DNA of 54,597 bases, counting the filler, from Jimgerdemannia flammicorona (Eukaryota): the NCBI GenBank assembly GCA_003990765.1. It is 3 parts of 3 records of this genome, joined end to end, with 100 filler letters (N's around TTAATTAATTAA, not from the genome) between each part and the next. Parts side by side here need not be neighbours in the genome. Positions count along the whole stretch, not along the records: positions 1 to 18,134 come from RBNJ01002293.1; positions 18,235 to 36,368 come from RBNJ01002294.1; positions 36,469 to 54,597 come from RBNJ01002295.1. One strand, written 5' to 3'. Below the pieces are notes generated by a model, which worked only from the letters and a program-made list of their open reading frames with translations, had not been told where the DNA came from and ran no database searches. Positions 1 through 54,597 of this stretch are shown here, piece after piece. A program made the position numbers and the translations under genes. Every line of letters starts with the position of its first letter. Position 1 is the stretch's first letter.

Positions 1-3000
1 GGGTAGCTATATGGTAGAGTCAGGTGGGCATTCTGGTTAGAAAGAGTAAGGAAAATATTAGAGACATTGAATATTGGAGAGACAGGATGATGTGAAGAGT
101 GTAGAGGTAACCAGGCTAGAGTTCCTTGATTGTTGGATTGTATTATTGTCCAGTAGAGAGGAAAGAGTACTTAGAGTGAATAAGAGAACTAAGAGATATA
201 GGTATGATAGTGACAGAGAGAATTGACTGTCTAGGAGATAACTTTAACATAATAAGAGATAAGTAGTTAGACAGTACTGATAGAGGAAGGGGGATGTTTG
301 GTAGGAGTAAAAAGATGGAAGACTGAGATGAGATTGAGAGGCTGGGCTTACTAGTAGATACTGGGTATCTTGGATGGAGAGATCACAGAGTTTATACTCA
401 CTAGATAGTAGGGCTGAGTTTAAGAATTAACTAGATCTTAACTGCTGAGTGCTGGAGAGCAGATATCTGAAGTTCTCTAGAGATAATTTGGTATCTATGG
501 TCCAATCACTAGAGCTTGCTGAGCTGTGAAAGGTTCAGAGGAAGTGGAGAGGAGCCTGGACATTAGTATCTAAATGCTACATTGCTGGAGAAATCCTCTT
601 TGTAAGATACATGGATAGTAGACATTAGCTCTAGAATCTTGAGCTAGAGGGCACAGAGACTGGAGATTAGAGATCATTGATAGTATTTGAAATCAGATAT
701 CCAGTGGTTCTGGAGAGAGGTAGGGAGGAGGAGGAGTGCTTAGAGGAAAAGTCATTTAAGGTGAGCTTTTCAGAGATTGGAAAAGCTATTGAAGAAGTAG
801 GCAGAACTACTAGATAATAGAGAGGAGGGGAATTAGAGAGTTTAGCAGATCTAGCTAGAAGTGGAGAAACTAAAGAGTCTGCTGAGATAGAAAGAAGAAT
901 TATAGGTGAAGTATATAGTGGTCTGACTGAGGTAACAGGGCTTGGAGCAGAGAAAGAGGTCTACAAAGTTTTTATCAAGACTACTTAGGCAAAGAGAATG
1001 AGACAGTAGTGGAAAGGATTATTGGATGATATAGAAGAGATAGTAGACAGAACTCCTAAGATCTTGAGCCAGTTGAGATCTCAATAAAGATAATTGTAGA
1101 GTAAGAAGGAGGGGGGGAGGATATACTAAACATTTAATGGTATCTGGTAGATTGGTATCTAGACCTAGCAGAGAGCTTAGATAACCTTAGAGTACCTGTC
1201 TAAAGAGAGAAGATCTGTAAGGTATTGATGATAATGAGTCTTAGAACAGCTCCAGGAGAGGATGGTTTACCTTAGGATTTCTGAAAGAGGATGGTGGAGG
1301 TGGGGGTAGCTTTGGAGGAGATGATATGAATGTATGAATTATTGGCTCAGAGATCTGGATTAGGGGGCAGTACTTGGGTCTTATAGCTCTGTTGTATAAG
1401 AATAAGAGAAGAAGAGAAAATTAGAAGAACTAGAGGTTGATCATACTTCTAGATATGGATTGTAAGTTAGTTACAAAGATTTTGATGGCTAGATTGTAAA
1501 AAGTGACTCAGAAGATATTGGGGGCAGAGTAGAGAAGCTTCATTAGAGGTTATTTAATAAGAGATAGGATAGTATGGGTCTATAGTATTATTGAAGAAAT
1601 CTGTGCTACTGGAGTCAATGGTTAGCTAGTATTTCTGGACCAAGAGAAGACCTATAACAGGGTCCAGTGAGTGTGGCTGGAGAGGGTGCTGAAGTATATA
1701 GAGATCCTCTAAGGGTTCAGACAATCTTTAATCAGTCTATTGAAGAGGAGTCAGATGGCTATTATGGTGATTGAGCATAGGAGAGAGTCTTTTCCTCTAG
1801 GCAGAGGAGTGCTGCAGGGGGACCTACTATTGCTGATCCTTTATTCCCTCTCTCTGAAGTCTTTGTTGAATAGAATTAGATATAGAGTAAGAGGGTTGAA
1901 CATTCTGGAGATAAACTAGAAGGTAGAGACCTTGTGGATGATATAGTGGTAAGGCTGAGCTCTATAAAGGATGTGGCAGTATTGAAGAATATAGTGAAAT
2001 AGTATGAGGAGTGCTCAGGTACTAAGCTTAACTAGTATAAATATGAGACTTTGGTATTAGGTGAAGAAATAATAGAAGGAGATATGATTGGAATAGTTGT
2101 TCTGGTAAGAGAGGTAGTTTAGTATCTAGAGATCTACTTCTTGGTATATGATTCTCTATTATCTCAGAAATAATGAGAGTAGTAGCTGATTAAATGGGAT
2201 AGTACTCTTCTGGAGTAAGATAGCTAACATATCTCTTTGACTAAAAGGGTGATGATATTGAATGTATATTAGCTGTCAAAGTTGTGGTATCTGGAGTATC
2301 ACCTAGACTTCCTGGTATAAGTAGTTAAGAGACTATTGAAGATTGCCAGAATATAGATTTTGACAGAATGGTAGAGTCAGATTGGATGAGAGATAATGAT
2401 ATTGTTAGTATACTGAGGAGAGCTAGATCTGGTGGACTTTATCAATTATCTACACTATTTGAGAATATAGTGGCTAAAGTGAGCTAATAAGTTGAGGGGT
2501 CAAGAGGAAGTGTCTCTTATATAGAGAGTATGAGAGGTATGATTCTCTCCTTATAGTATATCTGGTGACTTGCTCTCTCTAGTAGTACTGGAGAAGAGCC
2601 AGAAGTATACTATAAGAGATTCTGGTGGAGAGTGGTTGATAGTGCTCAACAAATTGGTCTCCAGTAGTAGAGGAATAAGGGGAAGAAGAACTGGGAACCC
2701 TGGATGTAGAGATGGAACTATCTTCTATTGAGAGATATATCAGTGAATAATTTCAGTTTAGAGAATAGTATAGAATATCTATAAGAATATGGAAGAGATT
2801 TGTGGTCTGAGATCTGACAGAGGGTAGGAATTGGTAAAGAGTAGAACTAGAATGACATTTAGTCTTATAACAAGCAGGTAGCAAGATAAATTTCTCCTAA
2901 GTTCTGGATAGTATAGTAGAGGTTCTTATAGTACAATGTGATATTAAACTATAGATTAGAATATTTAGTAAAAGAAGTACCCTGGAGTATGAGAAGTACT

Positions 3001-3582
3001 TTAATATTGGGCAGAAGGGTAGAGTGATACAGATACTAGAGTATTAGTTGAGAAAATATAAGGTTATGGGAGACTTTTGGAAGACTATCAAGAATTAGAT
3101 AGTATCTGAGCAGATAGTAAGTAGAAGGTGGGGTAATCTCTGAAGGAGACTAGTGAGAGAGGTTGAAGATGAGTGGTTAACTATTAGGTAAGTTCTGGCT
3201 ATTTGGATTAAATTTGCTAGATATTAGCTATATATATTTGAGGATAGTCAGTAGTTGGCACTTGAAGTATAAGTTATAAAGTAGAAATAGTTATTGTTAA
3301 ACCTTTTGAATAGTTGATAGCAGAGGTGGGGACCTGGAGGGGGGCTCTGTAAGAGGCTTGTAGAGAAGATTTATAAACAGAGTAAAGAGAGAATTATAAT
3401 TATAGTAGAGATGATAAATTTCTAGAGAGATGAGAAGAGAGAGTAGGGGAGACTTCTTGTGAGATTTAATTAGAGATACATTTGTATATCTATATTAGTA
3501 TAATATAGATTAGAAGGTAATAAAGTAAAAGTCTAAATAACTATAAAAAAAATAAAATAAAAAAAATAAAATAAAAATAAAA
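1..3582 (+). mobile_element. Degenerate L1/Tx1-type LINE (ORF2 endonuclease-RT-3' end), 5' part outside the window
   Basis: Colinear with the younger LINE at 48557-53028 (relics of GDFN, FLDQEK, QGDPL and RYLG motifs). Riddled with stops. Ends AATAAAGTAAAAGTCTAAATAACTATA followed by an A-rich tail (3545-3582). Confidence 0.9.
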
Positions 3583-4755
3583 TAGAAGATATTTAGCTCT
3601 TTATTCATTCTTTAGTAAATACTATTGAGTTAGTTCTTTAGAGTCTGCTTAATTTTATCTATATAGTAAGTGATTCACAATTAGACCTTCTGAGCTATTA
3701 GTATTATAGTATTATTATTTTAGATATAAGTCATAGCTGTGAATATACATAGCTCTTGCTGGTCCTTAGAGACTGAATAATATTAAAGCTACTTGTTATT
3801 ATACTGATAGGATCCTTATAGTAGTATATTGTTTAAAATTATCAAGAAAAGTAATAATTGATTTATTAGAAGTATATATATATCTATAGAATACTAGTAG
3901 TCTTATATTTATTTTGTCTGAATATTTTGATTTGATTTGAGTGTATGTTTAGATGATAGTAGTTGTTCATTGTTTAGCTTAAAAGTAAGAGATTTATCTT
4001 AAATTACTAGCCAATAGATACTAAGTTGTAATGTAAGATATATACTAGCCAAAGTATGACAGATTTCTTTTTCTTAAATACTTGATATTTTTTAACTTCT
4101 TGAAGTCCTTAAGTATAATAGTGGGTGAGTTTGAAGTATATTCATCTACAGACTTACTAGTTTCTTACCTCTTTACTTGAACTATTTCAATCTCAGATTT
4201 ATTTACTCTAGATACTAGAGATATATATTTATATAAGTTTATTAACTCTATAATAGCTAAGTTAAGACTTCTTTTTCTGTAAGTTATTTCATATAGTTAA
4301 GAGATCAGTATATCTGTAAAATCTGTAAAGCTATACTTTTCATATAATTATATAAATCATATAACTGAGAGATTGAATTCAGATACTATGATCAAATGTC
4401 TATTTTCTGATAATTATTCATAATTCAGATTAACCATCATAATATATAAATTAAAAAATTAAAAAATATATATATATAATATTAATATTTTAATAATAAT
4501 AAATATATATATATATCAAAGTTTATATAATTTAAAATAATATATAAACATTTAATGTAAGAAAAATATTAAATTTTAATCAATTATAAAATTATAAAGA
4601 AATTTGTAACTTAATTACAACTTATATAATATTTTTAATACCCTCAGTTTATTTTATCTATTATTTTACTGATTAAATATTGAAGCCAGTTATCTGTATT
4701 TTAATGACAAGTAGCATTAGTCTTAAAAACTATGTGAACATCTGTATTCAAGTTA

Positions 4756-4756
<1 letters not shown>

Positions 4757-4798
<42 letters not shown>
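4757..4798 (+). repeat. Poly(A) homopolymer, 42 nt
   Basis: Directly visible. It sits at the border between AT-rich relic DNA and the CpG-rich island. No TSD found. Confidence 0.9.
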
Positions 4799-4804
<6 letters not shown>

Positions 4805-4829
4805 TAAAAAATGAATTATTATAAATTAT

Positions 4830-5594
4830 ATTTTCGGAATTGAATTTGCAGCAATTTTATTCATTTGATTCAAATCGGAGAACTATGAAATCCAACAATT
4901 AGCTGCCGGAGCCGCGTCCCCAAGCAAGACACTCGAGTGCATTCGCATACAAAAATTTTCGGGGAGGAACAGGTTGAGATAGATCGACGACATTAGTTAT
5001 GGGCGAACATGGGGTTTGCACACGCGTCCGCTTAAAATTTAATATAAACCCTGCGGCCCATTACAAATATAATTTGGCGAAACCCGCCATTCATAAACGA
5101 AAATTGTCGACTACGACCACCATCACACATCCTCACACACCACGGCACCTCACCGATTTCGCCCTTGCTCCAGATGGCGTTGAGAGCAGTCAAGACCGGC
5201 ATACGAATTCGCGCGTTGGCCACAAAATTCGACGTTTGTGTGCACAAAATATTTGATAACAATAATAAAGAGGCGTGGGAACCGTACGTTTAATTGTTTT
5301 CCGGGCTTTTTCTGAATCGATTCGAACCGAACCAGATGAATCCGGTCGCGGATTCGCGTCAGATTTTCGGACAAAGAGTTTATTTTTGTGGGATGAGTTG
5401 CTCCAGAGAGGACAATGGGAAGAGGAAAGGCGGTGATTGGCGATAAGAAACAAATTAAATCATTTTCTGTTGTGAAAATAGGCGTGAATATGACAAAACG
5501 CGACCACAATACAATATACTATATGAAATGAGAACATCAGTTCTCACAAAAGGTTCCAGAAGTAAATATTTCAGCGTAATCGGAAGGTGAGTTA

Positions 5595-5626
<32 letters not shown>

Positions 5627-6600
5627 GAGAGGGAGTGTTGGGTATGATTCTTTACTAAAAATACGATACGCTATTGTCGGATTTTCTCACAGCAAATATT
5701 TTATTTAGATGCAGAATAAATTCAATAGATTACTTCTTAAATTGAACCATTGCAAAAGATCGATTCGATTAATCATTTTTCCTCCTGTTGATATTGGATA
5801 AAAAAATAAAATAAAAAAAAACCCCCGTCGTTTCTTGGTCAAAATAGAAGGCTCATCATTACGTGAGCGTAAAGAGCTGCTACTTTGTACTCACCACCAT
5901 TACAATGACACATCCGTCAGTAACTCCAATCTCCAATAGAGTGCGACTCTCGAGATTGGAATCGATATCTTCAAAATGATTTTCGCCGAGGTCACGTTTC
6001 AGTAAGAAGTTGAGTCCTTTGGGGTTAAACTGTGCATAGTTCACACGCCCGGAGTTTCAGTCCATGCCGATAATACATGACGAACGACACTAAGGCATTT
6101 TGATGACGAAATTTTACCTCCTCAAGCATGAAAAACAACTTGTCCAAGGTAAGTTCCTTCTTGATTTTGAATGACTCCTCCGGGTTTTTGACATCCAACG
6201 TTCTAATCGTGATCATGATTTCTTCTCCTTCCCCCCTACAGAGATTTTTCGAACGAACAATCAAAACGAGTTATACGTCCTCCAAGACATGAGATAAAAG
6301 CATAGCATTATACCCGCGACGGTCATCATCCATCCCGTTGTCCTGGGTGAAAGAAGATGGTTCGGTGGTTTTGGGTGGGGTCTTGGGGGGACGGTCACCA
6401 TCCATCCCTTTGTCCTGGGTGAAAGGAGATGGGTCGGAGGGCTTGGGGTGGGGGATCTTCTTGGATTCTTCGCTCATATTGTAGGAATGTGTGGTGTGGG
6501 TAAGTGAGTGCTAAGCCGGCAGGAGGTGAGTCGGAAACCTTGTGACTAACCGAATTGAATGGTGGCACAATTACAAACATCATGGGGTACTCCTGACAGC
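4830..6600. other. CpG-retaining unmutated island (single-copy/genic DNA)
   Basis: Frequent CG dinucleotides, whereas both flanks are virtually CG-free. Contains a spliced gene. Confidence 0.8.
5773..6477 (-). CDS. Spliced gene for a ~142-aa protein with a Pro-rich repeated N-terminus and a C-terminal SUMO/ubiquitin-like domain. Exons 6477-6314, 6235-6118, 6029-5895, 5784-5773.
   Basis: Three GT-AG introns (6313-6236 GTATAA..TAG; 6117-6030 GTAAAA..CAG; 5894-5785 GTGAGT..polyT..CAG) join in phase. Product ...IMITIRTLDVKNPEESFKIKKELTLDKLFFMLEEFNPKGLNFLLKR...SRTLLEIGVTDGCVIVMVEEK* has a beta-grasp pattern. If intron 3 is retained the protein ends VSTK* at 5880. Confidence 0.72.
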
Positions 6601-7059
6601 CTCATGTGATCAACTCTGGGGAGTCAAGAAAATCAAGAATTCAAGATAAAGAAATCCTACTAGATTAAGTATCTGCTATATTAAAAGGTTATAGTATAAT
6701 CTAAAATAAATTAATAAAAGAGAATAATAATATCATTATTAAGGATACCTATATCTGAGTATAATCTATTAATAAATTATGTATTACTTCAGTTATATAT
6801 TTTATTAATTTAAATATTAATTAATATTAAGTTCTAATTATATAATAATTTTTATATAGTAATTTTCTAGATACTAAACTATAATTTTAATAAATATTAG
6901 ACTTCTTTCTTAAATAAAAATTATAACTTATCTAAAACTATAAGTTAATCTAATAGTATTCTTTAATTAAAATTAAGATATCTGAACTTTTATATAAAAC
7001 TTCTTTATCTTAAGTTCTGAGTATATTTTTTAAATATTACTATAATATATTCTATTTAG

Positions 7060-7093
<34 letters not shown>

Positions 7094-9944
7094 TTTTCTT
7101 TTCTAATAATAATAAACTATTCTAGAATTATTACTGGAGTTTATAATTGAATTTTTAATAAAAATTTCAACTTAATAGTTATATATCTTATATAGTATAT
7201 TTAACTATAGCTATCTAATTTATATAAATACCTTCTGTACTGAGTATATTGAGAACTTAGCTTTGCTTTTTTCTCTTAAAAATAAAAAGTACTATTCTTA
7301 CTTAAAACTCTTAGATCTGACTTATTTATAATTCTAAGTCTGATCAACTTGAGATATATATATATACTAGCTGAGAGAAATTTGATAAACTTAACAATAA
7401 GACTATATAAGAAGTATTTAACATATTTATAGTACTCAATAAAGAAATTATTTATACAAATTAGCAGTTATATATTTCTATGAAAAATATATCTGAGAAT
7501 TTATCAAAGTAGTAAATAAATATTTTCTAAATCATCTTTTAGTTTTTCTGAATTATAAAGGATATTATACTAATCAAAGAAAATCTCACCTCTATAATTA
7601 AGTTCTCTATATATAGATAAAGAAAATTAAATACTAAAATTATAGATTATTAAATATAATAGAGTCTTAGCTATATTATTCTGACTCAGATAAATAATTA
7701 AATAAATATCTGAACCTAACATTGATAGCTCTAGTACTATTATTATATAATCACTATTAAGAACATCAAGTCTACTAAGAATTATTATAAAAGATTTAGC
7801 AGAAATCTCATCAAAATTATCAATCTATAGTCTAATTATTAAAGTTATCTATCTTAGCAATATTATAAAAGAAACAACTATATATTTTAATACTAGTAAT
7901 ATTATTAAAGTAAACATACTTGAAGTATAACTACAACTACTATTATATCATTTAAATATAAGAATAATTAAATAACTTCTATTAATGATAAGATAGCAGC
8001 TCTTACTAACTAAGTAATAATTCTCACCCAAGCTCTTTATCTTAATATTAAAGTAAAAAAACCAATAAAAGACCTTTGACTTTTACTATTTGAAGAAAAA
8101 GCAGACTAAGTAATAATATTTATTTGATAAATAAATACTAACTATTATATTAATAGATAAAATAACTAATAAAATCTAGACAATACTCTTAATAATAAAG
8201 AATACTATAAAATTAAAGATCTCTATATAACTACAGTCTTACAAGTTAAGAAGTTATTATATACTTCATAGATATAGCTACTTAATAGTGATATAATCTC
8301 TCAATATACATATCTCCTTATATGAGAAGACTATACTGAAATAAATACAAGTATTAGAGATAATACTCATTCTAACTATAAAGTTTATCTATCTACTATA
8401 GATCTAAAGGAACTTATTATTCAATAATTCTGCAGCTTTATTTATATTACTGAAGTCAAAACTAGCTCAAGAATCTTGACTAAAAATTCTCCTAAATACT
8501 ATAAAAGCTAAATACAACTAATATGACCAAATAGTGAATGAAATAAGAGTATTATATTTCTTTAATATTTTATTAGATTAGTTATTTAAAAAGATCTATA
8601 AGTAAAGATTCTATAACTATCTATACAAATAATGGTATTTTGAATAAACTGTTATTAGAGTCTATACTATTCTAATAGACTAAAGATTAAGAGATAACAG
8701 AGATAATATATAACAATTAAGAAGAAAAATGACATTAATTCAAAAAAAGTATAAACTATGAAGTGACTCTTAGAAAATACAAAAAAGTTACAAGAGATTA
8801 TTAAATAAGAAAATTATAAGAAGATATAGTTTTTATAATTTTAACAATACTATCTTCTTTTTTTTCTTAATACTAACTTTGCTTATACTCATATAATCTC
8901 AACTCTTAAATATATCTTTGCTCAATATCTAATTATATATTCTCTGATAGTAATAATATATATCTATATATAGTATAGTTTGAAATAAGAGTCTTATAGT
9001 AGAGTTGGCAAAAGATAGTATATAAGATATGAATTAAAATATAGATAATATAATAGATAAAGAACAGATATAAGAATCTATAAAGAAATTAAATATATAT
9101 AGATAAAGAAAAAAGAGAGCAATATAATTAAAAGTCATATAGTAGACTTTATATAAACTATATATATATATAAAGAATTAATTTGATAAATAAAAGTGAG
9201 TTACTATAAAGATAGTATATATTTATCTCTTTTAAAATAAAGTATATAATCTCTAATAGTTCTATTAGACTCTTGAGTAACTTACTAAAGTTCTGAGTAA
9301 TAAGATAGCTATTAATATCTTTAAAAGCTATTAAGTATAAAAAGTATTTGATAAGTTAATAATATATATATATTATATATAAACTAAACAGAAAATAGTA
9401 AAAAATATCTCTCTCTCAAAAAATATATATATTATCTCTAATAACTTTGATATAATAATACTTTTATATATATAACTTATCTATAATAATGTTTTAAGTA
9501 TTTATATTATATATATATAAATTGTCTTACTATAATCAGTATATCTATCTTGAGTAAGTACTTATATAGTATAAGAGTTATAGAGTTAGGAAATAGAATA
9601 GAGTTAAATAGAGTAGAAGTACTATATATAATTATATATAAATAGTAGATTATATATTAAGATATAATAATTATCTCTTCTAAATCTATCTAACTATAGA
9701 TTATATCTAAAGCTCTTATAAGGCTATAAGATATATATGTAAGTTTAAGATTAAATCCAAATTTGAAATAAATTTAAATCTAAGTCTACTCTGACTATTA
9801 AGATCAAGTCTGAGATTAATTTTAAACCTAAGTCTAAATCTGAGTCTATCTCAGCTACCCCAGCTACTTTAGTTGTTCTAGCTATTCTTACATATTATTA
9901 AGGTAAAGATTGAGATTAAATCTAAATCTGAGTTTAGGTCTAAG
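6600..9944. other. Extremely AT-rich hypermutated relic (unidentified repeat), continuing at 16378-17145
   Basis: Remaining C mostly in CT and remaining G mostly in AG. Degenerate hexamer (TCTRRR) and CCAGCTACT-like repeats occur on both sides of the MITE/LINE insertions. Confidence 0.5.
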
Positions 9945-10521
9945 TAGTGCTCTGAACGAGTCAATCCGGATGGGATTCGGATGGATTCGAATCAACCATT
10001 GTTTTGATTTCCAAATTAGACAATTAAATGTTTACATCAATAACTTGATGAATAATCATCCAAATTTGATGATCTTGGTGTCATTTGAAAGCCCTTAATA
10101 AGGCCTTTCTAATGATACCAAGAACATTAAAATTGGATTACGTGTTGCCGAGATATTAAGGAAAACGTTCCATTTGACGAAATTTCCAAAATCGGCAAAT
10201 CAAAGAATTTCCAAAATCGGCGATTCAGATGGTTTCCTTCATAACTCAGCAACGCATGATCGGAATTCAATGTTCTTGGTATCATTAGATAGGTCTTATT
10301 AAGGGCTTTCAAATGACACCAAGATCATCAAATTTGGATGATTATTCATCAAGGTATTGATGTAAACATTTAATTGTCTAATTTGGAAATCAAAACAATG
10401 GTTGATTCGAATCCGATTCGAATCCATCCGGATGGGATTCGAATCCCATCCGAGTTGATCCGGATGGGATTCAATCCGAATCAATCCGAATCCAATCCGG
10501 ATTAAATTGACTCGTTAGGAG
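9945..10521. mobile_element. Palindromic MITE (hAT-like terminus TAGTGCTC), family 1 copy 1
   Basis: Starts TAGTGCTCTGAACGAGTCAAT and ends ATTGACTCGTTAGGAG (last 5 nt of the TIR missing). Long inverted arms with subterminal GATTCGAATCC repeats. Near-identical copy at 36469-36909. Confidence 0.85.
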
Positions 10522-10538
10522 AAGTCTGGATCTGAGTC

Positions 10539-10540
<2 letters not shown>

Positions 10541-10596
<56 letters not shown>

Positions 10597-13500
10597 GTTA
10601 CATAGACTTTTACTTTATTACTAAGCCATTTATAACATAACAATAATACACATGTGCTTCTCACCCTATCTTCTTTGGAATGTTCTCTTCTTTCTTCTCA
10701 TCTTTTTGAAATATTACCAATCTCTCTGATACTCCAATCTGCCCTATACTCTTCTTATAGATTGTTTCTACCAAACTCTACTGATACTTCTCACCCATAC
10801 CTCCACCCCTCTATCACCCATTCAGCATATCTATCATTAGCCACTCTCATTTAACCACTCTTATCTCTAATATCAACTTGCTACCCTCTTCAAATATATA
10901 TATATAGTCAATGACTCACCAGTCTAACCCATACAGCTACTATCCAACCTAATATCTACCACTCATCTTTCAACCCCCCCCCACCAGCCTTCTCCAGAGG
11001 TTATCCCATCTCTCTTCTATCACCAGCTCTGATGGGTAGACTCTCAACTATATCTCAACCTCCCTCCAAAAGTCCCCCATCACCTCATATTCTCTCAGCT
11101 AATGTTCAGGGGTCTGTACTACTCCACTCTTCTGCCTAACATTCAGACACTCCTCCTACTCCTGAGTACTCTCTTCCACCAAGTGGCCCATCCTGTAGTT
11201 TAGCATAATATTATACCATAAGACTCTCTACAGAACTTAAGAGGAATTTATCTTGCCATCTGCTTGCCCTACTGCCAAATACTGTTCCAATTCCACCTCT
11301 CACCAATCTCCACCCCCTGCCATATCTCAGGCTACAGATCATGCTCATGTTCTTGAAGGTACTCTATACCATCCTCTAAGTAGAAATTCTCCACTAGTAT
11401 TCTGTCCAACAAAAGGCAGTTCTATCTCTATATCTGAGGTCCCTATTCCTCCCCTCACCAATGAAGTTCAATATAGTGTGCTCCATCAGTCACCCTACAC
11501 CAAAATCTCTTAAACTGTATCCTCTGACTCCCCTTCAAGACCAGTAGAGAGAGAAAATCCCCAGTCATACTTCAGGGGGAAAATCAGGCCTCTCACACTC
11601 TCTGTATAAGGGGAATCCACTCTCTGCCTCTCAGCTCACTTGCTTGCTTTAACCACTATACTCTCAAACAGTGAAGATACTTGAGAAAATCCATCAGACC
11701 CAAGCCTTCTCTCTCTATGGGCCAGGTCAATATCTCTCAACTGATCTGGTTCTACTACTTTATCCATATCTAGGTCCTGGCTATCTTCAGCAGCCTCTTG
11801 ACCACCTACACCAGAAAGTCCAAGTGGTATCCTAGATATGTACTACAGCTTAGGCAGCCAGTAGATATTCATCACTACAACCCTTTCTGCCAGAGAGATA
11901 TAGTACTCTCTTTATCTCAAGAGAGTACTTTCTCAATCAGCTAATCTCCACTCCCACTAATTATATGGTAGCAAAGAGCTATATACTGAAAAGTAAATTT
12001 CCAGATAGCAGACAGTCTTATCCACTGGGACAATTGTTCCAATTACATCCCCTCCCACTATCTCTTCTCTCAGCACCAAGGTTTCACACTTATACTAGTT
12101 GAGCTTTATGTCTGAGTACTCCTCATATTACTCTACTATATCCTTCAGTACTGTAATGTCTACAACTGATCCCAGCCCGATTACCATATTGTTGGCAAAG
12201 GCCCCCACCTTCCAATTAACCTCTAAAATATCCAGCCCACCCACCTTTTACTATATTCTATCTAAAAGTAGCTTCAGTGATAGTATATACAAAATTGGTG
12301 ACAGTGGATCCCCCTGTAGTATATCTTTACTTAGAGGAAAAGAGATTCCTCTGTGCTCATTCACTATAATAGCAGCCTGACTCTCTTTCAGCAAACTGAC
12401 CAAGGCTCTCTGGACCCTACTAGGAACTTCAATATACTATAGCACTCTCTCTAACCATACTTGATAGATTCTATCATAAGTCTTCTCCTGGTCCAAAAAA
12501 AATAGGTACCCATCTACCTCTGCAGTGCAAGCACCCTCAATAATACCATATATCCAGACAGTTCCATCTCTAATAAGGTGTTCCCCTACAAAGCCTCTCT
12601 GCTTGGCTCTCAGGATCTGCTGGGCCACCCTATGTAGACTCACCACCAGCATCTTTGTGACCAACTTGTGATCCATATTCAGAAGTATGATCAGCCTCCA
12701 GTTCTTCCACTTCTCCCTCCTCCCCTTATCCTTAAACAGCAGAGTCATAAGCTCTAGTCTCTACTCTCCAATCTATATCCCAGTACTTATCACTTCATCA
12801 CATATTACTATCAATTCCTCTAGGGCTAGCTCAACTCCTGTCATTCTTTTCCAGAAGTCCCATGGTAATCCATCCTCCCCTGGTATAGTCTCAGAACTTG
12901 CTATCTGCAGAACTTGTCTAATCTCCATTCCTCCAAGTATTCATTAATAGTCAATATATTCTCCCCTCTATCCTCCTCACTTTACAGATATCTCCACTAT
13001 CTACTCAACAGGTCCAGAATCTTAGAGGTCCAACCACTAACTCCCCAGCCTCATCTAAGACTCTCTTCCACTACTGCCAGACTCTCCTTACCTGTAGCAT
13101 CCATGTCAAGAACTTAGAAGGCTACTCCACCATACCTCTAATCTGTATCTCCTCCTCCTGCTGCAGGATGTCTTTCAGCTCCTCCACCTCCAGCTTGGTC
13201 CACTGTATGTGCCAGTCTCTCTTCTCCCCTTCATTTACCAGATCTTCCCAGGATATCAGCAACTCCTCTAGCCTCTGGGAGGTCCATCTTATCTGCTTTT
13301 TCCTCTGAGTACTCTGCATTCTTCTAGTCTCCCTCCAGTACCTTTATGCCTCAGATTTCAATTGAATCCAGTACTCTCCAATCTCTAGACCTACTGCCCT
13401 CCAGCAAAGAATTCTAGGGCTAATGTCTATCACCTATGCCTCTCATAGGGTAGTTTATCCTAATAAGGAGGTATTCAGCTACCAATGTCCAGACCCCTCC

Positions 13501-16364
13501 CCCCTACCCCCAAAACACCCTCCTCCTAAAAGACTCCAGTGGTCTGATCCCAGATACCAAATAGTCTCCAGAGATCTTTAGATATCAATTCCCCAGTAAT
13601 CTGCAGTCAACATCCAGTCAATCCTCAAGCCTAGCCCAGCTATCTAATGGGTGAAGACCCTTCAATCCCCCCATCCACATCCACTAATGAACTCAGACAT
13701 TTGATCTTCTCTCAGTCTTTGATACTCTCACTCCTTCCTATCATCTCCCTACCCCCATCAGTTCTGTCTATCTTCTCATCACATATTATATTAAAGTCCC
13801 TTCCTAAACAGTCAATCATAGCCCCCACCAGTACTCCAGACTCTTGTAGCTCCTGTATCTATTCCACTCTCTCCCCCCTGTCTGCTAGACAATAACATGA
13901 CTCCATCATCAAAGGCCTCTAGTCTGGCCTCTTCAAAACTCCCTATGTTACCCTCCCCTCCAATATTCAATATCCCCCAAGTTTCTCTTACCTTTTCTAA
14001 TCAAAATGTCCATGCACCCCTACCAAACAACTACCCCACCCCATTCTGTCATCCATTCCTAACTATTTAAGTCTTCCTCTCATCTAATATCCTATAGTAA
14101 GAACAAATCTCCATCAGTTTCTTTCAGCTATCTAAAGATATTTAGCCTCCTCACCTCTTTTCAAAGTCTATTAACATTCAGAGATAAGATGTTGGTTGTA
14201 CTGTTCAAATCAAATAATGTTATTTGAAGCACTACAGTCTACTCTACAATTCCATACTTACTACATCTCCTGCTATATTCAGATTCTATTCTGCCTCTAG
14301 TCCATCTGCCTCTCTCTGTTGAGCCTCTAATGTCTCCAAGATCTTCTGACAATCTACACCATCTACTGCATCCATCTCTATCCAATATTCCTCATACACT
14401 ATTTACTACTTTGCCAATCCTTTTCTTGGGCCCCATATGTATTCTACTCTGTCATTCACAACTGCTATAAGTACTGTCTCTCTGGTATCACTTATTAGTC
14501 TCCAGTAGTATTACTATTATCTCATTCTGAAGTTTTCAAGACACCTTCTCCTCTCACAAGATTTCATTCCAGTGCCTCTCACTTAGTACCCAGAAGTTCT
14601 CACTCCCCAGCTCTATAGCTGCCATATCTTTCAGTATTTTCTACAACTATTTCTCCTCCACCTCAGTCTCTACTACCCTCTGGACCACCTCCAGCCCCCT
14701 TCCACCTATCTCTCCTTGACATTTCTTCTTGCTGACTTATCCCAATTCTCCTCCAGTATATCTTGCAATCTATCCTCATCACTTGTCCCCCCTGGCACTC
14801 TATACTGAGTATGCTCCCCCTCTACCATCTTGATATTCTCCATAATGAAACTCCACCCTACATCTTTCCTGCCTCCTGAGGCCACTACTTGCACCACCCC
14901 CTTCTCTCCCTCCTTCTCTGCCCATATACTCACCTTCAATCCTGCCCTTTCAGTGTTGTTCTCCCTGGCTGCCCCCCCTCCCAGCTTAGCCAGTAGTTCC
15001 TTCTGGATGTACCTTCTCTGTGCCCTCTCTCAGGCTACCTTATTCAGCCACACCTTCTTGCCATTAATAATCTCCACTACTGTCTTAGTCTTGTACTCCT
15101 TCTAGGCCAATCTTCTTCTCTCCACTGCTCTCACCAGGTCCTCCAATACTTCTAGCAAGTCCTCTCCTTCCTCCTGTATCCCTTTCACTCATGAGACCTT
15201 GTACTCCACAGGTCTCTACTTAAGAACAGCTAGCCAGTCTCTTGCCTTCCTCATATTCTCCTTACCCATCAGCCTCACCCTGATATTTATATATTCTGTT
15301 CTGAATTTGGTACCTTCTCAGACCCTAAACCCAATATCCATAATCTCTCCATACTCCTTGATAGCCTCTACAATCAACTTCTAGGTCTTTTCCTTTATAC
15401 TGTAGAGATGTTCAGTACTATCAGCTATACCACTTGGAGATCTCAGTACAGATACTGAGCCATAGAAATCACAATCCCCTCCACTATCACTCTCTTCTAT
15501 ACTGCCTCCAACAGTACCTCCTTCTTCTCAAAGCCAACCTTTACCTCTTTCAGTCTCTTCAAAAACTTCACTGAGACAGCCTCCTTCACCATCTGGACCA
15601 AAAGCCTCAGAATCATCTACTAAGCCTCAGAAGCACAATGTGATGGTGAATTCCAACCTTGATTTCCTGAGTAATAGTGCTACCACCAGTTCCATCACAC
15701 TATCTACCAGATCTCTAGGCCTTATGCCCTTCTTCTGTCCAGCTCCACTATTAGCCATTATATCTGGATTTTTTTCCAGATTAGTAGTCCCCTTGCTATC
15801 AGCAGTCTCACTCCTCCTAGCTACTACTCTCTCAGCCCTACTGCTCTTACTGCTATGGGCTGTACCCTTAGCACTATCAGCTCTCACTATTTCCTTACCC
15901 TCTCTCATATTGTTAAGAAGGAGAAATAGTTGGCAATTCCCTTGAGAAGGACAAAAGCTGTGCTTTGTGTATTAATATACACCAGTGTTTGAAAGCATTG
16001 CTCTATTGCACCTACAGATTGGCAAGCATCTCAACACAGCCCTCTCTCAGCCAGCCCTCTAGCCCCATCATCATCATTGGTCCACCTCTCTTCATCTTAT
16101 TCATAAAACTCATCCTCTCTGTCTCCTATCCCCTAGTACTCTCTCCTCTCCTTCCTTATCCACTAGCCAGCAAGTCTCTCATACTTCCCTCCAAGCCATG
16201 GCTTCTCCCCACATACTGCCAGTTGAACACACTAGAGCTATCCTGCCCAGCATATATCTCAGGACACTTGTTAGTCACTATATTGCTAGTATCTTTTCTC
16301 CAAAATGATTGCTTGAGTATATTGTCAAAAGATTGTATAATCTAAATGTTACTAGAGAAAGATG
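10541..16364 (-). mobile_element. Full-length degenerate L1/Tx1-type LINE
   Basis: 53-nt poly(T) at 10541-10593. RT remnant (NWRLIILLNMD, FLDQEKTYDRI) and ORF1 remnant. 5' end CATCTTTCTC is shared with the other copies. Probable 13-bp TSD GGATCTGAGTCTA (10528-10540) / AGATCTAAGTCTA (16365-16377), although the target is itself repetitive. Confidence 0.92.
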
Positions 16365-17145
16365 AGATCTAAGTCTAAGTCTAAGTCTATATCAATTACT
16401 CTAGTCATCCTGACTATTATAGCTACTCTGGTCTTAGCTATTATAATTATTTAGCTTCAATTGCTTTCATCCTAATTACTTTAATAACTACTTTAGTTCT
16501 AGCTACTCTGGTTACTTTAGCTCTAACTACTCTAGTTATTCTAGTTCCAACTACTCTGGCTACTTCAGTTCTATCTACTATAACTATAATTATAAAAAAA
16601 CTAAGAGATTATTAATCAAGAACTAATTACTATAACTATAACTTATAAAATAATATATAAAATTTACTTCTATCTTTACTAATACTTTAACTCTTTATTA
16701 TCAAATATCTCATCAAAAAAGAGAAAATATAATAATACTTATATATTAAGCTACTATTATAAAAAGATATCAATATTATGAGAATAAAGAAAAAGTTGAT
16801 TATGAAAAATAAAAAAAATAAAAAGAATAAGTAGGCTAAAGAGAAGAAATATATAAAGTATAATCTTAATATAAAAAAGTTAATAAATAGAATATATATA
16901 AATAGATAAATATATAAATTTTAAAATTTAAGTAACTTTTTAAGTAATTTTATTATATTTATTAATTTAATAAAGAATTTAATAAACTGATAAAAAACTA
17001 ATAATATATAGAAAAATGATATACTATCTGAATAGATTTTTCTCATATATAATAGTCTAATTCTCATAATATGTAGTCTACTATAATAACTTAATAAAAT
17101 TATATTTAAATTTAATAAATTTTAGCTTAAATTTATTATATATAT

Positions 17146-18102
17146 TATCATATAGTGGGTACTAAGTTCTCCAAGTATATCAAATTCTCTTCAAGATGTA
17201 TCTCTTAGACCAACTACAAGTTTCTTATAAGCAAGTTCTATTAGAGTACCTTTTCAAGGTCTTATAGTTCTCAAACTTCTTATCTTTAAACTATTTTATT
17301 ATCTCCTGGATTTACTTGCTTAGAATTGAGTAGAGGACTGGAACTTCTGTACTTCTTGAGTAGTTAGGGACTTGAGTATTTGAATACTTAACTACTGACT
17401 ACTGACTTTATTTCAATAGAAATGAGGGGGTATTTATATAAAATATAATTCAATGGTTGCTAAGTTATAAAACTAAATATAAATTCCAATAACTAAATAA
17501 ATAAGATACTTAAATACAGAAAACTTTAGGTTGTAAGTACAAATTTAAGTATCTGTACAATTGGTTATATAAGATCAGAATTCTGGAAGAATTCTAATAG
17601 TTACACAAAGAACTCTGAGCAGAATATTCAGAATTCTGAGGGTTTCATCTTCATCACTATCATCAAGACTAGAGATCAGAGACAGAATGTTTTTGAAGAA
17701 AATGAGGTCAGTAAATATCTTATCTATTTCATGTATTTTACATATATTATATATTTCACATACTTTATGTATATCAATTAGTGGGATGATGTCATCACTG
17801 ATAATATTATTATCAATAATATTATCATATTCAGCAGTAGTAGAGAGGAGAGCAAGGAGATCAGGGGCTCTTCAATCTATGAGATTCTCCTCTATAAAGT
17901 AGGAGATAAAGATAAAATCTTGAGGGAGTCTAATCTGGATACTGGGACCTTAGAACACTGAGATTAATCATTACAGAAATTGATCTGAGTCATCCTTGAG
18001 GATAAGATTCCAGAACTCTTCTACCTTATCACTTCTGAGAGTAATAGTGGATTGGGATTCTGTGACTACTATGGCCTTTAGTATATCTATGTGGTGGGTT
18101 GA

Positions 18103-18105
<3 letters not shown>
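17146..18105 (-). mobile_element. Partial LTR of the dUTPase-Gypsy family, interrupted by a poly(T) tail (18106-18134) and a gap
   Basis: Aligns with 29772+, 39530+ and 46674+, including the 3' part of the LTR ORF. Confidence 0.85.
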
Positions 18106-18134
<29 letters not shown>

Positions 18135-18234
18135 NNNNNNNNNNNNNNNNNNNNNNNNNNNNNNNNNNNNNNNNNNNNTTAATTAATTAANNNNNNNNNN
18201 NNNNNNNNNNNNNNNNNNNNNNNNNNNNNNNNNN
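18135..18234. other. Assembly gap with TTAATTAATTAA linker
   Basis: N runs flank a 12-nt all-frame stop linker at 18179-18190. The same structure occurs at 36369-36468. Confidence 0.97.
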
Positions 18235-18814
18235 CAAAGGCCCCCACCTTCCATACAATACCAAATATGGAGAGCCCCGCTATCTTCCGGCGAATCCTAT
18301 CCAACAATGGTTCCAGAGAAAGGGCATAGAGAATCGGGGACAGAGGGTCCCCCTGAGGTACTCCCCTTCCCAAAGAAAAAGCCCTCCCTCGATGACCATT
18401 ACATGTCAGAGCTGCCCGACTACTTTCCAGCAGACTCAACATAGAGGCTCTAAATGTTGGGGGAACACCAATGCGGTCCAACACCTTTCCTAGCCACACC
18501 CGCCGTACACGGTCGTAGGCCTTCTCCTGGTCCAGAAAGACCAACCTTCCATCCAGCCCACAGGCCCGGGCTCCCTCAATGACCCCATGAACCCATGCAG
18601 TTCCGTCTCGGATTAGCCTACCCCCAACAAAGCCCCGCTGCTCTTCTCCCAGCACCTGTTGGGCAACCTTCTGCAGCCTCGCAACAATCACTTTTGTCAC
18701 CATCTTCCTGTCCATATCCAGTAGCATGATCGGCCACCAGTTCCTCCAGTCTTCCCGTCTTCCCTTGTCTTTGTACAGTAGGGCCACCAGCCCCAAATCC
18801 TGCTCTCCAACCCA
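18235..18814 (-). mobile_element. Young, 5'-truncated LINE RT segment inserted in an older LINE
   Basis: Open frame with FLDQEKAYDRV, GVPQGDPLSPILY and KVGAF. Retains CpGs. Abrupt junction to a different, downstream part of the older LINE at ~18814. Confidence 0.85.
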
Positions 18815-21800
18815 ACACTATTACTCTATCTGTTAGAGAGATATATCAGCTACCTTACTCTAGGAGAGTATTTCTCCACTCAAGTAGCTACTGCTTCTAC
18901 TATCTCTAAGACAATAAGGAATCATATACTGAGAAGTAGATTCTCAGGTACCAGACTATATTTCCTACTAGGACAACTGTTCCAATTACATCTCCTCCTA
19001 CTTTCCCTCTACCTAGTACCAGAGTCTTATACTTATGCTAGTTAAACTTAGTACCTGAGCATCTCTCATACCATTCTACTGCTTTCTTCAGTACTGCCAC
19101 ATCTTCCACTAAGCCCAGCCCTACCACTATGTTATCAGCAAAGGCCTCCACCTTCCAGTTCATTCTCAGAATATTTAACCCCCCTCTACTCTGTGTCTAA
19201 TCCAGTCTAATAAAGGCTCCAGAGAGAGGATATAGAGAATCAGTAACAATGAGTTTCCCTATAGCACTCCTCTACTTAGGGGAAAAAACTCTCTCCTATA
19301 CTTATTTACCAAAATAGCTATCTAACTCCCCTCTAATAGGTTGATCAAAGATTGCCTAAACTTTGGGAGAACTCTTATATACTTCAGTATCCCCTCAAGC
19401 CACACTTTCTGGACTCTGTCATAGGCCTTCTCTTGGTCCAGAAATACTAACCAACCATCAACCCCTGCAGTACAAGTATCTTCAGTAATACCATATATCT
19501 ATACCATCTTATCTCTTATCAAATGACCTCTAATGAAATCCCTCTGCTCTTCTTCTAATATCTGCTGAGCTACTCTCTGTAGTCTAGCCACTAATATCTT
19601 TGTAACCAACTTTCAATCCATATTCAGAAGTATGGTCAGTCTCCAGTTCTTTCAATTCTCTCTTCTCTTCTTATTCTTATATAACAGAGCTATAAGACTC
19701 AGATACTGTTCTCTAATTCAAGCTTCCAAGCTAATAACTTTATCACACATCTACATCATCTTCTCCAAAGCCAATTCCACACCTGCTATCCTCTTCCAGA
19801 AATCCCAAAGTAATCTATTCTCTTCAGGAGCCATCTTAAGACTCATTATTACTAATACTCTACAGATTTTCTCCCCTCAGATAAGTACTCTAAGTTCACC
19901 TAAGCCCTTTACTAAGTTTGGGTACCAATCCTCCTAATGTTGTCCAATGTTCTGTGCATCCTCCCTACTCTTCTCCTTACTTTATAATTGCCCTCACTGG
20001 GAACTCAACTGGTCCAAGATCCCTGAAGTACTAACTACCAACTCTCCTACCTCATCCAATACTCCTTCCCACTGCTGCCTCATCCTCTTTACCTGAAGTT
20101 ACCTCAATAAGGACTTTGTAGACCTCTCCCTCTCTTCTAAGCCCTACTACTGCAATTGTACTACAATACTCTTTATCTATAGTTCTTCCTTCTACTGTAG
20201 CAGCCCCCTCAACTCCTCTACCTCTAATCAGACCCACTGAACCCTCCAATCTCCCTCCTCTCTATTATTTAGCAGATTAGCTCACTTCACTAATAGCTTC
20301 TCTAACCTCTGAGAAGCCTACCTTAAACACCTCCTCCTCTGAGCACTCTTCCCCCTCTCTATCTTTCTCTAAAACTATTGAGCATCTGATTTTAAACACC
20401 TCTAATGATCCCCAATCACCAGCTCCTGTACACTCCAGCTAATAATTCTGGAGCTAATGTCAACTACTCATGCATTCTACAAGAAGGGCTCCTCCAGCAA
20501 AGAAATATTCAGGAACTAATATCTAGGCTCCTTCCCACTATCTCCAAACCTCTCACAATCCAGCAGACCTCAATAATCTGACCATGAGCACCAAATTATC
20601 TCTAAAGAGCCCCAGATATCTGCTCTCCAGTACTCAGCAGTTAAGATCCAGTTAATTCTTGAACTCAGCCCTACCACCCAGTGAGTATAGACCCTGCAGT
20701 CTCCCTAACCAAGATGCCCAGTATCCACTAGTAAGCTCTGACTTTCAATATCCTCTCAGTCTTCTATACTCTCACTCTTACCAGTCATCTCCCTCTCTCT
20801 ATCAGTTCTGTCCAACTATCCATCTCATATCATATTGAAGTCTCCCCCCAGATAATCAATTTCCTCTATTACCATAGTACTGGTCTCTTGAAGTCCTCTT
20901 ATCCATTCTACATACTCCTCCCTTTCTACTGGGCAATAATAAGACTCAACTGTCAGAGGGCTCCAGCTCAGTCTTCTCTATACTTCTCACATCACTCTGC
21001 TCTTCCAATGTCCAATATTCTCAATATCCCCCTTGTCCTTTCAAATTAATATGCCTATCTAACTCTGCTATATGACTATATCCCCCCATTCTCTCATCTA
21101 GTCCAGTATATCTAAGTTCTCATTGCATCTTATATCCTATAATAAGAATAGATCTACATTCAGCCCCTTCAACTAGCTGAAAATATTCCAACACCTCACT
21201 ACACCCCACAATCTATTGATATTCAAAGAGAAGATTCTAGTTGTACTGTTCATATTGAATAATGTTTTTTAAGGATCAGTTATCTGCTCTATAATTCTAT
21301 ACTCACTATATTACCAGTAACATCTAGGTTCCTCTCTGTCTCAAGCTCATCTGTCTCTCTCTGCTATACATCTAGTACTTCTAAGATCTTCTAATAGTCC
21401 TCACTATCCACAGCCTCTATATTAGACTAGTACTCCTTATATACTAGATCTCTATAGATAAGCTACACAGTCATTCATAATTACCAGAAGTACTGCCTAC
21501 TAATAGCTAATTTCTAAGCTTCTGCATTATCTCTTCTTCTTGCAGAATCTCACTCCAATGCTTTTCACTAATCATCTGAAAATCTACCTTACCTAACTCA
21601 TCTGCTATAACATTTGTCAGCATCTTCTACAACTACCTCTCCTCTCCTATGGCCTCATTGATACTTAGAGCCATCTTCTGCCCCCCAACCCTCTGATCTC
21701 TCTCAGCATTCATCCTTACTAACTCATCCCAATCCTCGTCCAGCATATTCTATAGCTCATCAGTCCCCTCTCCTCCTATGAGCACTCTATACTACACTTG

Positions 21801-23509
21801 AGTCTCCTCTACCATCACCTTATTCTCTACCACTATACTCTGCCTGGAGCCTTCACCCTCTCCCAGAGTCACTATAGGAGTCTCTCTCTTCTCCTCTGTC
21901 CAGACACTTACCCTCAATCTACCTCCTTTAGCAGTATTCTCCCCCTCTGCCCTCCCTTTCAGATTTACCAATAAGTCTTTCTAATGCTACCTCCCTTGTA
22001 TCCTCTCTTAGACCATCTGATCTAATCACACTCTTCTATCATTCACAATCTCTACCACTATCTTAGCCTTGAAATCCTTTCATGCTAGCTATCTCTTCTC
22101 TACTACTCCAGCTAGGTCTTCTAATGTCTCCAGCAAGTCCTTCTTCTCCTCTGGTATCTCCTTCACCCTCAAGACCTTATACTCTACTGGTCCCCACTTA
22201 AGTACTGCTAGCTAATCTCTTTCTTTCTCAGTATTCTCCTTGTCTGCCAGCCTTACCCTAATATCTACATCCTTAGTTCTGAACTCTGTATCTTCTTAGA
22301 CCCAAAATCTAATATTTTTTTTTATTTTTATTTTTATTTTTATAGTCACTTAGACTTCTGCCTTTATTAATACACCTGTCTATCTTCTAAATAATACACA
22401 GTACCCAACCCTATCCGATCCCCCTAGGGCCCCCCCCCTCCCCCACCCCCTACTTAATGAAAGACCACTTTGTCTAACATCATCTCCACCCACCCGCCAC
22501 TCTGTTCACAGATCCCTTCCACTAGATGGTGATGTTGCCCACCCTGGGGACCCCAACCCACTCACCACCCAGTCAGCAGATCCCCCATCAACCCCTTCCA
22601 CCTTAACAACTTCCCAAAATCTAATATCCACTACATCTCTATACTCCTTGATAATATCTATAATCAGCCTTCTGGCCATCTCCTTCTTTATCATAGATAC
22701 ATTTACCACTACTAGTTATATCACCTGAGAGTCCCAATATAGATACTAAGCCATAGAGATTGCCACCCCTCCCACTACTACTCTTTTCTCCAATGCTCTC
22801 AACATTAGATCCTTCTCCTCAAAGCCCACCTCTACTTCTTCCAGTTTCTTCAGGAACTTCACCAAAGCTGCTCCTTTTACCTTCTGAGCCAGAAGCCCCA
22901 GAACTATTTTTACTATAACTATCAAGCCTTGGAAGTATAGTATGACTGCAAATTCAGATACTAATTTCTTAAGTAATAGTACTACTATCAGATCTATTAT
23001 ACTATCAGCCTGGTCTCTAGTCCTCATGTCTTTCTCTTGCTCAGCCCCACCATTAGCTATCATATCTGAATTTTTTTTTCAGATTAGCAGTTCCCCCTCC
23101 ATTAGCAGTTTTGCTCTCCCCAACTTCTACTCTCTTAGCCCTACTGTTACTCCCACTATGGGCCTCTCTACTAGGCCCTACAGCCTCCTCCTTCTCTTTG
23201 TTCTTCTATAGCTAACTCTTCAATCCAGTTACCAGATACTCTGCCTTGATCTTGTCAGCAAAACTCATTCTCCAAGATCTCTGTCTGCTAGTCCTATCTC
23301 TTCATCCACCAGTGAGAGTACCCAACAGGCTCTCTCCCAAGTTATGACTCCTCTCTATATATTGCTAGTTGAATATACTGGGGCCACTCTACTCTGCACA
23401 CTCCTCAGATTACTCATCAGTCACAATACTATTATTATCTTTTCTTCAAAAATGATGTTGAAAGTATTGTTAAAAGTTTGTATAATCTGAATTTTACTGA
23501 AGAAAGGTG
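18815..23509 (-). mobile_element. Degenerate L1/Tx1-type LINE (5' end to late ORF2)
   Basis: Colinear with 10541-16364. ORF2 start MNSTTRIFSLN near 21250. 5' end CACCTTTCTT at 23509. Confidence 0.9.
22316..22612 (-). mobile_element. ~300-bp 5'-truncated LINE 3' end nested in LINE ORF1
   Basis: T-rich tail followed by TATAGTCACTTAGACTTCTGCCTTTATT, which matches the family 3' end. Flanked by the TSD CCCAAAATCTAATAT at 22301-22315 and 22613-22627. Confidence 0.88.
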
Positions 23510-25249
23510 CTGATTCTTTTTGAATATTATAGGATATTTATATTATTCCTTTATTTATATATATTAGTTATATTTCTCATCAATAAGTAAATTATATACA
23601 TTAATATATTTCTTATCTATAAATAGATATTTTAGATATTTTAGAATACTTTTTGACCTACAATCTGTAAAAATTCCTAGATAGTTATATTTGGATTATA
23701 TATAGTTCTAGTTTTTACATATATTATATATTACTTTTTTATTCTAATTTGTATTCCATTTTTTTAAGTATAGTTAGTATTCTTTTTTTTTAGATTATAT
23801 ATTTCATCAAGTGAGAGTATTGAGATAGCAATTTGATATATAGATATATAACTTTATACTATATACCATTTCATTAGTTTTACATTATTTATCAGTAATA
23901 CATATATAAAATATATGACTTATATAATTTAAATAAACTGCTTCTTCTATTTATCACAATATTCTGACAAATAAAGTTATATCAGTTGACTTTTTTATTT
24001 ATATAAATAAGTTCATTATAAAGATATATCTGACTGACTGGTTTAGATATATTAAATATGATAGATTCTCAGATTCCTCTGACTTAGTCTAATAAGCATA
24101 CTAAAATTGATAGAACTCTTTATATCTGAAAGTAGACCAGAGTGTAAATAAGTTTACAATTTCTTAATAGTAACTCATTGGTAGATATATCTTCTAAGTA
24201 TTACAATCCTTTTTAGATTAAATAGCCTTTGGCAGACATTTCTTTTAAGTATATTAGATAATTATATATAACTTTTACTTAAACTATTTGGACTGAGATT
24301 TATTTACTTTTATTACTAGGATATTTTATATAGATATAGTTACTATCTGGTTACTATATGGCTAATTATAAAATATATAGTAAGAATAATTTAAGAAAAT
24401 ATTCTTTCAGAAAATAGATATTTCTCTAGGATATAAGTATTTTTCCAGAGTATAGATATATCTTAGTATTATGAAATTTGTCCTAATTTAGTATATCAGA
24501 CTATTTATATAATAGTAGTATATAGAGTAACTATAGGGTAACTATACTGGATATTTTACATATTATCTAGTTATACTGTAATATTCACTTATCACTTTAG
24601 TTATTATTCTAATATCTATAGGTATCTTCTATATCTATATCTATACTATCATCTCTTTCTATATCTGAGCCACTCTATTTTAAGAGTTCTTCTTCTTCTA
24701 GAAATAAGATTTTGACTTGACTGATAATACTCTGGTAGATAGCTATATTTATTTTCTATATATTATTTAGAAAGAACTGGACTTAAGTAAGAGCTAAGAA
24801 GTTTCATTTATATATAGTATAAAGTCTATTAGCTACTAGAGTATTTCTGATATATATCTATTTTAAAGCTAGAAGATCTTGTAGTTGTCTTTCAATAATA
24901 TAGTAGGCCTGTAGTTAGTGAATCTTAAGTAACTGTTGTACTAAGGTGAGGTTCTTTTGATATATTTAGATCTATTATAGATAAGTTCTTTAAACTTTGT
25001 AAAACTGAGATAGAGAAACTAGTAAAGCTTGAAGAGAGCTGAGAATAAAGATCTGAAAGTATTAGTCAATTCTCTAGTTTATTATATTGAGAGGAAGTAT
25101 ATCTTAAGATAGTTGATATAGACTGAGATTTTTAAGATATATCTATCTATACTTCTTATATAGACACTAGTTTCTCTGAATTGTATATAAGATAAGATTC
25201 TTCCATTTAGGCTCCAATTTGGTAGCAAAGTTGATTTCAATCATACTTT

Positions 25250-26562
25250 CAGCTGCAGCAAACGCCCCGACGCGACAATTCGCAACAACAATGCACGAGT
25301 TCTGGTTCATATCCGTCCCTATTTCAGGCAACCTGACCAACACACATCTGAACTTGAAGAACAAGTTGCATGATGCCGCAGACGTTTCTCTCTTCAGCAT
25401 TCCAGTGTTCAAGATCGGAACCCTTGACGCGTTGGTTGTCATGTCCGACGATCTGGCAAAGTTTGACCTCGCCTTCGAGCAATCAACCCTGAAGATCTCA
25501 GACATTCTTCGAACCCTGCTGCGGAATACTCAGACCGACCTCAACAGCCAACTCACCGTCAACGAAAAAAGCGTGGACCAGTACATCAAAACCTTCGAAT
25601 GGAATACGACGAAATATCGCATCGACAAGTCGCTCCAAGAGATCACCGAACTTCTCAATCAGGAAGTCACGTCCATCGACACACTCATGAAGCACAAGAT
25701 GTCAAACTACACACAAGTGAAAGGGAGCCTGCAGAACTTGCAAAGAAAGGAGACAGGCAACCTGGCGGTCAAGAATTTGGTTGGAATCGTGAAGAAGGAG
25801 CATTTTGTTCTGGATTCGGAATACCTCGAAACCATCCTGGTGGCCGTCCCGAGGAACCTTTACAAAGACTGGCTCAACAAGTATGAGACTCTTACGCAGA
25901 TGGTCGTCCCGCGATCCTCGCAGAAGGTAGTGGAGGATGACGAATATGGAGTGTTCACGGTTACCCTATTCAAACGTATCGTGGAAGACTTCTCGCACAG
26001 ATGTAGAGAAGAGAAATTCGTTGTAAGGGACTTCAAGTACGACGAAGCCGCGCTTACAAACCAGAAGAAGGACCTGGAGGAGATCACTGCGACGGAGAAA
26101 GAGCAACAGACCACCCTTCTGCAGCTGGCCAAGACGAACTTTGGCGAGATCTTCGCGTCGTGGATACACCTCAAGGCTCTGAGGATCTTTGTGGAATCCG
26201 TGTTGCGTTATGGGTTGCCACCTGATTTTGCTGCCATGGCCGTCAAGCCAAAACACAAGATGGATCGCAAGGCTCGCGAGGTGCTCAATACGCAGTACGG
26301 CCACTTGGGCGGCATCCACGGCCAGCAGGTACAGTCCAAGTCCGGCGACGCGGACGAGGCGCTGGAGCAGCAGTACCAAAGTTTATTCGATAACGACTAC
26401 CACCCATACGTTTTCTTTGATGTTCGTTGGGATCCTGAGCGCAAGTGATTTATTACTGTGTAAGATATAAAAAACATGGATTGGTTTTAGCTGCTATGAC
26501 TTGAATAAGATCAATGCTGCAGTGCGGATTCCTTGAAAAAAATAAAATAAAATAAAATAAAA
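25250..26562 (+). other. Processed retrocopy unit (5'UTR + CDS + 3'UTR + A-tail)
   Basis: 13-bp direct repeat TCAATCATACTTT at 25237-25249 and 26563-26575. Tail A7(TAAAA)4 at 26536-26562. No introns. Confidence 0.9.
25291..26448 (+). CDS. VMA5: V-type proton ATPase V1 subunit C (385 aa), intronless
   Basis: Family motifs FWFISVP, FKIGTLDALV, DSEYLET, MVVPRSS and WIHLKALRIFVESVLRYGLP. The first ATG at 25291 has a good context (ACAACAATG). The ORF-track extension to 25219 runs into TE sequence. Confidence 0.96.
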   Translation: MHEFWFISVPISGNLTNTHLNLKNKLHDAADVSLFSIPVFKIGTLDALVVMSDDLAKFDLAFEQSTLKISDILRTLLRNTQTDLNSQLTVNEKSVDQYIKTFEWNTTKYRIDKSLQEITELLNQEVTSIDTLMKHKMSNYTQVKGSLQNLQRKETGNLAVKNLVGIVKKEHFVLDSEYLETILVAVPRNLYKDWLNKYETLTQMVVPRSSQKVVEDDEYGVFTVTLFKRIVEDFSHRCREEKFVVRDFKYDEAALTNQKKDLEEITATEKEQQTTLLQLAKTNFGEIFASWIHLKALRIFVESVLRYGLPPDFAAMAVKPKHKMDRKAREVLNTQYGHLGGIHGQQVQSKSGDADEALEQQYQSLFDNDYHPYVFFDVRWDPERK

Positions 26563-29500
26563 TCAATCATACTTTTCTAAACAAGAACTTAATCACTAAT
26601 TTTAATCTTCTAATCTTTCTATTTTTAGTCATAGTACTTCTTTTGTCTTTTCTGAATCTTAATTATCTGAGCTCAGGTTTAATTATATAATTATTTTACT
26701 TTTTTGAGTAGGTTTCCAAGATTCTCATAATCAGTAGTTCTGGTTTTCTTAGTAAATATCATTTTGAATAGCTTTTGTTTAGTAGATATAGCAGGGGTGT
26801 TCTAAATTTCCCATAGGATCTCAAATAGACAGAGATTCCAATTAATAGAATTTATTTAAATAAGTCCTTTCTTGATGATTCAGTTCATTTGTTCTATCAT
26901 TTTATTGATCTAAAGATAGTAGAACATAGTCTTCTTCAGGTGGATCTTGTGAATTTATATATAACTTATAATTATATTATTAATAAATTCTATATCTCAG
27001 TCAGAGATAAGTTCTTCTAGAGATCTATATCAGAATTTAAGACTATAGAGAAAACCAATAAATCAAGACATTAGTAATTTCTATTGAAAAAACTTTAAAC
27101 TATTTGATCAGATATCCTAAAAATACTATTTCTTCTTAGTATAACTAATAGAGAGTTCAATAATATCTACTTCTCATTTTTGGAAGATGTGGACTAATAG
27201 TATAATTAGTTATAGTAGTGTCTGATAGTTCTTCTTTCCTCAGTACTTCTGTCAGATATTATATCTCTTGAGTATATTTCTAACTTGTATTCAGAGTTTG
27301 GATTAGTATTAATATATTATTTATATATAACTTCTCTTCTATATTTGTCTATTCTTAATAGACTTTCTGATATTCTTGTCAGATGAGATCTTTTTGTACT
27401 TTAGTAGTCATAGAAACTTTTTTTAGAGTATAGTTTCTGAATATGTCTTTTTTCTAGTTTATTGGAGTTAGTAAGAAAGTATATTAATATTATTGTAAGC
27501 TTTCTCTACTTTGTAGATAATGGTGATTTTGTAATCTTATAGAATTACAATTTAGTGGATAAGAATTCCAGTAGGTTTCTTATAATTAAATAGTTATTTG
27601 AGAGTAGTATGGTCAGTTATTACAGTGAATTTTTTTTTAATAAGATAGTGCTTAGACAGAGTGACCACCCATATAACTATAAGATATTTTAATTTAGTAT
27701 TATTATAGTTGGCTTACTGCTTATTGGTAGCTTAGCTTATATAAACTATCACATAATACTACTGGTCAGATACTTCTTAGGCTAAGACTGCTCTGAGACC
27801 ATCTTTAAAATATTAATATACAAGATAACTGGCTTCTGCAGATTGGGTCACATAAGGACTGATACTGTAGTCATATAGTATTTAAGTTCTTTGAAGGCTA
27901 GTTTTTGTGGTTTCTTCTATTTATATAGTATTTTTTTTCTTAAGAAGAGTTCAAATTAGTATAGTAATCTGAGTAAAGTTCTTGATAAATCTTCTATAGT
28001 AAAATACTAGCATTAGAAATAATAGTATTTCTTTTAGACTTTTGGATACTGGCTAGTTATTAATCTTCTCAGTTTTCTTTAGATTTGCATAAGTTTATTT
28101 TTTAGAGACTATGAATCTAAGAAATTTGAGTTTCTGTTTTTCAAAGTAGTATTTATTAGCATTAAGTCTTAGATGGTTTTTTTGAGTAAGTTGGAAGAAC
28201 TCTTCCAGATATTATAAATATTCTTTGAAATTGGCTGAACAAATGTTGAAGTCATCTATATAGACAATTAGACAATAGTGAATAAGAGGAGCATAGACTG
28301 AGTTCATTATTCTCTAGAAGATTGGGAGAGTGTTGTAGAGTCTAAAGAGTATTTAGAGATATTTAAATAGTTTTCTAGAGTGAGGAAAGCTGTTTTTGAA
28401 TATTCTTAGAGTTTATGAGAATTTTATAGAATTCTGTAAAAAGGTCCAAACTGCTGAAGTATCTGATATTCTATAGTTGATCTAGAAGATTATTGATTTA
28501 GAATAAGAGATAAGTATTCTTTTCTATTACTAAGTTGAGTTTTCTATAATCTATATAGAGTCTCTATTCTCTTTTATTAAGTATAATAAGGATAGAGCTG
28601 ACCCAGAGGTTAGTGGAGAATTAGATGATTCTATTATCTAAGAGTTTCTGAATATATTCTTTCTCAAATGTCTTTAGATAGTAGGGTATTCTATAAGACT
28701 TCTGTTAGAGGATATTACATTTCTTATATTTATGCTATAGTAATATAATGAGTTATATGGCAGATTGTTATAGTCTGTGATAAAGTTATCCTGATATTTA
28801 TAAAGAAATTCTACTAGTTGCTACTGCTATTGAGATATTAGTTCTTCTCTAATATTGGTAAAAGATATTACATTCTCCTAAGTTATAAAGAGGTATTTTC
28901 TTTCTTCTGAGATCTTTTACTATTTTCTGATAGGTTCAATTCATAGAATTCTCTGTGTGTCTGATTAAGATAGAGTACTAGATAGCCTATAATAGTTTCT
29001 TTTAACAGAATGAGGTTGTCCTAACTTTGATTGGTTGCTTGGAAATATAAAGATTTCATTTTGTTAGAAAATATGTATCCTTCTATATCAAGGTTTTTGA
29101 GATCTTTATTTGGTTTAAAGAAGAAGTTTCTAGGGTCTAGTGGTATAAAGATTTTGAAGATAGTCTGCTCTTCTGGTTCTAGGATAAGGTTTTTGAGGAG
29201 TTTCACTGATTAATAGTATATTTATTGAAGTATATTCTTCTTAAGATAATTGACTTAAAGGAGATATATATCCTTTCTATCTAAGCTTTTAAGGCCTTTG
29301 GTCTATCTCATGCCTTGGATTAATTCAGAGACTTTCTGAAGTTAGAGTGTCTCAACCTTCATAAAAACAGCTTGAGAAATTTTCTCTCCTCCATAGATTC
29401 AGATTTATTTAATATTACTATTTTTCAAGATGACATTGATTTTACCTATATATCTAGAGTCTATTATTTCTCCTTTTATAGTAATTTCTTGTTTTGTAAA

Positions 29501-29771
29501 TTTAGATCTTGAGATTAGTTAAATATAAGTTCTTTGAGATAGCTATATAGTAAGTTCTATACTAAGAAGTACTATACTTCTAAAGTTGATAGTTTCATCT
29601 TAGTGACTACAAAAATCATAGTCTATATCTTCTCTATGGGCTTTCATTAAGGATCTGACTTCAGGGTACAGTAAGATATACTGTATAATATCTTTACTGA
29701 GTACAGATTATCCTTGAGCTAAGGCTTCTATAGTTATAAGTCTCTAAGTTCTAATATTGAGATATAGCTAT

Positions 29772-31240
29772 TGTCACATAGTGGTCACTGAGTCCTTCAA
29801 ATATACCAGATTCTCTTCAAGGTGTATCTCTTAGACTAACTCAAGTTTGTTATAAGCAAGTTCTTATTGGAGTTCCTTCCTAAGGTCTTATAGTCCTCAA
29901 ACTTCTTATTTTTAACTGTCTTGTTATCTCTTAGATTGCTTGCAAGGAAGTGTGTATATTATACTAAGAAGACTGTCTTTATTTCAGAGAAAATAAGAGA
30001 GGTATTTATACAAAATATAATTCAATAGTTGCTAAGATATAGAGCTAAATATAAATTCCAATAGCTAAAACTACTAAGTTCCAGAGTTGGTACTGATGGT
30101 TGTACAGGTTCAGGATACTGGTATAATTTGATGTCACATCAGAATACCAGTGCTGGCATTATTCAGTGTAACAAAGAACTTAGAGTAGAAAGTTCAGGAC
30201 CATGGGGGCTTCATCCTTATCATCAGAGGTCGGGATATCTTCAAAGGAGATGAGGTCCACAAATTCATCATATAGGTTGCATGTTTCACATATGTCAAAG
30301 TCACATGGGATGATGTCATTGCTGATGACATCATCATGTTCGGTGGTGGGGAAATCAGGGGCTCTCCAATCTATGAGGTTCTCTTCCACAAAATAAGGAA
30401 CAAATGTGGGGTCTTAGAGAGGTCTAACCTGGATACTTGGGCCTTGGAATACTGAGATCAATCCTTGCAGGAATTGGTCTGGGTTGTCCTGAAGGATGGG
30501 ATGCCAGAAGTCTTCTACTTTATCACTATTGAGGGTGATAGTGAACTGGGCTTCTGTAGCCACCCTGGCTTCTAGTGCATTGATATGGTGGGATGATAGG
30601 TCTCTGAAATCTGAGACTCTAACATACTCCAAGTTGGAGATTGACCATGGTGCATGCCTGAAGATCTGATGGATCTTCTTAGCCATTCTTGCCTTGCGTA
30701 TATCCATGGGAGTAATATCTTGTAGCTCTTGAGGGCTAGCCTGTGGGAACTCCCAGTAGAGGAGGTTTCCTATTTCATACTCCTGCTACATTTGGAGGTA
30801 TTCGGTAGCAATAGTGATCCTCATTTTCATTTCACAGCAGTAGAGAATGAAGTGATAAGGGTCTGCAGTACTCAGGTCGACACTAGGAGTCCTTCTTGAG
30901 CAGGTTCTCATAGCTCTTCTGATGTCTTGGAACATCCTTTCTTCAACTGAGGTACCTTGGTGGTTCCTTGACCTTGAGGTTTGGTGGACAGCAGGCATTT
31001 CATTTGTAGTAAGTCTTTGAGCTATTTTGGGATTGGTGGGTCTTGTTGGTTACTGCTACTGCAGTTCTTTGATCCTTCTTTTATATTTTTCAAGATACTC
31101 ATACTGTGGTCACAATGACTCACAGTTAGTCATCATTGCTCATCTTGTATGCCATATGATCTCCTTGTGCTCTGATCTGGTGGCTTGCAAGGAAAGACTG
31201 TCTCCTGTGCTGATGTCATCATTCTGGGATCACCATTACA
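29772..31240 (-). repeat. 3' LTR of copy A (~1.47 kb) with PPT at 31241-31250
   Basis: The minus strand reads AGGAGGAAGA|TGTAATG ... TGTGACA. TATAAATA at 30003-30010 and AATAAA at 29978-29983. The same block flanks both ends of copy B. Confidence 0.8.
30180..30998 (-). pseudogene. LTR (U3)-encoded ORF of unknown function, ~272 codons with two premature stops
   Basis: Track ORFs 30786-30998, 30414-30707 and 30180-30389 share one frame and are separated only by TAG/TAA (CAG/CAA>T). Upstream TATAAAAG at 31078-31085. Homologous relics occur in all four LTRs. Confidence 0.75.
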
Positions 31241-31553
31241 TCTTCCTCCTGAATAAGGATCTTCTCAAGTATCCTTATTTATTGGTCCAGTCCTGAAAAA
31301 TTTGCTGATCCCATAACCTCTAGCAAGGGGTCGAAAAGTGGTATTTATGGGCTGGCATCTTCTCTTTGTATTTTGGCATAATGGTGAAGGGTTGCTCCCT
31401 TCATATAGAGCAAGGACCTGATTCTGATCTTGACTAATCAGTTGACAGTTCAAACTCCACTGACTTTGAAAGTCTCACAGATGAGTAGTTGCCAGTGCTG
31501 TATCCCTTAGAGAATGGTCCAGACAGATAGCCTGCTGGTCATGGGACATGCTG

Positions 31554-34500
31554 TTACGATTCATGGACTAGAACCTCATGGGCAGTCATCACATTTTGCT
31601 TCTCTTGTATAGGTTTGTGGTACTTCTTGAGTCTGTTCCTGTATACCATAGTAGGCAGTATGGTCCCTAAGATTTTTCTAAGCCAGAAGGTAGTTCCCTT
31701 GATATCTTGCATGTAGAAGGGTCCTTCCCATTTGGGCTCCAGTTTTCGTGACCATGAGGCTTCTACCATATTTCAATACAGTAGAACCTTTTCTCTGATT
31801 CGGATGGGTTCTAGGGCCTTGTGATTCTTTTTCGCATTCTTCCCTGTCAGCATTTGTGACTTGATGATGTAATCTTCAGCCTTCTTCCTGATCTGGTGTA
31901 GTCTCCAGATTTCTGCATCAATCCATCTCCAAGTTAGATCTAGATTTGTGGCTGAGGTTCCATCAGAATCTTCTTCTCCAAAGAGCAGTTCTCTTGGGGT
32001 AAAGTGTATGCTCTGTGACCATATGTCTCATAGGACAGAGAGGGTGGTTGGGAGATAGTTATCCCAATTCTTATATGTCTCTGAGATTTTCGCTAGAATG
32101 TTCTTGAGGGTTTTGTTGGTTCTCTCTGTCTGTCCATTTCCTTGAGGGTGGTATGCAGTGGTCTTGATGTGCTGGATCTTGTATTTCTGATACATTATCT
32201 TGTGGAATCCATTGATGAATTCTATGCCACAGTCTGTTGTGATTTACTTTGGTGTCTTGTAGTGGCAGATGATTTCTTGGTGCAGGAAGTTGGCTATAGA
32301 GAGAGCATTGGCCTCTTGTAATGCTCCTGCCTCTATCCATTTGGTGAAGAGGTCTACAATAACTATAATATAGCGGTTTCCTGATAGTGTTACTGGTAGT
32401 GGCTCAATGATATCCATTGCAATGTAGTAGAAGAGGATAGACTCAATTCTTGATAACCCAGGTACCTGGTCTTGCTAATCTTGTTTCTGTTTTTGGCACT
32501 TGTCACACCCTTTGACAAATTGGCACAAGTCTTCTTCCATCTTAGACCACTACATAGTTCTTCTTGTCTTATCATATGTATTGATTCCTCCTAGGTGTCC
32601 TTGCTCATGTACTTCCTTCATTACTTAATAGTTCTTGTGTTTGAGTATTACTAGCTTTCCTCCTTTTCTGAGTATAGTGTTGTCTAATTCAAACTGTTTC
32701 CAAGTCCAGTTGATGATGGTGATTGTCCAGGGTTTGAGGTGGTTGGACATCTTCTGCTGCCCAAGATAGCTGATTAATCCATAGTATAGCTCCTTATTCA
32801 TGTTGAATAGTCCTGATGGGGGTATTTTGGGGTATCCTTGAGAGTATATCAGCATTGGTATTGGTCTTTTCTGAGTAGTGTTTGACAGTACAGTCATACT
32901 CTTGCAGTCTGTAGATCTATCTGGCATATATTCCTTTGGGGTTCAGAGTGTAGAATAGCCAGGCAAGAGTGGAATGGTCTGTTTGAATGGTGAAGTATTT
33001 CCCAGCTAGGTAGTAGTGGAACTTGTCTACTGTCCAAACTACTGCTAAGCATTCAAGCTTGCATGACTCATAGTTCTGTTCTGCTCTATGAGTATCTCAG
33101 CTTGCATAGGAGATGACATATTTATGTCCATCTTTCTTCTGAGCTAGGACTGCTCCAAGTCCTATAGTACTTGCATCTGTCTGCAGGATGAATTCTAGGT
33201 TCCAGTCTGGTCTTCTGAGGATAGGTGCTTGGGTCAACCTGATCTTGAGTTCATTGAAGGTTTCTTGGTACTCTTTGGTCTATTCGAATTTTGTTTCCTT
33301 CTTCAGTAGCTCATAGATAGATGCTGTGATGTTGGAGTATCCTTTGATGAATCTTCTGTAGTAGCTAGCCAGTCCAAGGAAGGCATGGACTTCTGTAGTT
33401 GTTCTGGGTCTTGGGTAGGCTACAACAGCCTCGATCTTTATAGAGTTTGTGTGGATTCTGGTCTGGTTGATGAGATATCCTAGGTAGGCGATTTCTTGAG
33501 CTGCAAACTTACATTTCTTGGACTTGATGTAGAGGCCATACTCCTTGAGCTTCTTGAGGGCTAGCTGTATGTGATTGATATGTTCCCGTACAGTGTTGCT
33601 GAAGATGATCATATCATCAACATAGACAAAGAGCCATTTTCCAATCTCATTACTGAAGACTCTGTTCATTATTCGCTAGAAACTTGCTGGGGCATTGTAC
33701 ATTCCAAATGGCATTTGCAGATAGATATAGGTGGCATCAGGTATGATGAAGGCTGATTTCTCACTGGCATCTTGAGTGAGACCAATTTGATGGAAGCCTG
33801 AGAACAGATCTAAGGTGGTGTAGTATTTGGCTTTGCTTCTAAGGGTGGTAAGGATTTCTTGAATATTCAGCAAGGGCTGCCTATCCTTCTTGGTGATGGT
33901 ATTGAGCTTCCTGTAGTCAATGCAGAGTCTTGGTGCAAACTCTCCAGGTTTGCTTCCTTTCTTTGGGGTGAGGACAATGGGTGAGGCCCAGGGGCTGATA
34001 GCTTGCTTGATGATTCCAGCTTCTTCTATTTCCTTGAGTTCTGCTTGCAGCCATTCTCTGTAGGCAGGTGGTATGGGTCTGGCTTTCTGGTAGATAGGCT
34101 TGGTATCACCAGTGTCAACTTCATGATAGTACTTGGGTTCTTGATTATGGATATCTCTAAAGTCTGTAGCAAGTACTCCTTTGTTCTGGTGCAGGATCTT
34201 GAGAAGTTGTTCCTCCAGGGGAAAGTTTTCTCCAATGATATATGTGTGCTTGTTCTGGTCCTTGTCTTTCTTATACTCAAGTTCAGTAATCTTGGTGGCA
34301 GTATAGGCTCTTCTTCCAGTAGATCCAAAGCCTTGTTCTCCTCTCTTGGTCTTGATGAGTTTGATGGCTTCTATGATCTTGGGCTTCTTGATTTTGTGGA
34401 TCAGCATCTGGCCAATCCTGTCATGCTTCTTGACTTTGAATGGGGTGGTGGGGTTGTGATTCCTGACTATGAGGAAGATCTCACCAGTGTAATCAGGGTC

Positions 34501-36360
34501 AATTACTCCTCCTTCAACTGAGATTTCGCTTTTGGTCAGACTGCTCCTGGTCTTGATAATTCCAGTGTAGTTCTCTGGTAGCTTGACTCCAATTCCAGTG
34601 CCAAGTAGGGTGGTGGTCTGTGGTTTAAGGATAGCATCTTGAATGCTGGCAAGGTCCATTCCTATGACTCCTTCAGTCTTGTATTCTGGGATCTTGGCTT
34701 CAGGGTGAAACTTCTTGACCTTGAGGGTGATGTCTGATTCTTATTCCTCCTCATCATTACTATCAGCTTGAAGCTCTGGGGGCTGGTCATCTTCTTTGGC
34801 TTTTCTTTTTGCTTTGGCGGCTTCTTGCTTGTGTTTCTATTGATGGATTTTCCTAACTTCACTGATACAGGACCAGCAGTCATTCAGGTGTTCAGAGCAG
34901 TACATTCTAGTACCATGGAGGCATCTTCCTTGAGAGGTATAGCCATTGATGATCTTGTTGTACCACTGCTCATCTGTGAGCTTGGGTGTCTTGTTCTTGT
35001 TCTTGTTCTTGTTCACTGAGTACATGAAGACCTCTGTGTCCTCTTCATCTTCTTTCTCCATATCTGGTAGGACTCCTTTGTGAACATTGATAGAGACTCA
35101 TATCTTTCTTCCTCTATAGTTGATCTGCATCTTCTGAGCATTGAGGTCAATGATGGCCTTGGCCTTGTAAAGCCATTGGTTGCCAATGAGGATGTCATAG
35201 TTAGTGGCGCTTGTAACAATCATGTCTACTGGGATGGTAGCTCCTCCTATCTTGATGGGGACTTCTCAGATTTTGCCAAGGGGGGTAGCTCATGTACCAT
35301 CTGCTGTAACATAGACCATCTTGGTGGACTCTTCAATGTCCCAGCCTAGGCAGTTGATTGCCTTCTTGCTTATGAGGCATCCTTCAGCACCGGTATCAAT
35401 AATGGCATCAAAGATATAGTCCTCAATCTGGCAGGGGGTATAGGCTGATGTCTTGCACTGATCTTCGGATTCTTCACCTGAGTTCTCAGATTCTTCCTGT
35501 ACATTGTGAGCTTCTACAATCTTGTACTCTTGATTCTTGGCAGTAGTTGCAAGTCCTACTCTCAACTGCTGTCTGAAGGCAGGGACTTCGGCTAGTTGTC
35601 CAAAAGTAGCATTGACCTTCTGTTCCTTGAGGTCCTTGTAGATATCATACTGGTGGATCTTGGTCTTGCACAGCTTCTGTTCCTTCTTGCTTTCACTTTC
35701 TCCTGAGACTGGAGTAGTGCCTTCAATGATTTGGCAGGCAGCTTTATCTAACTCCATGTCTTAATCAATCTTCTCTGGTTGAGTCTTGCTTTGAATAGTG
35801 ACAGCTGGGGTCTTCTTTGGTCTTCCAACTGGCTTGCTGTTGCTCTTCTTATCATAGGGCTTGGACTGGGTTCTGGTACCTTCAGTAGCAGGGTAGAATT
35901 CAAGCTCCTCATAGTATTCTTCATCATCAGTATCACCAATCTCCTCGATGACTACTGCATTGGTTTGTTCTCTGGTTCTGCCAGCATTGCTTGGTTGGGC
36001 TTTGCATCTTGTTTCAGTCATACAACTCTTTGCATAGTGGCCTTCTTCTCCACATCTGAAGCATGTGATATTGTGTTCTTCTGTAGTGACTGCAAATCTC
36101 TGCACTGGTCTCCTATTGGTGCTTTGGACTTCTCTAACAACATCACTAAGGTGTGCAGTCATCTTAGTGAACTGCTTGGCAAGTTCTTCCACTGGGTCAG
36201 CTTTGGCTGTCTTGGGAGTAGGTGGGGTTGGTTGTCTGTTTACAACTGTGGTGGGTATGATACTAGTTGGCTTTGATGGCTCCATCTTGATACCAGTTAT
36301 TTTCTCCATTGAGTGTTCGGCAGGGTGTCTGGCAGTCCAATATCTCTGTGCAAAGACCAC
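31554..36360 (-). pseudogene. gag-pol polyprotein of copy A with scattered nonsense codons
   Basis: Track ORFs starting at 36360, 35757, 35061, 34659 and 33669 are in one frame. The TAA at 35761 is CAA in copy B. Confidence 0.88.
34315..34731 (-). other. Trimeric dUTPase domain between protease and RT
   Basis: All five motifs are recognisable: GMDL, RSSL, GGVIDPDYTGEI, DRIGQM, RGEQGFGSTG. A decayed homologue lies at ~44045-44460. Confidence 0.93.
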
Positions 36361-36368
36361 TTTCTGAT

Positions 36369-36468
36369 NNNNNNNNNNNNNNNNNNNNNNNNNNNNNNNN
36401 NNNNNNNNNNNNTTAATTAATTAANNNNNNNNNNNNNNNNNNNNNNNNNNNNNNNNNNNNNNNNNNNN
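36369..36468. other. Assembly gap with TTAATTAATTAA linker
   Basis: N runs with the linker at 36413-36424. Confidence 0.97.
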
Positions 36469-36909
36469 TTTCCAAATTAGACAATTAAATGTTTACATCA
36501 ATAACTTGATGAATAATCATCCAAATTTGATGATCTTGGTGTCATTTGAAAGCCCTTAATAAGGCCTATCTAATGATACCAAGAACATTGAAATCAGATC
36601 ATGCGTTGCTGAGTTATGAAGGAAAACGTCTGAATCACCGATTTGGAAATTTCGTCAAATGGAACGTTTTCCTTAATATCTCGGCAACACGTAATCCGAT
36701 TTTAATGTTCTTGGTATCATTAGAAAGGCCTTATTAAGGGCTTTCAAATGACACCAAGATCATCAAATTTGGATGATTATTCGTCAAGTTATTGATGTAA
36801 ACATTTAATTGTCTAATTTGGAAATCAAAACAATGGTTGATTCGAATCCGATTCGAATCCGATTCGAATCCATCCGAATCCCATCCGGATTGACTCGTTC
36901 GGAGCACTA
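36469..36909. mobile_element. Palindromic MITE family 1 copy 2 (inverted relative to copy 1, left end in the gap)
   Basis: Ends GACTCGTTCGGAGCACTA. The central spacer is the reverse complement of that in 9945-10521. Confidence 0.85.
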
Positions 36910-39529
36910 GAAATAACTAATAGAAAATTAGTCAATTAATTAAATCTTATTATAATAGAAGATATAGATATAAAAGAATTATAGATAAATTCAGAAAAAA
37001 TTCTTATTATTATAATATACTAAATTTTAAATTTATAAGTCCAACTAGATAACTAGAAAACAAAAGAACTATATTTTATAATATATAACTTATTTTATAG
37101 TTATATCTATTAGTTTTAAGCTACTTAAGCTAGATATCTTCAATAGTCACTATAAAGAACTATTTCTAATATCTGAATCTTCTAAATAGATCAATACTTT
37201 GAGCTAATAAAATTGAAAAAAGATATATAAGTTTAATTTATCACTATATTTCTCTGAGAAAATATAACTATCTAGTAATATAATTATATTATAATTATCT
37301 TTATCTATTGAGAAATAAGAATTGAAAATTAGAAAATATTCAAAGAGATCCTCTATAAGTAGTTTAAGCTTATAAATACTATTAAGCTAACTAAAAAATA
37401 AACTAGTAAATATCAAATAACTCAAGTTTGTACAAAGTAATAATACATATATATATAATTTCTATTAATTCTTTTAAAACTATCTGATATTATAAAAGAT
37501 GAGAAGATAGACTACTATATCTAAAGCTTAAAAGAGAATATATAAGTTAAGATTAAACTAGAGAAATTAAGATTTCTTAGAAGCTATGAGAATTACTAAT
37601 AGATTTGATATTATTATCTATAGTTACTACTTTGAATCAAAATACTATAAAAAGAATCACTTTAAAAACTATTACAAAAACTAGCTCAAAAATAGACTAT
37701 ATTTTAGAACTTATTTAGTAGGAGGGTCTTGAGTCCTAGATCTATATTAGAACTTAGCTGCTATTCTAGTAAAAAATATTATAACTATCTCTATCTAAGT
37801 TATAGATATTATATATAGTTATTAAAGAGTATAATTTATATTATTAATAAATATTTAGACTAGTAGTGAATTGTATTTTTTTTTTAGTTAACTCTATATT
37901 CTATATTGATAATATTGATAAATATCTCAATATTACCTTTCTACTAAATATTAAAATTTATAAAATCTTAATAGATTTATTCTATTTTACAATTTATCTA
38001 ACTATTTTTACTAGTACTGCTATCTATAGAATATATAAGAGCTTGAATCTGACTATTAGTTATTGTGATTATTGGTGATAATACTATGAGAGTTAACTCT
38101 TCTAATAAGAGATCTGCCTAGTATAGTTGAGATACTATATAACTTAGAGTTGCTTGGTTTTTAATAAGAAGATTAAATAAATTTACAAGGTTAGATAGTC
38201 TAAATCTCTAAACAAATAACTGATCTTATTCAGATATCTGGAATTCTTAACTCTTTTAGTCACTAAGAGTAATTAGTTAAAATATTTCTAGATCTATAGT
38301 TTCTTATTAACTATTATCAGATTGATAACTTTCTAGATCTTTCTCAGAGTTACTATCTTGATAAGTATAGATATTATAGTGCTGACTTAGTCTTTTAAAA
38401 AGAATTTCTAATTCTTGTTAAGTAGTTAGTCTTACTTCTTATTCTAAAGTCTATAGGAGTGAGTCTAACTATTCTTATTAATATCTTATTATTAAGTTTA
38501 TATAGTAGATTACTACTTGATAATAGAGTGATATTTAGATTAAAGTAATATAATATTAATCTAATTTAATCTACTTATCAATAGATATTTATACTATAAT
38601 ATTAAAGATATGACTAAAGAATTTCTAGATGGTTATAATAGTTAAATCTAGATTCTTAGTAGTACTAGTATAACTTTGAATAAAGGTATTAAATCTATAA
38701 TAGCTGTAGATATTCCTAAGACCTAGGTAATAGTTTCTAAATATATATCTTATATAGATTCTAGTAGATTTGGATTACTAGCTATTAATTAAGATCTTAA
38801 TTAATATTTTCTTAATTCTAACTAATCTTAATAGCTATTGTAAGATAGGTTCTTATTTATAGATCAACTTTTGAATTATTTACAATTAGTTCTGAGTTTC
38901 TCCTATCTAAAATTGAGTCTTGATTCTAACTTACAAAAGAGTCTTAATATTATCTTAGTTTGGAATTCTATTACTATTAAGTTGTAATAATACTTATTAT
39001 TATCTCAAACTTATCTTTGAATAACTTAGATAATAAGATATTACTTAGAGACTTAATATATGAATATATCAAATTATTTATTTACTTAGTTATACTAAGA
39101 TTGAAGAAGTATAGTTTCTTTATAATAGAATAAAGATATTTCTCTTCTTTAGTAACTATAGTTATAAGAGACTTATTCTTTTTATATATATACTAAATCT
39201 CTTATAATTCAGATTTAAAGAAGTTTTTTTTTTTTAATTTATATATTAGTTCTCAGTTTGACAAAATTTAGTTATACTTCTAAAGTTTAGTTAGAAATAC
39301 TAAAATAACTTAAATATTATTACAAAAAAACTTAAATATATATATATATAGGAGAGACTTTTTATATTTTATACTAAATTAAGAGCTGATTTATTTTGAA
39401 TATAATTTTTAAAATATTTATATATATTGGCTAAGTAATATATAGTTCATAGATTTTGACTAAGTATATATAACTACTCTATTTATTCTATGAGCAAATA
39501 TACTATTTATATTCAGAACAACTAACTAT
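36910..39529. other. Extremely AT-rich hypermutated relic, possibly an old plus-strand RT element
   Basis: CT/AG-only residual composition. Possible FYADDI relic (FYIDNI, ~37900) and FRYLG relic (~38230). Weak. Confidence 0.35.
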
Positions 39530-42500
39530 TGTTATATAGTGGGTACTGAGTCCTTCAAATATATCAGATTCTCTTCAAGATATATCTCTTAGACTAACTA
39601 CAAGTAGTTATAAGCAAGTTCTTATTGAAGTATCTTTCCAAGATCTTATAGTCCTCAAACTTCTTATCTTTAAACTATCTTATTATCTCTTAGATTACTT
39701 GTATGAAATTGAGTATAAGTGAACTAAGAAAACTGACTTTATTTAAAAGAAAATGAGAGGGGTATTTATACAAAATATAATTTAATGATTGCTAATATAT
39801 AAAGCTAAATATAAATTTTAATAACCAAATAAAATACTGAAATATAGAAAACTTCAGTTATAAGTACAAATTCAAGTGTCTGTATAATAGTTGTATAAGT
39901 TTAGGATATTGGTAGATTTCAGTTATATAAGAAAAGGATACTAGAAGATTTATATATTATAAGGAACTTAGAGCAGAATGTTCAGAACTCTGGAAGCTTC
40001 ACCTTTGTCACTATTATCAAGGTTAGAGATCAGAGACAGGATGTCTTTAAAGGAGATAAGATCAGCAAACATTTTGTCTATTTTACATATTTTATATATA
40101 TCACCAATTAGTGGGATGATATCATTACCGATGACATCATTATATTCAGCAATAGTAGAGAGAAGAGCAAGGAGATCTGGGGCTCTCTAATCTATAACAT
40201 TCTCTTCTACAAAATAAGAGACAAATATGGGGTCTTGGAGAGATCTAATCTGGATACTGGAACCTTGGAATACTGAGATCAATCCTTATAGGAATTGATC
40301 TAGATTGTTCTGGAGAATAAGATTCCAGAACTCTTCTATCTCATCACTATTGAGGGTGATAGTGGATTGGGCTTCTGTAGCCACCATGGTCTCTAGTATA
40401 TTTATATAGCAGACTGATAATTTCTTGAAGTCTGAGACTCTGGTATACTCTAAGTTGAAGATTGACCACAGTGTATATCTGAAGATCTGATGAATCTTCT
40501 TCACTATCCTTATTTCATATATATCTATAGAGGTGGTATCTTATATCTCTTGGAGACTGATCTGAGGAAATTTGCAGTAGAGGAGGTTTTCTATTTTATA
40601 TTCCTACTATATTCAAAGGTATTTAGTAGCAATAGTGATTCTTATTTCTATTTCATAATAGTAGAGGATAAAGTGATAAGGGTTACCAGTACTTGAGTTG
40701 AGACTAGAAGTTCTTCTGGTATAAGTCTTCATAGCTCTTCTGATGTCTTGGAACATTCTTTCTTAAACTGAGAGACCTTAGTAGTTTCTAGGCCTTAAGA
40801 TTTGACAGGCAGCAGGTATTTTGTTTATAGTGAGTCTTTGAACTATTTTGGAGTTTTGTGAGTCTTATTTGAATTGCTACTGCTATAGTTCCTTAGTTCT
40901 TCTTTTATATTCCTTGAGATATCTATTCTATAATCATAATGACTCATGATTGATTATTATTGCTCATCTTGTAGTCTGGATAAGTTATGCTATATGATCT
41001 TCTTATACTCCAATCTGGTGACTTGTAAGGAAAGGCTATCTTCTATGATGATATCACTATTCTGAGGTCACTATTATATCTTCCTTCTGAATAAGGATCT
41101 TCTCTTGAATATCCTTATTCATTGATTCAGTCTGAAAAATTTACTGATCCTATAACCTCTGACAGGGGGTCAAAAAGTGGTATTTATGGGCTAATATCTT
41201 TTTTATGTATTTTGGCATAATGGTGAAGGGTTGCTCTCTTTATATAGAATAAGGACCTGCTTGCTGGTCATAGGACATGCTGTTATAATTCATAGACTAG
41301 AATCTAGTAGGTGGTCATTATGTTTTACTTCTCTTGTATAAGTTCATGGTACTTCTTGAGTCTATTTCTATATACCATGGTAGGCAGTATGGTCTCTGAG
41401 AGTTTCCTAAGCTAGAAGATAGTTCCCTTGATATCTTGGACATAGAAGAATCCTTTCTATTTGGGCTCTAGTTTTCATAATCATGAGACTTCTATCATAT
41501 TTTAATATAGTAGAATCTTTTCTCTGATTTGAATGGATTCTAGAGTCTTGTGATTCTTTTCTATATTCTTTCTTATTAGTACTTATGACTTGATGATGTA
41601 ATCTTTTACCTTCTTTCTGATTTGATATAGTCTCTGGATTTCTGAGTCAATCCATCACCAGTTAGGTCTAGATTTGTAGCTGAGGTTCTATCAGAATCTT
41701 CTTCTCTGAAGAGCAGTTCTCTTGGAGTAAAGTGTGTACTCTGTGACTATATATCTCATAAGACAGAGAGGGTAGTTGGGAGGTAGTTATCCTAATTCTT
41801 ATATGTTTCTGAGATCTTGGCTAGGATGTTCTTAAGGGTCTTATTGATTCTTTCTGTCTGTCTATTTTCTTAAGAGTAATGTGCAGTAGTCTTGATATAC
41901 TAAATCTTATATTTCTGATATATTATCTTGTAGAATCTATTGACAAATTCTGTGCCATGATCTGTAGTAATTTGTCTTAGTGTCTTATAGCAGTAGATGA
42001 TTTCTTGATATAGAAAGTCAGCAATAGAGAGAGTATTGGCTTCTTATAATACTTCTGCTTCTATCTATTTAGTAAAGAGGTTTACAATAACTATGATATA
42101 GTTGTTTTCTGATAGAGTTACTGGTAGTGGTCTAATGATGTTCATTATGATGTGGTCAAAAGAGATAGGTTCAATTCTTAATGATCCAAGTGCCTGGTCT
42201 TACTGATCTTGTTTCTGTTTTTAGCACTTGTTATATCTTTTGACAAATTGGTACAGATCTTCTTTCATCTTTGGCCACTATATAGTTCTTCTTACCTTAT
42301 CATATGTATTGATTTCTCCTAGATATTCTTATACATATACTTCCTTCATTACTTAATACTTCTTATATTTAGATATTATAAGCTTTTCTCCTTTTCTGAG
42401 TATAGTGTTGTCTAGTTTAAATTGTTTCCAAGTCTAGTTAATAATAGTAATAGTCCAGAGTTTGAGGTGGTTGGGCATCTTTCACTGTCCAAAGGTAGCT

Positions 42501-45500
42501 GATTAATCTATAGTATAACTCCTTATTCATATTAAATAATCTTAGTAGGGGTGTTTTAGAGTATCTTTAAAAGTATATCAGTATTGGTGTTGGTTTTTTC
42601 TGAGCAGTGTTTGACAGTACAGTCATACTCTTATAGTCTGTAGATCTATCTGATATATATTCCTTTGGGTTCAGAGTATAGAATAGCCAGGTAAAAGCAG
42701 AGTAGTCTGTTTGAATAGTAAAGTATTTCCCAGCTAGGTAGTAGTAGAACTTGTCTACTGCCCAGACTACTGCTAAGTATTTAAGCTTATATAACTTGTA
42801 GTTCTGTTCTGCTCTACAGATATCTTGGCTTACATAGGAGATGACATATTCATGTCTATCTTTCTTCTGAGCTAGTACTGCTCCAAGTTCTATAGTACTT
42901 GTATCTATCTACAGAATGAACTCTAGGTTTCAATCTGGTCTTCTGAGGATGGGTGCTTAGATCAACCTGATCTTGAGTTCATTGAAGATTTCTTGATATT
43001 CCTTAGTCTATTTAAATTTGGTCTCCTTCTTCAGTAACTTGTAGATAGATACTGCAATGTTAGAGTATCTTTTGATAAATCTTCTATAGTAGAAGGCTAG
43101 TTCAAGGAAGGCATAGACTTCTATAGTTGTTCTGAGTCTTGGGTAGACTGCAATAGCCTCAATCTTCATAGAATCTATATAAATTCCAATCTAGTTGATA
43201 ATGTGCTTTAGATAGACAATTTCTTAAGCTGTAAACTTACACTTCTTGGGCTTGATGTAGAGGTCATGCTTCTTGAGCTTCTTGAGGGCTAGCTATATAT
43301 AGTTGATATATTTCTCTGTACAGTATTGCTGAAGATAATCATATCATCAATATAGATAAAGAGTTATTTTCCAATCTCATTGCTGAAGACTCTGTTCATC
43401 ATTCACTAAAAACTTGCTGGAGCATTGTATATTCCAAATAGTATTCATAGGTAGACATAGGTGATATCAGGTATAATAAAGACTAATTTCTTACTAGTAT
43501 CTTAAGTGAGACTGATCTGATGGAAGTCTGAGAATATATCCAAGATAGTGTAATATTTGGCTTTGCTTATAAGAGTGGTAAGGATTTCTTGAATATTCAG
43601 TAAGAGCTGTCTATCCTTCTTAGTGATTATATTGAGCTTTCTGTAATCAATACAGAGTCTTGGGGTAAACTCTCCAGGCTTGCTTCCTTTCTTTGGAGCA
43701 AGGACAATAGGTGAAGCCTAGGAACTAATAACTTATTTAATGATAATGACTTCTTCCATTTTCTTGAGTTCTGTTTGTAGCTATTCTCTGTAGGCAAGTG
43801 GTATAGATCTGATTTTCTGATAAATGGGCTTAGTATCACTGGTATCAACTTCATAGTAGTACTTGGGTTCTTGATTGTAGATGTCCCTAAAGTCTGTGGC
43901 AAGTACTCCTTCATTCTGATATAGGATCTTAAGAAGTTGTTCTTCTAGGGGAAAGTTTTCTCTAATGGTATATGTGTACTTATTCTGGTCCTTATCTATC
44001 TTGTACTCAAGTTCAGTAATCTTAGTAGCAGTATAAGCTTCTCTTCTAGTAGATCTAAAACCTTATTCTCCTCTTTTAATCTTAATGAGTTTGATGGCTT
44101 CAGTGATCTTAGACTTCTTGACTTTATAGATTAGCATCTGACTAATTCTGTCATGCTTCTTGACTTCAAATGGGGTGGTGGAGTTGTGATTTCTGACTAT
44201 AAGAAAGATCTCACCAGTGTAATCAGAGTTAATGACTCCTTCTTTAACTGAGATTTTGCTCTTAGCCAGACTGCTCCTAGTCTTGATAATTTTAGTATGG
44301 TTCTCTGATAACTTGACTCTAATTCTAGTACCAAGTAGAGTAGTAGTTTGTGATTCAAAAATAGTATCTTAGATACTAGTAAAGTCCATTCCTATGGCTT
44401 CTTTAGTCTTGTATTCTAGGATCTTGGCTTTAGGGTAAAACTTCTTGACCTTGAGAGTGATGTCTGGTTCTTGTTCTTCCTTATTATTACTATCAGCTTA
44501 AAGCTCTGGGAGCTGGTCATCTTCTTCAGCTTTTCTTTTTGCTTCAGCAACTTCTTGCTCATACCTTTGTTGATAGATTTTTCTGACTTCACTGATATAG
44601 AACTAGTAGTCATTGAGGTGTTCAGAGCAATATATCTTAGTACTATGGGGGTATCTTCCTTGAGGGATATAGTCATTAATGATTTTGTTGTACTATTGCT
44701 CATCTGTAAGCTTAATTGTCTTGCTCTTGTTCTTATATACTAAGTGCATAAAGACTTCTGTATCCTCTTCATCTTCTTTCTCTATATCTAGTAGTACTTC
44801 TTTGTGGATATTGATAAAGACTTATATCTTTCTTTCTCTATAGTTAATCTGCATCTTCTGGATATTGAGGTCAATGATAGCCTTGGTCTTGTAAAGCTAT
44901 TGGTTATCAATAAGGATATCATAATTAGTAGTACTTGTAATAATTACATCTACTGAGATAGTAGCTTCTCTAATCTTGATAGAGACTTCTCAGATCTTAC
45001 CTAGAGGGGTAACTCATATACTATCTGCTATAACATAGACTATTTTGGTAGATTCTTCAATATCCCAGCCTAGGTAGTTAATTGCCTTCTTGCTTATGAA
45101 GTATTTTCCAGCACTGATATTAATGATAGCATCAAAGATACAATCTTCAATCTGATATTGAGTATAGGCTGAGGTCTTGTACTAATCTTCAGATTCTTTG
45201 CCTAAGTCTTTTTGTTCATCTTTTTGTATATTGTAAGCTTCTATGATCTTATACTCTTGGTTCTTGATAGTAGTTATAAGTCTTACTCTCAACTGCTGTC
45301 TGAAGGCAGAGACTTCTACTAGTTGTCCCAAAGTAGCATTGACCTTCTATTTCTTGAGATCCTTGTAGATATCATACTGGTAGATCTTGATCTTGTATAG
45401 CTTTTGTTCTTTCTTGCTTTCACTTTCTTCTGAGACTAGAGTAGTATCTTTAATAATTTGGCAGACAGCTTCATCTAACTCTATGTTTTGATCAATCTCC

Positions 45501-48500
45501 TCAGGTTGGGTCTTACTTTGAATAGTGATAATTGAGGTCTTTTCTAGTCTTTCAACTGGCTTGCTGTTACTCTTCTTATTATAGAGCTTGGACCAGATTT
45601 TGGTAGGTTTAGTAATAAGATAAAATTCAGACTCCTTATAGTATTCTTCATCATCAGTATTACCAATCTCCTCAATGACTACTGTATTGGTTTACTCTCT
45701 AGTTCTGGTAGTATTACTTAGTTGAGCTCTGTACCTTGTTTCAGTTATACAACTCTTTGTATAGTGGCCTTCTTCTCTATATTTGAAGTATATAATAGTA
45801 TATTCCTCTGTAGTAGCTGCAAACTTCTGCACTAGTCTCCTGTTAGTACTTCATACTTCTCTAATAATATCACTAAGATATATAGTCATCTTGGCAAACT
45901 ACTAGGTGAGTTCCTTCACTGAGTCAGCTTTGGCCTTATGGGGGGTAGATAGGAATAGTTGTCTATTGATAGCTATAGTGAGTATGATATTGGTTAGCTT
46001 TAGTAACTCTATCTTGATGCTAGTTATTCTTTCTATTAAGTGTTTAGTAGGGTGTCTGGCAGTTCAATATCTCTATACAAAGACCACTTTCTGGTCAAGG
46101 ATCAGAGTAGCTGAGATAGATCAGATTGCTAGGGTGATTTTAGGGTAGACTTTTTTGAGTAAAGTTAAATCAGCTATTTATTTCTTAAGAGTATCATTAT
46201 AGCTAGCCAAGATAATCAGATGGCAGATTCAGATATAGAATGAGTTGAGATCTTCACTGAGTCTCTGGTAGATAGTATTGAGTTGATCTTTGAGAGCTTG
46301 CTTGATCTCTTTAGTATAGTATATAGTTCTGAGGAAGTTTTTTATATTGGCAAGTTTGGCTGTACCAGTATCAGCAATAGTAGTTATATTGAACTTATCT
46401 CTAATAGGTCCTCTGAGGCTGACTGATAGAAGGACCAATTGTACATCTATAGTAAGAGCTTATATAATAGCAAATTATTCAAAGTCTTCAATGAAGATCA
46501 GGATTGACTTTTTAGTAATAAATCTATAGAATGTGGAGAGATGCATTTCTATCTTATCTTGAATTCTTACAGGAGTAACTCTTGTAGTCAGGGTAGTTGT
46601 TGTAGTAGTTATTCATTTTTTTAGCTTGAAAGTGAGAGATTCATCTTGAATCACCAATCAATGAGCACTAAGTTGTTATGTAGTGAGTGCTGAGTCCTTC
46701 AAATATATCAGATTCTCTTCAAGATATATCTCTTAGACTAACCTCAAGTTTGTTATAAACAAGTTCTTATTAGAGTACCTTCTGAAGATCTTATAGTCCT
46801 CAAACTTCTTATCTTTAAACTATCTTGTTATCTCTTAGATTACTTGTATAGAATTGAGTATAAGTGAACTAAGAGAACTGACTTTATTTCAAAAAAAAAA
46901 TGAGAGAGGTATTTATATAAAATATAATTCAATAGTTGCTAAGATATAAAGCTAAATATAAATTTCAATAACTAAATAAAATACTGAAATACAGAAAACT
47001 TTAATTGTAAGTATAAATTCAAGTATCTATATAATAGTTATATAAGTTTAGGATACTGATAGATTTCAGTTATATAAGAAAAGAATACCAGAAGATTTAA
47101 GTATTATAAGAAACTTAGAGCAGAATGTTCAGAACTCTGGAGGCTTCATCTTCATCACTATTATTAAGGTTAGAGATCAGGAATAGGATATCTTTAAAGA
47201 AGATAAAATTAGTGAATATTTTGTCCATTTTGCATATTTTGTACATGTTACTGATTAGCAAGATGATATCATCACTGATGATATCATTATATTTAACAGT
47301 AGTAGAGAGGAGAGCAAGGAGATTCAGAACTCTCTAATCTATAACATTCTTTTCTACAAAATAAAGGACAAATGTGGGGTCTTGGAGAGGTCTAACCTAA
47401 ATACTGAGACCTTGGAATACTGAGATCAATCTTTATAGAAATTGATCTAGATTGTCCTAAAGGATAGAATTTCAGAACTCTTCTATCTCATCACTATTGA
47501 GAGTGATAGTAGATTGAGCTTCTGTAATCACTATGGCTAGTACTCCCAATGAATTGAATTAAATCAAATTAGACCCAAATTTGATTTGATTCGAAAACTT
47601 CAAATCAAATTGAGGTCCAATTCAATTTGAATCAATTTGAATTGAGGTCTAATTTGATTTGAGGTCCAATTTGAACTCTATTTTTAGAAATTAAATAACT
47701 TGACAAATATATATCCAAATTCAATGATCTTTAGCTTATTAGATTCCTCTTATATAGGGGAATCTAACAAGCTAAAGATTATTGAATTTGGACATATATT
47801 TGTTGAGTTATTATATTTCTAAAAATAGTTTTTAAATCAGACTCTTAATTAGATTCGAAATTTATTCAATTTGAACTCAATTAGAATTAAAAAATTCCCA
47901 ATTCAATTTGATTTGAATGACCCTCAATTTGATTTGATTTAAATTGATTCAATTTATTTGGAAGCACTAACTATGGCCTCTAGTACATTTGTGTGGCAGA
48001 CTGATAATTCCTTGAAGTCTGAAACTCTAATATACTCTAAGTTGGAAATTAATCATAGTATATGTCTGAAGATTTGATGAATCTTCTTTGCTGTTCTTAT
48101 TTCATATGTATCTATAGGAGTAGTATCTTATATTTCTTAGAGACTGGTCTGAGAGAATTCTCAGTAGAGGAGGTTTTCTATTTCATATTCCTACCATATC
48201 TAGAGGTATTTAATAGTAATAGTAATTCTTGTTTCCATTTCACAGTAATAGAGGATAAAGTAATAAGAGTCACTAGTACCCAGATTGAGGCTAGGAGTCT
48301 TTCTGATATAGGTTCTCATAGCTCTTCTGATGTCTTAGAATATTCTTTTTTAGACTGAGAGACCTTAGTGATTTCTGGACCTTGAGATTTGGCAAGCAGT
48401 AGACATTTTGTTTATAGTAAGTCTTTGAACTATTTTGGAGTTTTGTAAGTCTTGTTTGAATTGCTGCTACTGTAGTTTCTTAGTTCTTCTTTTATATTCC

Positions 48501-48556
48501 TTGAGATGTCTATCTTGTGATCATAATAACTCATAGTTGATTATCATTACTTATCT
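39530..48556 (-). mobile_element. Ty3/Gypsy copy B, near complete and more mutated. 3' LTR 39530-41078; 5' LTR 46674-48556, interrupted by a MITE and cut by a LINE.
   Basis: Colinear with copy A throughout. PPT relic at 41079-41088. PBS-like TAGTGCTCATTGATTGG (TGG>TAG) at ~46654-46670, 3 nt from the LTR. Confidence 0.93.
47538..47969. mobile_element. hAT-type MITE family 2 with central hairpin
   Basis: 8-bp TSD ACTATGGC at 47530-47537 and 47970-47977. TIRs TAGTACTCCCAATGAATTGAAT / ATTCAATTTATTTGGAAGCACTA. The host LTR resumes exactly after the TSD. Confidence 0.92.
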
Positions 48557-48638
48557 CATCTTTCTCCGCTATATTTCATATTACACACATTTTACAAATA
48601 CACTTTCGATTTGTTTATTAGAGAAAGATATTAAGAAG

Positions 48639-50673
48639 ATGTCAAGCAGCAAGCAAGCCGATATGCATACTAGGTTGGGTGGACCTGGGGCTTTCGACTA
48701 GCAGCATGTTGGGAGGGGGCATGGGCTGGGGATGGGGTCTTTTGGTGGCTCAAGTGGAATGGTCAGCTTAGGTAGTGAAGGCAGTGCCAGTGGGGGGACT
48801 GGAGGGCAGCAGGGGAGGAGCTTTGCGGACATGCTGAGGACAGGGGGTTGGCCGAGGGGAACACGCAGTGATCAGGCAGGTGGGAAGGGGAAACAGAAGA
48901 TGGGAAATGCTGGGGGGGCTGGGCCTTCGCAGGTGGGAGGTGGGGGAAGTAGAGGGACTGCTGGGGGTAGTGGCGGGACTGCTGATAGTGGTGTGACAGT
49001 GAATCTGGAAAAAAAAAGAGATGTGATGGCTGATAGTCAGGGGGGGGCAGGGGTTCCCAATGTGGAAAGGCGACCTGGAAGATGGTGTAACAGGACTGGC
49101 AGTGGCCCCATTGCTCAAGAAGTCGATTTTGGAGTTCACGGCTACCTTGTGCTTCCAGGGCTGGGCAGTGATGGTAAGGATGGTCCTGGGGCTTATCTCA
49201 AAGCAGGTGGCTGGGGTGGCCTCAGTGAAATTCTTGAAGGGCCTGGAGGGGGTTGAGGTGGGCTTTGAGGAGACAGGCCTACTGGATGAGGCCCTGAAGG
49301 CTAGAGTGGTGGTTGGGGAGGTAGCGGTCCCCTTGGTGAGGTGCTTGAGGTGGGACCCCAGGGTGGTGCAGCTTCTGGTAAGGGGGGTGTCCATGGTGAC
49401 TAAGGAGGAGACTCAGAGGAGAGTGGAGGAGGTGATGGCAGAGTATGGGGATGTTGTGGATGTCAGCTTTCAGGTGTAGGAGGGGACGATGATCAGGACA
49501 GGTGATGTCGATGTCAGGATTCGGCTGGCAGGGAAGGAGGCCACTGGGAAGATGAGTGGCTGGCCCTTGGTGTTGATGTGGGGGGCCTTTGTCTGTAAGG
49601 TGTTGCGGATGAAAGGGAGTGAAGAGGAGGAGGAGGACTTGTTGGAGGCGCTGGAGGAGTTGGGTGGTGCAGTAGAGAGGAGGGCAAAAGCCTGGAAGCT
49701 CTATGAGGAGTCGACACACCTGGAGATTGTAGAGGGGAAGTATGTCCATACTGACAAGAGACAGTGGGAGCAGGCCCAAGGGTGCTTGAGGTAGAGGGAG
49801 CTCTTGGTGAGTATGACAGGAGGGGCGAAGAGGAAGGTAGATGAGGCTGAGGGGTCTGGAGGTGTTGAAGCCAGTGTATGGGCTGGTAAAGCTAGAAAGG
49901 AGCCAGTGGTGACAGAGGAATGGACTGCGAAGGTGCTGGGTAAGAATCCTTATGCCAATGGTACTTTCGAGGTCTGGGAGGAGGATTCGGATGGCACCCC
50001 CCCCCTACTTGTCAGGAGGGGCCCGATGGGATGGAGAGGGGCAGCAGAAGATATACCAATGCATGGGGCCCAGCAAGTTACCTTTGGGGTCCCAGATGTG
50101 GTGAAAGGGGGCCAGGTGGTGGTGGTTGGTGAGGACGAGCTGGTGGATGTCCTGGAGGAGGAGTGGAATGAAGATGCTAGTATTGGTGCTGATACTATGA
50201 TGATGGATGCTGGGTGGCTGGGGACCCCTGGAGAGAAGGAGATTGGGAATCTGCTGTGGATGAGCAAGGTGATGGATAACCTTGTAGCTGAGGTGTTGGG
50301 GGAAGTAGATCTGAGGGTCATGCCGAAGGAGCACTGGGCACAGATTCTGCAAGGTGATAGAGTGGTGGAGGCGCTGAAGATGGAGATTCTCACAATATTA
50401 CTGGAGGACGAGGGTTATGAGATGGATGAGGTGAGGAAGGCTGAGCTGGTGGGTATCACTGGTGAGCGGGCTGCCTATTGTTGGGCAGAATGCCATGGTC
50501 TGCAGTTCTGGCAGGAGGCCTGTGGGGAGTATCGGGAGGACTTTGAAGAGAAAGAGGATGGGGCAATGGTTGAACTTCTGGAGGGATTGGAGGCACAGGG
50601 AGCTGAGGAGAAGGAACTGGCTGTGGAACACATCTTGGATTTGGTGCAGGAGGACTTGAGTGCAGATTTGTAG
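48639..50673 (+). pseudogene. LINE ORF1 (~680 codons; Gly-rich N-terminus, acidic C-terminus)
   Basis: ATG at 48639 is in frame with the track ORF at 48732. One frameshift near the G-run at ~49040 and a few TAG stops. Homologous to the ORF1 relics at ~15600-15900 and ~22750-23060. Confidence 0.75.
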
Positions 50674-50704
50674 AGGAGAGGTTTAATCTTTAACAATATT
50701 CCTC

Positions 50705-53028
50705 ATAAACAGTACAACTAATATTTTCTCTCTCAATGTGAATGGCCTTAGCAGATCTGGGCAGTGTAAGAACATTTTTACATGGCTAAAGGAATTGGAG
50801 GCTGATCTCTTCTTACTGCAGGATGTATGGTGTGAGGATGAGGATGATCAGATAGAGTGGACTAGGGAATGGGGTGGGGCTACTGCTTGGTTTGGAAAGA
50901 TGGCAATTCTGGTAAAGAAGGGTAGAGGAGATTTGGAGGGAATCCAGAGCTGGGGTGACCGCTTGGTCTGGGGTGAATGGCACTGGCCAGAGTGGAAAGC
51001 AGTGAGGGTGGGCTCTTGTTACTATCTGGTGGCTAGAGGAGAGAGGATCGCATGGATTAAGGAGCTACTGGAGGAGGGCATTCTCTTGAAAGAAGGGGTC
51101 GATGTTATTGGTGGTGATTTTAACATGGTTCGAGATGTGCAGCTGGATAGGACTGATGGCGGGAGGAACACAGGCAGGAGGAGTGGCAGTCTAGATGTGT
51201 GGGAGGAGGTAGAAAACCTTAGCTCCTTAGGGGATATGGGCCAAACATGGTGGGGCGACACCAGGATCTATACGCACTGGGTGAATGGCTTAGGGACAAG
51301 GATTGACTGGATTCTGACAGCTGAATGTTGGGGTGCTGGTATCTGGAAGTCTTTGGAGATAGTGTGGTGCCTGTGGTCTGATCACTGGGGACTGTTTGGA
51401 CAGGGGCAGTTTGGGGGAAGTGGAGATGGACCCGGACATTGGTGTCTTAACTCCTCTCTGCTGGCTGAGAAGGGGTTGTAGGATTCATGGGTGGAGGATG
51501 TCCAGGCAATGATTCCACTTTGGAGGTGGGAGGGTTTGCCTGTGAGTATCCATTGGATGAGATTGAAGGAGACTGTGAGGGTCTATTGGGATAGAGCTGG
51601 TAGAGAGGTAGGGAGATAGAGGAGGAGGCATATACAGTGTACTTTCAATAGGCTGAGGAGAGTGCAGTTGAAGTGAGTGGATTTGCTTATGTCTGATGAG
51701 GTGGAGGATTAGAGGTTAGAAAGGGCAAAATTGGAAGTTGTCGAACTGCAATAGGTGTTGAGAGAGGAGGAGGAGACTTATATACAAGGAATGGCAGCCA
51801 AGCTAAGATGGCAGGGACTTGAGGAGGGGGAGTGGCCTACTAGGTACTTGTCTAGACTCCTCAAAGCCAGGCAGGTGAGATATTGGTGGAATGGGATCTT
51901 GGATGCTGAGGGAGAGTTGGTGCATGGTATGCAGTGGATCCTGGGAGTATTGAAGGAGAATTGGTGGAGTCTGTGGAGTGAGAAAGAAGGAGGTGCTGAT
52001 GCTGAGGTGATTGGTAACACACTGGAGGAGTGGGAGCCACTGCAGGTAGAGGGGCTGGGTGACTTGAGCTTGCTAGTTCAAGAGGAGAAGATCTGAGGAG
52101 TCCTGGCAGCAACCAAACTTGAGACAGCGCCGGGAGAGGATGGGTTGCCATGGGACTTCTGGAAGAAGATGGTAACAATCCCTGGGATGCTGGGAGAGAT
52201 GGCAGCTCTTTGTGACTATGTTCTTCTAAGTGGTATGTGGGTTGGTGAGCAGGACTTAGGGCTGGTGGCCCTATTGTTCAAAGACAAGGGCCGGCGTGAG
52301 GATTAGAAGAACTGGAGGCTGATCATGCTCCTGGATATAGATTGGAAGTTAGTGACTAAGGTGATTGTTGCAAGGCTACAGAAGATTGCTCAACAGGTGC
52401 TGGGTGAGGAGCAGCAGGGCTTTGTAGGAGGTAGACTTATCAGAGATGGAACTGCCTGAGTGCATGGCATCATTGAAGGAGCCCGGGCCTGTAGACTGGA
52501 TGGTAGACTGGTCTTTTTGGACCAGGAGAAGGCCTATGACTATGTTCGGCAGGTTTGGCTGGGCAAGGTACTGGACAGGATTGGCATTCCGCCACAGTTT
52601 CAGGCCTCTATGTTGAGTTTGTTGGAAGGGAGTAGAGTGGCACTGATGTGTAATGATCACAGGGGTTTGGCATTCCCCTTGGGGAGAGGAGTCCCTCAAG
52701 GAGACCCGCTGTCCCCTATTCTTTATGCACTCTCCTTGGAACCTTTGATGGATAGGATCTGTAAGAAGGTGGCTGGGCTCTCTGTGTATGGCATGGAGTG
52801 GAAGGTGGGGGCCTTTGTGGATGATATGGTAGTTGGACTTGGATCAGTAGTGGATGTAGAGACTCTTCAGGAAACAGTGGAGTGGTATGAGGTGCACTCT
52901 GGAGCGAGGCTCAACTGACATAAGTATGAGACGATAGTGCTGGGGAATGGACTAGTGGGAGGGGATGTCATTGGAACAATTGTCCCCACAGGAGAGGTGG
53001 TGAGGTATCTCAGTATCTTTCTCTCTAT
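50705..53028 (+). pseudogene. LINE ORF2 (APE endonuclease + reverse transcriptase)
   Basis: Start ATA-AAC-AGT-ACA-ACT, which is ATG in the copy at ~21250. Motifs as above. Nonsense codons are TAG/TGA. Confidence 0.88.
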
Positions 53029-54597
53029 TGTAACGTGCCGGCTCAATGGAGGCAAATTACAAGGTTGGGGGTTGATGTAGTTTGGCTTGAGCCCCCAGTT
53101 ACTTTGTTAAAAGCAACAAAATGTTCTTGGTGTTTAGCGGTATAATAGTCAAAGCTGGATATCTGCGAGTGGTTTCCTTATTGGGACTGTTCTCTGGGTG
53201 TAGCAGTGGTTTGTATGTCTTTTCCTTCTTGGGTCAACTGGGAATGGCACAATTTCTGTGTAGCGTGACGATCTCCTTGTGCGTGACGGTCTGGCAATTT
53301 AGCGGTTCTCCTTCTTGGGTGACGGTCTCTGATTTCTGCGTGACGATCTCTTGTGTAGCACGGCGGGTTCCTTATGCGGGGCATTCTGATAATTTGGCGG
53401 ATAACTCGATTTGGTGCGGATTCTCCAAAAGCGGCGGGCTTCACTGGGAATTGTATGGCGTGGATTCTTCCGGGCTCACTGGGAATAATGAGGAACTCGG
53501 ATGGCTCTTCTGGGAATGCGGATAACTCGAAAGTGGCGGACGACGCGGATTCTTCCTGAATCGGCGGACTTCTTGAAAGGTGGTGGACTGTGCAAGAGTA
53601 GTTGGAGGTTCTGGTCTCTGGGGTCTCTGTCTTTCTTGTTGGTCCAACAGATGACACTGATAGCAGTAGTCTCGGGGAGAGTGGAAGACCATTTGGTGTG
53701 GACATCTTCCTAGCCGGAAGGCTTTCTCTTGGTGGGTTTCTTTCTTGGGGATAATGGTGATGGTACTGGGTCCTTCCTCTGTATTCCAGGGGTCATTATC
53801 TTCAGGTGGTGTCCAGCGGGGGTCATCCCAGGGGATGAGTTCGGGGACTTCTTCTTCATCAGATATTTCTTGTTCAGGAACTTCTTGGTCAGAAGCTTCT
53901 TCTTCCTCAGATGATTCTTGACCCCAAATTGCTTGTACTTCTGCAGCTTTGGTCACAGGTGTTTCTGGAATATGTCCGCATTTCTTCTTCTTTCTTCTGC
54001 ATTCTGGGCAAGCTGCACCAGGTGATTTCCTTTTTCCCATAATCTTGGAGGAGTGCTCAGGACACTTGTGTCTCTTGAGGTATGTGGGGCATCCTTTGGC
54101 TTCTCCTGTGATGGCTCCAATGGTAATAGGGATAGTGTTCTTGGCCCACACATTGTCTTCTGGTCTGTCATCCACCAGGTTAATTCGTGGATTGAGTCTT
54201 GGATCATTTCCATCCTTGGATTCTTCTTCTTCTTCTGTAGTAGATTCCTCACTGCTGGCATACTCTTCTTGAATGGTGACCTTCTTCTTCTTCTTCGATT
54301 GCTCATAGCTGGTCACCTTGACTCTATACTTCTTGCCTCGATAGTCAAACTTGAGTACTTGTTGGCCAATATCCACAACTGCATTCATTTCCTTCATCCA
54401 GTTGGTGCCAAGAATCATGTCATAGGTGACAGCTTCGGTGACAACAGCTTTGGGGATGGAGAACTGAATATGTCCAAGGGAGATGGTAATATTTCATACT
54501 TCTCCAAGAGGTTGAGTTCGGGCTCCATCTGCTACTATGATGCTGAGGTTGGATGGTCCATCAATGGGCCATTGGAGGGTGTCCAGGAATCGTTTGG
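53029..54597 (-). mobile_element. LTR-type element with aspartic protease and Cys/His-rich acidic ORF but no RT/IN before the terminus
   Basis: Begins TGTAAC exactly where the LINE breaks off. The minus frame gives IIVADGARTQPLGEV*...YDMILGTNW (retropepsin C-half), similar to the copy A protease region. Confidence 0.72.

Follow-up and report, generated by a model that had tools for sequence, protein, structure and literature searches.

Overall organization of the window

The window analysed here, a stretch of 54,597 nucleotides, consists of three chunks of approximately 18.1 kb each; artificial linkers occupy positions 18135..18234 (44 N, TTAATTAATTAA, 44 N) and 36369..36468 between them. It contains the open reading frame of VMA5 (V-ATPase subunit C; 25180..26448, plus strand), which is 99% identical to Jimgerdemannia flammicorona, the next best match being 62%. 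The window thus derives from that species or a very close relative, and the non-Dikarya host supposed in the initial annotation is confirmed. J. flammicorona is an early-diverging mycorrhizal fungus of the Endogonales (Mucoromycotina); its 231 Mb genome is reported to be mostly LTR and LINE DNA.

The LINE copies comprise L1 (1..3600, plus strand; GC 0.37, no CpG), L2 (10540..16400, minus strand; one CpG), whose poly-A tail appears as poly-T on the plus strand at approximately 10540–10594, and L3 (18815..23520, minus strand; three CpG), all of which are decayed, together with L4 (48557..53028, plus strand), which carries an endonuclease domain and has a GC content of 0.53 and a CpG O/E of 0.20. 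The truncated L3 adjoins Y1 (18235..18814, minus strand), a 5'-truncated LINE fragment with an RVT_1 domain and a CpG O/E of 0.46. Y1 had been placed among the young inserts; it is indeed younger, but position 18235 is the start of a chunk and not an insertion edge.

Two copies of a Gypsy element lie on the minus strand. Copy A (29765..36368) encodes, in order, gag (zf-CCHC), dUTPase, RT, RNase H and integrase domains, with an LTR from 29765 to approximately 31145; CpG is depleted (O/E 0.08) and the remaining contexts are little altered. It is cut by the chunk end, position 36368 being the end of the chunk and not of the element. Copy B (39523..48556) is heavily mutated (GC 0.335 and a single CpG in 39523–46093) and has both LTRs (39523–40969 and 46673–48556), the second of which contains a 427 bp MITE-like insertion (47543..47969). 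A partial LTR of the same family, S, lies at 17137..18111, and a relic at 3598..4036 corresponds to Gypsy B 46251–46683 by a purine/pyrimidine-collapsed match only (raw score 89, compared with a decoy maximum of 57). A young LTR element (53029..54597, minus strand) cuts the 3' end of L4 and has a CpG O/E of 0.98 in 53029–53570.

The window also contains end-stage DNA, which lies at 6700..9700 (GC 0.18, no CpG, 75% of C in CpT) and 36910..39500 (GC 0.20, no CpG, 76% of C in CpT), and which flanks VMA5 at 23600..25100 upstream (GC 0.23, no CpG) and 26600..29760 downstream (no CpG). For 6700..9700 and 36910..39500, neither a six-frame Pfam search nor a collapsed-alphabet comparison within the window gave a match. 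In 10.7 kb of DNA of 18–27% GC, CpT accounts for 1619 of the 2328 cytosines and CpG for none. The share of cytosines followed by T rises from 0.25 in the gene, through 0.31–0.38 in Gypsy A and L4 and 0.44–0.54 in Gypsy B and L1–L3, to 0.75–0.77 in end-stage DNA, and the age series originally proposed for the inserts is borne out as far as composition is concerned.

Sparing of VMA5

VMA5 is spared, with sharp edges. The ORF holds 80 CpG (O/E 1.02) between CpG-free flanks; every CpG of 23000–30000 falls within 25263–26525, and CpG-free DNA begins within approximately 80 bp of the ORF. This decayed DNA, of repeat or once-unique origin, extends to the edges of the gene. A CpG-rich unit (4835..6551) is also spared; 91 CpG were counted in the surrounding span 4800–6700, and the unit has no ORF longer than 122 amino acids and no Pfam match.

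An untargeted neutral spectrum biased towards C>T, with selection alone keeping genes rich in GC and CpG and with young transposons not yet at equilibrium, would account for the fact that the non-genic DNA of the window bears the signature throughout, recent insertions excepted, to within approximately 80 bp of the VMA5 ORF. It would also agree with the lack of any Pfam or collapsed-alphabet sign of transposon origin in the end-stage DNA. However, protein-level selection is not expected to keep a CpG O/E of 1.02 across an ORF, the unit at 4835..6551 retains its CpG with neither a longer ORF nor a Pfam match, and the non-CpG load of the repeat copies does not keep pace with the loss of CpG in them. 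We consider this explanation improbable.

Transition excess among repeat copies

C:G>T:A transitions dominate the differences between repeat copies. The two LTRs of Gypsy B, which were identical at insertion, differ by 193 transitions and seven transversions over 1441 aligned positions, so that mutation occurred in place, after integration. Between Gypsy A (29765–36366) and Gypsy B (39523–46093), 1185 of 6479 aligned positions differ (1060 transitions and 125 transversions; from A to B, 476 G>A, 351 C>T, 133 A>G and 100 T>C), although the two copies represent different subfamilies and change in the master lineages is mixed with in-place decay in this comparison. With that qualification the C>T/G>A excess on both strands that was first noticed between these copies stands, and the examples then given (GCATGGAC/GCATAGAC, TTCTGTAG/TTCTATAG and GTAGGC/GTAGAC; 33360–33440 versus 43090–43170) are real. 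The LINEs, an independent family, give 502 transitions and 81 transversions between L1 and L3, and LTR S differs from the Gypsy B LTR B1 by 136 and 31, respectively. At non-CpG sites transitions outnumber transversions by 27:1. When the alphabet was collapsed to purines and pyrimidines, identity rose from 82.8% in plain letters to 98.6%, and for L1 and L3 from 74% to 95.9%.

The earliest stage of decay is confined to CpG, as seen in two comparisons. Y1 and L4 differ by 75 transitions and 46 transversions, with only CpG elevated (17/56), and in a palindromic element pair CpG sites hold five of the six transitions.

Sequence context and strand symmetry

In the Gypsy B lineage 75 of 140 CpG, 407 of 973 CpA, 208 of 737 CpC and 101 of 989 CpT sites are mutated (Fisher tests: CpA versus CpT, odds ratio 6.1, p = 2e-53; CpC versus CpT, odds ratio 3.6, p = 6e-21). 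The counts for CpA, CpC and CpT are 43/260, 31/142 and 24/444 in the Gypsy B LTR pair and 156/534, 181/728 and 90/738 in L1/L3. The order CpG > CpA ≥ CpC >> CpT, described in the initial annotation as CpG first, then CpA and CpC, with CpT spared, thus recurs in three comparisons; CpA (0.42) is the leading non-CpG context in A versus B, above CpC (0.28) and below CpG (0.54), and is no higher than CpC in the LTR pair. The rate in Gypsy is governed by the +1 base (G, 0.53; A, 0.41; C, 0.29; T, 0.10), the −1 base being of minor effect (0.22–0.33). Among CpA sites in Gypsy, CAC (0.50) and CAT (0.51) exceed CAG (0.30). TCA is mutated less often than VCA (odds ratio 0.45, p = 1.5e-7) and makes up 306 of the 541 remaining CpA, in keeping with the early remark that surviving cytosines are sometimes in TCA.

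The bias extends beyond CpG, with transitions far exceeding transversions. Near-total loss of CpG from transposons and its retention in genes are shared with the TpCpG hypermutation and 5mCpG decay of basidiomycetes (Pucciniomycotina), but in the Gypsy B lineage 716 of the 791 changes lie outside CpG and TCG (26/53) is mutated no more often than the other NCG trinucleotides (ACG, 12/23; CCG, 26/41; GCG, 11/23). CpG-confined 5mCpG decay with a TCG preference was rejected on these grounds.

The two strands are mutated at similar rates in Gypsy (309/1206 versus 413/1421) and in the LINEs (141/602 versus 361/1650). No same-strand runs were found along Gypsy (z = +1.2) and mutation density is even over the element, which together with the equal strand rates argues that the mutator acts on duplex DNA. 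The dominant 3'-neighbour rule points to an enzyme of the DNMT type.

Single-strand editing before integration, by an APOBEC/AID-like deaminase or through reverse-transcription errors, would explain why many C>T changes are common to both LTRs of Gypsy B; with LTR S as outgroup, 19 are unambiguous compared with three shared transversions, and some of the mutation in Gypsy B may predate its insertion. The dUTPase encoded by the Gypsy element would also fit. Against this, the 193 transitions between the LTRs arose after integration, neither strand is favoured and no runs occur, the rule is at +1 and not at −1, and the LINEs, which replicate differently, share the spectrum. We regard such an origin as highly improbable; as the source of the bulk of the changes, APOBEC/AID-like editing is largely refuted by the lack of strand asymmetry, of clustering and of a 5'-neighbour rule.

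Pace of decay and candidate mechanisms

The ratio of decay in Gypsy B to that in Gypsy A is 1.22 at CpG, 5.02 at CpA, 2.74 at CpC and 2.57 at CpT, and the interval for CpA overlaps that of no other context. Decay is not a single clock-like process, and more than one component is present. A repeat-targeted mutator and broad non-CG methylation of distinct specificity had been put forward at the outset, and these are the two mechanisms left standing.

The reading that we prefer, in which our belief and our doubt are about evenly balanced, is that silenced transposon DNA is methylated at CG and non-CG sites and is then deaminated. Methyltransferases of the DNMT1/DIM-2 superfamily would methylate transposon and heterochromatic DNA in CG plus non-CG contexts, and deamination of 5-methylcytosine, spontaneous or enzyme-assisted, would produce C>T changes in the two strands alike. 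The flank preference of the enzymes would underlie the order CpG > CpA ≥ CpC >> CpT and the partial protection of CpA by a 5' T. CG decay would strike all transposon lineages, nearly intact ones included, and non-CG decay would accumulate in place on silenced copies, the end point being DNA of 18–27% GC in which approximately 70% of the surviving cytosines are in CpT. From the sequence we infer methylation itself, the acting enzymes and chromatin state, rather than duplication, as the probable trigger.

Supplementary file 1 of PMC9963178 gives three DIM2-class proteins for J. flammicorona AD002, all of which carry both BAH and C5-methyltransferase domains. Transposon methylation in Phycomyces, a fungus with DIM2 as well as DNMT1, was measured at CG and CHH but not CHG sites (PMC11258239), and the higher mutation of CAC and CAT than of CAG reported here resembles that pattern. 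A precedent comes from Zymoseptoria tritici, where mitotic C>T mutation of transposons depends on Dim2 (PMC8016269). Other points count against the preferred reading. A published DNMT1 table has no J. flammicorona row where one would be expected, the assembly being approximately 70% BUSCO-complete, and the DIM-2 of Neurospora reportedly favours CpT (PMC8016269, PMC13297926), the context that is spared here. To yield the 27:1 ratio at non-CpG sites, non-CG methylation would have to be very dense or an enzyme would have to take an active part, and the unequal B/A ratios are explained no less well by episodic or copy-specific hits than by steady decay. The heavily mutated Gypsy B also directly adjoins the little-mutated L4, in which depletion is limited to CpG.

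Strict RIP, in which homology-recognized duplicates would be mutated in bursts by a DIM-2-class enzyme without RID, with spill-over into unique neighbours, is possible but doubtful; duplicate recognition would probably take place around the sexual cycle. Copy-specific, non-clock decay (B over A, 5.0-fold at CpA versus 1.2-fold at CpG) and the sharp contrast between the neighbours Gypsy B and L4 speak for it, as do AT-rich CpG-free DNA reaching the gene edges, a composite RIP index that exceeds 0 in 42 of the 104 windows of 1 kb and the three DIM2-class genes listed for the host. In Neurospora DIM-2 is able to mediate RIP by itself, by a pathway that preferentially mutates adjacent non-repetitive DNA (bioRxiv 10.1101/2021.04.05.438447), and the contributions to AT-rich C>T hypermutation in Trichoderma reesei are ranked dim2 > rid1 >> dimX (PMC11381340). 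Yet the most mutable context is CpG and not CpA, CpC and CpA are on a par in the LTR pair, and RID is reported as exclusive to Pezizomycotina (PMC9963178); a k-mer screen label of 'no_rip' for the J. flammicorona genome also weighs against strict RIP. Same-strand runs are absent too, although many rounds would erase them. A form proper to Endogonales, namely homology-triggered, RID-free RIP by expanded DIM-2-class enzymes that hits VCV and spares CT and TCA, seems to us unlikely but worth stating. If it were true, RIP-like mutational defence would predate Dikarya or have arisen twice, and its ancestral engine would be DIM-2 and not RID.

Comparison with known systems

The window shares with canonical RID-dependent RIP, as in Neurospora crassa and other Pezizomycotina, massive C:G>T:A mutation of repeats on both strands, CpA as a main target, accumulation of TpA, AT-rich relics beside intact genes and positive RIP indices. 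It differs in its Mucoromycotina host and in that mutability is highest at CpG, similar at CpC and CpA and lowest at CpT, whereas the order in Neurospora RIP is CpA >> CpT > CpG > CpC. In the DIM-2-dependent RIP of Neurospora and T. reesei and in the mitotic mutator of Z. tritici, a canonical DIM-2-class enzyme drives C>T mutation of transposon or AT-rich DNA with no need of RID, and in Neurospora DNA beside repeats is affected too; the present host has DIM2-class genes, but those systems are all in Ascomycota. The Dim2 mutator of Z. tritici places more than 98% of C>T at CA, with CG not showing high mutation rates (PMC8016269). Such near-exclusive specificity is not seen here, where CpA contributes 407 of 791 changes and CpG is hottest.

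Tuber melanosporum is likewise a transposon-rich mycorrhizal fungus (ectomycorrhizal in the case of Tuber), with a C>T bias in its transposons at CpG and then CpA (PMC4352252) and transposon methylation that prefers CpG (PMC4165359). Tuber is, however, an ascomycete with a RID-like gene, and PMC4352252 links signatures at CpA and CpT with RID/Masc1, naming CpT among the signatures and not as spared; its main text never uses the term 'CpC'. Zoophthora radicans (Entomophthorales), for which a composite-RIP-index signal and DNMT1-superfamily paralogues are described (PMC11105155), also presents a RIP-like signal outside Dikarya, but it belongs to another phylum and its signal is a composition index only, with major caveats given by the authors, whereas the present data are alignments of LTR and copy pairs, from which rates per context were derived.

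Implications

RIP-like mutational defence is regarded as a Dikarya trait and in practice as an ascomycete one. A kingdom-wide screen from 2025 concluded that ascomycetes alone show such signatures (PMC12543289), an earlier paper reports their absence from Mucoromycotina (PMC8647823), and our literature search found no published report of such a signature in this lineage. In this one window, transposons bear a RIP-like footprint of strong C>T hypermutation that depends on context, in an Endogonales fungus which, by published accounts, lacks RID and has three DIM-2-class genes. Were it genome-wide, the origin of such defence, or of its DIM-2 arm, would lie deeper in the fungal tree, and J. flammicorona would offer a natural system for separating DIM-2-driven mutation from RID. 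It would also bear on the organization of the 231 Mb LTR/LINE-rich genome and would warn that k-mer and repeat-annotation screens overlook decayed repeats (98.6% collapsed versus 82.8% plain identity). We note that the table of the 2025 k-mer screen in which J. flammicorona is labelled 'no_rip' gives the identical k-mer pattern and the same label for Leptosphaeria maculans, a species in which CpA accounts for 90% of transposon C>T sites (PMC4352252).

Transition excess between repeat copies

Alignment of the two Ty3/Gypsy copies, A (29765–36368, minus strand) and B (39523–48556, minus strand), gives 1185 differences in 6479 aligned bases, comprising 1060 transitions and 125 transversions. Read from A to B, 827 changes are C>T or G>A, compared with 233 in the reverse direction, and the base changes offered as examples in the initial annotation are present between these copies. 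When both sequences are collapsed to a purine/pyrimidine alphabet (C = T, G = A) their identity is 98.6%, compared with 82.8% for full letters. The cleanest test of the transition excess is provided by the two LTRs of B (39523–40969 and 46673–48556), which differ by 193 transitions and only 7 transversions in 1441 bases (collapsed identity 99.1–99.8%). Since these LTRs were identical at integration, the mutations arose in the chromosome after insertion.

The unrelated LINE family gave the same outcome, with 502 transitions and 81 transversions between copies L1 (1–3600) and L3 (18815–23520), which are 95.9% identical when collapsed. The LINE comparison was restricted to this pair because the five-way alignment is too diverged (copies 56–74% identical, with many transversions). 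Other Gypsy-family copies, at 90–95% likeness, are found in contigs of two coded public runs, X1 and X2, for which the listed transition:transversion changes are 71:5 and 136:18, respectively. The C>T hypermutation signal is confirmed and lies far beyond chance.

Sequence context and strands

For the A/B alignment, C was taken as ancestral wherever the copies show C against T. On this basis, and with the proviso that A–B differences mix change in the master lineage with decay in place, the B lineage has lost 75 of 140 CpG, 407 of 973 CpA, 208 of 737 CpC and 101 of 989 CpT sites. The proviso arises because 36 private LTR transversions fall on A against 3 on the B stem, which indicates that A belongs to another subfamily; it bears on the A/B context counts and not on the B LTR-pair comparison. 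Loss at CpA and at CpC exceeds that at CpT (odds ratio 6.1, p 2e-53 and odds ratio 3.6, p 6e-21, respectively; Fisher), and CpA also exceeds CpC (odds ratio 1.7, p 1e-6).

A large effect is seen at the +1 base only. The −1 base spans 0.22 (T) to 0.33 (C), and rates are flat at positions ±2 and ±3. Rates inside CpA are 0.50 for CAC, 0.51 for CAT, 0.36 for CAA and 0.30 for CAG, and TCA is mutated less often (81 of 281) than ACA, CCA and GCA taken together (326 of 692; odds ratio 0.45, p 1.5e-7). No TCG preference was found among the CpG contexts of the B lineage.

The initial annotation had proposed that CpG is hit first, then CpA and CpC, with CpT spared. The order among the non-CpG contexts is repeated in the outgroup-polarised LTR pair of B (CpA 43/260, CpC 31/142, CpT 24/444), in L1/L3 (CpA 156/534, CpC 181/728, CpT 90/738) and in the comparison of S, a partial Gypsy-family LTR (17137–18111), with an LTR of B (CpA 55/204, CpC 42/154, CpT 21/230). 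The claim that C>T occurs on both strands also holds, as strand rates are alike in the copy comparisons. We found no same-strand runs of the kind expected from processive single-strand action; the 791 mutations form 391 runs (z = +1.2), so that the strands interleave as by chance.

More than one component of decay

Decay since the A/B split, corrected for sites mutated in both copies, is 1.47 in A and 1.79 in B at CpG, for a B/A ratio of 1.22 (95% interval 1.03–1.50). The corresponding values are 0.118 and 0.593 at CpA (ratio 5.02, 4.03–6.50), 0.135 and 0.372 at CpC (2.74, 2.18–3.57) and 0.044 and 0.112 at CpT (2.57, 1.83–3.88). A single process whose relative rates are fixed would give one ratio, and the differing ratios therefore indicate at least two components. 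The first is CpG decay, which is common to A and B and is the sole component in young pairs. The second is non-CpG decay, the strength of which is copy-specific and which carries extra CpA weight in B.

Two young pairs were compared. The younger LINE fragment Y1 (18235–18814) differs from LINE copy L4 (48557–53028) by 75 transitions and 46 transversions, with CpG changed at 17 of 56 sites. A self-inverted element some 450 bp long is present twice (9945–10460 and 36469–36909), each copy matching the other in both orientations; the two differ by 6 transitions, 5 of them at CpG, and 4 transversions. This element has a CpG observed/expected (O/E) ratio of 1.2–1.3 and is not hypermutated despite the end-stage DNA (AT-rich and CpG-free) alongside it.

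Many C>T changes are common to both LTRs of B. With S as outgroup, 19 shared C>T changes are unambiguous (CpA 12, CpC 6, CpG 1, CpT 0), against 3 shared transversions, and both LTRs are mutated at 44 of 135 CpA sites that are intact in A, where 29 would be expected under independence. This sharing reflects either a template of B that carried mutations beforehand or gene conversion between the LTRs.

Decay that is not clock-like and the sharp contrast between the heavily mutated B and the adjacent L4 make a serious alternative of bursts triggered by duplication, which would be true RIP (repeat-targeted C>T hypermutation) of the DIM-2 type and which we consider less likely than not. A target-site duplication of Gypsy B, sought for the time order of B and L4, was not readable. 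The CpG-only early stage and the absence of runs lean towards heterochromatin-wide methylation with ongoing deamination, a reading in which we infer the methylation and to which we give an even chance.

Host gene, composition series and spared DNA

At 18135–18234 and 36369–36468 the window is interrupted by blocks of 100 bases, each made up of 44 N, TTAATTAATTAA and 44 N, which divide it into pieces of 18,134, 18,134 and 18,129 bases. It is therefore a composite in which adjacency across either block is artificial, and the end of Gypsy A at 36368 and the start of the LINE fragment at 18235 are sampling cuts. The sole clear host gene is VMA5, an ORF of 422 codons for V-ATPase subunit C (25180–26448; Pfam E 9e-141), which is also covered by contigs of the two public runs. 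The best hit of the ORF, at 99% identity, is a partial protein from Jimgerdemannia flammicorona, followed by Bifiguratus at 62% and then by other Mucoromycota. This series identifies the host as an Endogonales fungus; its place outside Dikarya had been supposed in the initial annotation. Outside VMA5 and a CpG-rich unit at 4835–6551 the window consists of transposon DNA and AT-rich DNA, and a tRNA scan of it found none.

The C-then-T share, counted over both strands, is 0.25 in VMA5, 0.31 in L4, 0.38 in A, 0.44–0.54 in B and LINE copies L1, L2 (10540–16400) and L3, and 0.60–0.77 in the AT-rich stretches. A and L4 are depleted in CpG (O/E 0.08 and 0.20) with few other losses. The series bears out, for composition, the age series described in the initial annotation, and the nesting order agrees with it: the 3′ end of L4 is cut by a young, CpG-rich LTR element that starts at 53029, and the 5′-truncated Y1 adjoins the truncated L3. 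The pooled AT-rich stretches (10.7 kb) retain 2328 cytosines, of which 1619 are CpT, 541 CpA, 168 CpC and 0 CpG; 306 of the CpA are TCA, matching the earlier description of leftover C as mostly CT and sometimes TCA.

In the end-stage DNA (6700–9700 and 36910–39500), 12 six-frame read-throughs contained 0 Pfam families, and no collapsed-alphabet match within the window rose above the decoy maximum, so that we can only infer a transposon origin for it. The stretch 3598–4036 is the only AT-rich one linked to the Gypsy family by the collapsed comparison.

VMA5 has a CpG O/E of 1.02. All CpG of 23000–30000 fall in 25263–26525, and CpG-free DNA of 20–27% GC starts about 80 bp off each end of the ORF. 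The unit at 4835–6551 (91 CpG within 4800–6700) has no ORF longer than 122 aa and no Pfam match in six frames, and includes, at 6318–6453, a direct repeat of 64 bp with 87.5% identity. It may represent a gene (orphan or rich in introns) or else a non-coding unit exempt from the decay. As both this unit and VMA5 retain CpG, the process is regionally targeted and not general to DNA without protein constraint.

Possible mechanism

The duplex target, the hits on both strands, the 3′-neighbour rule, the somewhat higher rate at CHH than at CHG and the sharp gene borders fit the action of a DNMT1/DIM-2-superfamily cytosine methyltransferase, with deamination as the next step. Neither a single-strand deaminase nor reverse-transcription error fits these features. 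The proposal in the initial annotation, of either a repeat-targeted mutator or broad non-CG methylation, is supported.

With the enzymes drawn from the literature, a DNMT-linked process is in our view quite likely. Navarro-Mendoza et al. (2023, PMC9963178) describe RID-1 as exclusive to Pezizomycotina and report DIM-2-like homologues from both Endogonales and Glomeromycota. The supplementary table of that paper gives three DIM2-class proteins with BAH and C5-methyltransferase domains for J. flammicorona AD002 and, for Endogone sp., a DNMT1 that carries a replication-foci domain; parts 229, 231 and 232 of the table have no J. flammicorona DNMT1 row at the expected place. In Phycomyces (Mucoromycotina), where DIM2 and DNMT1 are both present, transposon methylation falls at CG and CHH, not CHG (PMC11258239). 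Dim2 of Zymoseptoria drives mitotic C>T in transposons (PMC8016269), DIM-2 of Neurospora alone suffices for RIP, preferentially beside repeats (bioRxiv 10.1101/2021.04.05.438447), and in Trichoderma it is dim2 that contributes most to the C>T hypermutation of AT-rich regions at meiosis (PMC11381340).

Comparison with known systems

The closest published spectrum that we found is that of Tuber melanosporum, in which CpG is predominant and CpA secondary (PMC4352252). T. melanosporum is, however, an ascomycete with a RID-like gene, whereas the present host lies outside Dikarya. The same paper links the signatures at CpA and CpT with RID/Masc1, and its main text nowhere uses the term CpC. In the present DNA, CpC is targeted on a par with CpA and a 5′ T partly protects CpA. 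CpT is spared, whereas DIM-2 of Neurospora is reported to prefer it (PMC8016269, PMC13297926).

Badet and Croll (2025, PMC12543289) concluded that such signatures are unique to ascomycetes. In their Table S14, J. flammicorona is labelled 'no_rip', the counts of enriched k-mers being 23 for non-coding DNA, 0 for repeats and 0 for the two together, and Endogone sp. has 13/0/0. Leptosphaeria maculans (45/0/0) is equally labelled 'no_rip' there, although CpA makes up 90% of its transposon C>T sites, which was called 'suggestive' of a high RIP rate (PMC4352252); the label is thus weak evidence against a RIP-like process in J. flammicorona. Dallaire et al. (2021, PMC8647823), citing Venice et al. 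(2020), described Mucoromycotina as without RIP signatures. For Zoophthora radicans, which lies outside Dikarya, a composite-index signal has been described, with caveats given by its authors (PMC11105155). Full-text search found no report for Endogonales, the host genome paper (10.1111/nph.15613) and some supplements lying outside its scope.

Other features of the repeats

Gypsy A encodes a gag zinc knuckle, dUTPase, reverse transcriptase, RNase H and integrase, and the dUTPase domain lies in pol directly before the reverse transcriptase (33676–34740, minus strand; E 3e-27). A metagenome scan with the dUTPase–reverse transcriptase ORF gave 146 pattern matches, of which 0 were confirmed. Gypsy B has both LTRs, the second of which carries a MITE-like insert of 427 bp (47543–47969) with inverted ends and ACTATGGC flanking both sides; its 2 CpG and C-then-T share of 0.32 indicate that it is younger than its LTR.

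A U6atac-like sequence (15907–16047, plus strand; Rfam RF00619, scoring 42.7 bits where the gathering score is 33) sits in a segment of L2, about 135 bp long, that is absent at the homologous place in L3. It has A at several conserved G positions and is probably a decayed snRNA retro-insert. The LINE family, comprising L1–L4 and Y1, encodes an endonuclease and a reverse transcriptase. On its sense strand the GC skew is some +0.45 to +0.5 (1–3600, 10540–16400, 18815–23520 and 48557–53028, the last being the least decayed copy); since per-site C>T rates are equal between the strands (0.234 and 0.219), the skew belongs to the family itself and is no product of decay.

What the first reader, a model, noticed from the sequence alone, without database searches (positions are those of the whole stretch)
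25237..26575. Intact LINE-made retrogene of V-ATPase subunit C inside a Gypsy integrase
Seen: all hallmarks of target-primed retroposition, namely no introns, a 41-nt 5'UTR, a 3'UTR, an A-tail, a perfect 13-bp TSD, and a host integrase frame that rejoins when the insert is removed. The 385-aa ORF is uninterrupted and CpG-rich although the flanks are wrecked and the tail has already decayed to (AAAAT)n. Established: L1-type ORF2 mobilises cellular mRNAs in trans; well-documented processed retrocopies are uncommon in fungi. Inference: either a recent copy or a functional retrogene of a housekeeping gene that now depends on TE-derived upstream DNA for its promoter.
Basis: partly seen in the sequence, partly recalled or inferred. 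Interest (0 to 1): 0.8.

Follow-up and report, generated by a model that had tools for sequence, protein, structure and literature searches.

The report
Young V-ATPase C retrocopy in Gypsy
A fungal housekeeping gene's messenger RNA was copied back into DNA by a jumping-gene enzyme and inserted into a dead retrotransposon; the copy is intact and very young but shows no sign of being the working gene.

Summary
A perfect 13-bp direct repeat (25237-25249 and 26563-26575) brackets a 1313-bp unit. The unit has a 41-nt leader, an uninterrupted 385-codon V-ATPase subunit C frame, an 87-nt trailer and a 27-nt A-rich tail. It lies antisense in the C-terminal part of a decayed Ty3/Gypsy integrase. The two halves of that integrase abut exactly at the repeat-encoded residues when compared with an intact relative. 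The insert keeps 81 CpGs; about 5 kb of flanks have none. The closest proteins are from Jimgerdemannia flammicorona (Endogonales). APE-type LINE remnants lie in the same window.

The best reading is a very young LINE-made processed retrocopy. Evidence that it is a working retrogene is lacking. At the only diagnostic site (25527-25528) contigs of all three runs covering it read CG, not the window's TA. One same-species contig runs on into unlike sequence past the poly(A) site. An annotated protein fragment extends 5' of the insert's start. So another, probably expressed, source locus exists.

Not shown: the source gene's introns, since no source DNA could be fetched, and independent read support for the junctions.

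It is a new member of a known kind. Interest is moderate, because examples with these hallmarks are rarely documented in fungi.

The parts
25237..25249 (+). 5' target-site duplication (13 bp)
   Evidence: Identical to 26563-26575. These are the only two occurrences in the window.
25250..25290 (+). Copied 5' leader (41 nt)
   Evidence: Read. The X1 contig reaches 25268. The annotated fragment P0139 is identical in translation over most of this leader and differs at or just before the insert's first bases.
25291..26448 (+). Uninterrupted V-ATPase subunit C coding frame, 385 codons plus TGA
   Evidence: ORF list. Pfam PF03223 covers 1-371 of 371, E 6e-141. It is 99-100% identical to J. flammicorona fragments and 62% to the next species.
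25527..25528 (+). Copy-specific TA where the other sequences read CG (silent change in codon 79, plus Thr80 instead of Ala)
   Evidence: X1, X2 and X3 read C and G at full depth. P0001 and P0139 have Ala80.
26449..26535 (+). Copied 3' trailer with AATAAG at 26504-26509
   Evidence: Read. X1 and X2 contigs match up to 26530. P0122's gene model reads through this trailer.
26536..26562 (+). A-rich tail: A7 followed by four TAAAA
   Evidence: It is the only (AAAAT)n tract in the window.
26563..26575 (+). 3' target-site duplication (13 bp)
26565..27599 (-). Host Ty3/Gypsy integrase, part before the insertion (decayed, many stops)
   Evidence: phmmer gave 15 hits at E<=1e-3, best E 2e-14. Nine of the 10 hits scanned carry rve. 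It aligns to the rve core of the window's second Gypsy, E 6e-4.
25173..25247 (-). Host integrase, continuation after the insertion
   Evidence: Matches P0124 residues 189-211, E 2e-7. Matches the second Gypsy's residues 377-393, E 3e-4.
27531..29494 (-). Host Gypsy pol upstream parts: dUTPase, reverse transcriptase, RNase H
   Evidence: Pfam on stop-masked minus frames: dUTPase E 3e-10, RVT_1 E 9e-7, RT_RNaseH E 8e-15.
50687..52915 (+). Broken APE-type LINE in the same window (endonuclease and reverse transcriptase pieces). It shows the kind of machinery present, not the actual source.
   Evidence: Exo_endo_phos E 1e-11 and RVT_1 E 7e-13.
18182..18817 (-). LINE reverse transcriptase piece with a T29 tract at 18106-18134
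   Evidence: RVT_1 E 2e-18. The best solved relative is human LINE-1 ORF2p, E 1e-17. The tract is listed.

Best explanation
This is a very young processed retrocopy of the V-ATPase subunit C (VMA5-type) mRNA, in a genome whose closest proteins are those of Jimgerdemannia flammicorona.

Inferred mechanism: an APE-type LINE endonuclease nicked the target. The A tail of a spliced, polyadenylated cellular mRNA was primed there and reverse-transcribed. A staggered second cut 13 bp away produced the direct repeat.

Shown: the insert landed antisense in the C-terminal part of a Ty3/Gypsy integrase whose CpGs are all gone.

Inferred: the source gene sits elsewhere and is the copy seen in the RNA-like contigs. 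The window's copy is intact only because it is young. It has already taken one CG-to-TA change of the kind that erased the flanks' CpGs, and nothing shows that it is transcribed.
For: - Structure: 13-bp perfect repeat, leader, full frame, trailer and A-rich tail directly abutting the 3' repeat.
- Full-length V-ATPase_C match.
- Interrupted host frame: the flanks match P0124 at residues 20-191 and 189-211, overlapping only at the repeat-encoded residues. The window's own second Gypsy is uninterrupted at the same place.
- LINE machinery of the right kind is in the window: APE plus RT, with long A or T tails.
- Youth: 2 differences in 1263 bases from the X1 contig; 81 CpGs against 0 in the flanks.
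- A separate source locus. The X1 contig of 3995 nt covers 25268-26530 without a gap, and its remaining 2.7 kb is unlike the window. The flanks are uncovered in all four runs. P0139 carries 16 residues upstream of Met1, and their translation departs from the window at the insert's first bases. One annotated genome holds overlapping fragments (P0001 residues 51-384, P0139 1-124, P0123 273-385), so it has at least two loci.
- The CG state at 25527-25528 is shared by X1, X2 and the about 91%-identical X3 contig. The window's TA is therefore the derived state.
Against: - No DNA of an intron-bearing parent was obtained. The metagenome scan gave only 39% and 29% relatives and no whole genome is held. 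'Intron loss' therefore rests on structure alone.
- X1 and X2 are labelled RNA only as a guess. If they are DNA, the second locus is also intronless.
- The break of the X1 and X2 pieces at 26530 falls at a repeat stretch that the tool skips (26531-26572), so the exact point of divergence is unknown.
- The target site (…GATT then TCAA…) is not the TT/AAAA preference recalled for human L1.
- No LINE copy in the window is intact.
- No run laid covers either junction, so the assembly's junctions lack independent support.
- The tail is a periodic (TAAAA)n, whereas the LINE-associated tracts in the window are pure runs of 29-53.
Confidence: 0.72

Rival explanations
1. It is a functional retrogene. 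The copy is transcribed from promoter activity in the decayed Gypsy DNA upstream, and it contributes to or replaces the cell's subunit C.
For: - The 385-codon frame is intact with a full-length Pfam match.
- CpG observed/expected is 1.04, as if the copy were unmethylated.
- No full-length intron-bearing model of this gene appears among the annotated J. flammicorona proteins; only fragments do.
- The window's own model is deposited as a protein (P0121).
Against: - At the only diagnostic site, 0 of 3 covering runs read the window's TA and all 3 read CG.
- No contig covers the upstream flank.
- The one amino-acid change (Ala80 to Thr) is private to this copy.
- Two substitutions cannot show purifying selection.
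- Another locus with a different 3' continuation and a different 5' extension exists.
Confidence: 0.15
2. It is an assembly artefact. cDNA or RNA-derived reads, or a collapsed repeat, were stitched into a Gypsy contig, so the insertion does not exist in the genome.
For: - No run laid covers either junction.
- By a review passage, the genomes of this group were built from field-collected fruiting bodies and more than 77% of the genome can be repeats and transposons (PMC10386755, passages seen).
Against: - A chimera would not create a perfect 13-bp duplication of the host integrase sequence that restores the host frame when one copy is removed.
- The copy carries a private CG-to-TA change absent from the RNA-like contigs.
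Confidence: 0.05
3. It is a retrocopy made by another route: template switching inside an LTR-retrotransposon particle (Ty1-like), or co-amplification as a passenger of the Gypsy element.
For: - The insert lies inside an LTR element.
- Ty1-type template switching onto cellular transcripts is described in PMC5470649 (passage seen).
- Several copies of the gene exist in the species.
Against: - The A-rich tail abuts a 13-bp repeat, and no LTR sequence borders the insert.
- The insert is antisense and breaks the integrase.
- The insert keeps its CpGs while the carrier has none, so the two do not share a history.
Confidence: 0.04

Closest known systems
Mammalian L1-mediated processed pseudogenes and retrocopies
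   Same: An mRNA-shaped unit with leader, uninterrupted coding frame and trailer. The A tail abuts a direct repeat in the 7-20 bp range (range recalled). It is inserted away from its own promoter. An APE plus RT LINE is present, whose RT is closest among solved structures to human L1 ORF2p.
   Different: The host is an early-diverging fungus. The target site is not the recalled TT/AAAA. The LINE clade is not determined; relatives carry APE, RT and sometimes RNase H. Loss of the parent's introns is not demonstrated.
LINE (MGL)-made chimeric retropseudogenes of Magnaporthe grisea (PMC2104539, abstract seen)
   Same: A fungal LINE acting in trans on cellular transcripts. That abstract takes a 14-bp flanking direct repeat as proof of LINE machinery.
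   Different: Those are chimeras of a non-coding RNA, a SINE and a LINE made by template switching. This one is a single, complete protein-coding mRNA copy with an intact frame.
Retroposed ribosomal-protein gene duplicates of fission yeasts (PMC6993855, passages seen)
   Same: Retroposition of highly expressed, dosage-sensitive housekeeping genes in fungi.
   Different: In those passages retroposition is inferred from an enrichment of intron-less copies and from the lack of microsynteny and of tandem paralogs. Here the tail and the target-site duplication are still visible, but function is not shown.

Membership tests
LINE/TPRT-made processed retrocopy | Target-site duplication of about 7-20 bp directly flanking the unit | tested here: met
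   Perfect 13 bp, with only two occurrences in the window. Chance is about 3e-5 by composition and 7 of 4284 empirically.
LINE/TPRT-made processed retrocopy | A-rich tail at the end of the copied 3' trailer, abutting the 3' repeat | tested here: met
   A7 plus four TAAAA at 26536-26562, with AATAAG 27 nt upstream. The tail is not a pure A run.
LINE/TPRT-made processed retrocopy | Lacks the introns of its source gene | tested here: inconclusive
   The copy is uninterrupted. No source DNA was obtained. The only hints are partial gene models that stop after codon 124 (P0139) and start at codon 273 (P0123) on 4.1-kb and 3.2-kb contigs.
LINE/TPRT-made processed retrocopy | Sits at a locus different from the source gene and without its promoter | tested here: met
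   Both flanks are one interrupted Gypsy integrase. A same-species contig continues into unlike sequence, and P0139 has a different 5' extension. One caveat: the exact break point falls in a stretch the tool skipped.
LINE/TPRT-made processed retrocopy | Autonomous APE-type LINE in the genome | tested here: met
   Exo_endo_phos plus RVT_1 pieces, the L1 ORF2p match and long A or T tails. All copies in the window are broken, so current activity is not shown.
Functional retrogene | Copy-specific transcription | tested here: not met
   Zero of 3 runs covering 25527-25528 read the window's variant. Contigs can drop rare variants, and the library type of X1 and X2 is a guess.
Functional retrogene | Purifying selection on the copy since insertion | not testable with these tools
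   Only two adjacent substitutions, one silent and one replacing.
V-ATPase subunit C (Pfam PF03223) | Full-length match to the family model above the curated cut-off | tested here: met
   470.5 bits against a cut-off of 23.1, covering model positions 1-371 of 371.
Ty3/Gypsy integrase (host of the insertion) | Integrase core (rve) downstream of RT and RNase H in one frame | tested here: met
   No direct Pfam hit on the decayed frames. The feature is met through intermediates: 15 phmmer hits, with 9 of the 10 scanned carrying rve and 7 also carrying Integrase_H2C2. RT and RNase H are found directly.

The most novel reading that the evidence does not exclude
LINE elements of Endogonales are active now and mobilise cellular mRNAs in trans. 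Subunit C has been copied more than once, giving at least two loci per genome including partial ones. This copy escapes the CpG-erasing process that has emptied every surrounding transposon, either because it is transcribed and unmethylated or because it arrived after that process ceased. It would then be a dated marker for genome defence in an early-diverging fungus, and possibly a newborn working retrogene.
Probability: 0.15. Interest if true: 0.6.

Novelty: new member of a known kind. Interest (0 to 1): 0.4.

Why it matters
- Rarity in fungi. [quoted passage not shown] My searches listed no paper describing one in Mucoromycota. The listings were capped at 12 to 15 papers, and one search matched 1,298.
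- Evidence of recent activity. A copy with an intact target-site duplication, a tail and 99.8% identity to the expressed sequence suggests that an APE-type LINE acted on a cellular mRNA recently in this lineage. By a review passage, its genomes are about 240 Mb and more than 77% of the genome can be repeats and transposons (PMC10386755).
- A natural contrast for genome defence. The insert holds 81 CpGs and lies in DNA with none. This allows a test of whether cytosine loss in these transposons is ongoing and what it targets.
- Practical point. The copy is deposited as a protein-coding gene model (P0121), which may misrepresent where the working gene lies.

Tried and rejected
- Whole-genome search for the parent: no genome is held for this window.
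- Metagenome scan with the protein: 2 loci only, at 39% and 29% identity, so not this lineage.
- Direct Pfam scan of the decayed flanks for integrase: nothing at E up to 10. It was replaced by phmmer through intermediates.
- Nucleotide search of the flanks against the rest of the window for an empty site: only short repeat pieces. Protein-level tblastn found the RT and RNase H region but not the integrase at E<=0.01.
- LTR pair for the host Gypsy: none found.
- Target-site duplications for the other A/T-tailed elements in the window: no convincing exact repeats.
- A six-frame Pfam scan of the whole window was too large to print. I scanned the long open frames instead.
- CpG island at 4.8-6.6 kb: I read it by eye as a ubiquitin- or SUMO-like gene with introns, but neither Pfam nor the PDB sequence search supports that. 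I dropped it as evidence that genes here carry introns.
- Parts of the laid stretch without cover in X1-X4 (24800-25243 and most of 26576-27000): absence of cover in contigs proves nothing by itself.
- X4 and the root runs X5-X17 hold small shares. Only X3 and X4 were laid. I draw no habitat claim beyond noting that identical fragments occur in X3 and X4.
- X3's loose end at 25563: it does not begin with GT and sits in a 91%-identical contig, so I do not read it as an intron.
- Earlier findings of this scan: nothing on this genome, sequence or topic.
Full report
**What is there.**
- An identical 13-mer stands at 25237-25249 and 26563-26575. A script finds it nowhere else in the window on either strand.
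- Between the two copies lie a 41-nt leader, an ATG-to-TGA frame of 385 codons (25291-26448) and an 87-nt trailer with AATAAG at 26504-26509.
- The unit ends in a 27-nt tail made of A7 and four TAAAA. The tail runs directly into the 3' repeat.
- Pfam places the protein in V-ATPase_C over the whole model (positions 1-371 of 371, E 6e-141).
- From flank composition, the chance that this 13-mer recurs in a given 300-bp target is about 3e-5. An empirical count in the window's AT-rich parts gave 7 recurrences among 4284 random 13-mers. That is still rare, and it takes no account of the repeat's exact position at both ends of an mRNA-shaped unit.

**The host element.**
- Stop-masked minus-strand frames downstream of the insert give dUTPase, RVT_1 and RT_RNaseH. 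This is an LTR-retrotransposon pol running towards the insert.
- Pfam finds no integrase on the decayed frames, even at E 10, so I went through intermediates. phmmer of the frame 26565-27599 against 1.84 billion representatives gave 15 hits at E<=1e-3. The best was P0124 (E 2e-14), with query residues 179-345 on P0124 20-191.
- Of the 10 hits I scanned, 9 carry rve and 7 also carry Integrase_H2C2. One is a full pol with RT, RNase H and integrase.
- The frame on the other side of the insert, starting inside the 5' repeat, matches P0124 residues 189-211 (E 2e-7). The two flanks thus overlap on P0124 by just the residues that the repeat encodes.
- The window's second, better-kept Gypsy (30000-36420, minus strand; zf-CCHC, protease, dUTPase plus RT, H2C2 plus rve) shows the same colinearity. 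Its core aligns at residues 214-280 (E 6e-4), and residues 377-393 align to the first 17 residues after the insert (E 3e-4).
- The insertion therefore lies about 100 residues past the integrase core, antisense to the element. Removing the insert and one repeat restores the host frame.

**Whose gene.**
- The closest proteins are annotated J. flammicorona fragments at 99-100% identity. The next species is at 62%.
- The cluster holds four members (aligned).
  - P0121 (335 aa) is identical to the window from Met51. It is listed without a name, as the tool does for the window's own products. Its contig length of 18134 equals the N-delimited piece 18235-36368.
  - P0001 (334 aa) has Ala80 and Asn197.
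  - P0122 (76 aa) is the C-terminus read on into the trailer.
  - P0123 (137 aa) runs from residue 273 to the end, after 24 unrelated residues.
- A search among shorter proteins added P0139 (140 aa, partial, contig 4124). It has 16 residues, then residues 1-124 with Ala80.
- The translation of those 16 residues agrees with the window's leader except at its start. There the window has the repeat and Gypsy sequence instead. P0139's locus therefore extends further 5' than the insert.
- P0001, P0139 and P0123 cover overlapping residues. P0139 and P0123 bear neighbouring accession numbers; P0001's is of the next prefix, and I take all three to be from one annotated genome. If so, that genome has at least two loci.

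**Sequencing runs.** Seventeen runs hold part of the stretch. Two from one organism hold 0.79 and 0.70 of the sampled words, which is about the insert's share of the query. I laid X1-X4 on 24800-27000 at 90% likeness.
- X1: one 3995-nt contig covers 25268-26530 with no gap or joint and two differences (25527 T>C, 25528 A>G). Its other 2.7 kb does not lie on the window.
- X2: short contigs cover 25341-26530 with the same two differences. Two bubbles hold a second variant with 8 differences, which one search shows to be 6 silent and 2 replacing.
- X3 (root metatranscriptome): two identical pieces, plus two pieces about 91% identical that also read C and G at 25527-25528.
- X4: two identical 151-nt pieces.
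- No run covers 24800-25243. Beyond 26575 only a 62-nt repeat piece lies on the window.

Caveats on the runs:
- The RNA label of X1 and X2 is the tool's guess. I favour RNA for three reasons. Their whole contig sets are 34 and 47 million letters, against a genome of about 240 Mb (PMC10386755, passage seen). The transposon flanks are absent. The contigs do not branch inside the coding frame.
- The pieces end at 26530 next to a stretch the tool skips (26531-26572), so the exact divergence point is unknown.

**Reading.**
- The structure is that of target-primed reverse transcription of a polyadenylated mRNA.
- APE-type LINE remnants lie in the window. They are Exo_endo_phos at 50687-51478, RVT_1 at 52460-52915 and RVT_1 at 18182-18817. 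Pure A or T tracts of 29-53 nt are also present.
- The RT piece is closest among solved structures to human L1 ORF2p (E 1e-17, against about 1e-11 for R2). Its database relatives are 1000-1800-aa proteins with APE, RT and sometimes RNase H. This shows the kind of machinery, not the clade. No copy here is intact.
- The window's TA at 25527-25528 stands where same-species contigs and a related species read CG. It is therefore derived, and it is the double transition expected if both strands of a CpG were deaminated.
- The flanks have no CpG at all: 0 in 2000 bp and 0 in 2938 bp, against 81 in the insert at observed/expected 1.04. Across the window, CpGs are confined to a few islands.
- The simplest account is that the copy arrived after the host element had decayed and is too young to have changed. 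One of 82 CpG sites is gone.
- A periodic A-rich tail is compatible with this. A-rich microsatellites are known to arise from such tails (PMC3812793, passages seen).

**Function.** Nothing here shows that the copy works. The only diagnostic site reads the other variant in all three runs that cover it. The replacing change is private to this copy. Two substitutions are too few for a selection test. The intact frame is expected from youth alone.

**What remains open.** The parent's DNA and its introns were not seen. The partial models that stop after codon 124 and start at codon 273 are only hints. The junctions lack independent reads. The LINE family responsible is unknown, and the target site does not match the preference recalled for human L1.

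**Known context.**
- Fungal LINE-made retropseudogenes with a 14-bp repeat are described in Magnaporthe, but as chimeras of non-coding RNA, SINE and LINE (PMC2104539, abstract seen).
- Retroposition of ribosomal-protein genes is inferred in fission yeasts from an enrichment of intron-less copies and from the lack of microsynteny and tandem paralogs (PMC6993855, passages seen).
- My searches listed no report of such a copy in Mucoromycota. The listings were capped, so this is weak evidence of absence.

**Verdict.** The thing is a new member of a known kind, a young processed retrocopy. It is not shown to be a working gene.

Noticed in passing
window 1-54597; for example 23250-25249, 26563-29500, 10500-16000, 40000-46000: CpG is almost wholly erased from the transposon-derived parts: 0 to 2 CpGs per 2-6 kb. 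The window's 355 CpGs sit in a few islands. There are two grades of decay. Segments at about 43% GC show an excess of TpG and CpA (30-36 kb). Segments at 25-27% GC show an excess of TpA and depletion of CpA and TpG, which resembles RIP, a process not known to me in this phylum (recalled).
   Followed up: partly
window 1-3500, 10500-16000, 18000-23000, 48500-52500: GC skew is very strong, +/-0.4 to 0.55. Where the strand of the LINE frames is known, the sign follows it: plus at 48.7-54 kb, minus at 18.2-18.8 kb. The LINE sense strand is therefore G-rich and C-poor. I do not know whether this is native composition or strand-biased cytosine loss.
   Followed up: no
window 4757-4798, 5598-5626, 10541-10593, 18106-18134: Long pure homopolymers are present: A42, T29, T53 and T29. 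At least two adjoin LINE-like segments as tails. They are purer than the retrocopy's tail, although their elements have lost their CpGs. No exact target-site duplications were found for them.
   Followed up: partly
window 4800-6640: A CpG-rich island holds minus-strand open pieces in three frames, separated by GT...AG-like boundaries, with a T29 tract inside it. Neither Pfam nor the PDB sequence search identifies it.
   Followed up: partly
window 9900-10520: The same roughly 40-residue peptide is read on both strands (ORFs 9907-10098 plus and 10299-10514 minus). This indicates an inverted repeat in a small CpG-bearing island next to the T53 tract. It may be a foldback or MITE-like element.
   Followed up: no
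window 30000-36420, minus strand: A second, much better preserved Ty3/Gypsy element has a gag zinc knuckle, protease, dUTPase fused before RT, and an H2C2 plus rve integrase. The host element of the retrocopy also has the dUTPase.
   Followed up: partly
window 25948-26085 and 26330-26439 (run X2): A second variant of the gene occurs at about half the depth of the window-like one. It has 8 differences, 6 silent and 2 replacing. It could be an allele, a paralogue or a second individual in the sample, and it appears to have diverged under constraint.
   Followed up: partly
window 25666-25873, 26110-26271 (X3); 25965-26115, 26172-26322 (X4): Pieces identical to the coding sequence occur in a root metatranscriptome and in a soil metagenome run. 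The gene, or its source copy, is therefore seen in environmental samples.
   Followed up: no
window 18135-18234 and 36369-36468: There are two pairs of 44-N runs, each pair separated by 12 bases. The piece between the pairs is 18134 bases, which equals the contig length recorded for the window's own gene model P0121.
   Followed up: yes
window 25441 (Met51): The deposited gene models for this copy (P0121) and for P0001 start at Met51, although the frame is open and homologous to other fungi from Met1. The annotation is probably truncated.
   Followed up: no

Follow-up and report, generated by a model that had tools for sequence, protein, structure and literature searches.

A 1,470-bp long terminal repeat (LTR) of a fungal Ty3/Gypsy family contains a sense open reading frame (ORF), and this 1.47-kb LTR probably holds a complete accessory gene that would be situated in the U3 region and provided with a TATA box of its own. 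We suggest, tentatively, that a U3-type accessory gene may here be seen for the first time in a non-retroviral element, with every LTR of the family able to express a trans-acting nuclear factor. The LTRs of retrotransposons have been regarded as regulatory DNA only and are masked by annotation pipelines; genes inside LTRs are therefore systematically missed. Where a gene is carried inside the LTR, even a solo LTR may amount to more than a promoter, namely to a gene. The host is an early-diverging soil fungus of the Endogonales, which are little studied and rich in transposons.

The element and its LTR copies

The window, i.e. the whole stretch of 54,597 nucleotides of Jimgerdemannia flammicorona DNA analysed here, is composed of three contigs joined by N linkers and carries Ty3/Gypsy elements in the order gag-PR-dUTPase-RT-RNaseH-IN, all on the minus strand, as are the features described below unless otherwise indicated. 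The internal region of copy A (31251-36368) is decayed and ends at the contig end (N linker at 36369). A Pfam search of the Gypsy internal region detected zf-CCHC (E = 2.9e-06), RVT_1 (1.3e-11 and 8.8e-15), RT_RNaseH (4.2e-31), Integrase_H2C2 (1.1e-11) and rve (5.7e-09); the protease matches stayed under the Pfam cut-off (24.8 versus 28.2 bits). A dUTPase domain (PF00692, 3.4e-27) occupies residues 14-142 of the ORF at 33679-34740, immediately ahead of RVT_1. The predicted domains thus follow the Ty3/Gypsy (Metaviridae) order gag - PR - RT - RNase H - IN. A search for a chromodomain at the integrase C-terminus, which covered 31241-33699 in three read-through frames, gave no Chromo match at E<=0.01 in this decayed copy, where a weak domain could escape, and because this search was empty the label "chromovirus" was dropped.

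Self-BLAST and a four-way alignment revealed one block, the LTR, that follows the internal regions of copy A (31240->29771) and copy B (41078->39529), also precedes the internal region of copy B (48556->46673), and occurs a fourth time as copy C (18134->17145), of which the last ~1 kb is present, the remainder being cut by the contig end. Copy B is bounded on either side by direct long terminal repeats, just as had been annotated initially: its 3' LTR (B3, 39529-41078) and 5' LTR (B5, 46673-48556) share 84% identity over 1,522 aligned bases, with 212 transitions and 31 transversions. About 95 bp of the start of B5 are gone, and a 440-bp foldback (MITE-like) insertion without assigned strand (47539-47978), flanked by duplicated GCCATAGT, splits its ORF. 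No target-site duplication was seen in the window, where copies A and C end at contig ends and the 5' LTR of copy B is incomplete; it is because of the truncation of this upstream block that copy B offers neither an intact 5' end nor a target-site duplication.

Limits of the LTR

The 3' LTR of copy A spans 29771-31240 and has the form TG...ACAA, as defined by alignment, loose ends and depth steps. A polypurine tract, AGGAGGAAGA (31241-31250), read from the sequence, adjoins the LTR and abuts the TG at 31240/31239; B3 has one too. The LTR of ~1.5 kb with a boundary between polypurine tract and TG at 31240, as proposed in the initial annotation, is thereby borne out. At the other end, all four LTR copies stop at an identical ...ACAA, after which four unlike sequences follow. 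The 5' LTR of copy B is followed by a tRNA-type primer-binding site (46657-46671), which is decayed and matches the undecayed form TGGTGCCCATTGG (element strand) found in the loose ends of public contigs at 29771 (runs X1, X2 and X3). In copy B as well as in the loose ends of the three runs this site starts with TGG, 2 nt past the LTR. A search of the window for the priming tRNA yielded no tRNA genes.

To test the LTR limits, public contigs were aligned over 29000-32500. In X1 and X10 the depth was zero at 29117-29701 and began in the bin 29702-29818. Loose ends at 29771 were observed in nine contigs of X1, one of X2 and one of X3, all of which continue into the common tRNA-type primer site. 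The unitigs of X2 terminate at 31234 and 31236. Run X10 covers 29702-31339 only, with a depth of 11.8-7516 in the bins of this interval and 0-2 outside. The loose ends of X10 fall at 31233, 31240 and 29769, and past both limits the run passes into unrelated sequence. Since X10 contains the LTR alone with unrelated sequence on either side, the LTR exists as a free-standing unit. None of the runs listed for this sequence is registered as RNA. As the RNA status of X10 is a guess and its contigs enter unrelated flanks, this run was used for the LTR limits and not for expression. Polypurine tract, primer site, the shared end of the four copies and the breaks in the public contigs together confirm the LTR limits.

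The public soil contigs contain many divergent LTR copies with a high summed depth, as a repeat would give.

The ORF inside the LTR and its decay

In copy A the ORF extends from 30998 to 30180 and comprises 272 codons (30998->30183) and a TAA stop. Starting 242 nt after the first base of the LTR, it stays wholly within the latter in a single sense frame, in agreement with the ~272-codon ORF recognised earlier; the 5' LTR of copy B has it as well. Two in-frame stops, TAG at 30788-30786 and TAA at 30416-30414, interrupt it and are private to copy A; nearly all public contigs have G at position 30416 (codon CAA), the depth of G being 1187.7 of 1197.2 in X1, 21 of 21 in X3, 598.3 of 598.3 in X10 and 71.4 of 80 in X2. 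The ORF of B3 (40819->39968) contains 8 in-frame stops and that of B5 (48406->47115) contains 14. The start codon had been described as preserved, which holds for 30998 and 48406; in B3 it has been changed to ATA at 40819. Every LTR copy in the window is dead, having been inactivated by transition hypermutation (2 stops in A, 8 in B3 and 14 in B5; C is partial). The Cys-rich motif CDFDICETC, to which the initial annotation drew attention, turned out to be a result of C>T decay of Arg codons, the intact relative P0002 having Arg/His there.

With the 440-bp insertion excepted, the indels inside the ORF among the window copies all have lengths divisible by three (15, 18, 15 and 24 nt), and the length changes that set the LTR lineages of A and B apart stay in frame. 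The transversions between A and B are distributed over the three codon positions as 12/7/11 (p=0.50), indicating no coding constraint within the window, and their rate is 4.4% in the ORF and 5.4% in the non-coding LTR. CpA accounts for 104 of 234 C/T columns (baseline 125/333), and TpG for 84 of 158 G/A columns (baseline 98/270). Because this dinucleotide bias is only modest, we did not call the decay RIP; in the portion of text covered from a RIP survey (PMC12543289), Jimgerdemannia is not mentioned.

Relatives of the ORF and selection

Relatives of the LTR ORF were found as 13 cluster representatives (6 + 4 + 3), all from ENA/JGI metagenomes, and none of the 13 has a cellular annotation or originates from a named genome. 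The full-length relatives are intact, range from 271 to 342 aa, form four deep lineages with 28-80% identity, and all start with MPA or MPP. A Nei-Gojobori comparison of copy A with locus L001 over 269 codons gave pS 0.70, pN 0.27 and dN/dS 0.16; the ratio was 0.22 between A and locus L002 and 0.20 between L001 and L002, synonymous sites being saturated. Judged from these comparisons, the LTR frame is a real protein gene under purifying selection outside the window. The initial annotation had named a non-conserved frame as the finding that would speak against it, and dN/dS values of about 0.16-0.22 show the opposite.

When A was compared with L001 by blastn, only the ORF part within the LTR still aligned (31017-30363, 70.6%). 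The L001 protein is 62% identical, and the locus retains the order TATA-1, ORF, TATA-2, AATAAA (see below). Residence in an LTR is demonstrated for the lineage of the window alone, and L001 is compatible with it. The translated flanks of L002 gave chance-level matches only against the window, and a 33-nt direct repeat (82%) in L002 was judged too weak as an LTR mark. A metagenome scan for further loci yielded two short contigs only, the viral_contigs and genome_contigs sets yielded none, and blastn of the LTR against plasmids, an uninformative comparison, gave no matches.

Signals and proposed transcription

A TATA-like sequence, TATA-1 (TATAAAAG, 31078-31085), is located 87 nt ahead of the ATG and is a candidate promoter of the LTR gene. 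In the alignment it shares its column with the motif of B3 (40902-40909) and B5 (48489-48496), and its distance to the ATG is 65 nt in L001, 80 nt in L002 and 65-87 nt in every lineage with DNA. In the AT-rich window TATAAAAG occurs 11 times against 7.2 expected and is not rarer than chance; its weight therefore comes from the conserved position. A second sequence, TATA-2 (TATAAATA, 30003-30010), a candidate promoter of the genomic RNA, is found in each of the four LTR copies as well as in L001, and an AATAAA poly(A) signal (29978-29983) stands 27 nt past it, with equal spacing in L001. The pair of TATAAATA and AATAAA was seen 8 times against 0.08 expected, and four of the eight are the four LTR copies. 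The box ahead of the ORF and the main TATA/AATAAA pair downstream, both of which had been annotated, were thus located, and the ORF (30998-30180) falls between the LTR start (31240) and TATA-2 (30010) and AATAAA (29983).

A TATA box closely followed by AATAAA is what a U3/R/U5 border usually looks like when R is very short. As the conserved TATA-2, with AATAAA 27 nt later, stands downstream of the ORF, we infer that the ORF is placed in U3. With this layout, transcripts from TATA-1 would include the ORF and acquire their poly(A) tail at the signal of the LTR itself, giving an mRNA of ~1.1 kb, and transcripts from TATA-2, starting at or past AATAAA, would give the genomic RNA. Each LTR, whether 5', 3' or solo, would be a self-contained expression unit. 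If this is true, two tandem promoters per LTR trade accessory mRNA against genomic RNA, and solo LTRs left by recombination keep supplying the shared factor.

Alternative explanations

The same signals might be arranged otherwise, with TATA-1 driving the genomic RNA and the ORF lying in an R region of ~1.1 kb rather than in U3. Both ends of the genomic RNA would then contain the ORF, which would be a first cistron ahead of gag like Ogre ORF1, and the poly(A) signal of the 5' LTR would be used or bypassed to give a short ORF mRNA or the full-length RNA. TATA-1 is indeed the sole signal kept in every lineage with DNA, L002 included, and the conserved leader around the ATG suits a first cistron. 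Nevertheless, TATA-2 and an AATAAA at 27 nt are kept in the four LTRs of the window and also in L001, whose non-coding LTR is otherwise unalignable, and the pair is the classic short-R arrangement; moreover, an R of 1.1 kb is unusually long. We consider the long R unlikely. That the ORF is a passenger captured from the cell or from another mobile element, its conservation reflecting selection elsewhere, seems still less likely to us. The evidence of LTR residence stops short of the deep lineages (L002, P0019 and P0141) and the ORF within the window decays like non-coding DNA, as would be expected of such a passenger, but not one of the 13 relatives has a cellular annotation or a named genome as its source, L001 keeps the order of signals and ORF at 62% protein identity, the many divergent, deeply covered copies in the public soil contigs are repeat-like, and the A and B LTR lineages differ by in-frame length changes.

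The initial annotation had allowed that the LTR might measure only ~400 bp, with 46674-48556 as a tandem second element; the ORF would then be an internal gene behind pol, and 46673-48556 the tail of an upstream element in tandem. The truncated upstream block of copy B, which shows neither an intact 5' end nor a target-site duplication, would suit this arrangement. It is highly improbable in view of the common ends and the public-contig limits: only ~95 bp separate the truncation from the predicted start of the LTR, the polypurine tract is at 31241-31250 and not before 30170, X10 contains the entire 1.47-kb block with unrelated flanks and no internal region, and the unitigs of X2 stop at 31234 and 31236. 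The lack of a known domain might also suggest a chance open frame in AT-poor LTR DNA rather than a gene; this is refuted by the frames of 271-342 codons that have stayed intact in four lineages with identities as low as 28%, and by saturated synonymous sites and a dN/dS of about 0.2.

The predicted protein

The net charge of the protein is +5 to +8 over residues 1-45 in three of four members and -14 to -27 beyond residue 215. No transmembrane segment was found, the best 19-residue Kyte-Doolittle mean being 1.07, which accords with the earlier remark that no env-like segment is apparent. The product might be a soluble protein whose head is basic and rich in Arg, whose core is helical and whose strongly acidic tail bears hydrophobic-acidic motifs.

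A Pfam search with 11 members at E<=1 assigned no family; the only matches, ATG5_HBR (E 0.088, 2 of 11) and GAE_BBS1 (E 0.23, 1 of 11), were dismissed as chance-level. A sequence-profile search of the PDB gave no matches at E<=10, and the ESM Atlas gave no lead (best feature score 0.83, best TM 0.33). The fold models are weak, with pLDDT of 55.7 and 69.0 (core model), and Foldseek found no PDB match for either at E<=0.001. In the VIA wide structure search the best Z scores of the two models were 4.0 and 4.7. The best match of the core model was 2rek_B (Z 4.7, rmsd 1.8 over 43 residues), and at least 14 of the 50 matches listed are titled TetR/AcrR regulators and align to model residues ~20-65, all with Z <5, i.e. 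at noise level. The most plausible, though doubtful, role of the product would be in the nucleus, on expression or silencing of the element itself. Such a factor, with its basic head, helical and possibly HTH-like core and acidic tail, would promote transcription or counter silencing family-wide. The LTR ORF adds an orphan protein family open to tests on LTR-driven transcription or silencing, and provides a testable case of an element supplying a factor in trans to its own family.

Comparison with known systems

The sag gene of mouse mammary tumour virus (MMTV) is an ORF in the U3 of the LTR that is expressed from spliced RNAs. The ORF described here resembles it in being a sense gene of ~300 codons wholly within the LTR and, as far as the putative signals tell, ahead of the main promoter and the poly(A) signal; being wholly inside the LTR, a gene of this type is present in both LTRs. 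To this extent the retroviral U3 genes cited in the initial annotation are apt analogues, genes so placed being familiar otherwise from a few retroviruses, and the fungal LTR gene would be a non-retroviral parallel to sag. The likeness is one of position: Sag is a type II membrane glycoprotein, whereas the fungal protein is without a hydrophobic segment and shows no sequence or family match, an own TATA box is proposed here instead of splicing, and the gene resides in an env-less Ty3/Gypsy retrotransposon of a fungal host. Extension of a 3' accessory gene into U3 is also known from HIV/SIV nef and foamy-virus bel/bet, whose products are non-enzymatic adaptors or regulators. These genes start in the internal region and only overlap the 3' LTR, in contrast to the fungal ORF, whose start lies 242 nt past that of the LTR and which recurs in the 5' LTR; it gave no family match.

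A literature search, with subscription journals and Repbase outside its scope, found no earlier LTR-retrotransposon with an ORF within its LTR, and the term "LTR ORF" led to MMTV papers. According to the parts of a review consulted, additional ORFs (aORFs) of plant LTR-retrotransposons, such as Ogre ORF1, Grande gene23, those of RIRE2 and Retand, and env-like ORFs, are present in all or most copies of a family, and a retrovirus-like accessory role has been proposed for them (PMC7264820). The fungal ORF is similar to them as a conserved extra ORF with no function assigned. The aORFs are described as internal, located in the interval that separates the 5' LTR from gag or pol from the 3' LTR, often in antisense, and none is described inside an LTR in those parts (PMC7264820); the fungal ORF does not have this internal placement.

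The backbone of the element has counterparts in fungal Ty3/Gypsy elements. A dUTPase between PR and RT is reported in the sections seen on PosPlaTy3-5 of Postia placenta and Tmt1 of Tuber (PMC2864245, PMC6431247), which share the arrangement gag CCHC, PR, dUTPase, RT, RNase H and IN. As presented in those sections, both are chromodomain elements of Dikarya, whereas the present element has no detected chromodomain, belongs to a host of the Endogonales and carries a gene in its LTR.

Copies of the Gypsy family

The minus strand of the window contains several copies of one Ty3/Gypsy family, designated copies A, B and C. Linkers of the form N44-TTAATTAATTAA-N44 at positions 18135-18234 and 36369-36468 join three contigs artificially, so that the window is not one molecule and features are not to be read across these positions. 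Copy A (36368 to 29771, minus strand) and copy C are each cut at a contig end by a linker. Copy A gave Pfam matches to zf-CCHC (2.9e-06), RT_RNaseH (4.2e-31), Integrase_H2C2 (1.1e-11) and rve (5.7e-09), together with sub-threshold matches to an aspartic protease, and no chromodomain was detected in it. A dUTPase domain (33679-34740, minus strand; 3.4e-27) lies between the protease and the reverse transcriptase of the Gypsy pol, directly before RVT_1. Fungal Gypsy elements with a dUTPase in this position have already been described (PMC2864245; PMC6431247); this arrangement is known from elements of Dikarya, whereas the host here belongs to Mucoromycota.

Limits of the LTR

The initial annotation had proposed an LTR of about 1.5 kb with a boundary at 31240. 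Self-BLAST and a four-way alignment revealed the same LTR block in four places on the minus strand: after the internal region of copy A (31240 to 29771), after that of copy B (41078 to 39529; the 3' LTR, B3), before that of copy B (48556 to 46673; the 5' LTR, B5), and in copy C at the end of contig 1 (18134 to 17145). All four end in the common terminus ...ACAA, followed by four unrelated sequences, one of which is the start of the copy B internal region, opening with a decayed primer site. At the other end, AGGAGGAAGA directly precedes the TG of the LTR at 31240.

Public contigs of four coded sequencing runs (X1, X2, X3 and X10) were mapped on positions 29000-32500 at 85% likeness or more. 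Depth at 29117-29701 was zero in X1 and X10, with traces below 1 in X2 and X3, and began in the bin 29702-29818. The loose ends at 29771 (9 contigs in X1, 1 in X2 and 1 in X3) had one common continuation, which on the element strand is a TGG-initiated tRNA-type primer site matching the decayed one of copy B. In X10, depth was confined to the bins 29702-31339 (11.8 to 7516, and 0-2 outside), and loose ends at 31233, 31240 and 29769 led into unrelated sequence. In X2, two unitigs of 151 nt start at 31234 and 31236. We concluded that the LTR is 1,470 bp long, in line with the size of about 1.5 kb that had been proposed, and that it is also present as a unit on its own.

Reading frame and decay of the window copies

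As the initial annotation had described, the LTR of copy A holds a sense ORF of 272 codons in a single frame, which starts with an ATG at 30998 and closes with a TAA at 30182-30180. It is interrupted by two in-frame stops, TAG at 30788-30786 (TGG in B5) and TAA at 30416-30414 (CAA in B3 and B5). At position 30416 of the public contigs, G accounts for 1187.7 of 1197.2 depth units (X1), 21 of 21 (X3), 598.3 of 598.3 (X10) and 71.4 of 80 (X2), so that the second stop belongs to copy A alone. In the register of copy A, B3 has 8 stops and B5 has 14. The start codon, reported at both 30998 and 48406, is indeed kept at the latter position in B5 and is ATA in B3. Length differences among the ORF copies (15, 18, 15 and 24 nt) are all multiples of three, barring an AT-rich, MITE-like foldback insertion of 440 bp (47539-47978) in the LTR gene of B5. 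This insertion has long hairpin arms (47632-47750 and 47756-47874) with 79% complementarity and is bordered by a duplicated GCCATAGT. B5 also lacks about 95 bp from its start, beside a LINE.

Repeats at 29700-31330, 39460-41170 and 46620-48660 are heavily decayed, mainly by transitions, and AT-rich tracts lie at 7001-10000 and 37001-40000. Transitions account for 392 of the 491 two-state alignment columns (80%), copies A, B3 and B5 have CpG observed/expected ratios of 0.02-0.12, and the CpA/TpG bias of the decayed repeats is modest. The GC content is 29-31% in copy B against 41% in copy A, and falls to 18-23% in neighbouring tracts. Between the A and B lineages, ORF transversions by codon position (12/7/11, p=0.50) indicate no constraint, with transversion rates of 4.4% for the ORF and 5.4% for non-coding LTR sequence. 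The divergence of A and B is post-mortem decay, and every copy in the window is dead. The string CDFDICETC, singled out earlier in the acidic tail, is a product of this transition decay, the intact relative P0002 having Arg and His there.

A protein family under purifying selection

Relatives were found in 13 cluster representatives: 6 by a word-indexed search of 5.8 billion clusters, 4 new among 5 matches by exhaustive phmmer against 1.84 billion representatives, and 3 new among 11 matches by a profile search. All 13 come from ENA or JGI metagenome assemblies; none carries a name beyond 'hypothetical protein' or has an annotated genome as its source. They form four lineages, whose identities to the metagenome protein P0001 are 72-80% (the group of the window), about 56% (P0009/L001), 40-47% (P0017/P0019/L002) and 28-33% (P0141/P0020). 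Full-length members have 271-342 aa and all start with MPA or MPP.

DNA was obtained from two metagenome contigs with intact ORFs, L001 (323 codons) and L002 (291 codons). By the Nei-Gojobori method, dN/dS was 0.16 for A-L001 (269 codons, pS 0.70, pN 0.27), 0.22 for A-L002 (249 codons, pS 0.72, pN 0.38) and 0.20 for L001-L002 (284 codons, pS 0.73, pN 0.39); because synonymous sites are saturated these values are rough, although their direction is clear. These ratios point to purifying selection among the three sequences; against this stand the transversions between the A and B lineages of the window, which indicate no constraint. By blastn, the copy A LTR aligned to L001 only in the coding part (31017-30363, 70.6%). 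We concluded that the LTR contains the whole of a gene under selection.

Properties of the protein

Searches of Pfam families and of PDB sequences gave no match for the LTR-gene protein. The absence of a transmembrane segment, remarked on before, was borne out by a best 19-residue hydropathy mean of 1.07. The N-terminal stretch (residues 1-45) is Arg-rich and basic, with a net charge of +5 to +8 in three of four members. Beyond residue 215 the protein is strongly acidic (net charge -14 to -27), and a conserved LNF motif closes this tail in three of the four lineages. The full-length AlphaFold2 model is weak (pLDDT 55.7); that of the 172-residue core is better (pLDDT 69.0) and mostly helical with a small terminal sheet. 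Foldseek returned nothing at E<=0.001 for either model, and the best Z scores in VIA-align were 4.0 and 4.7. At least 14 of the 50 VIA-align rows listed for the core are TetR/AcrR regulators, all below the tool's meaningful level, with their N-terminal helix-turn-helix aligned to model residues ~20-65. A helix-turn-helix in the predicted core may be taken as a lead only. This combination of a basic head with a helical core and an acidic tail would fit a nuclear regulator directed at nucleic acid or chromatin, an assignment that we regard as tentative.

Candidate transcription signals and interpretation

TATA-1, TATAAAAG (31085-31078), is a candidate promoter situated 155 nt into the LTR, 87 nt upstream of the ATG, at the identical alignment column in B3 and B5 and, as stated in the initial annotation, upstream of the main TATA/AATAAA pair. 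The motif also precedes the ATG in L001 (65 nt) and L002 (80 nt). With 11 matches in the window against 7.2 expected it is not rarer than chance, and its weight is therefore positional. TATA-2, TATAAATA (30010-30003), lies downstream of the ORF, with AATAAA (29983-29978) 27 nt further on; the pair is present in all four LTR copies and in L001, and occurs 8 times in the window where 0.08 occurrences would be expected. In retroviral LTRs with a very short R, the poly(A) signal usually stands behind a TATA box by roughly the distance from a promoter to its start site. Because the pair lies after the ORF in this arrangement, the ORF would be located in U3. The LTR gene would be an accessory gene carried by the element, with transcription from TATA-1 and polyadenylation at the signal in the LTR itself, and genomic RNA would be started by TATA-2, beyond that signal. 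Each LTR, solo LTRs included, could thus be an expression unit.

A layout with a long R, in place of the short-R arrangement suggested by the TATA-2/AATAAA pair, is unlikely though still to be reckoned with, and that the gene is a captured passenger is less probable again. A short LTR of about 400 bp with a tandem second element is close to excluded, since the block is shared in four places with the same end and the public contigs have their limits at 29771 and about 31240. A chance frame is the least credible of all; the gene in the LTR is real and more than chance.

By position, the gene resembles sag of MMTV. The nef gene and the bel genes of foamy viruses, which overlap the 3' LTR only, are less close, and the LTR gene has no family in common with sag, nef or bel. 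Searches of openly accessible full-text literature turned up no precedent for an ORF within the LTRs of LTR retrotransposons; an earlier description may exist.

Other features of the window

An uninterrupted frame of 422 codons (25180-26445, plus strand) encodes V-ATPase subunit C (Pfam PF03223, 9e-141). Over 79% of its length it shares 99% identity with a partial Jimgerdemannia flammicorona protein at NCBI, the next best matches being other Mucoromycota at no more than 62% identity. This places the host as that species, a member of the Endogonales, or a near relative of it, and not as a pathogen of animals, plants or crops. Directly adjoining copy B at its truncated 5' LTR is a LINE-type element (48702-54597, plus strand; Exo_endo_phos 1.1e-11, RVT_1 6.6e-13), which is GC-rich (49-56%) and G-skewed.

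Long tracts at 10001-16000 and 18235-23000 have a strong excess of C over G (GC skew -0.27 to -0.55) and share repeats, for example 12424-12723 with 18463-18762 and 19369-19668. Their tested ORFs had no Pfam match, and the tracts are probably another repeat family. A U6atac minor-spliceosome snRNA gene (15907-16047, plus strand; Rfam RF00619, 42.7 bits with the gathering score at 33, E 3.4e-07) is situated within repeat-like sequence of strong C skew. A palindromic repeat about 440 bp long occurs at 36469-36909, at a contig start, and at 9945-10458, and its copies match each other in both orientations at 83-88%.
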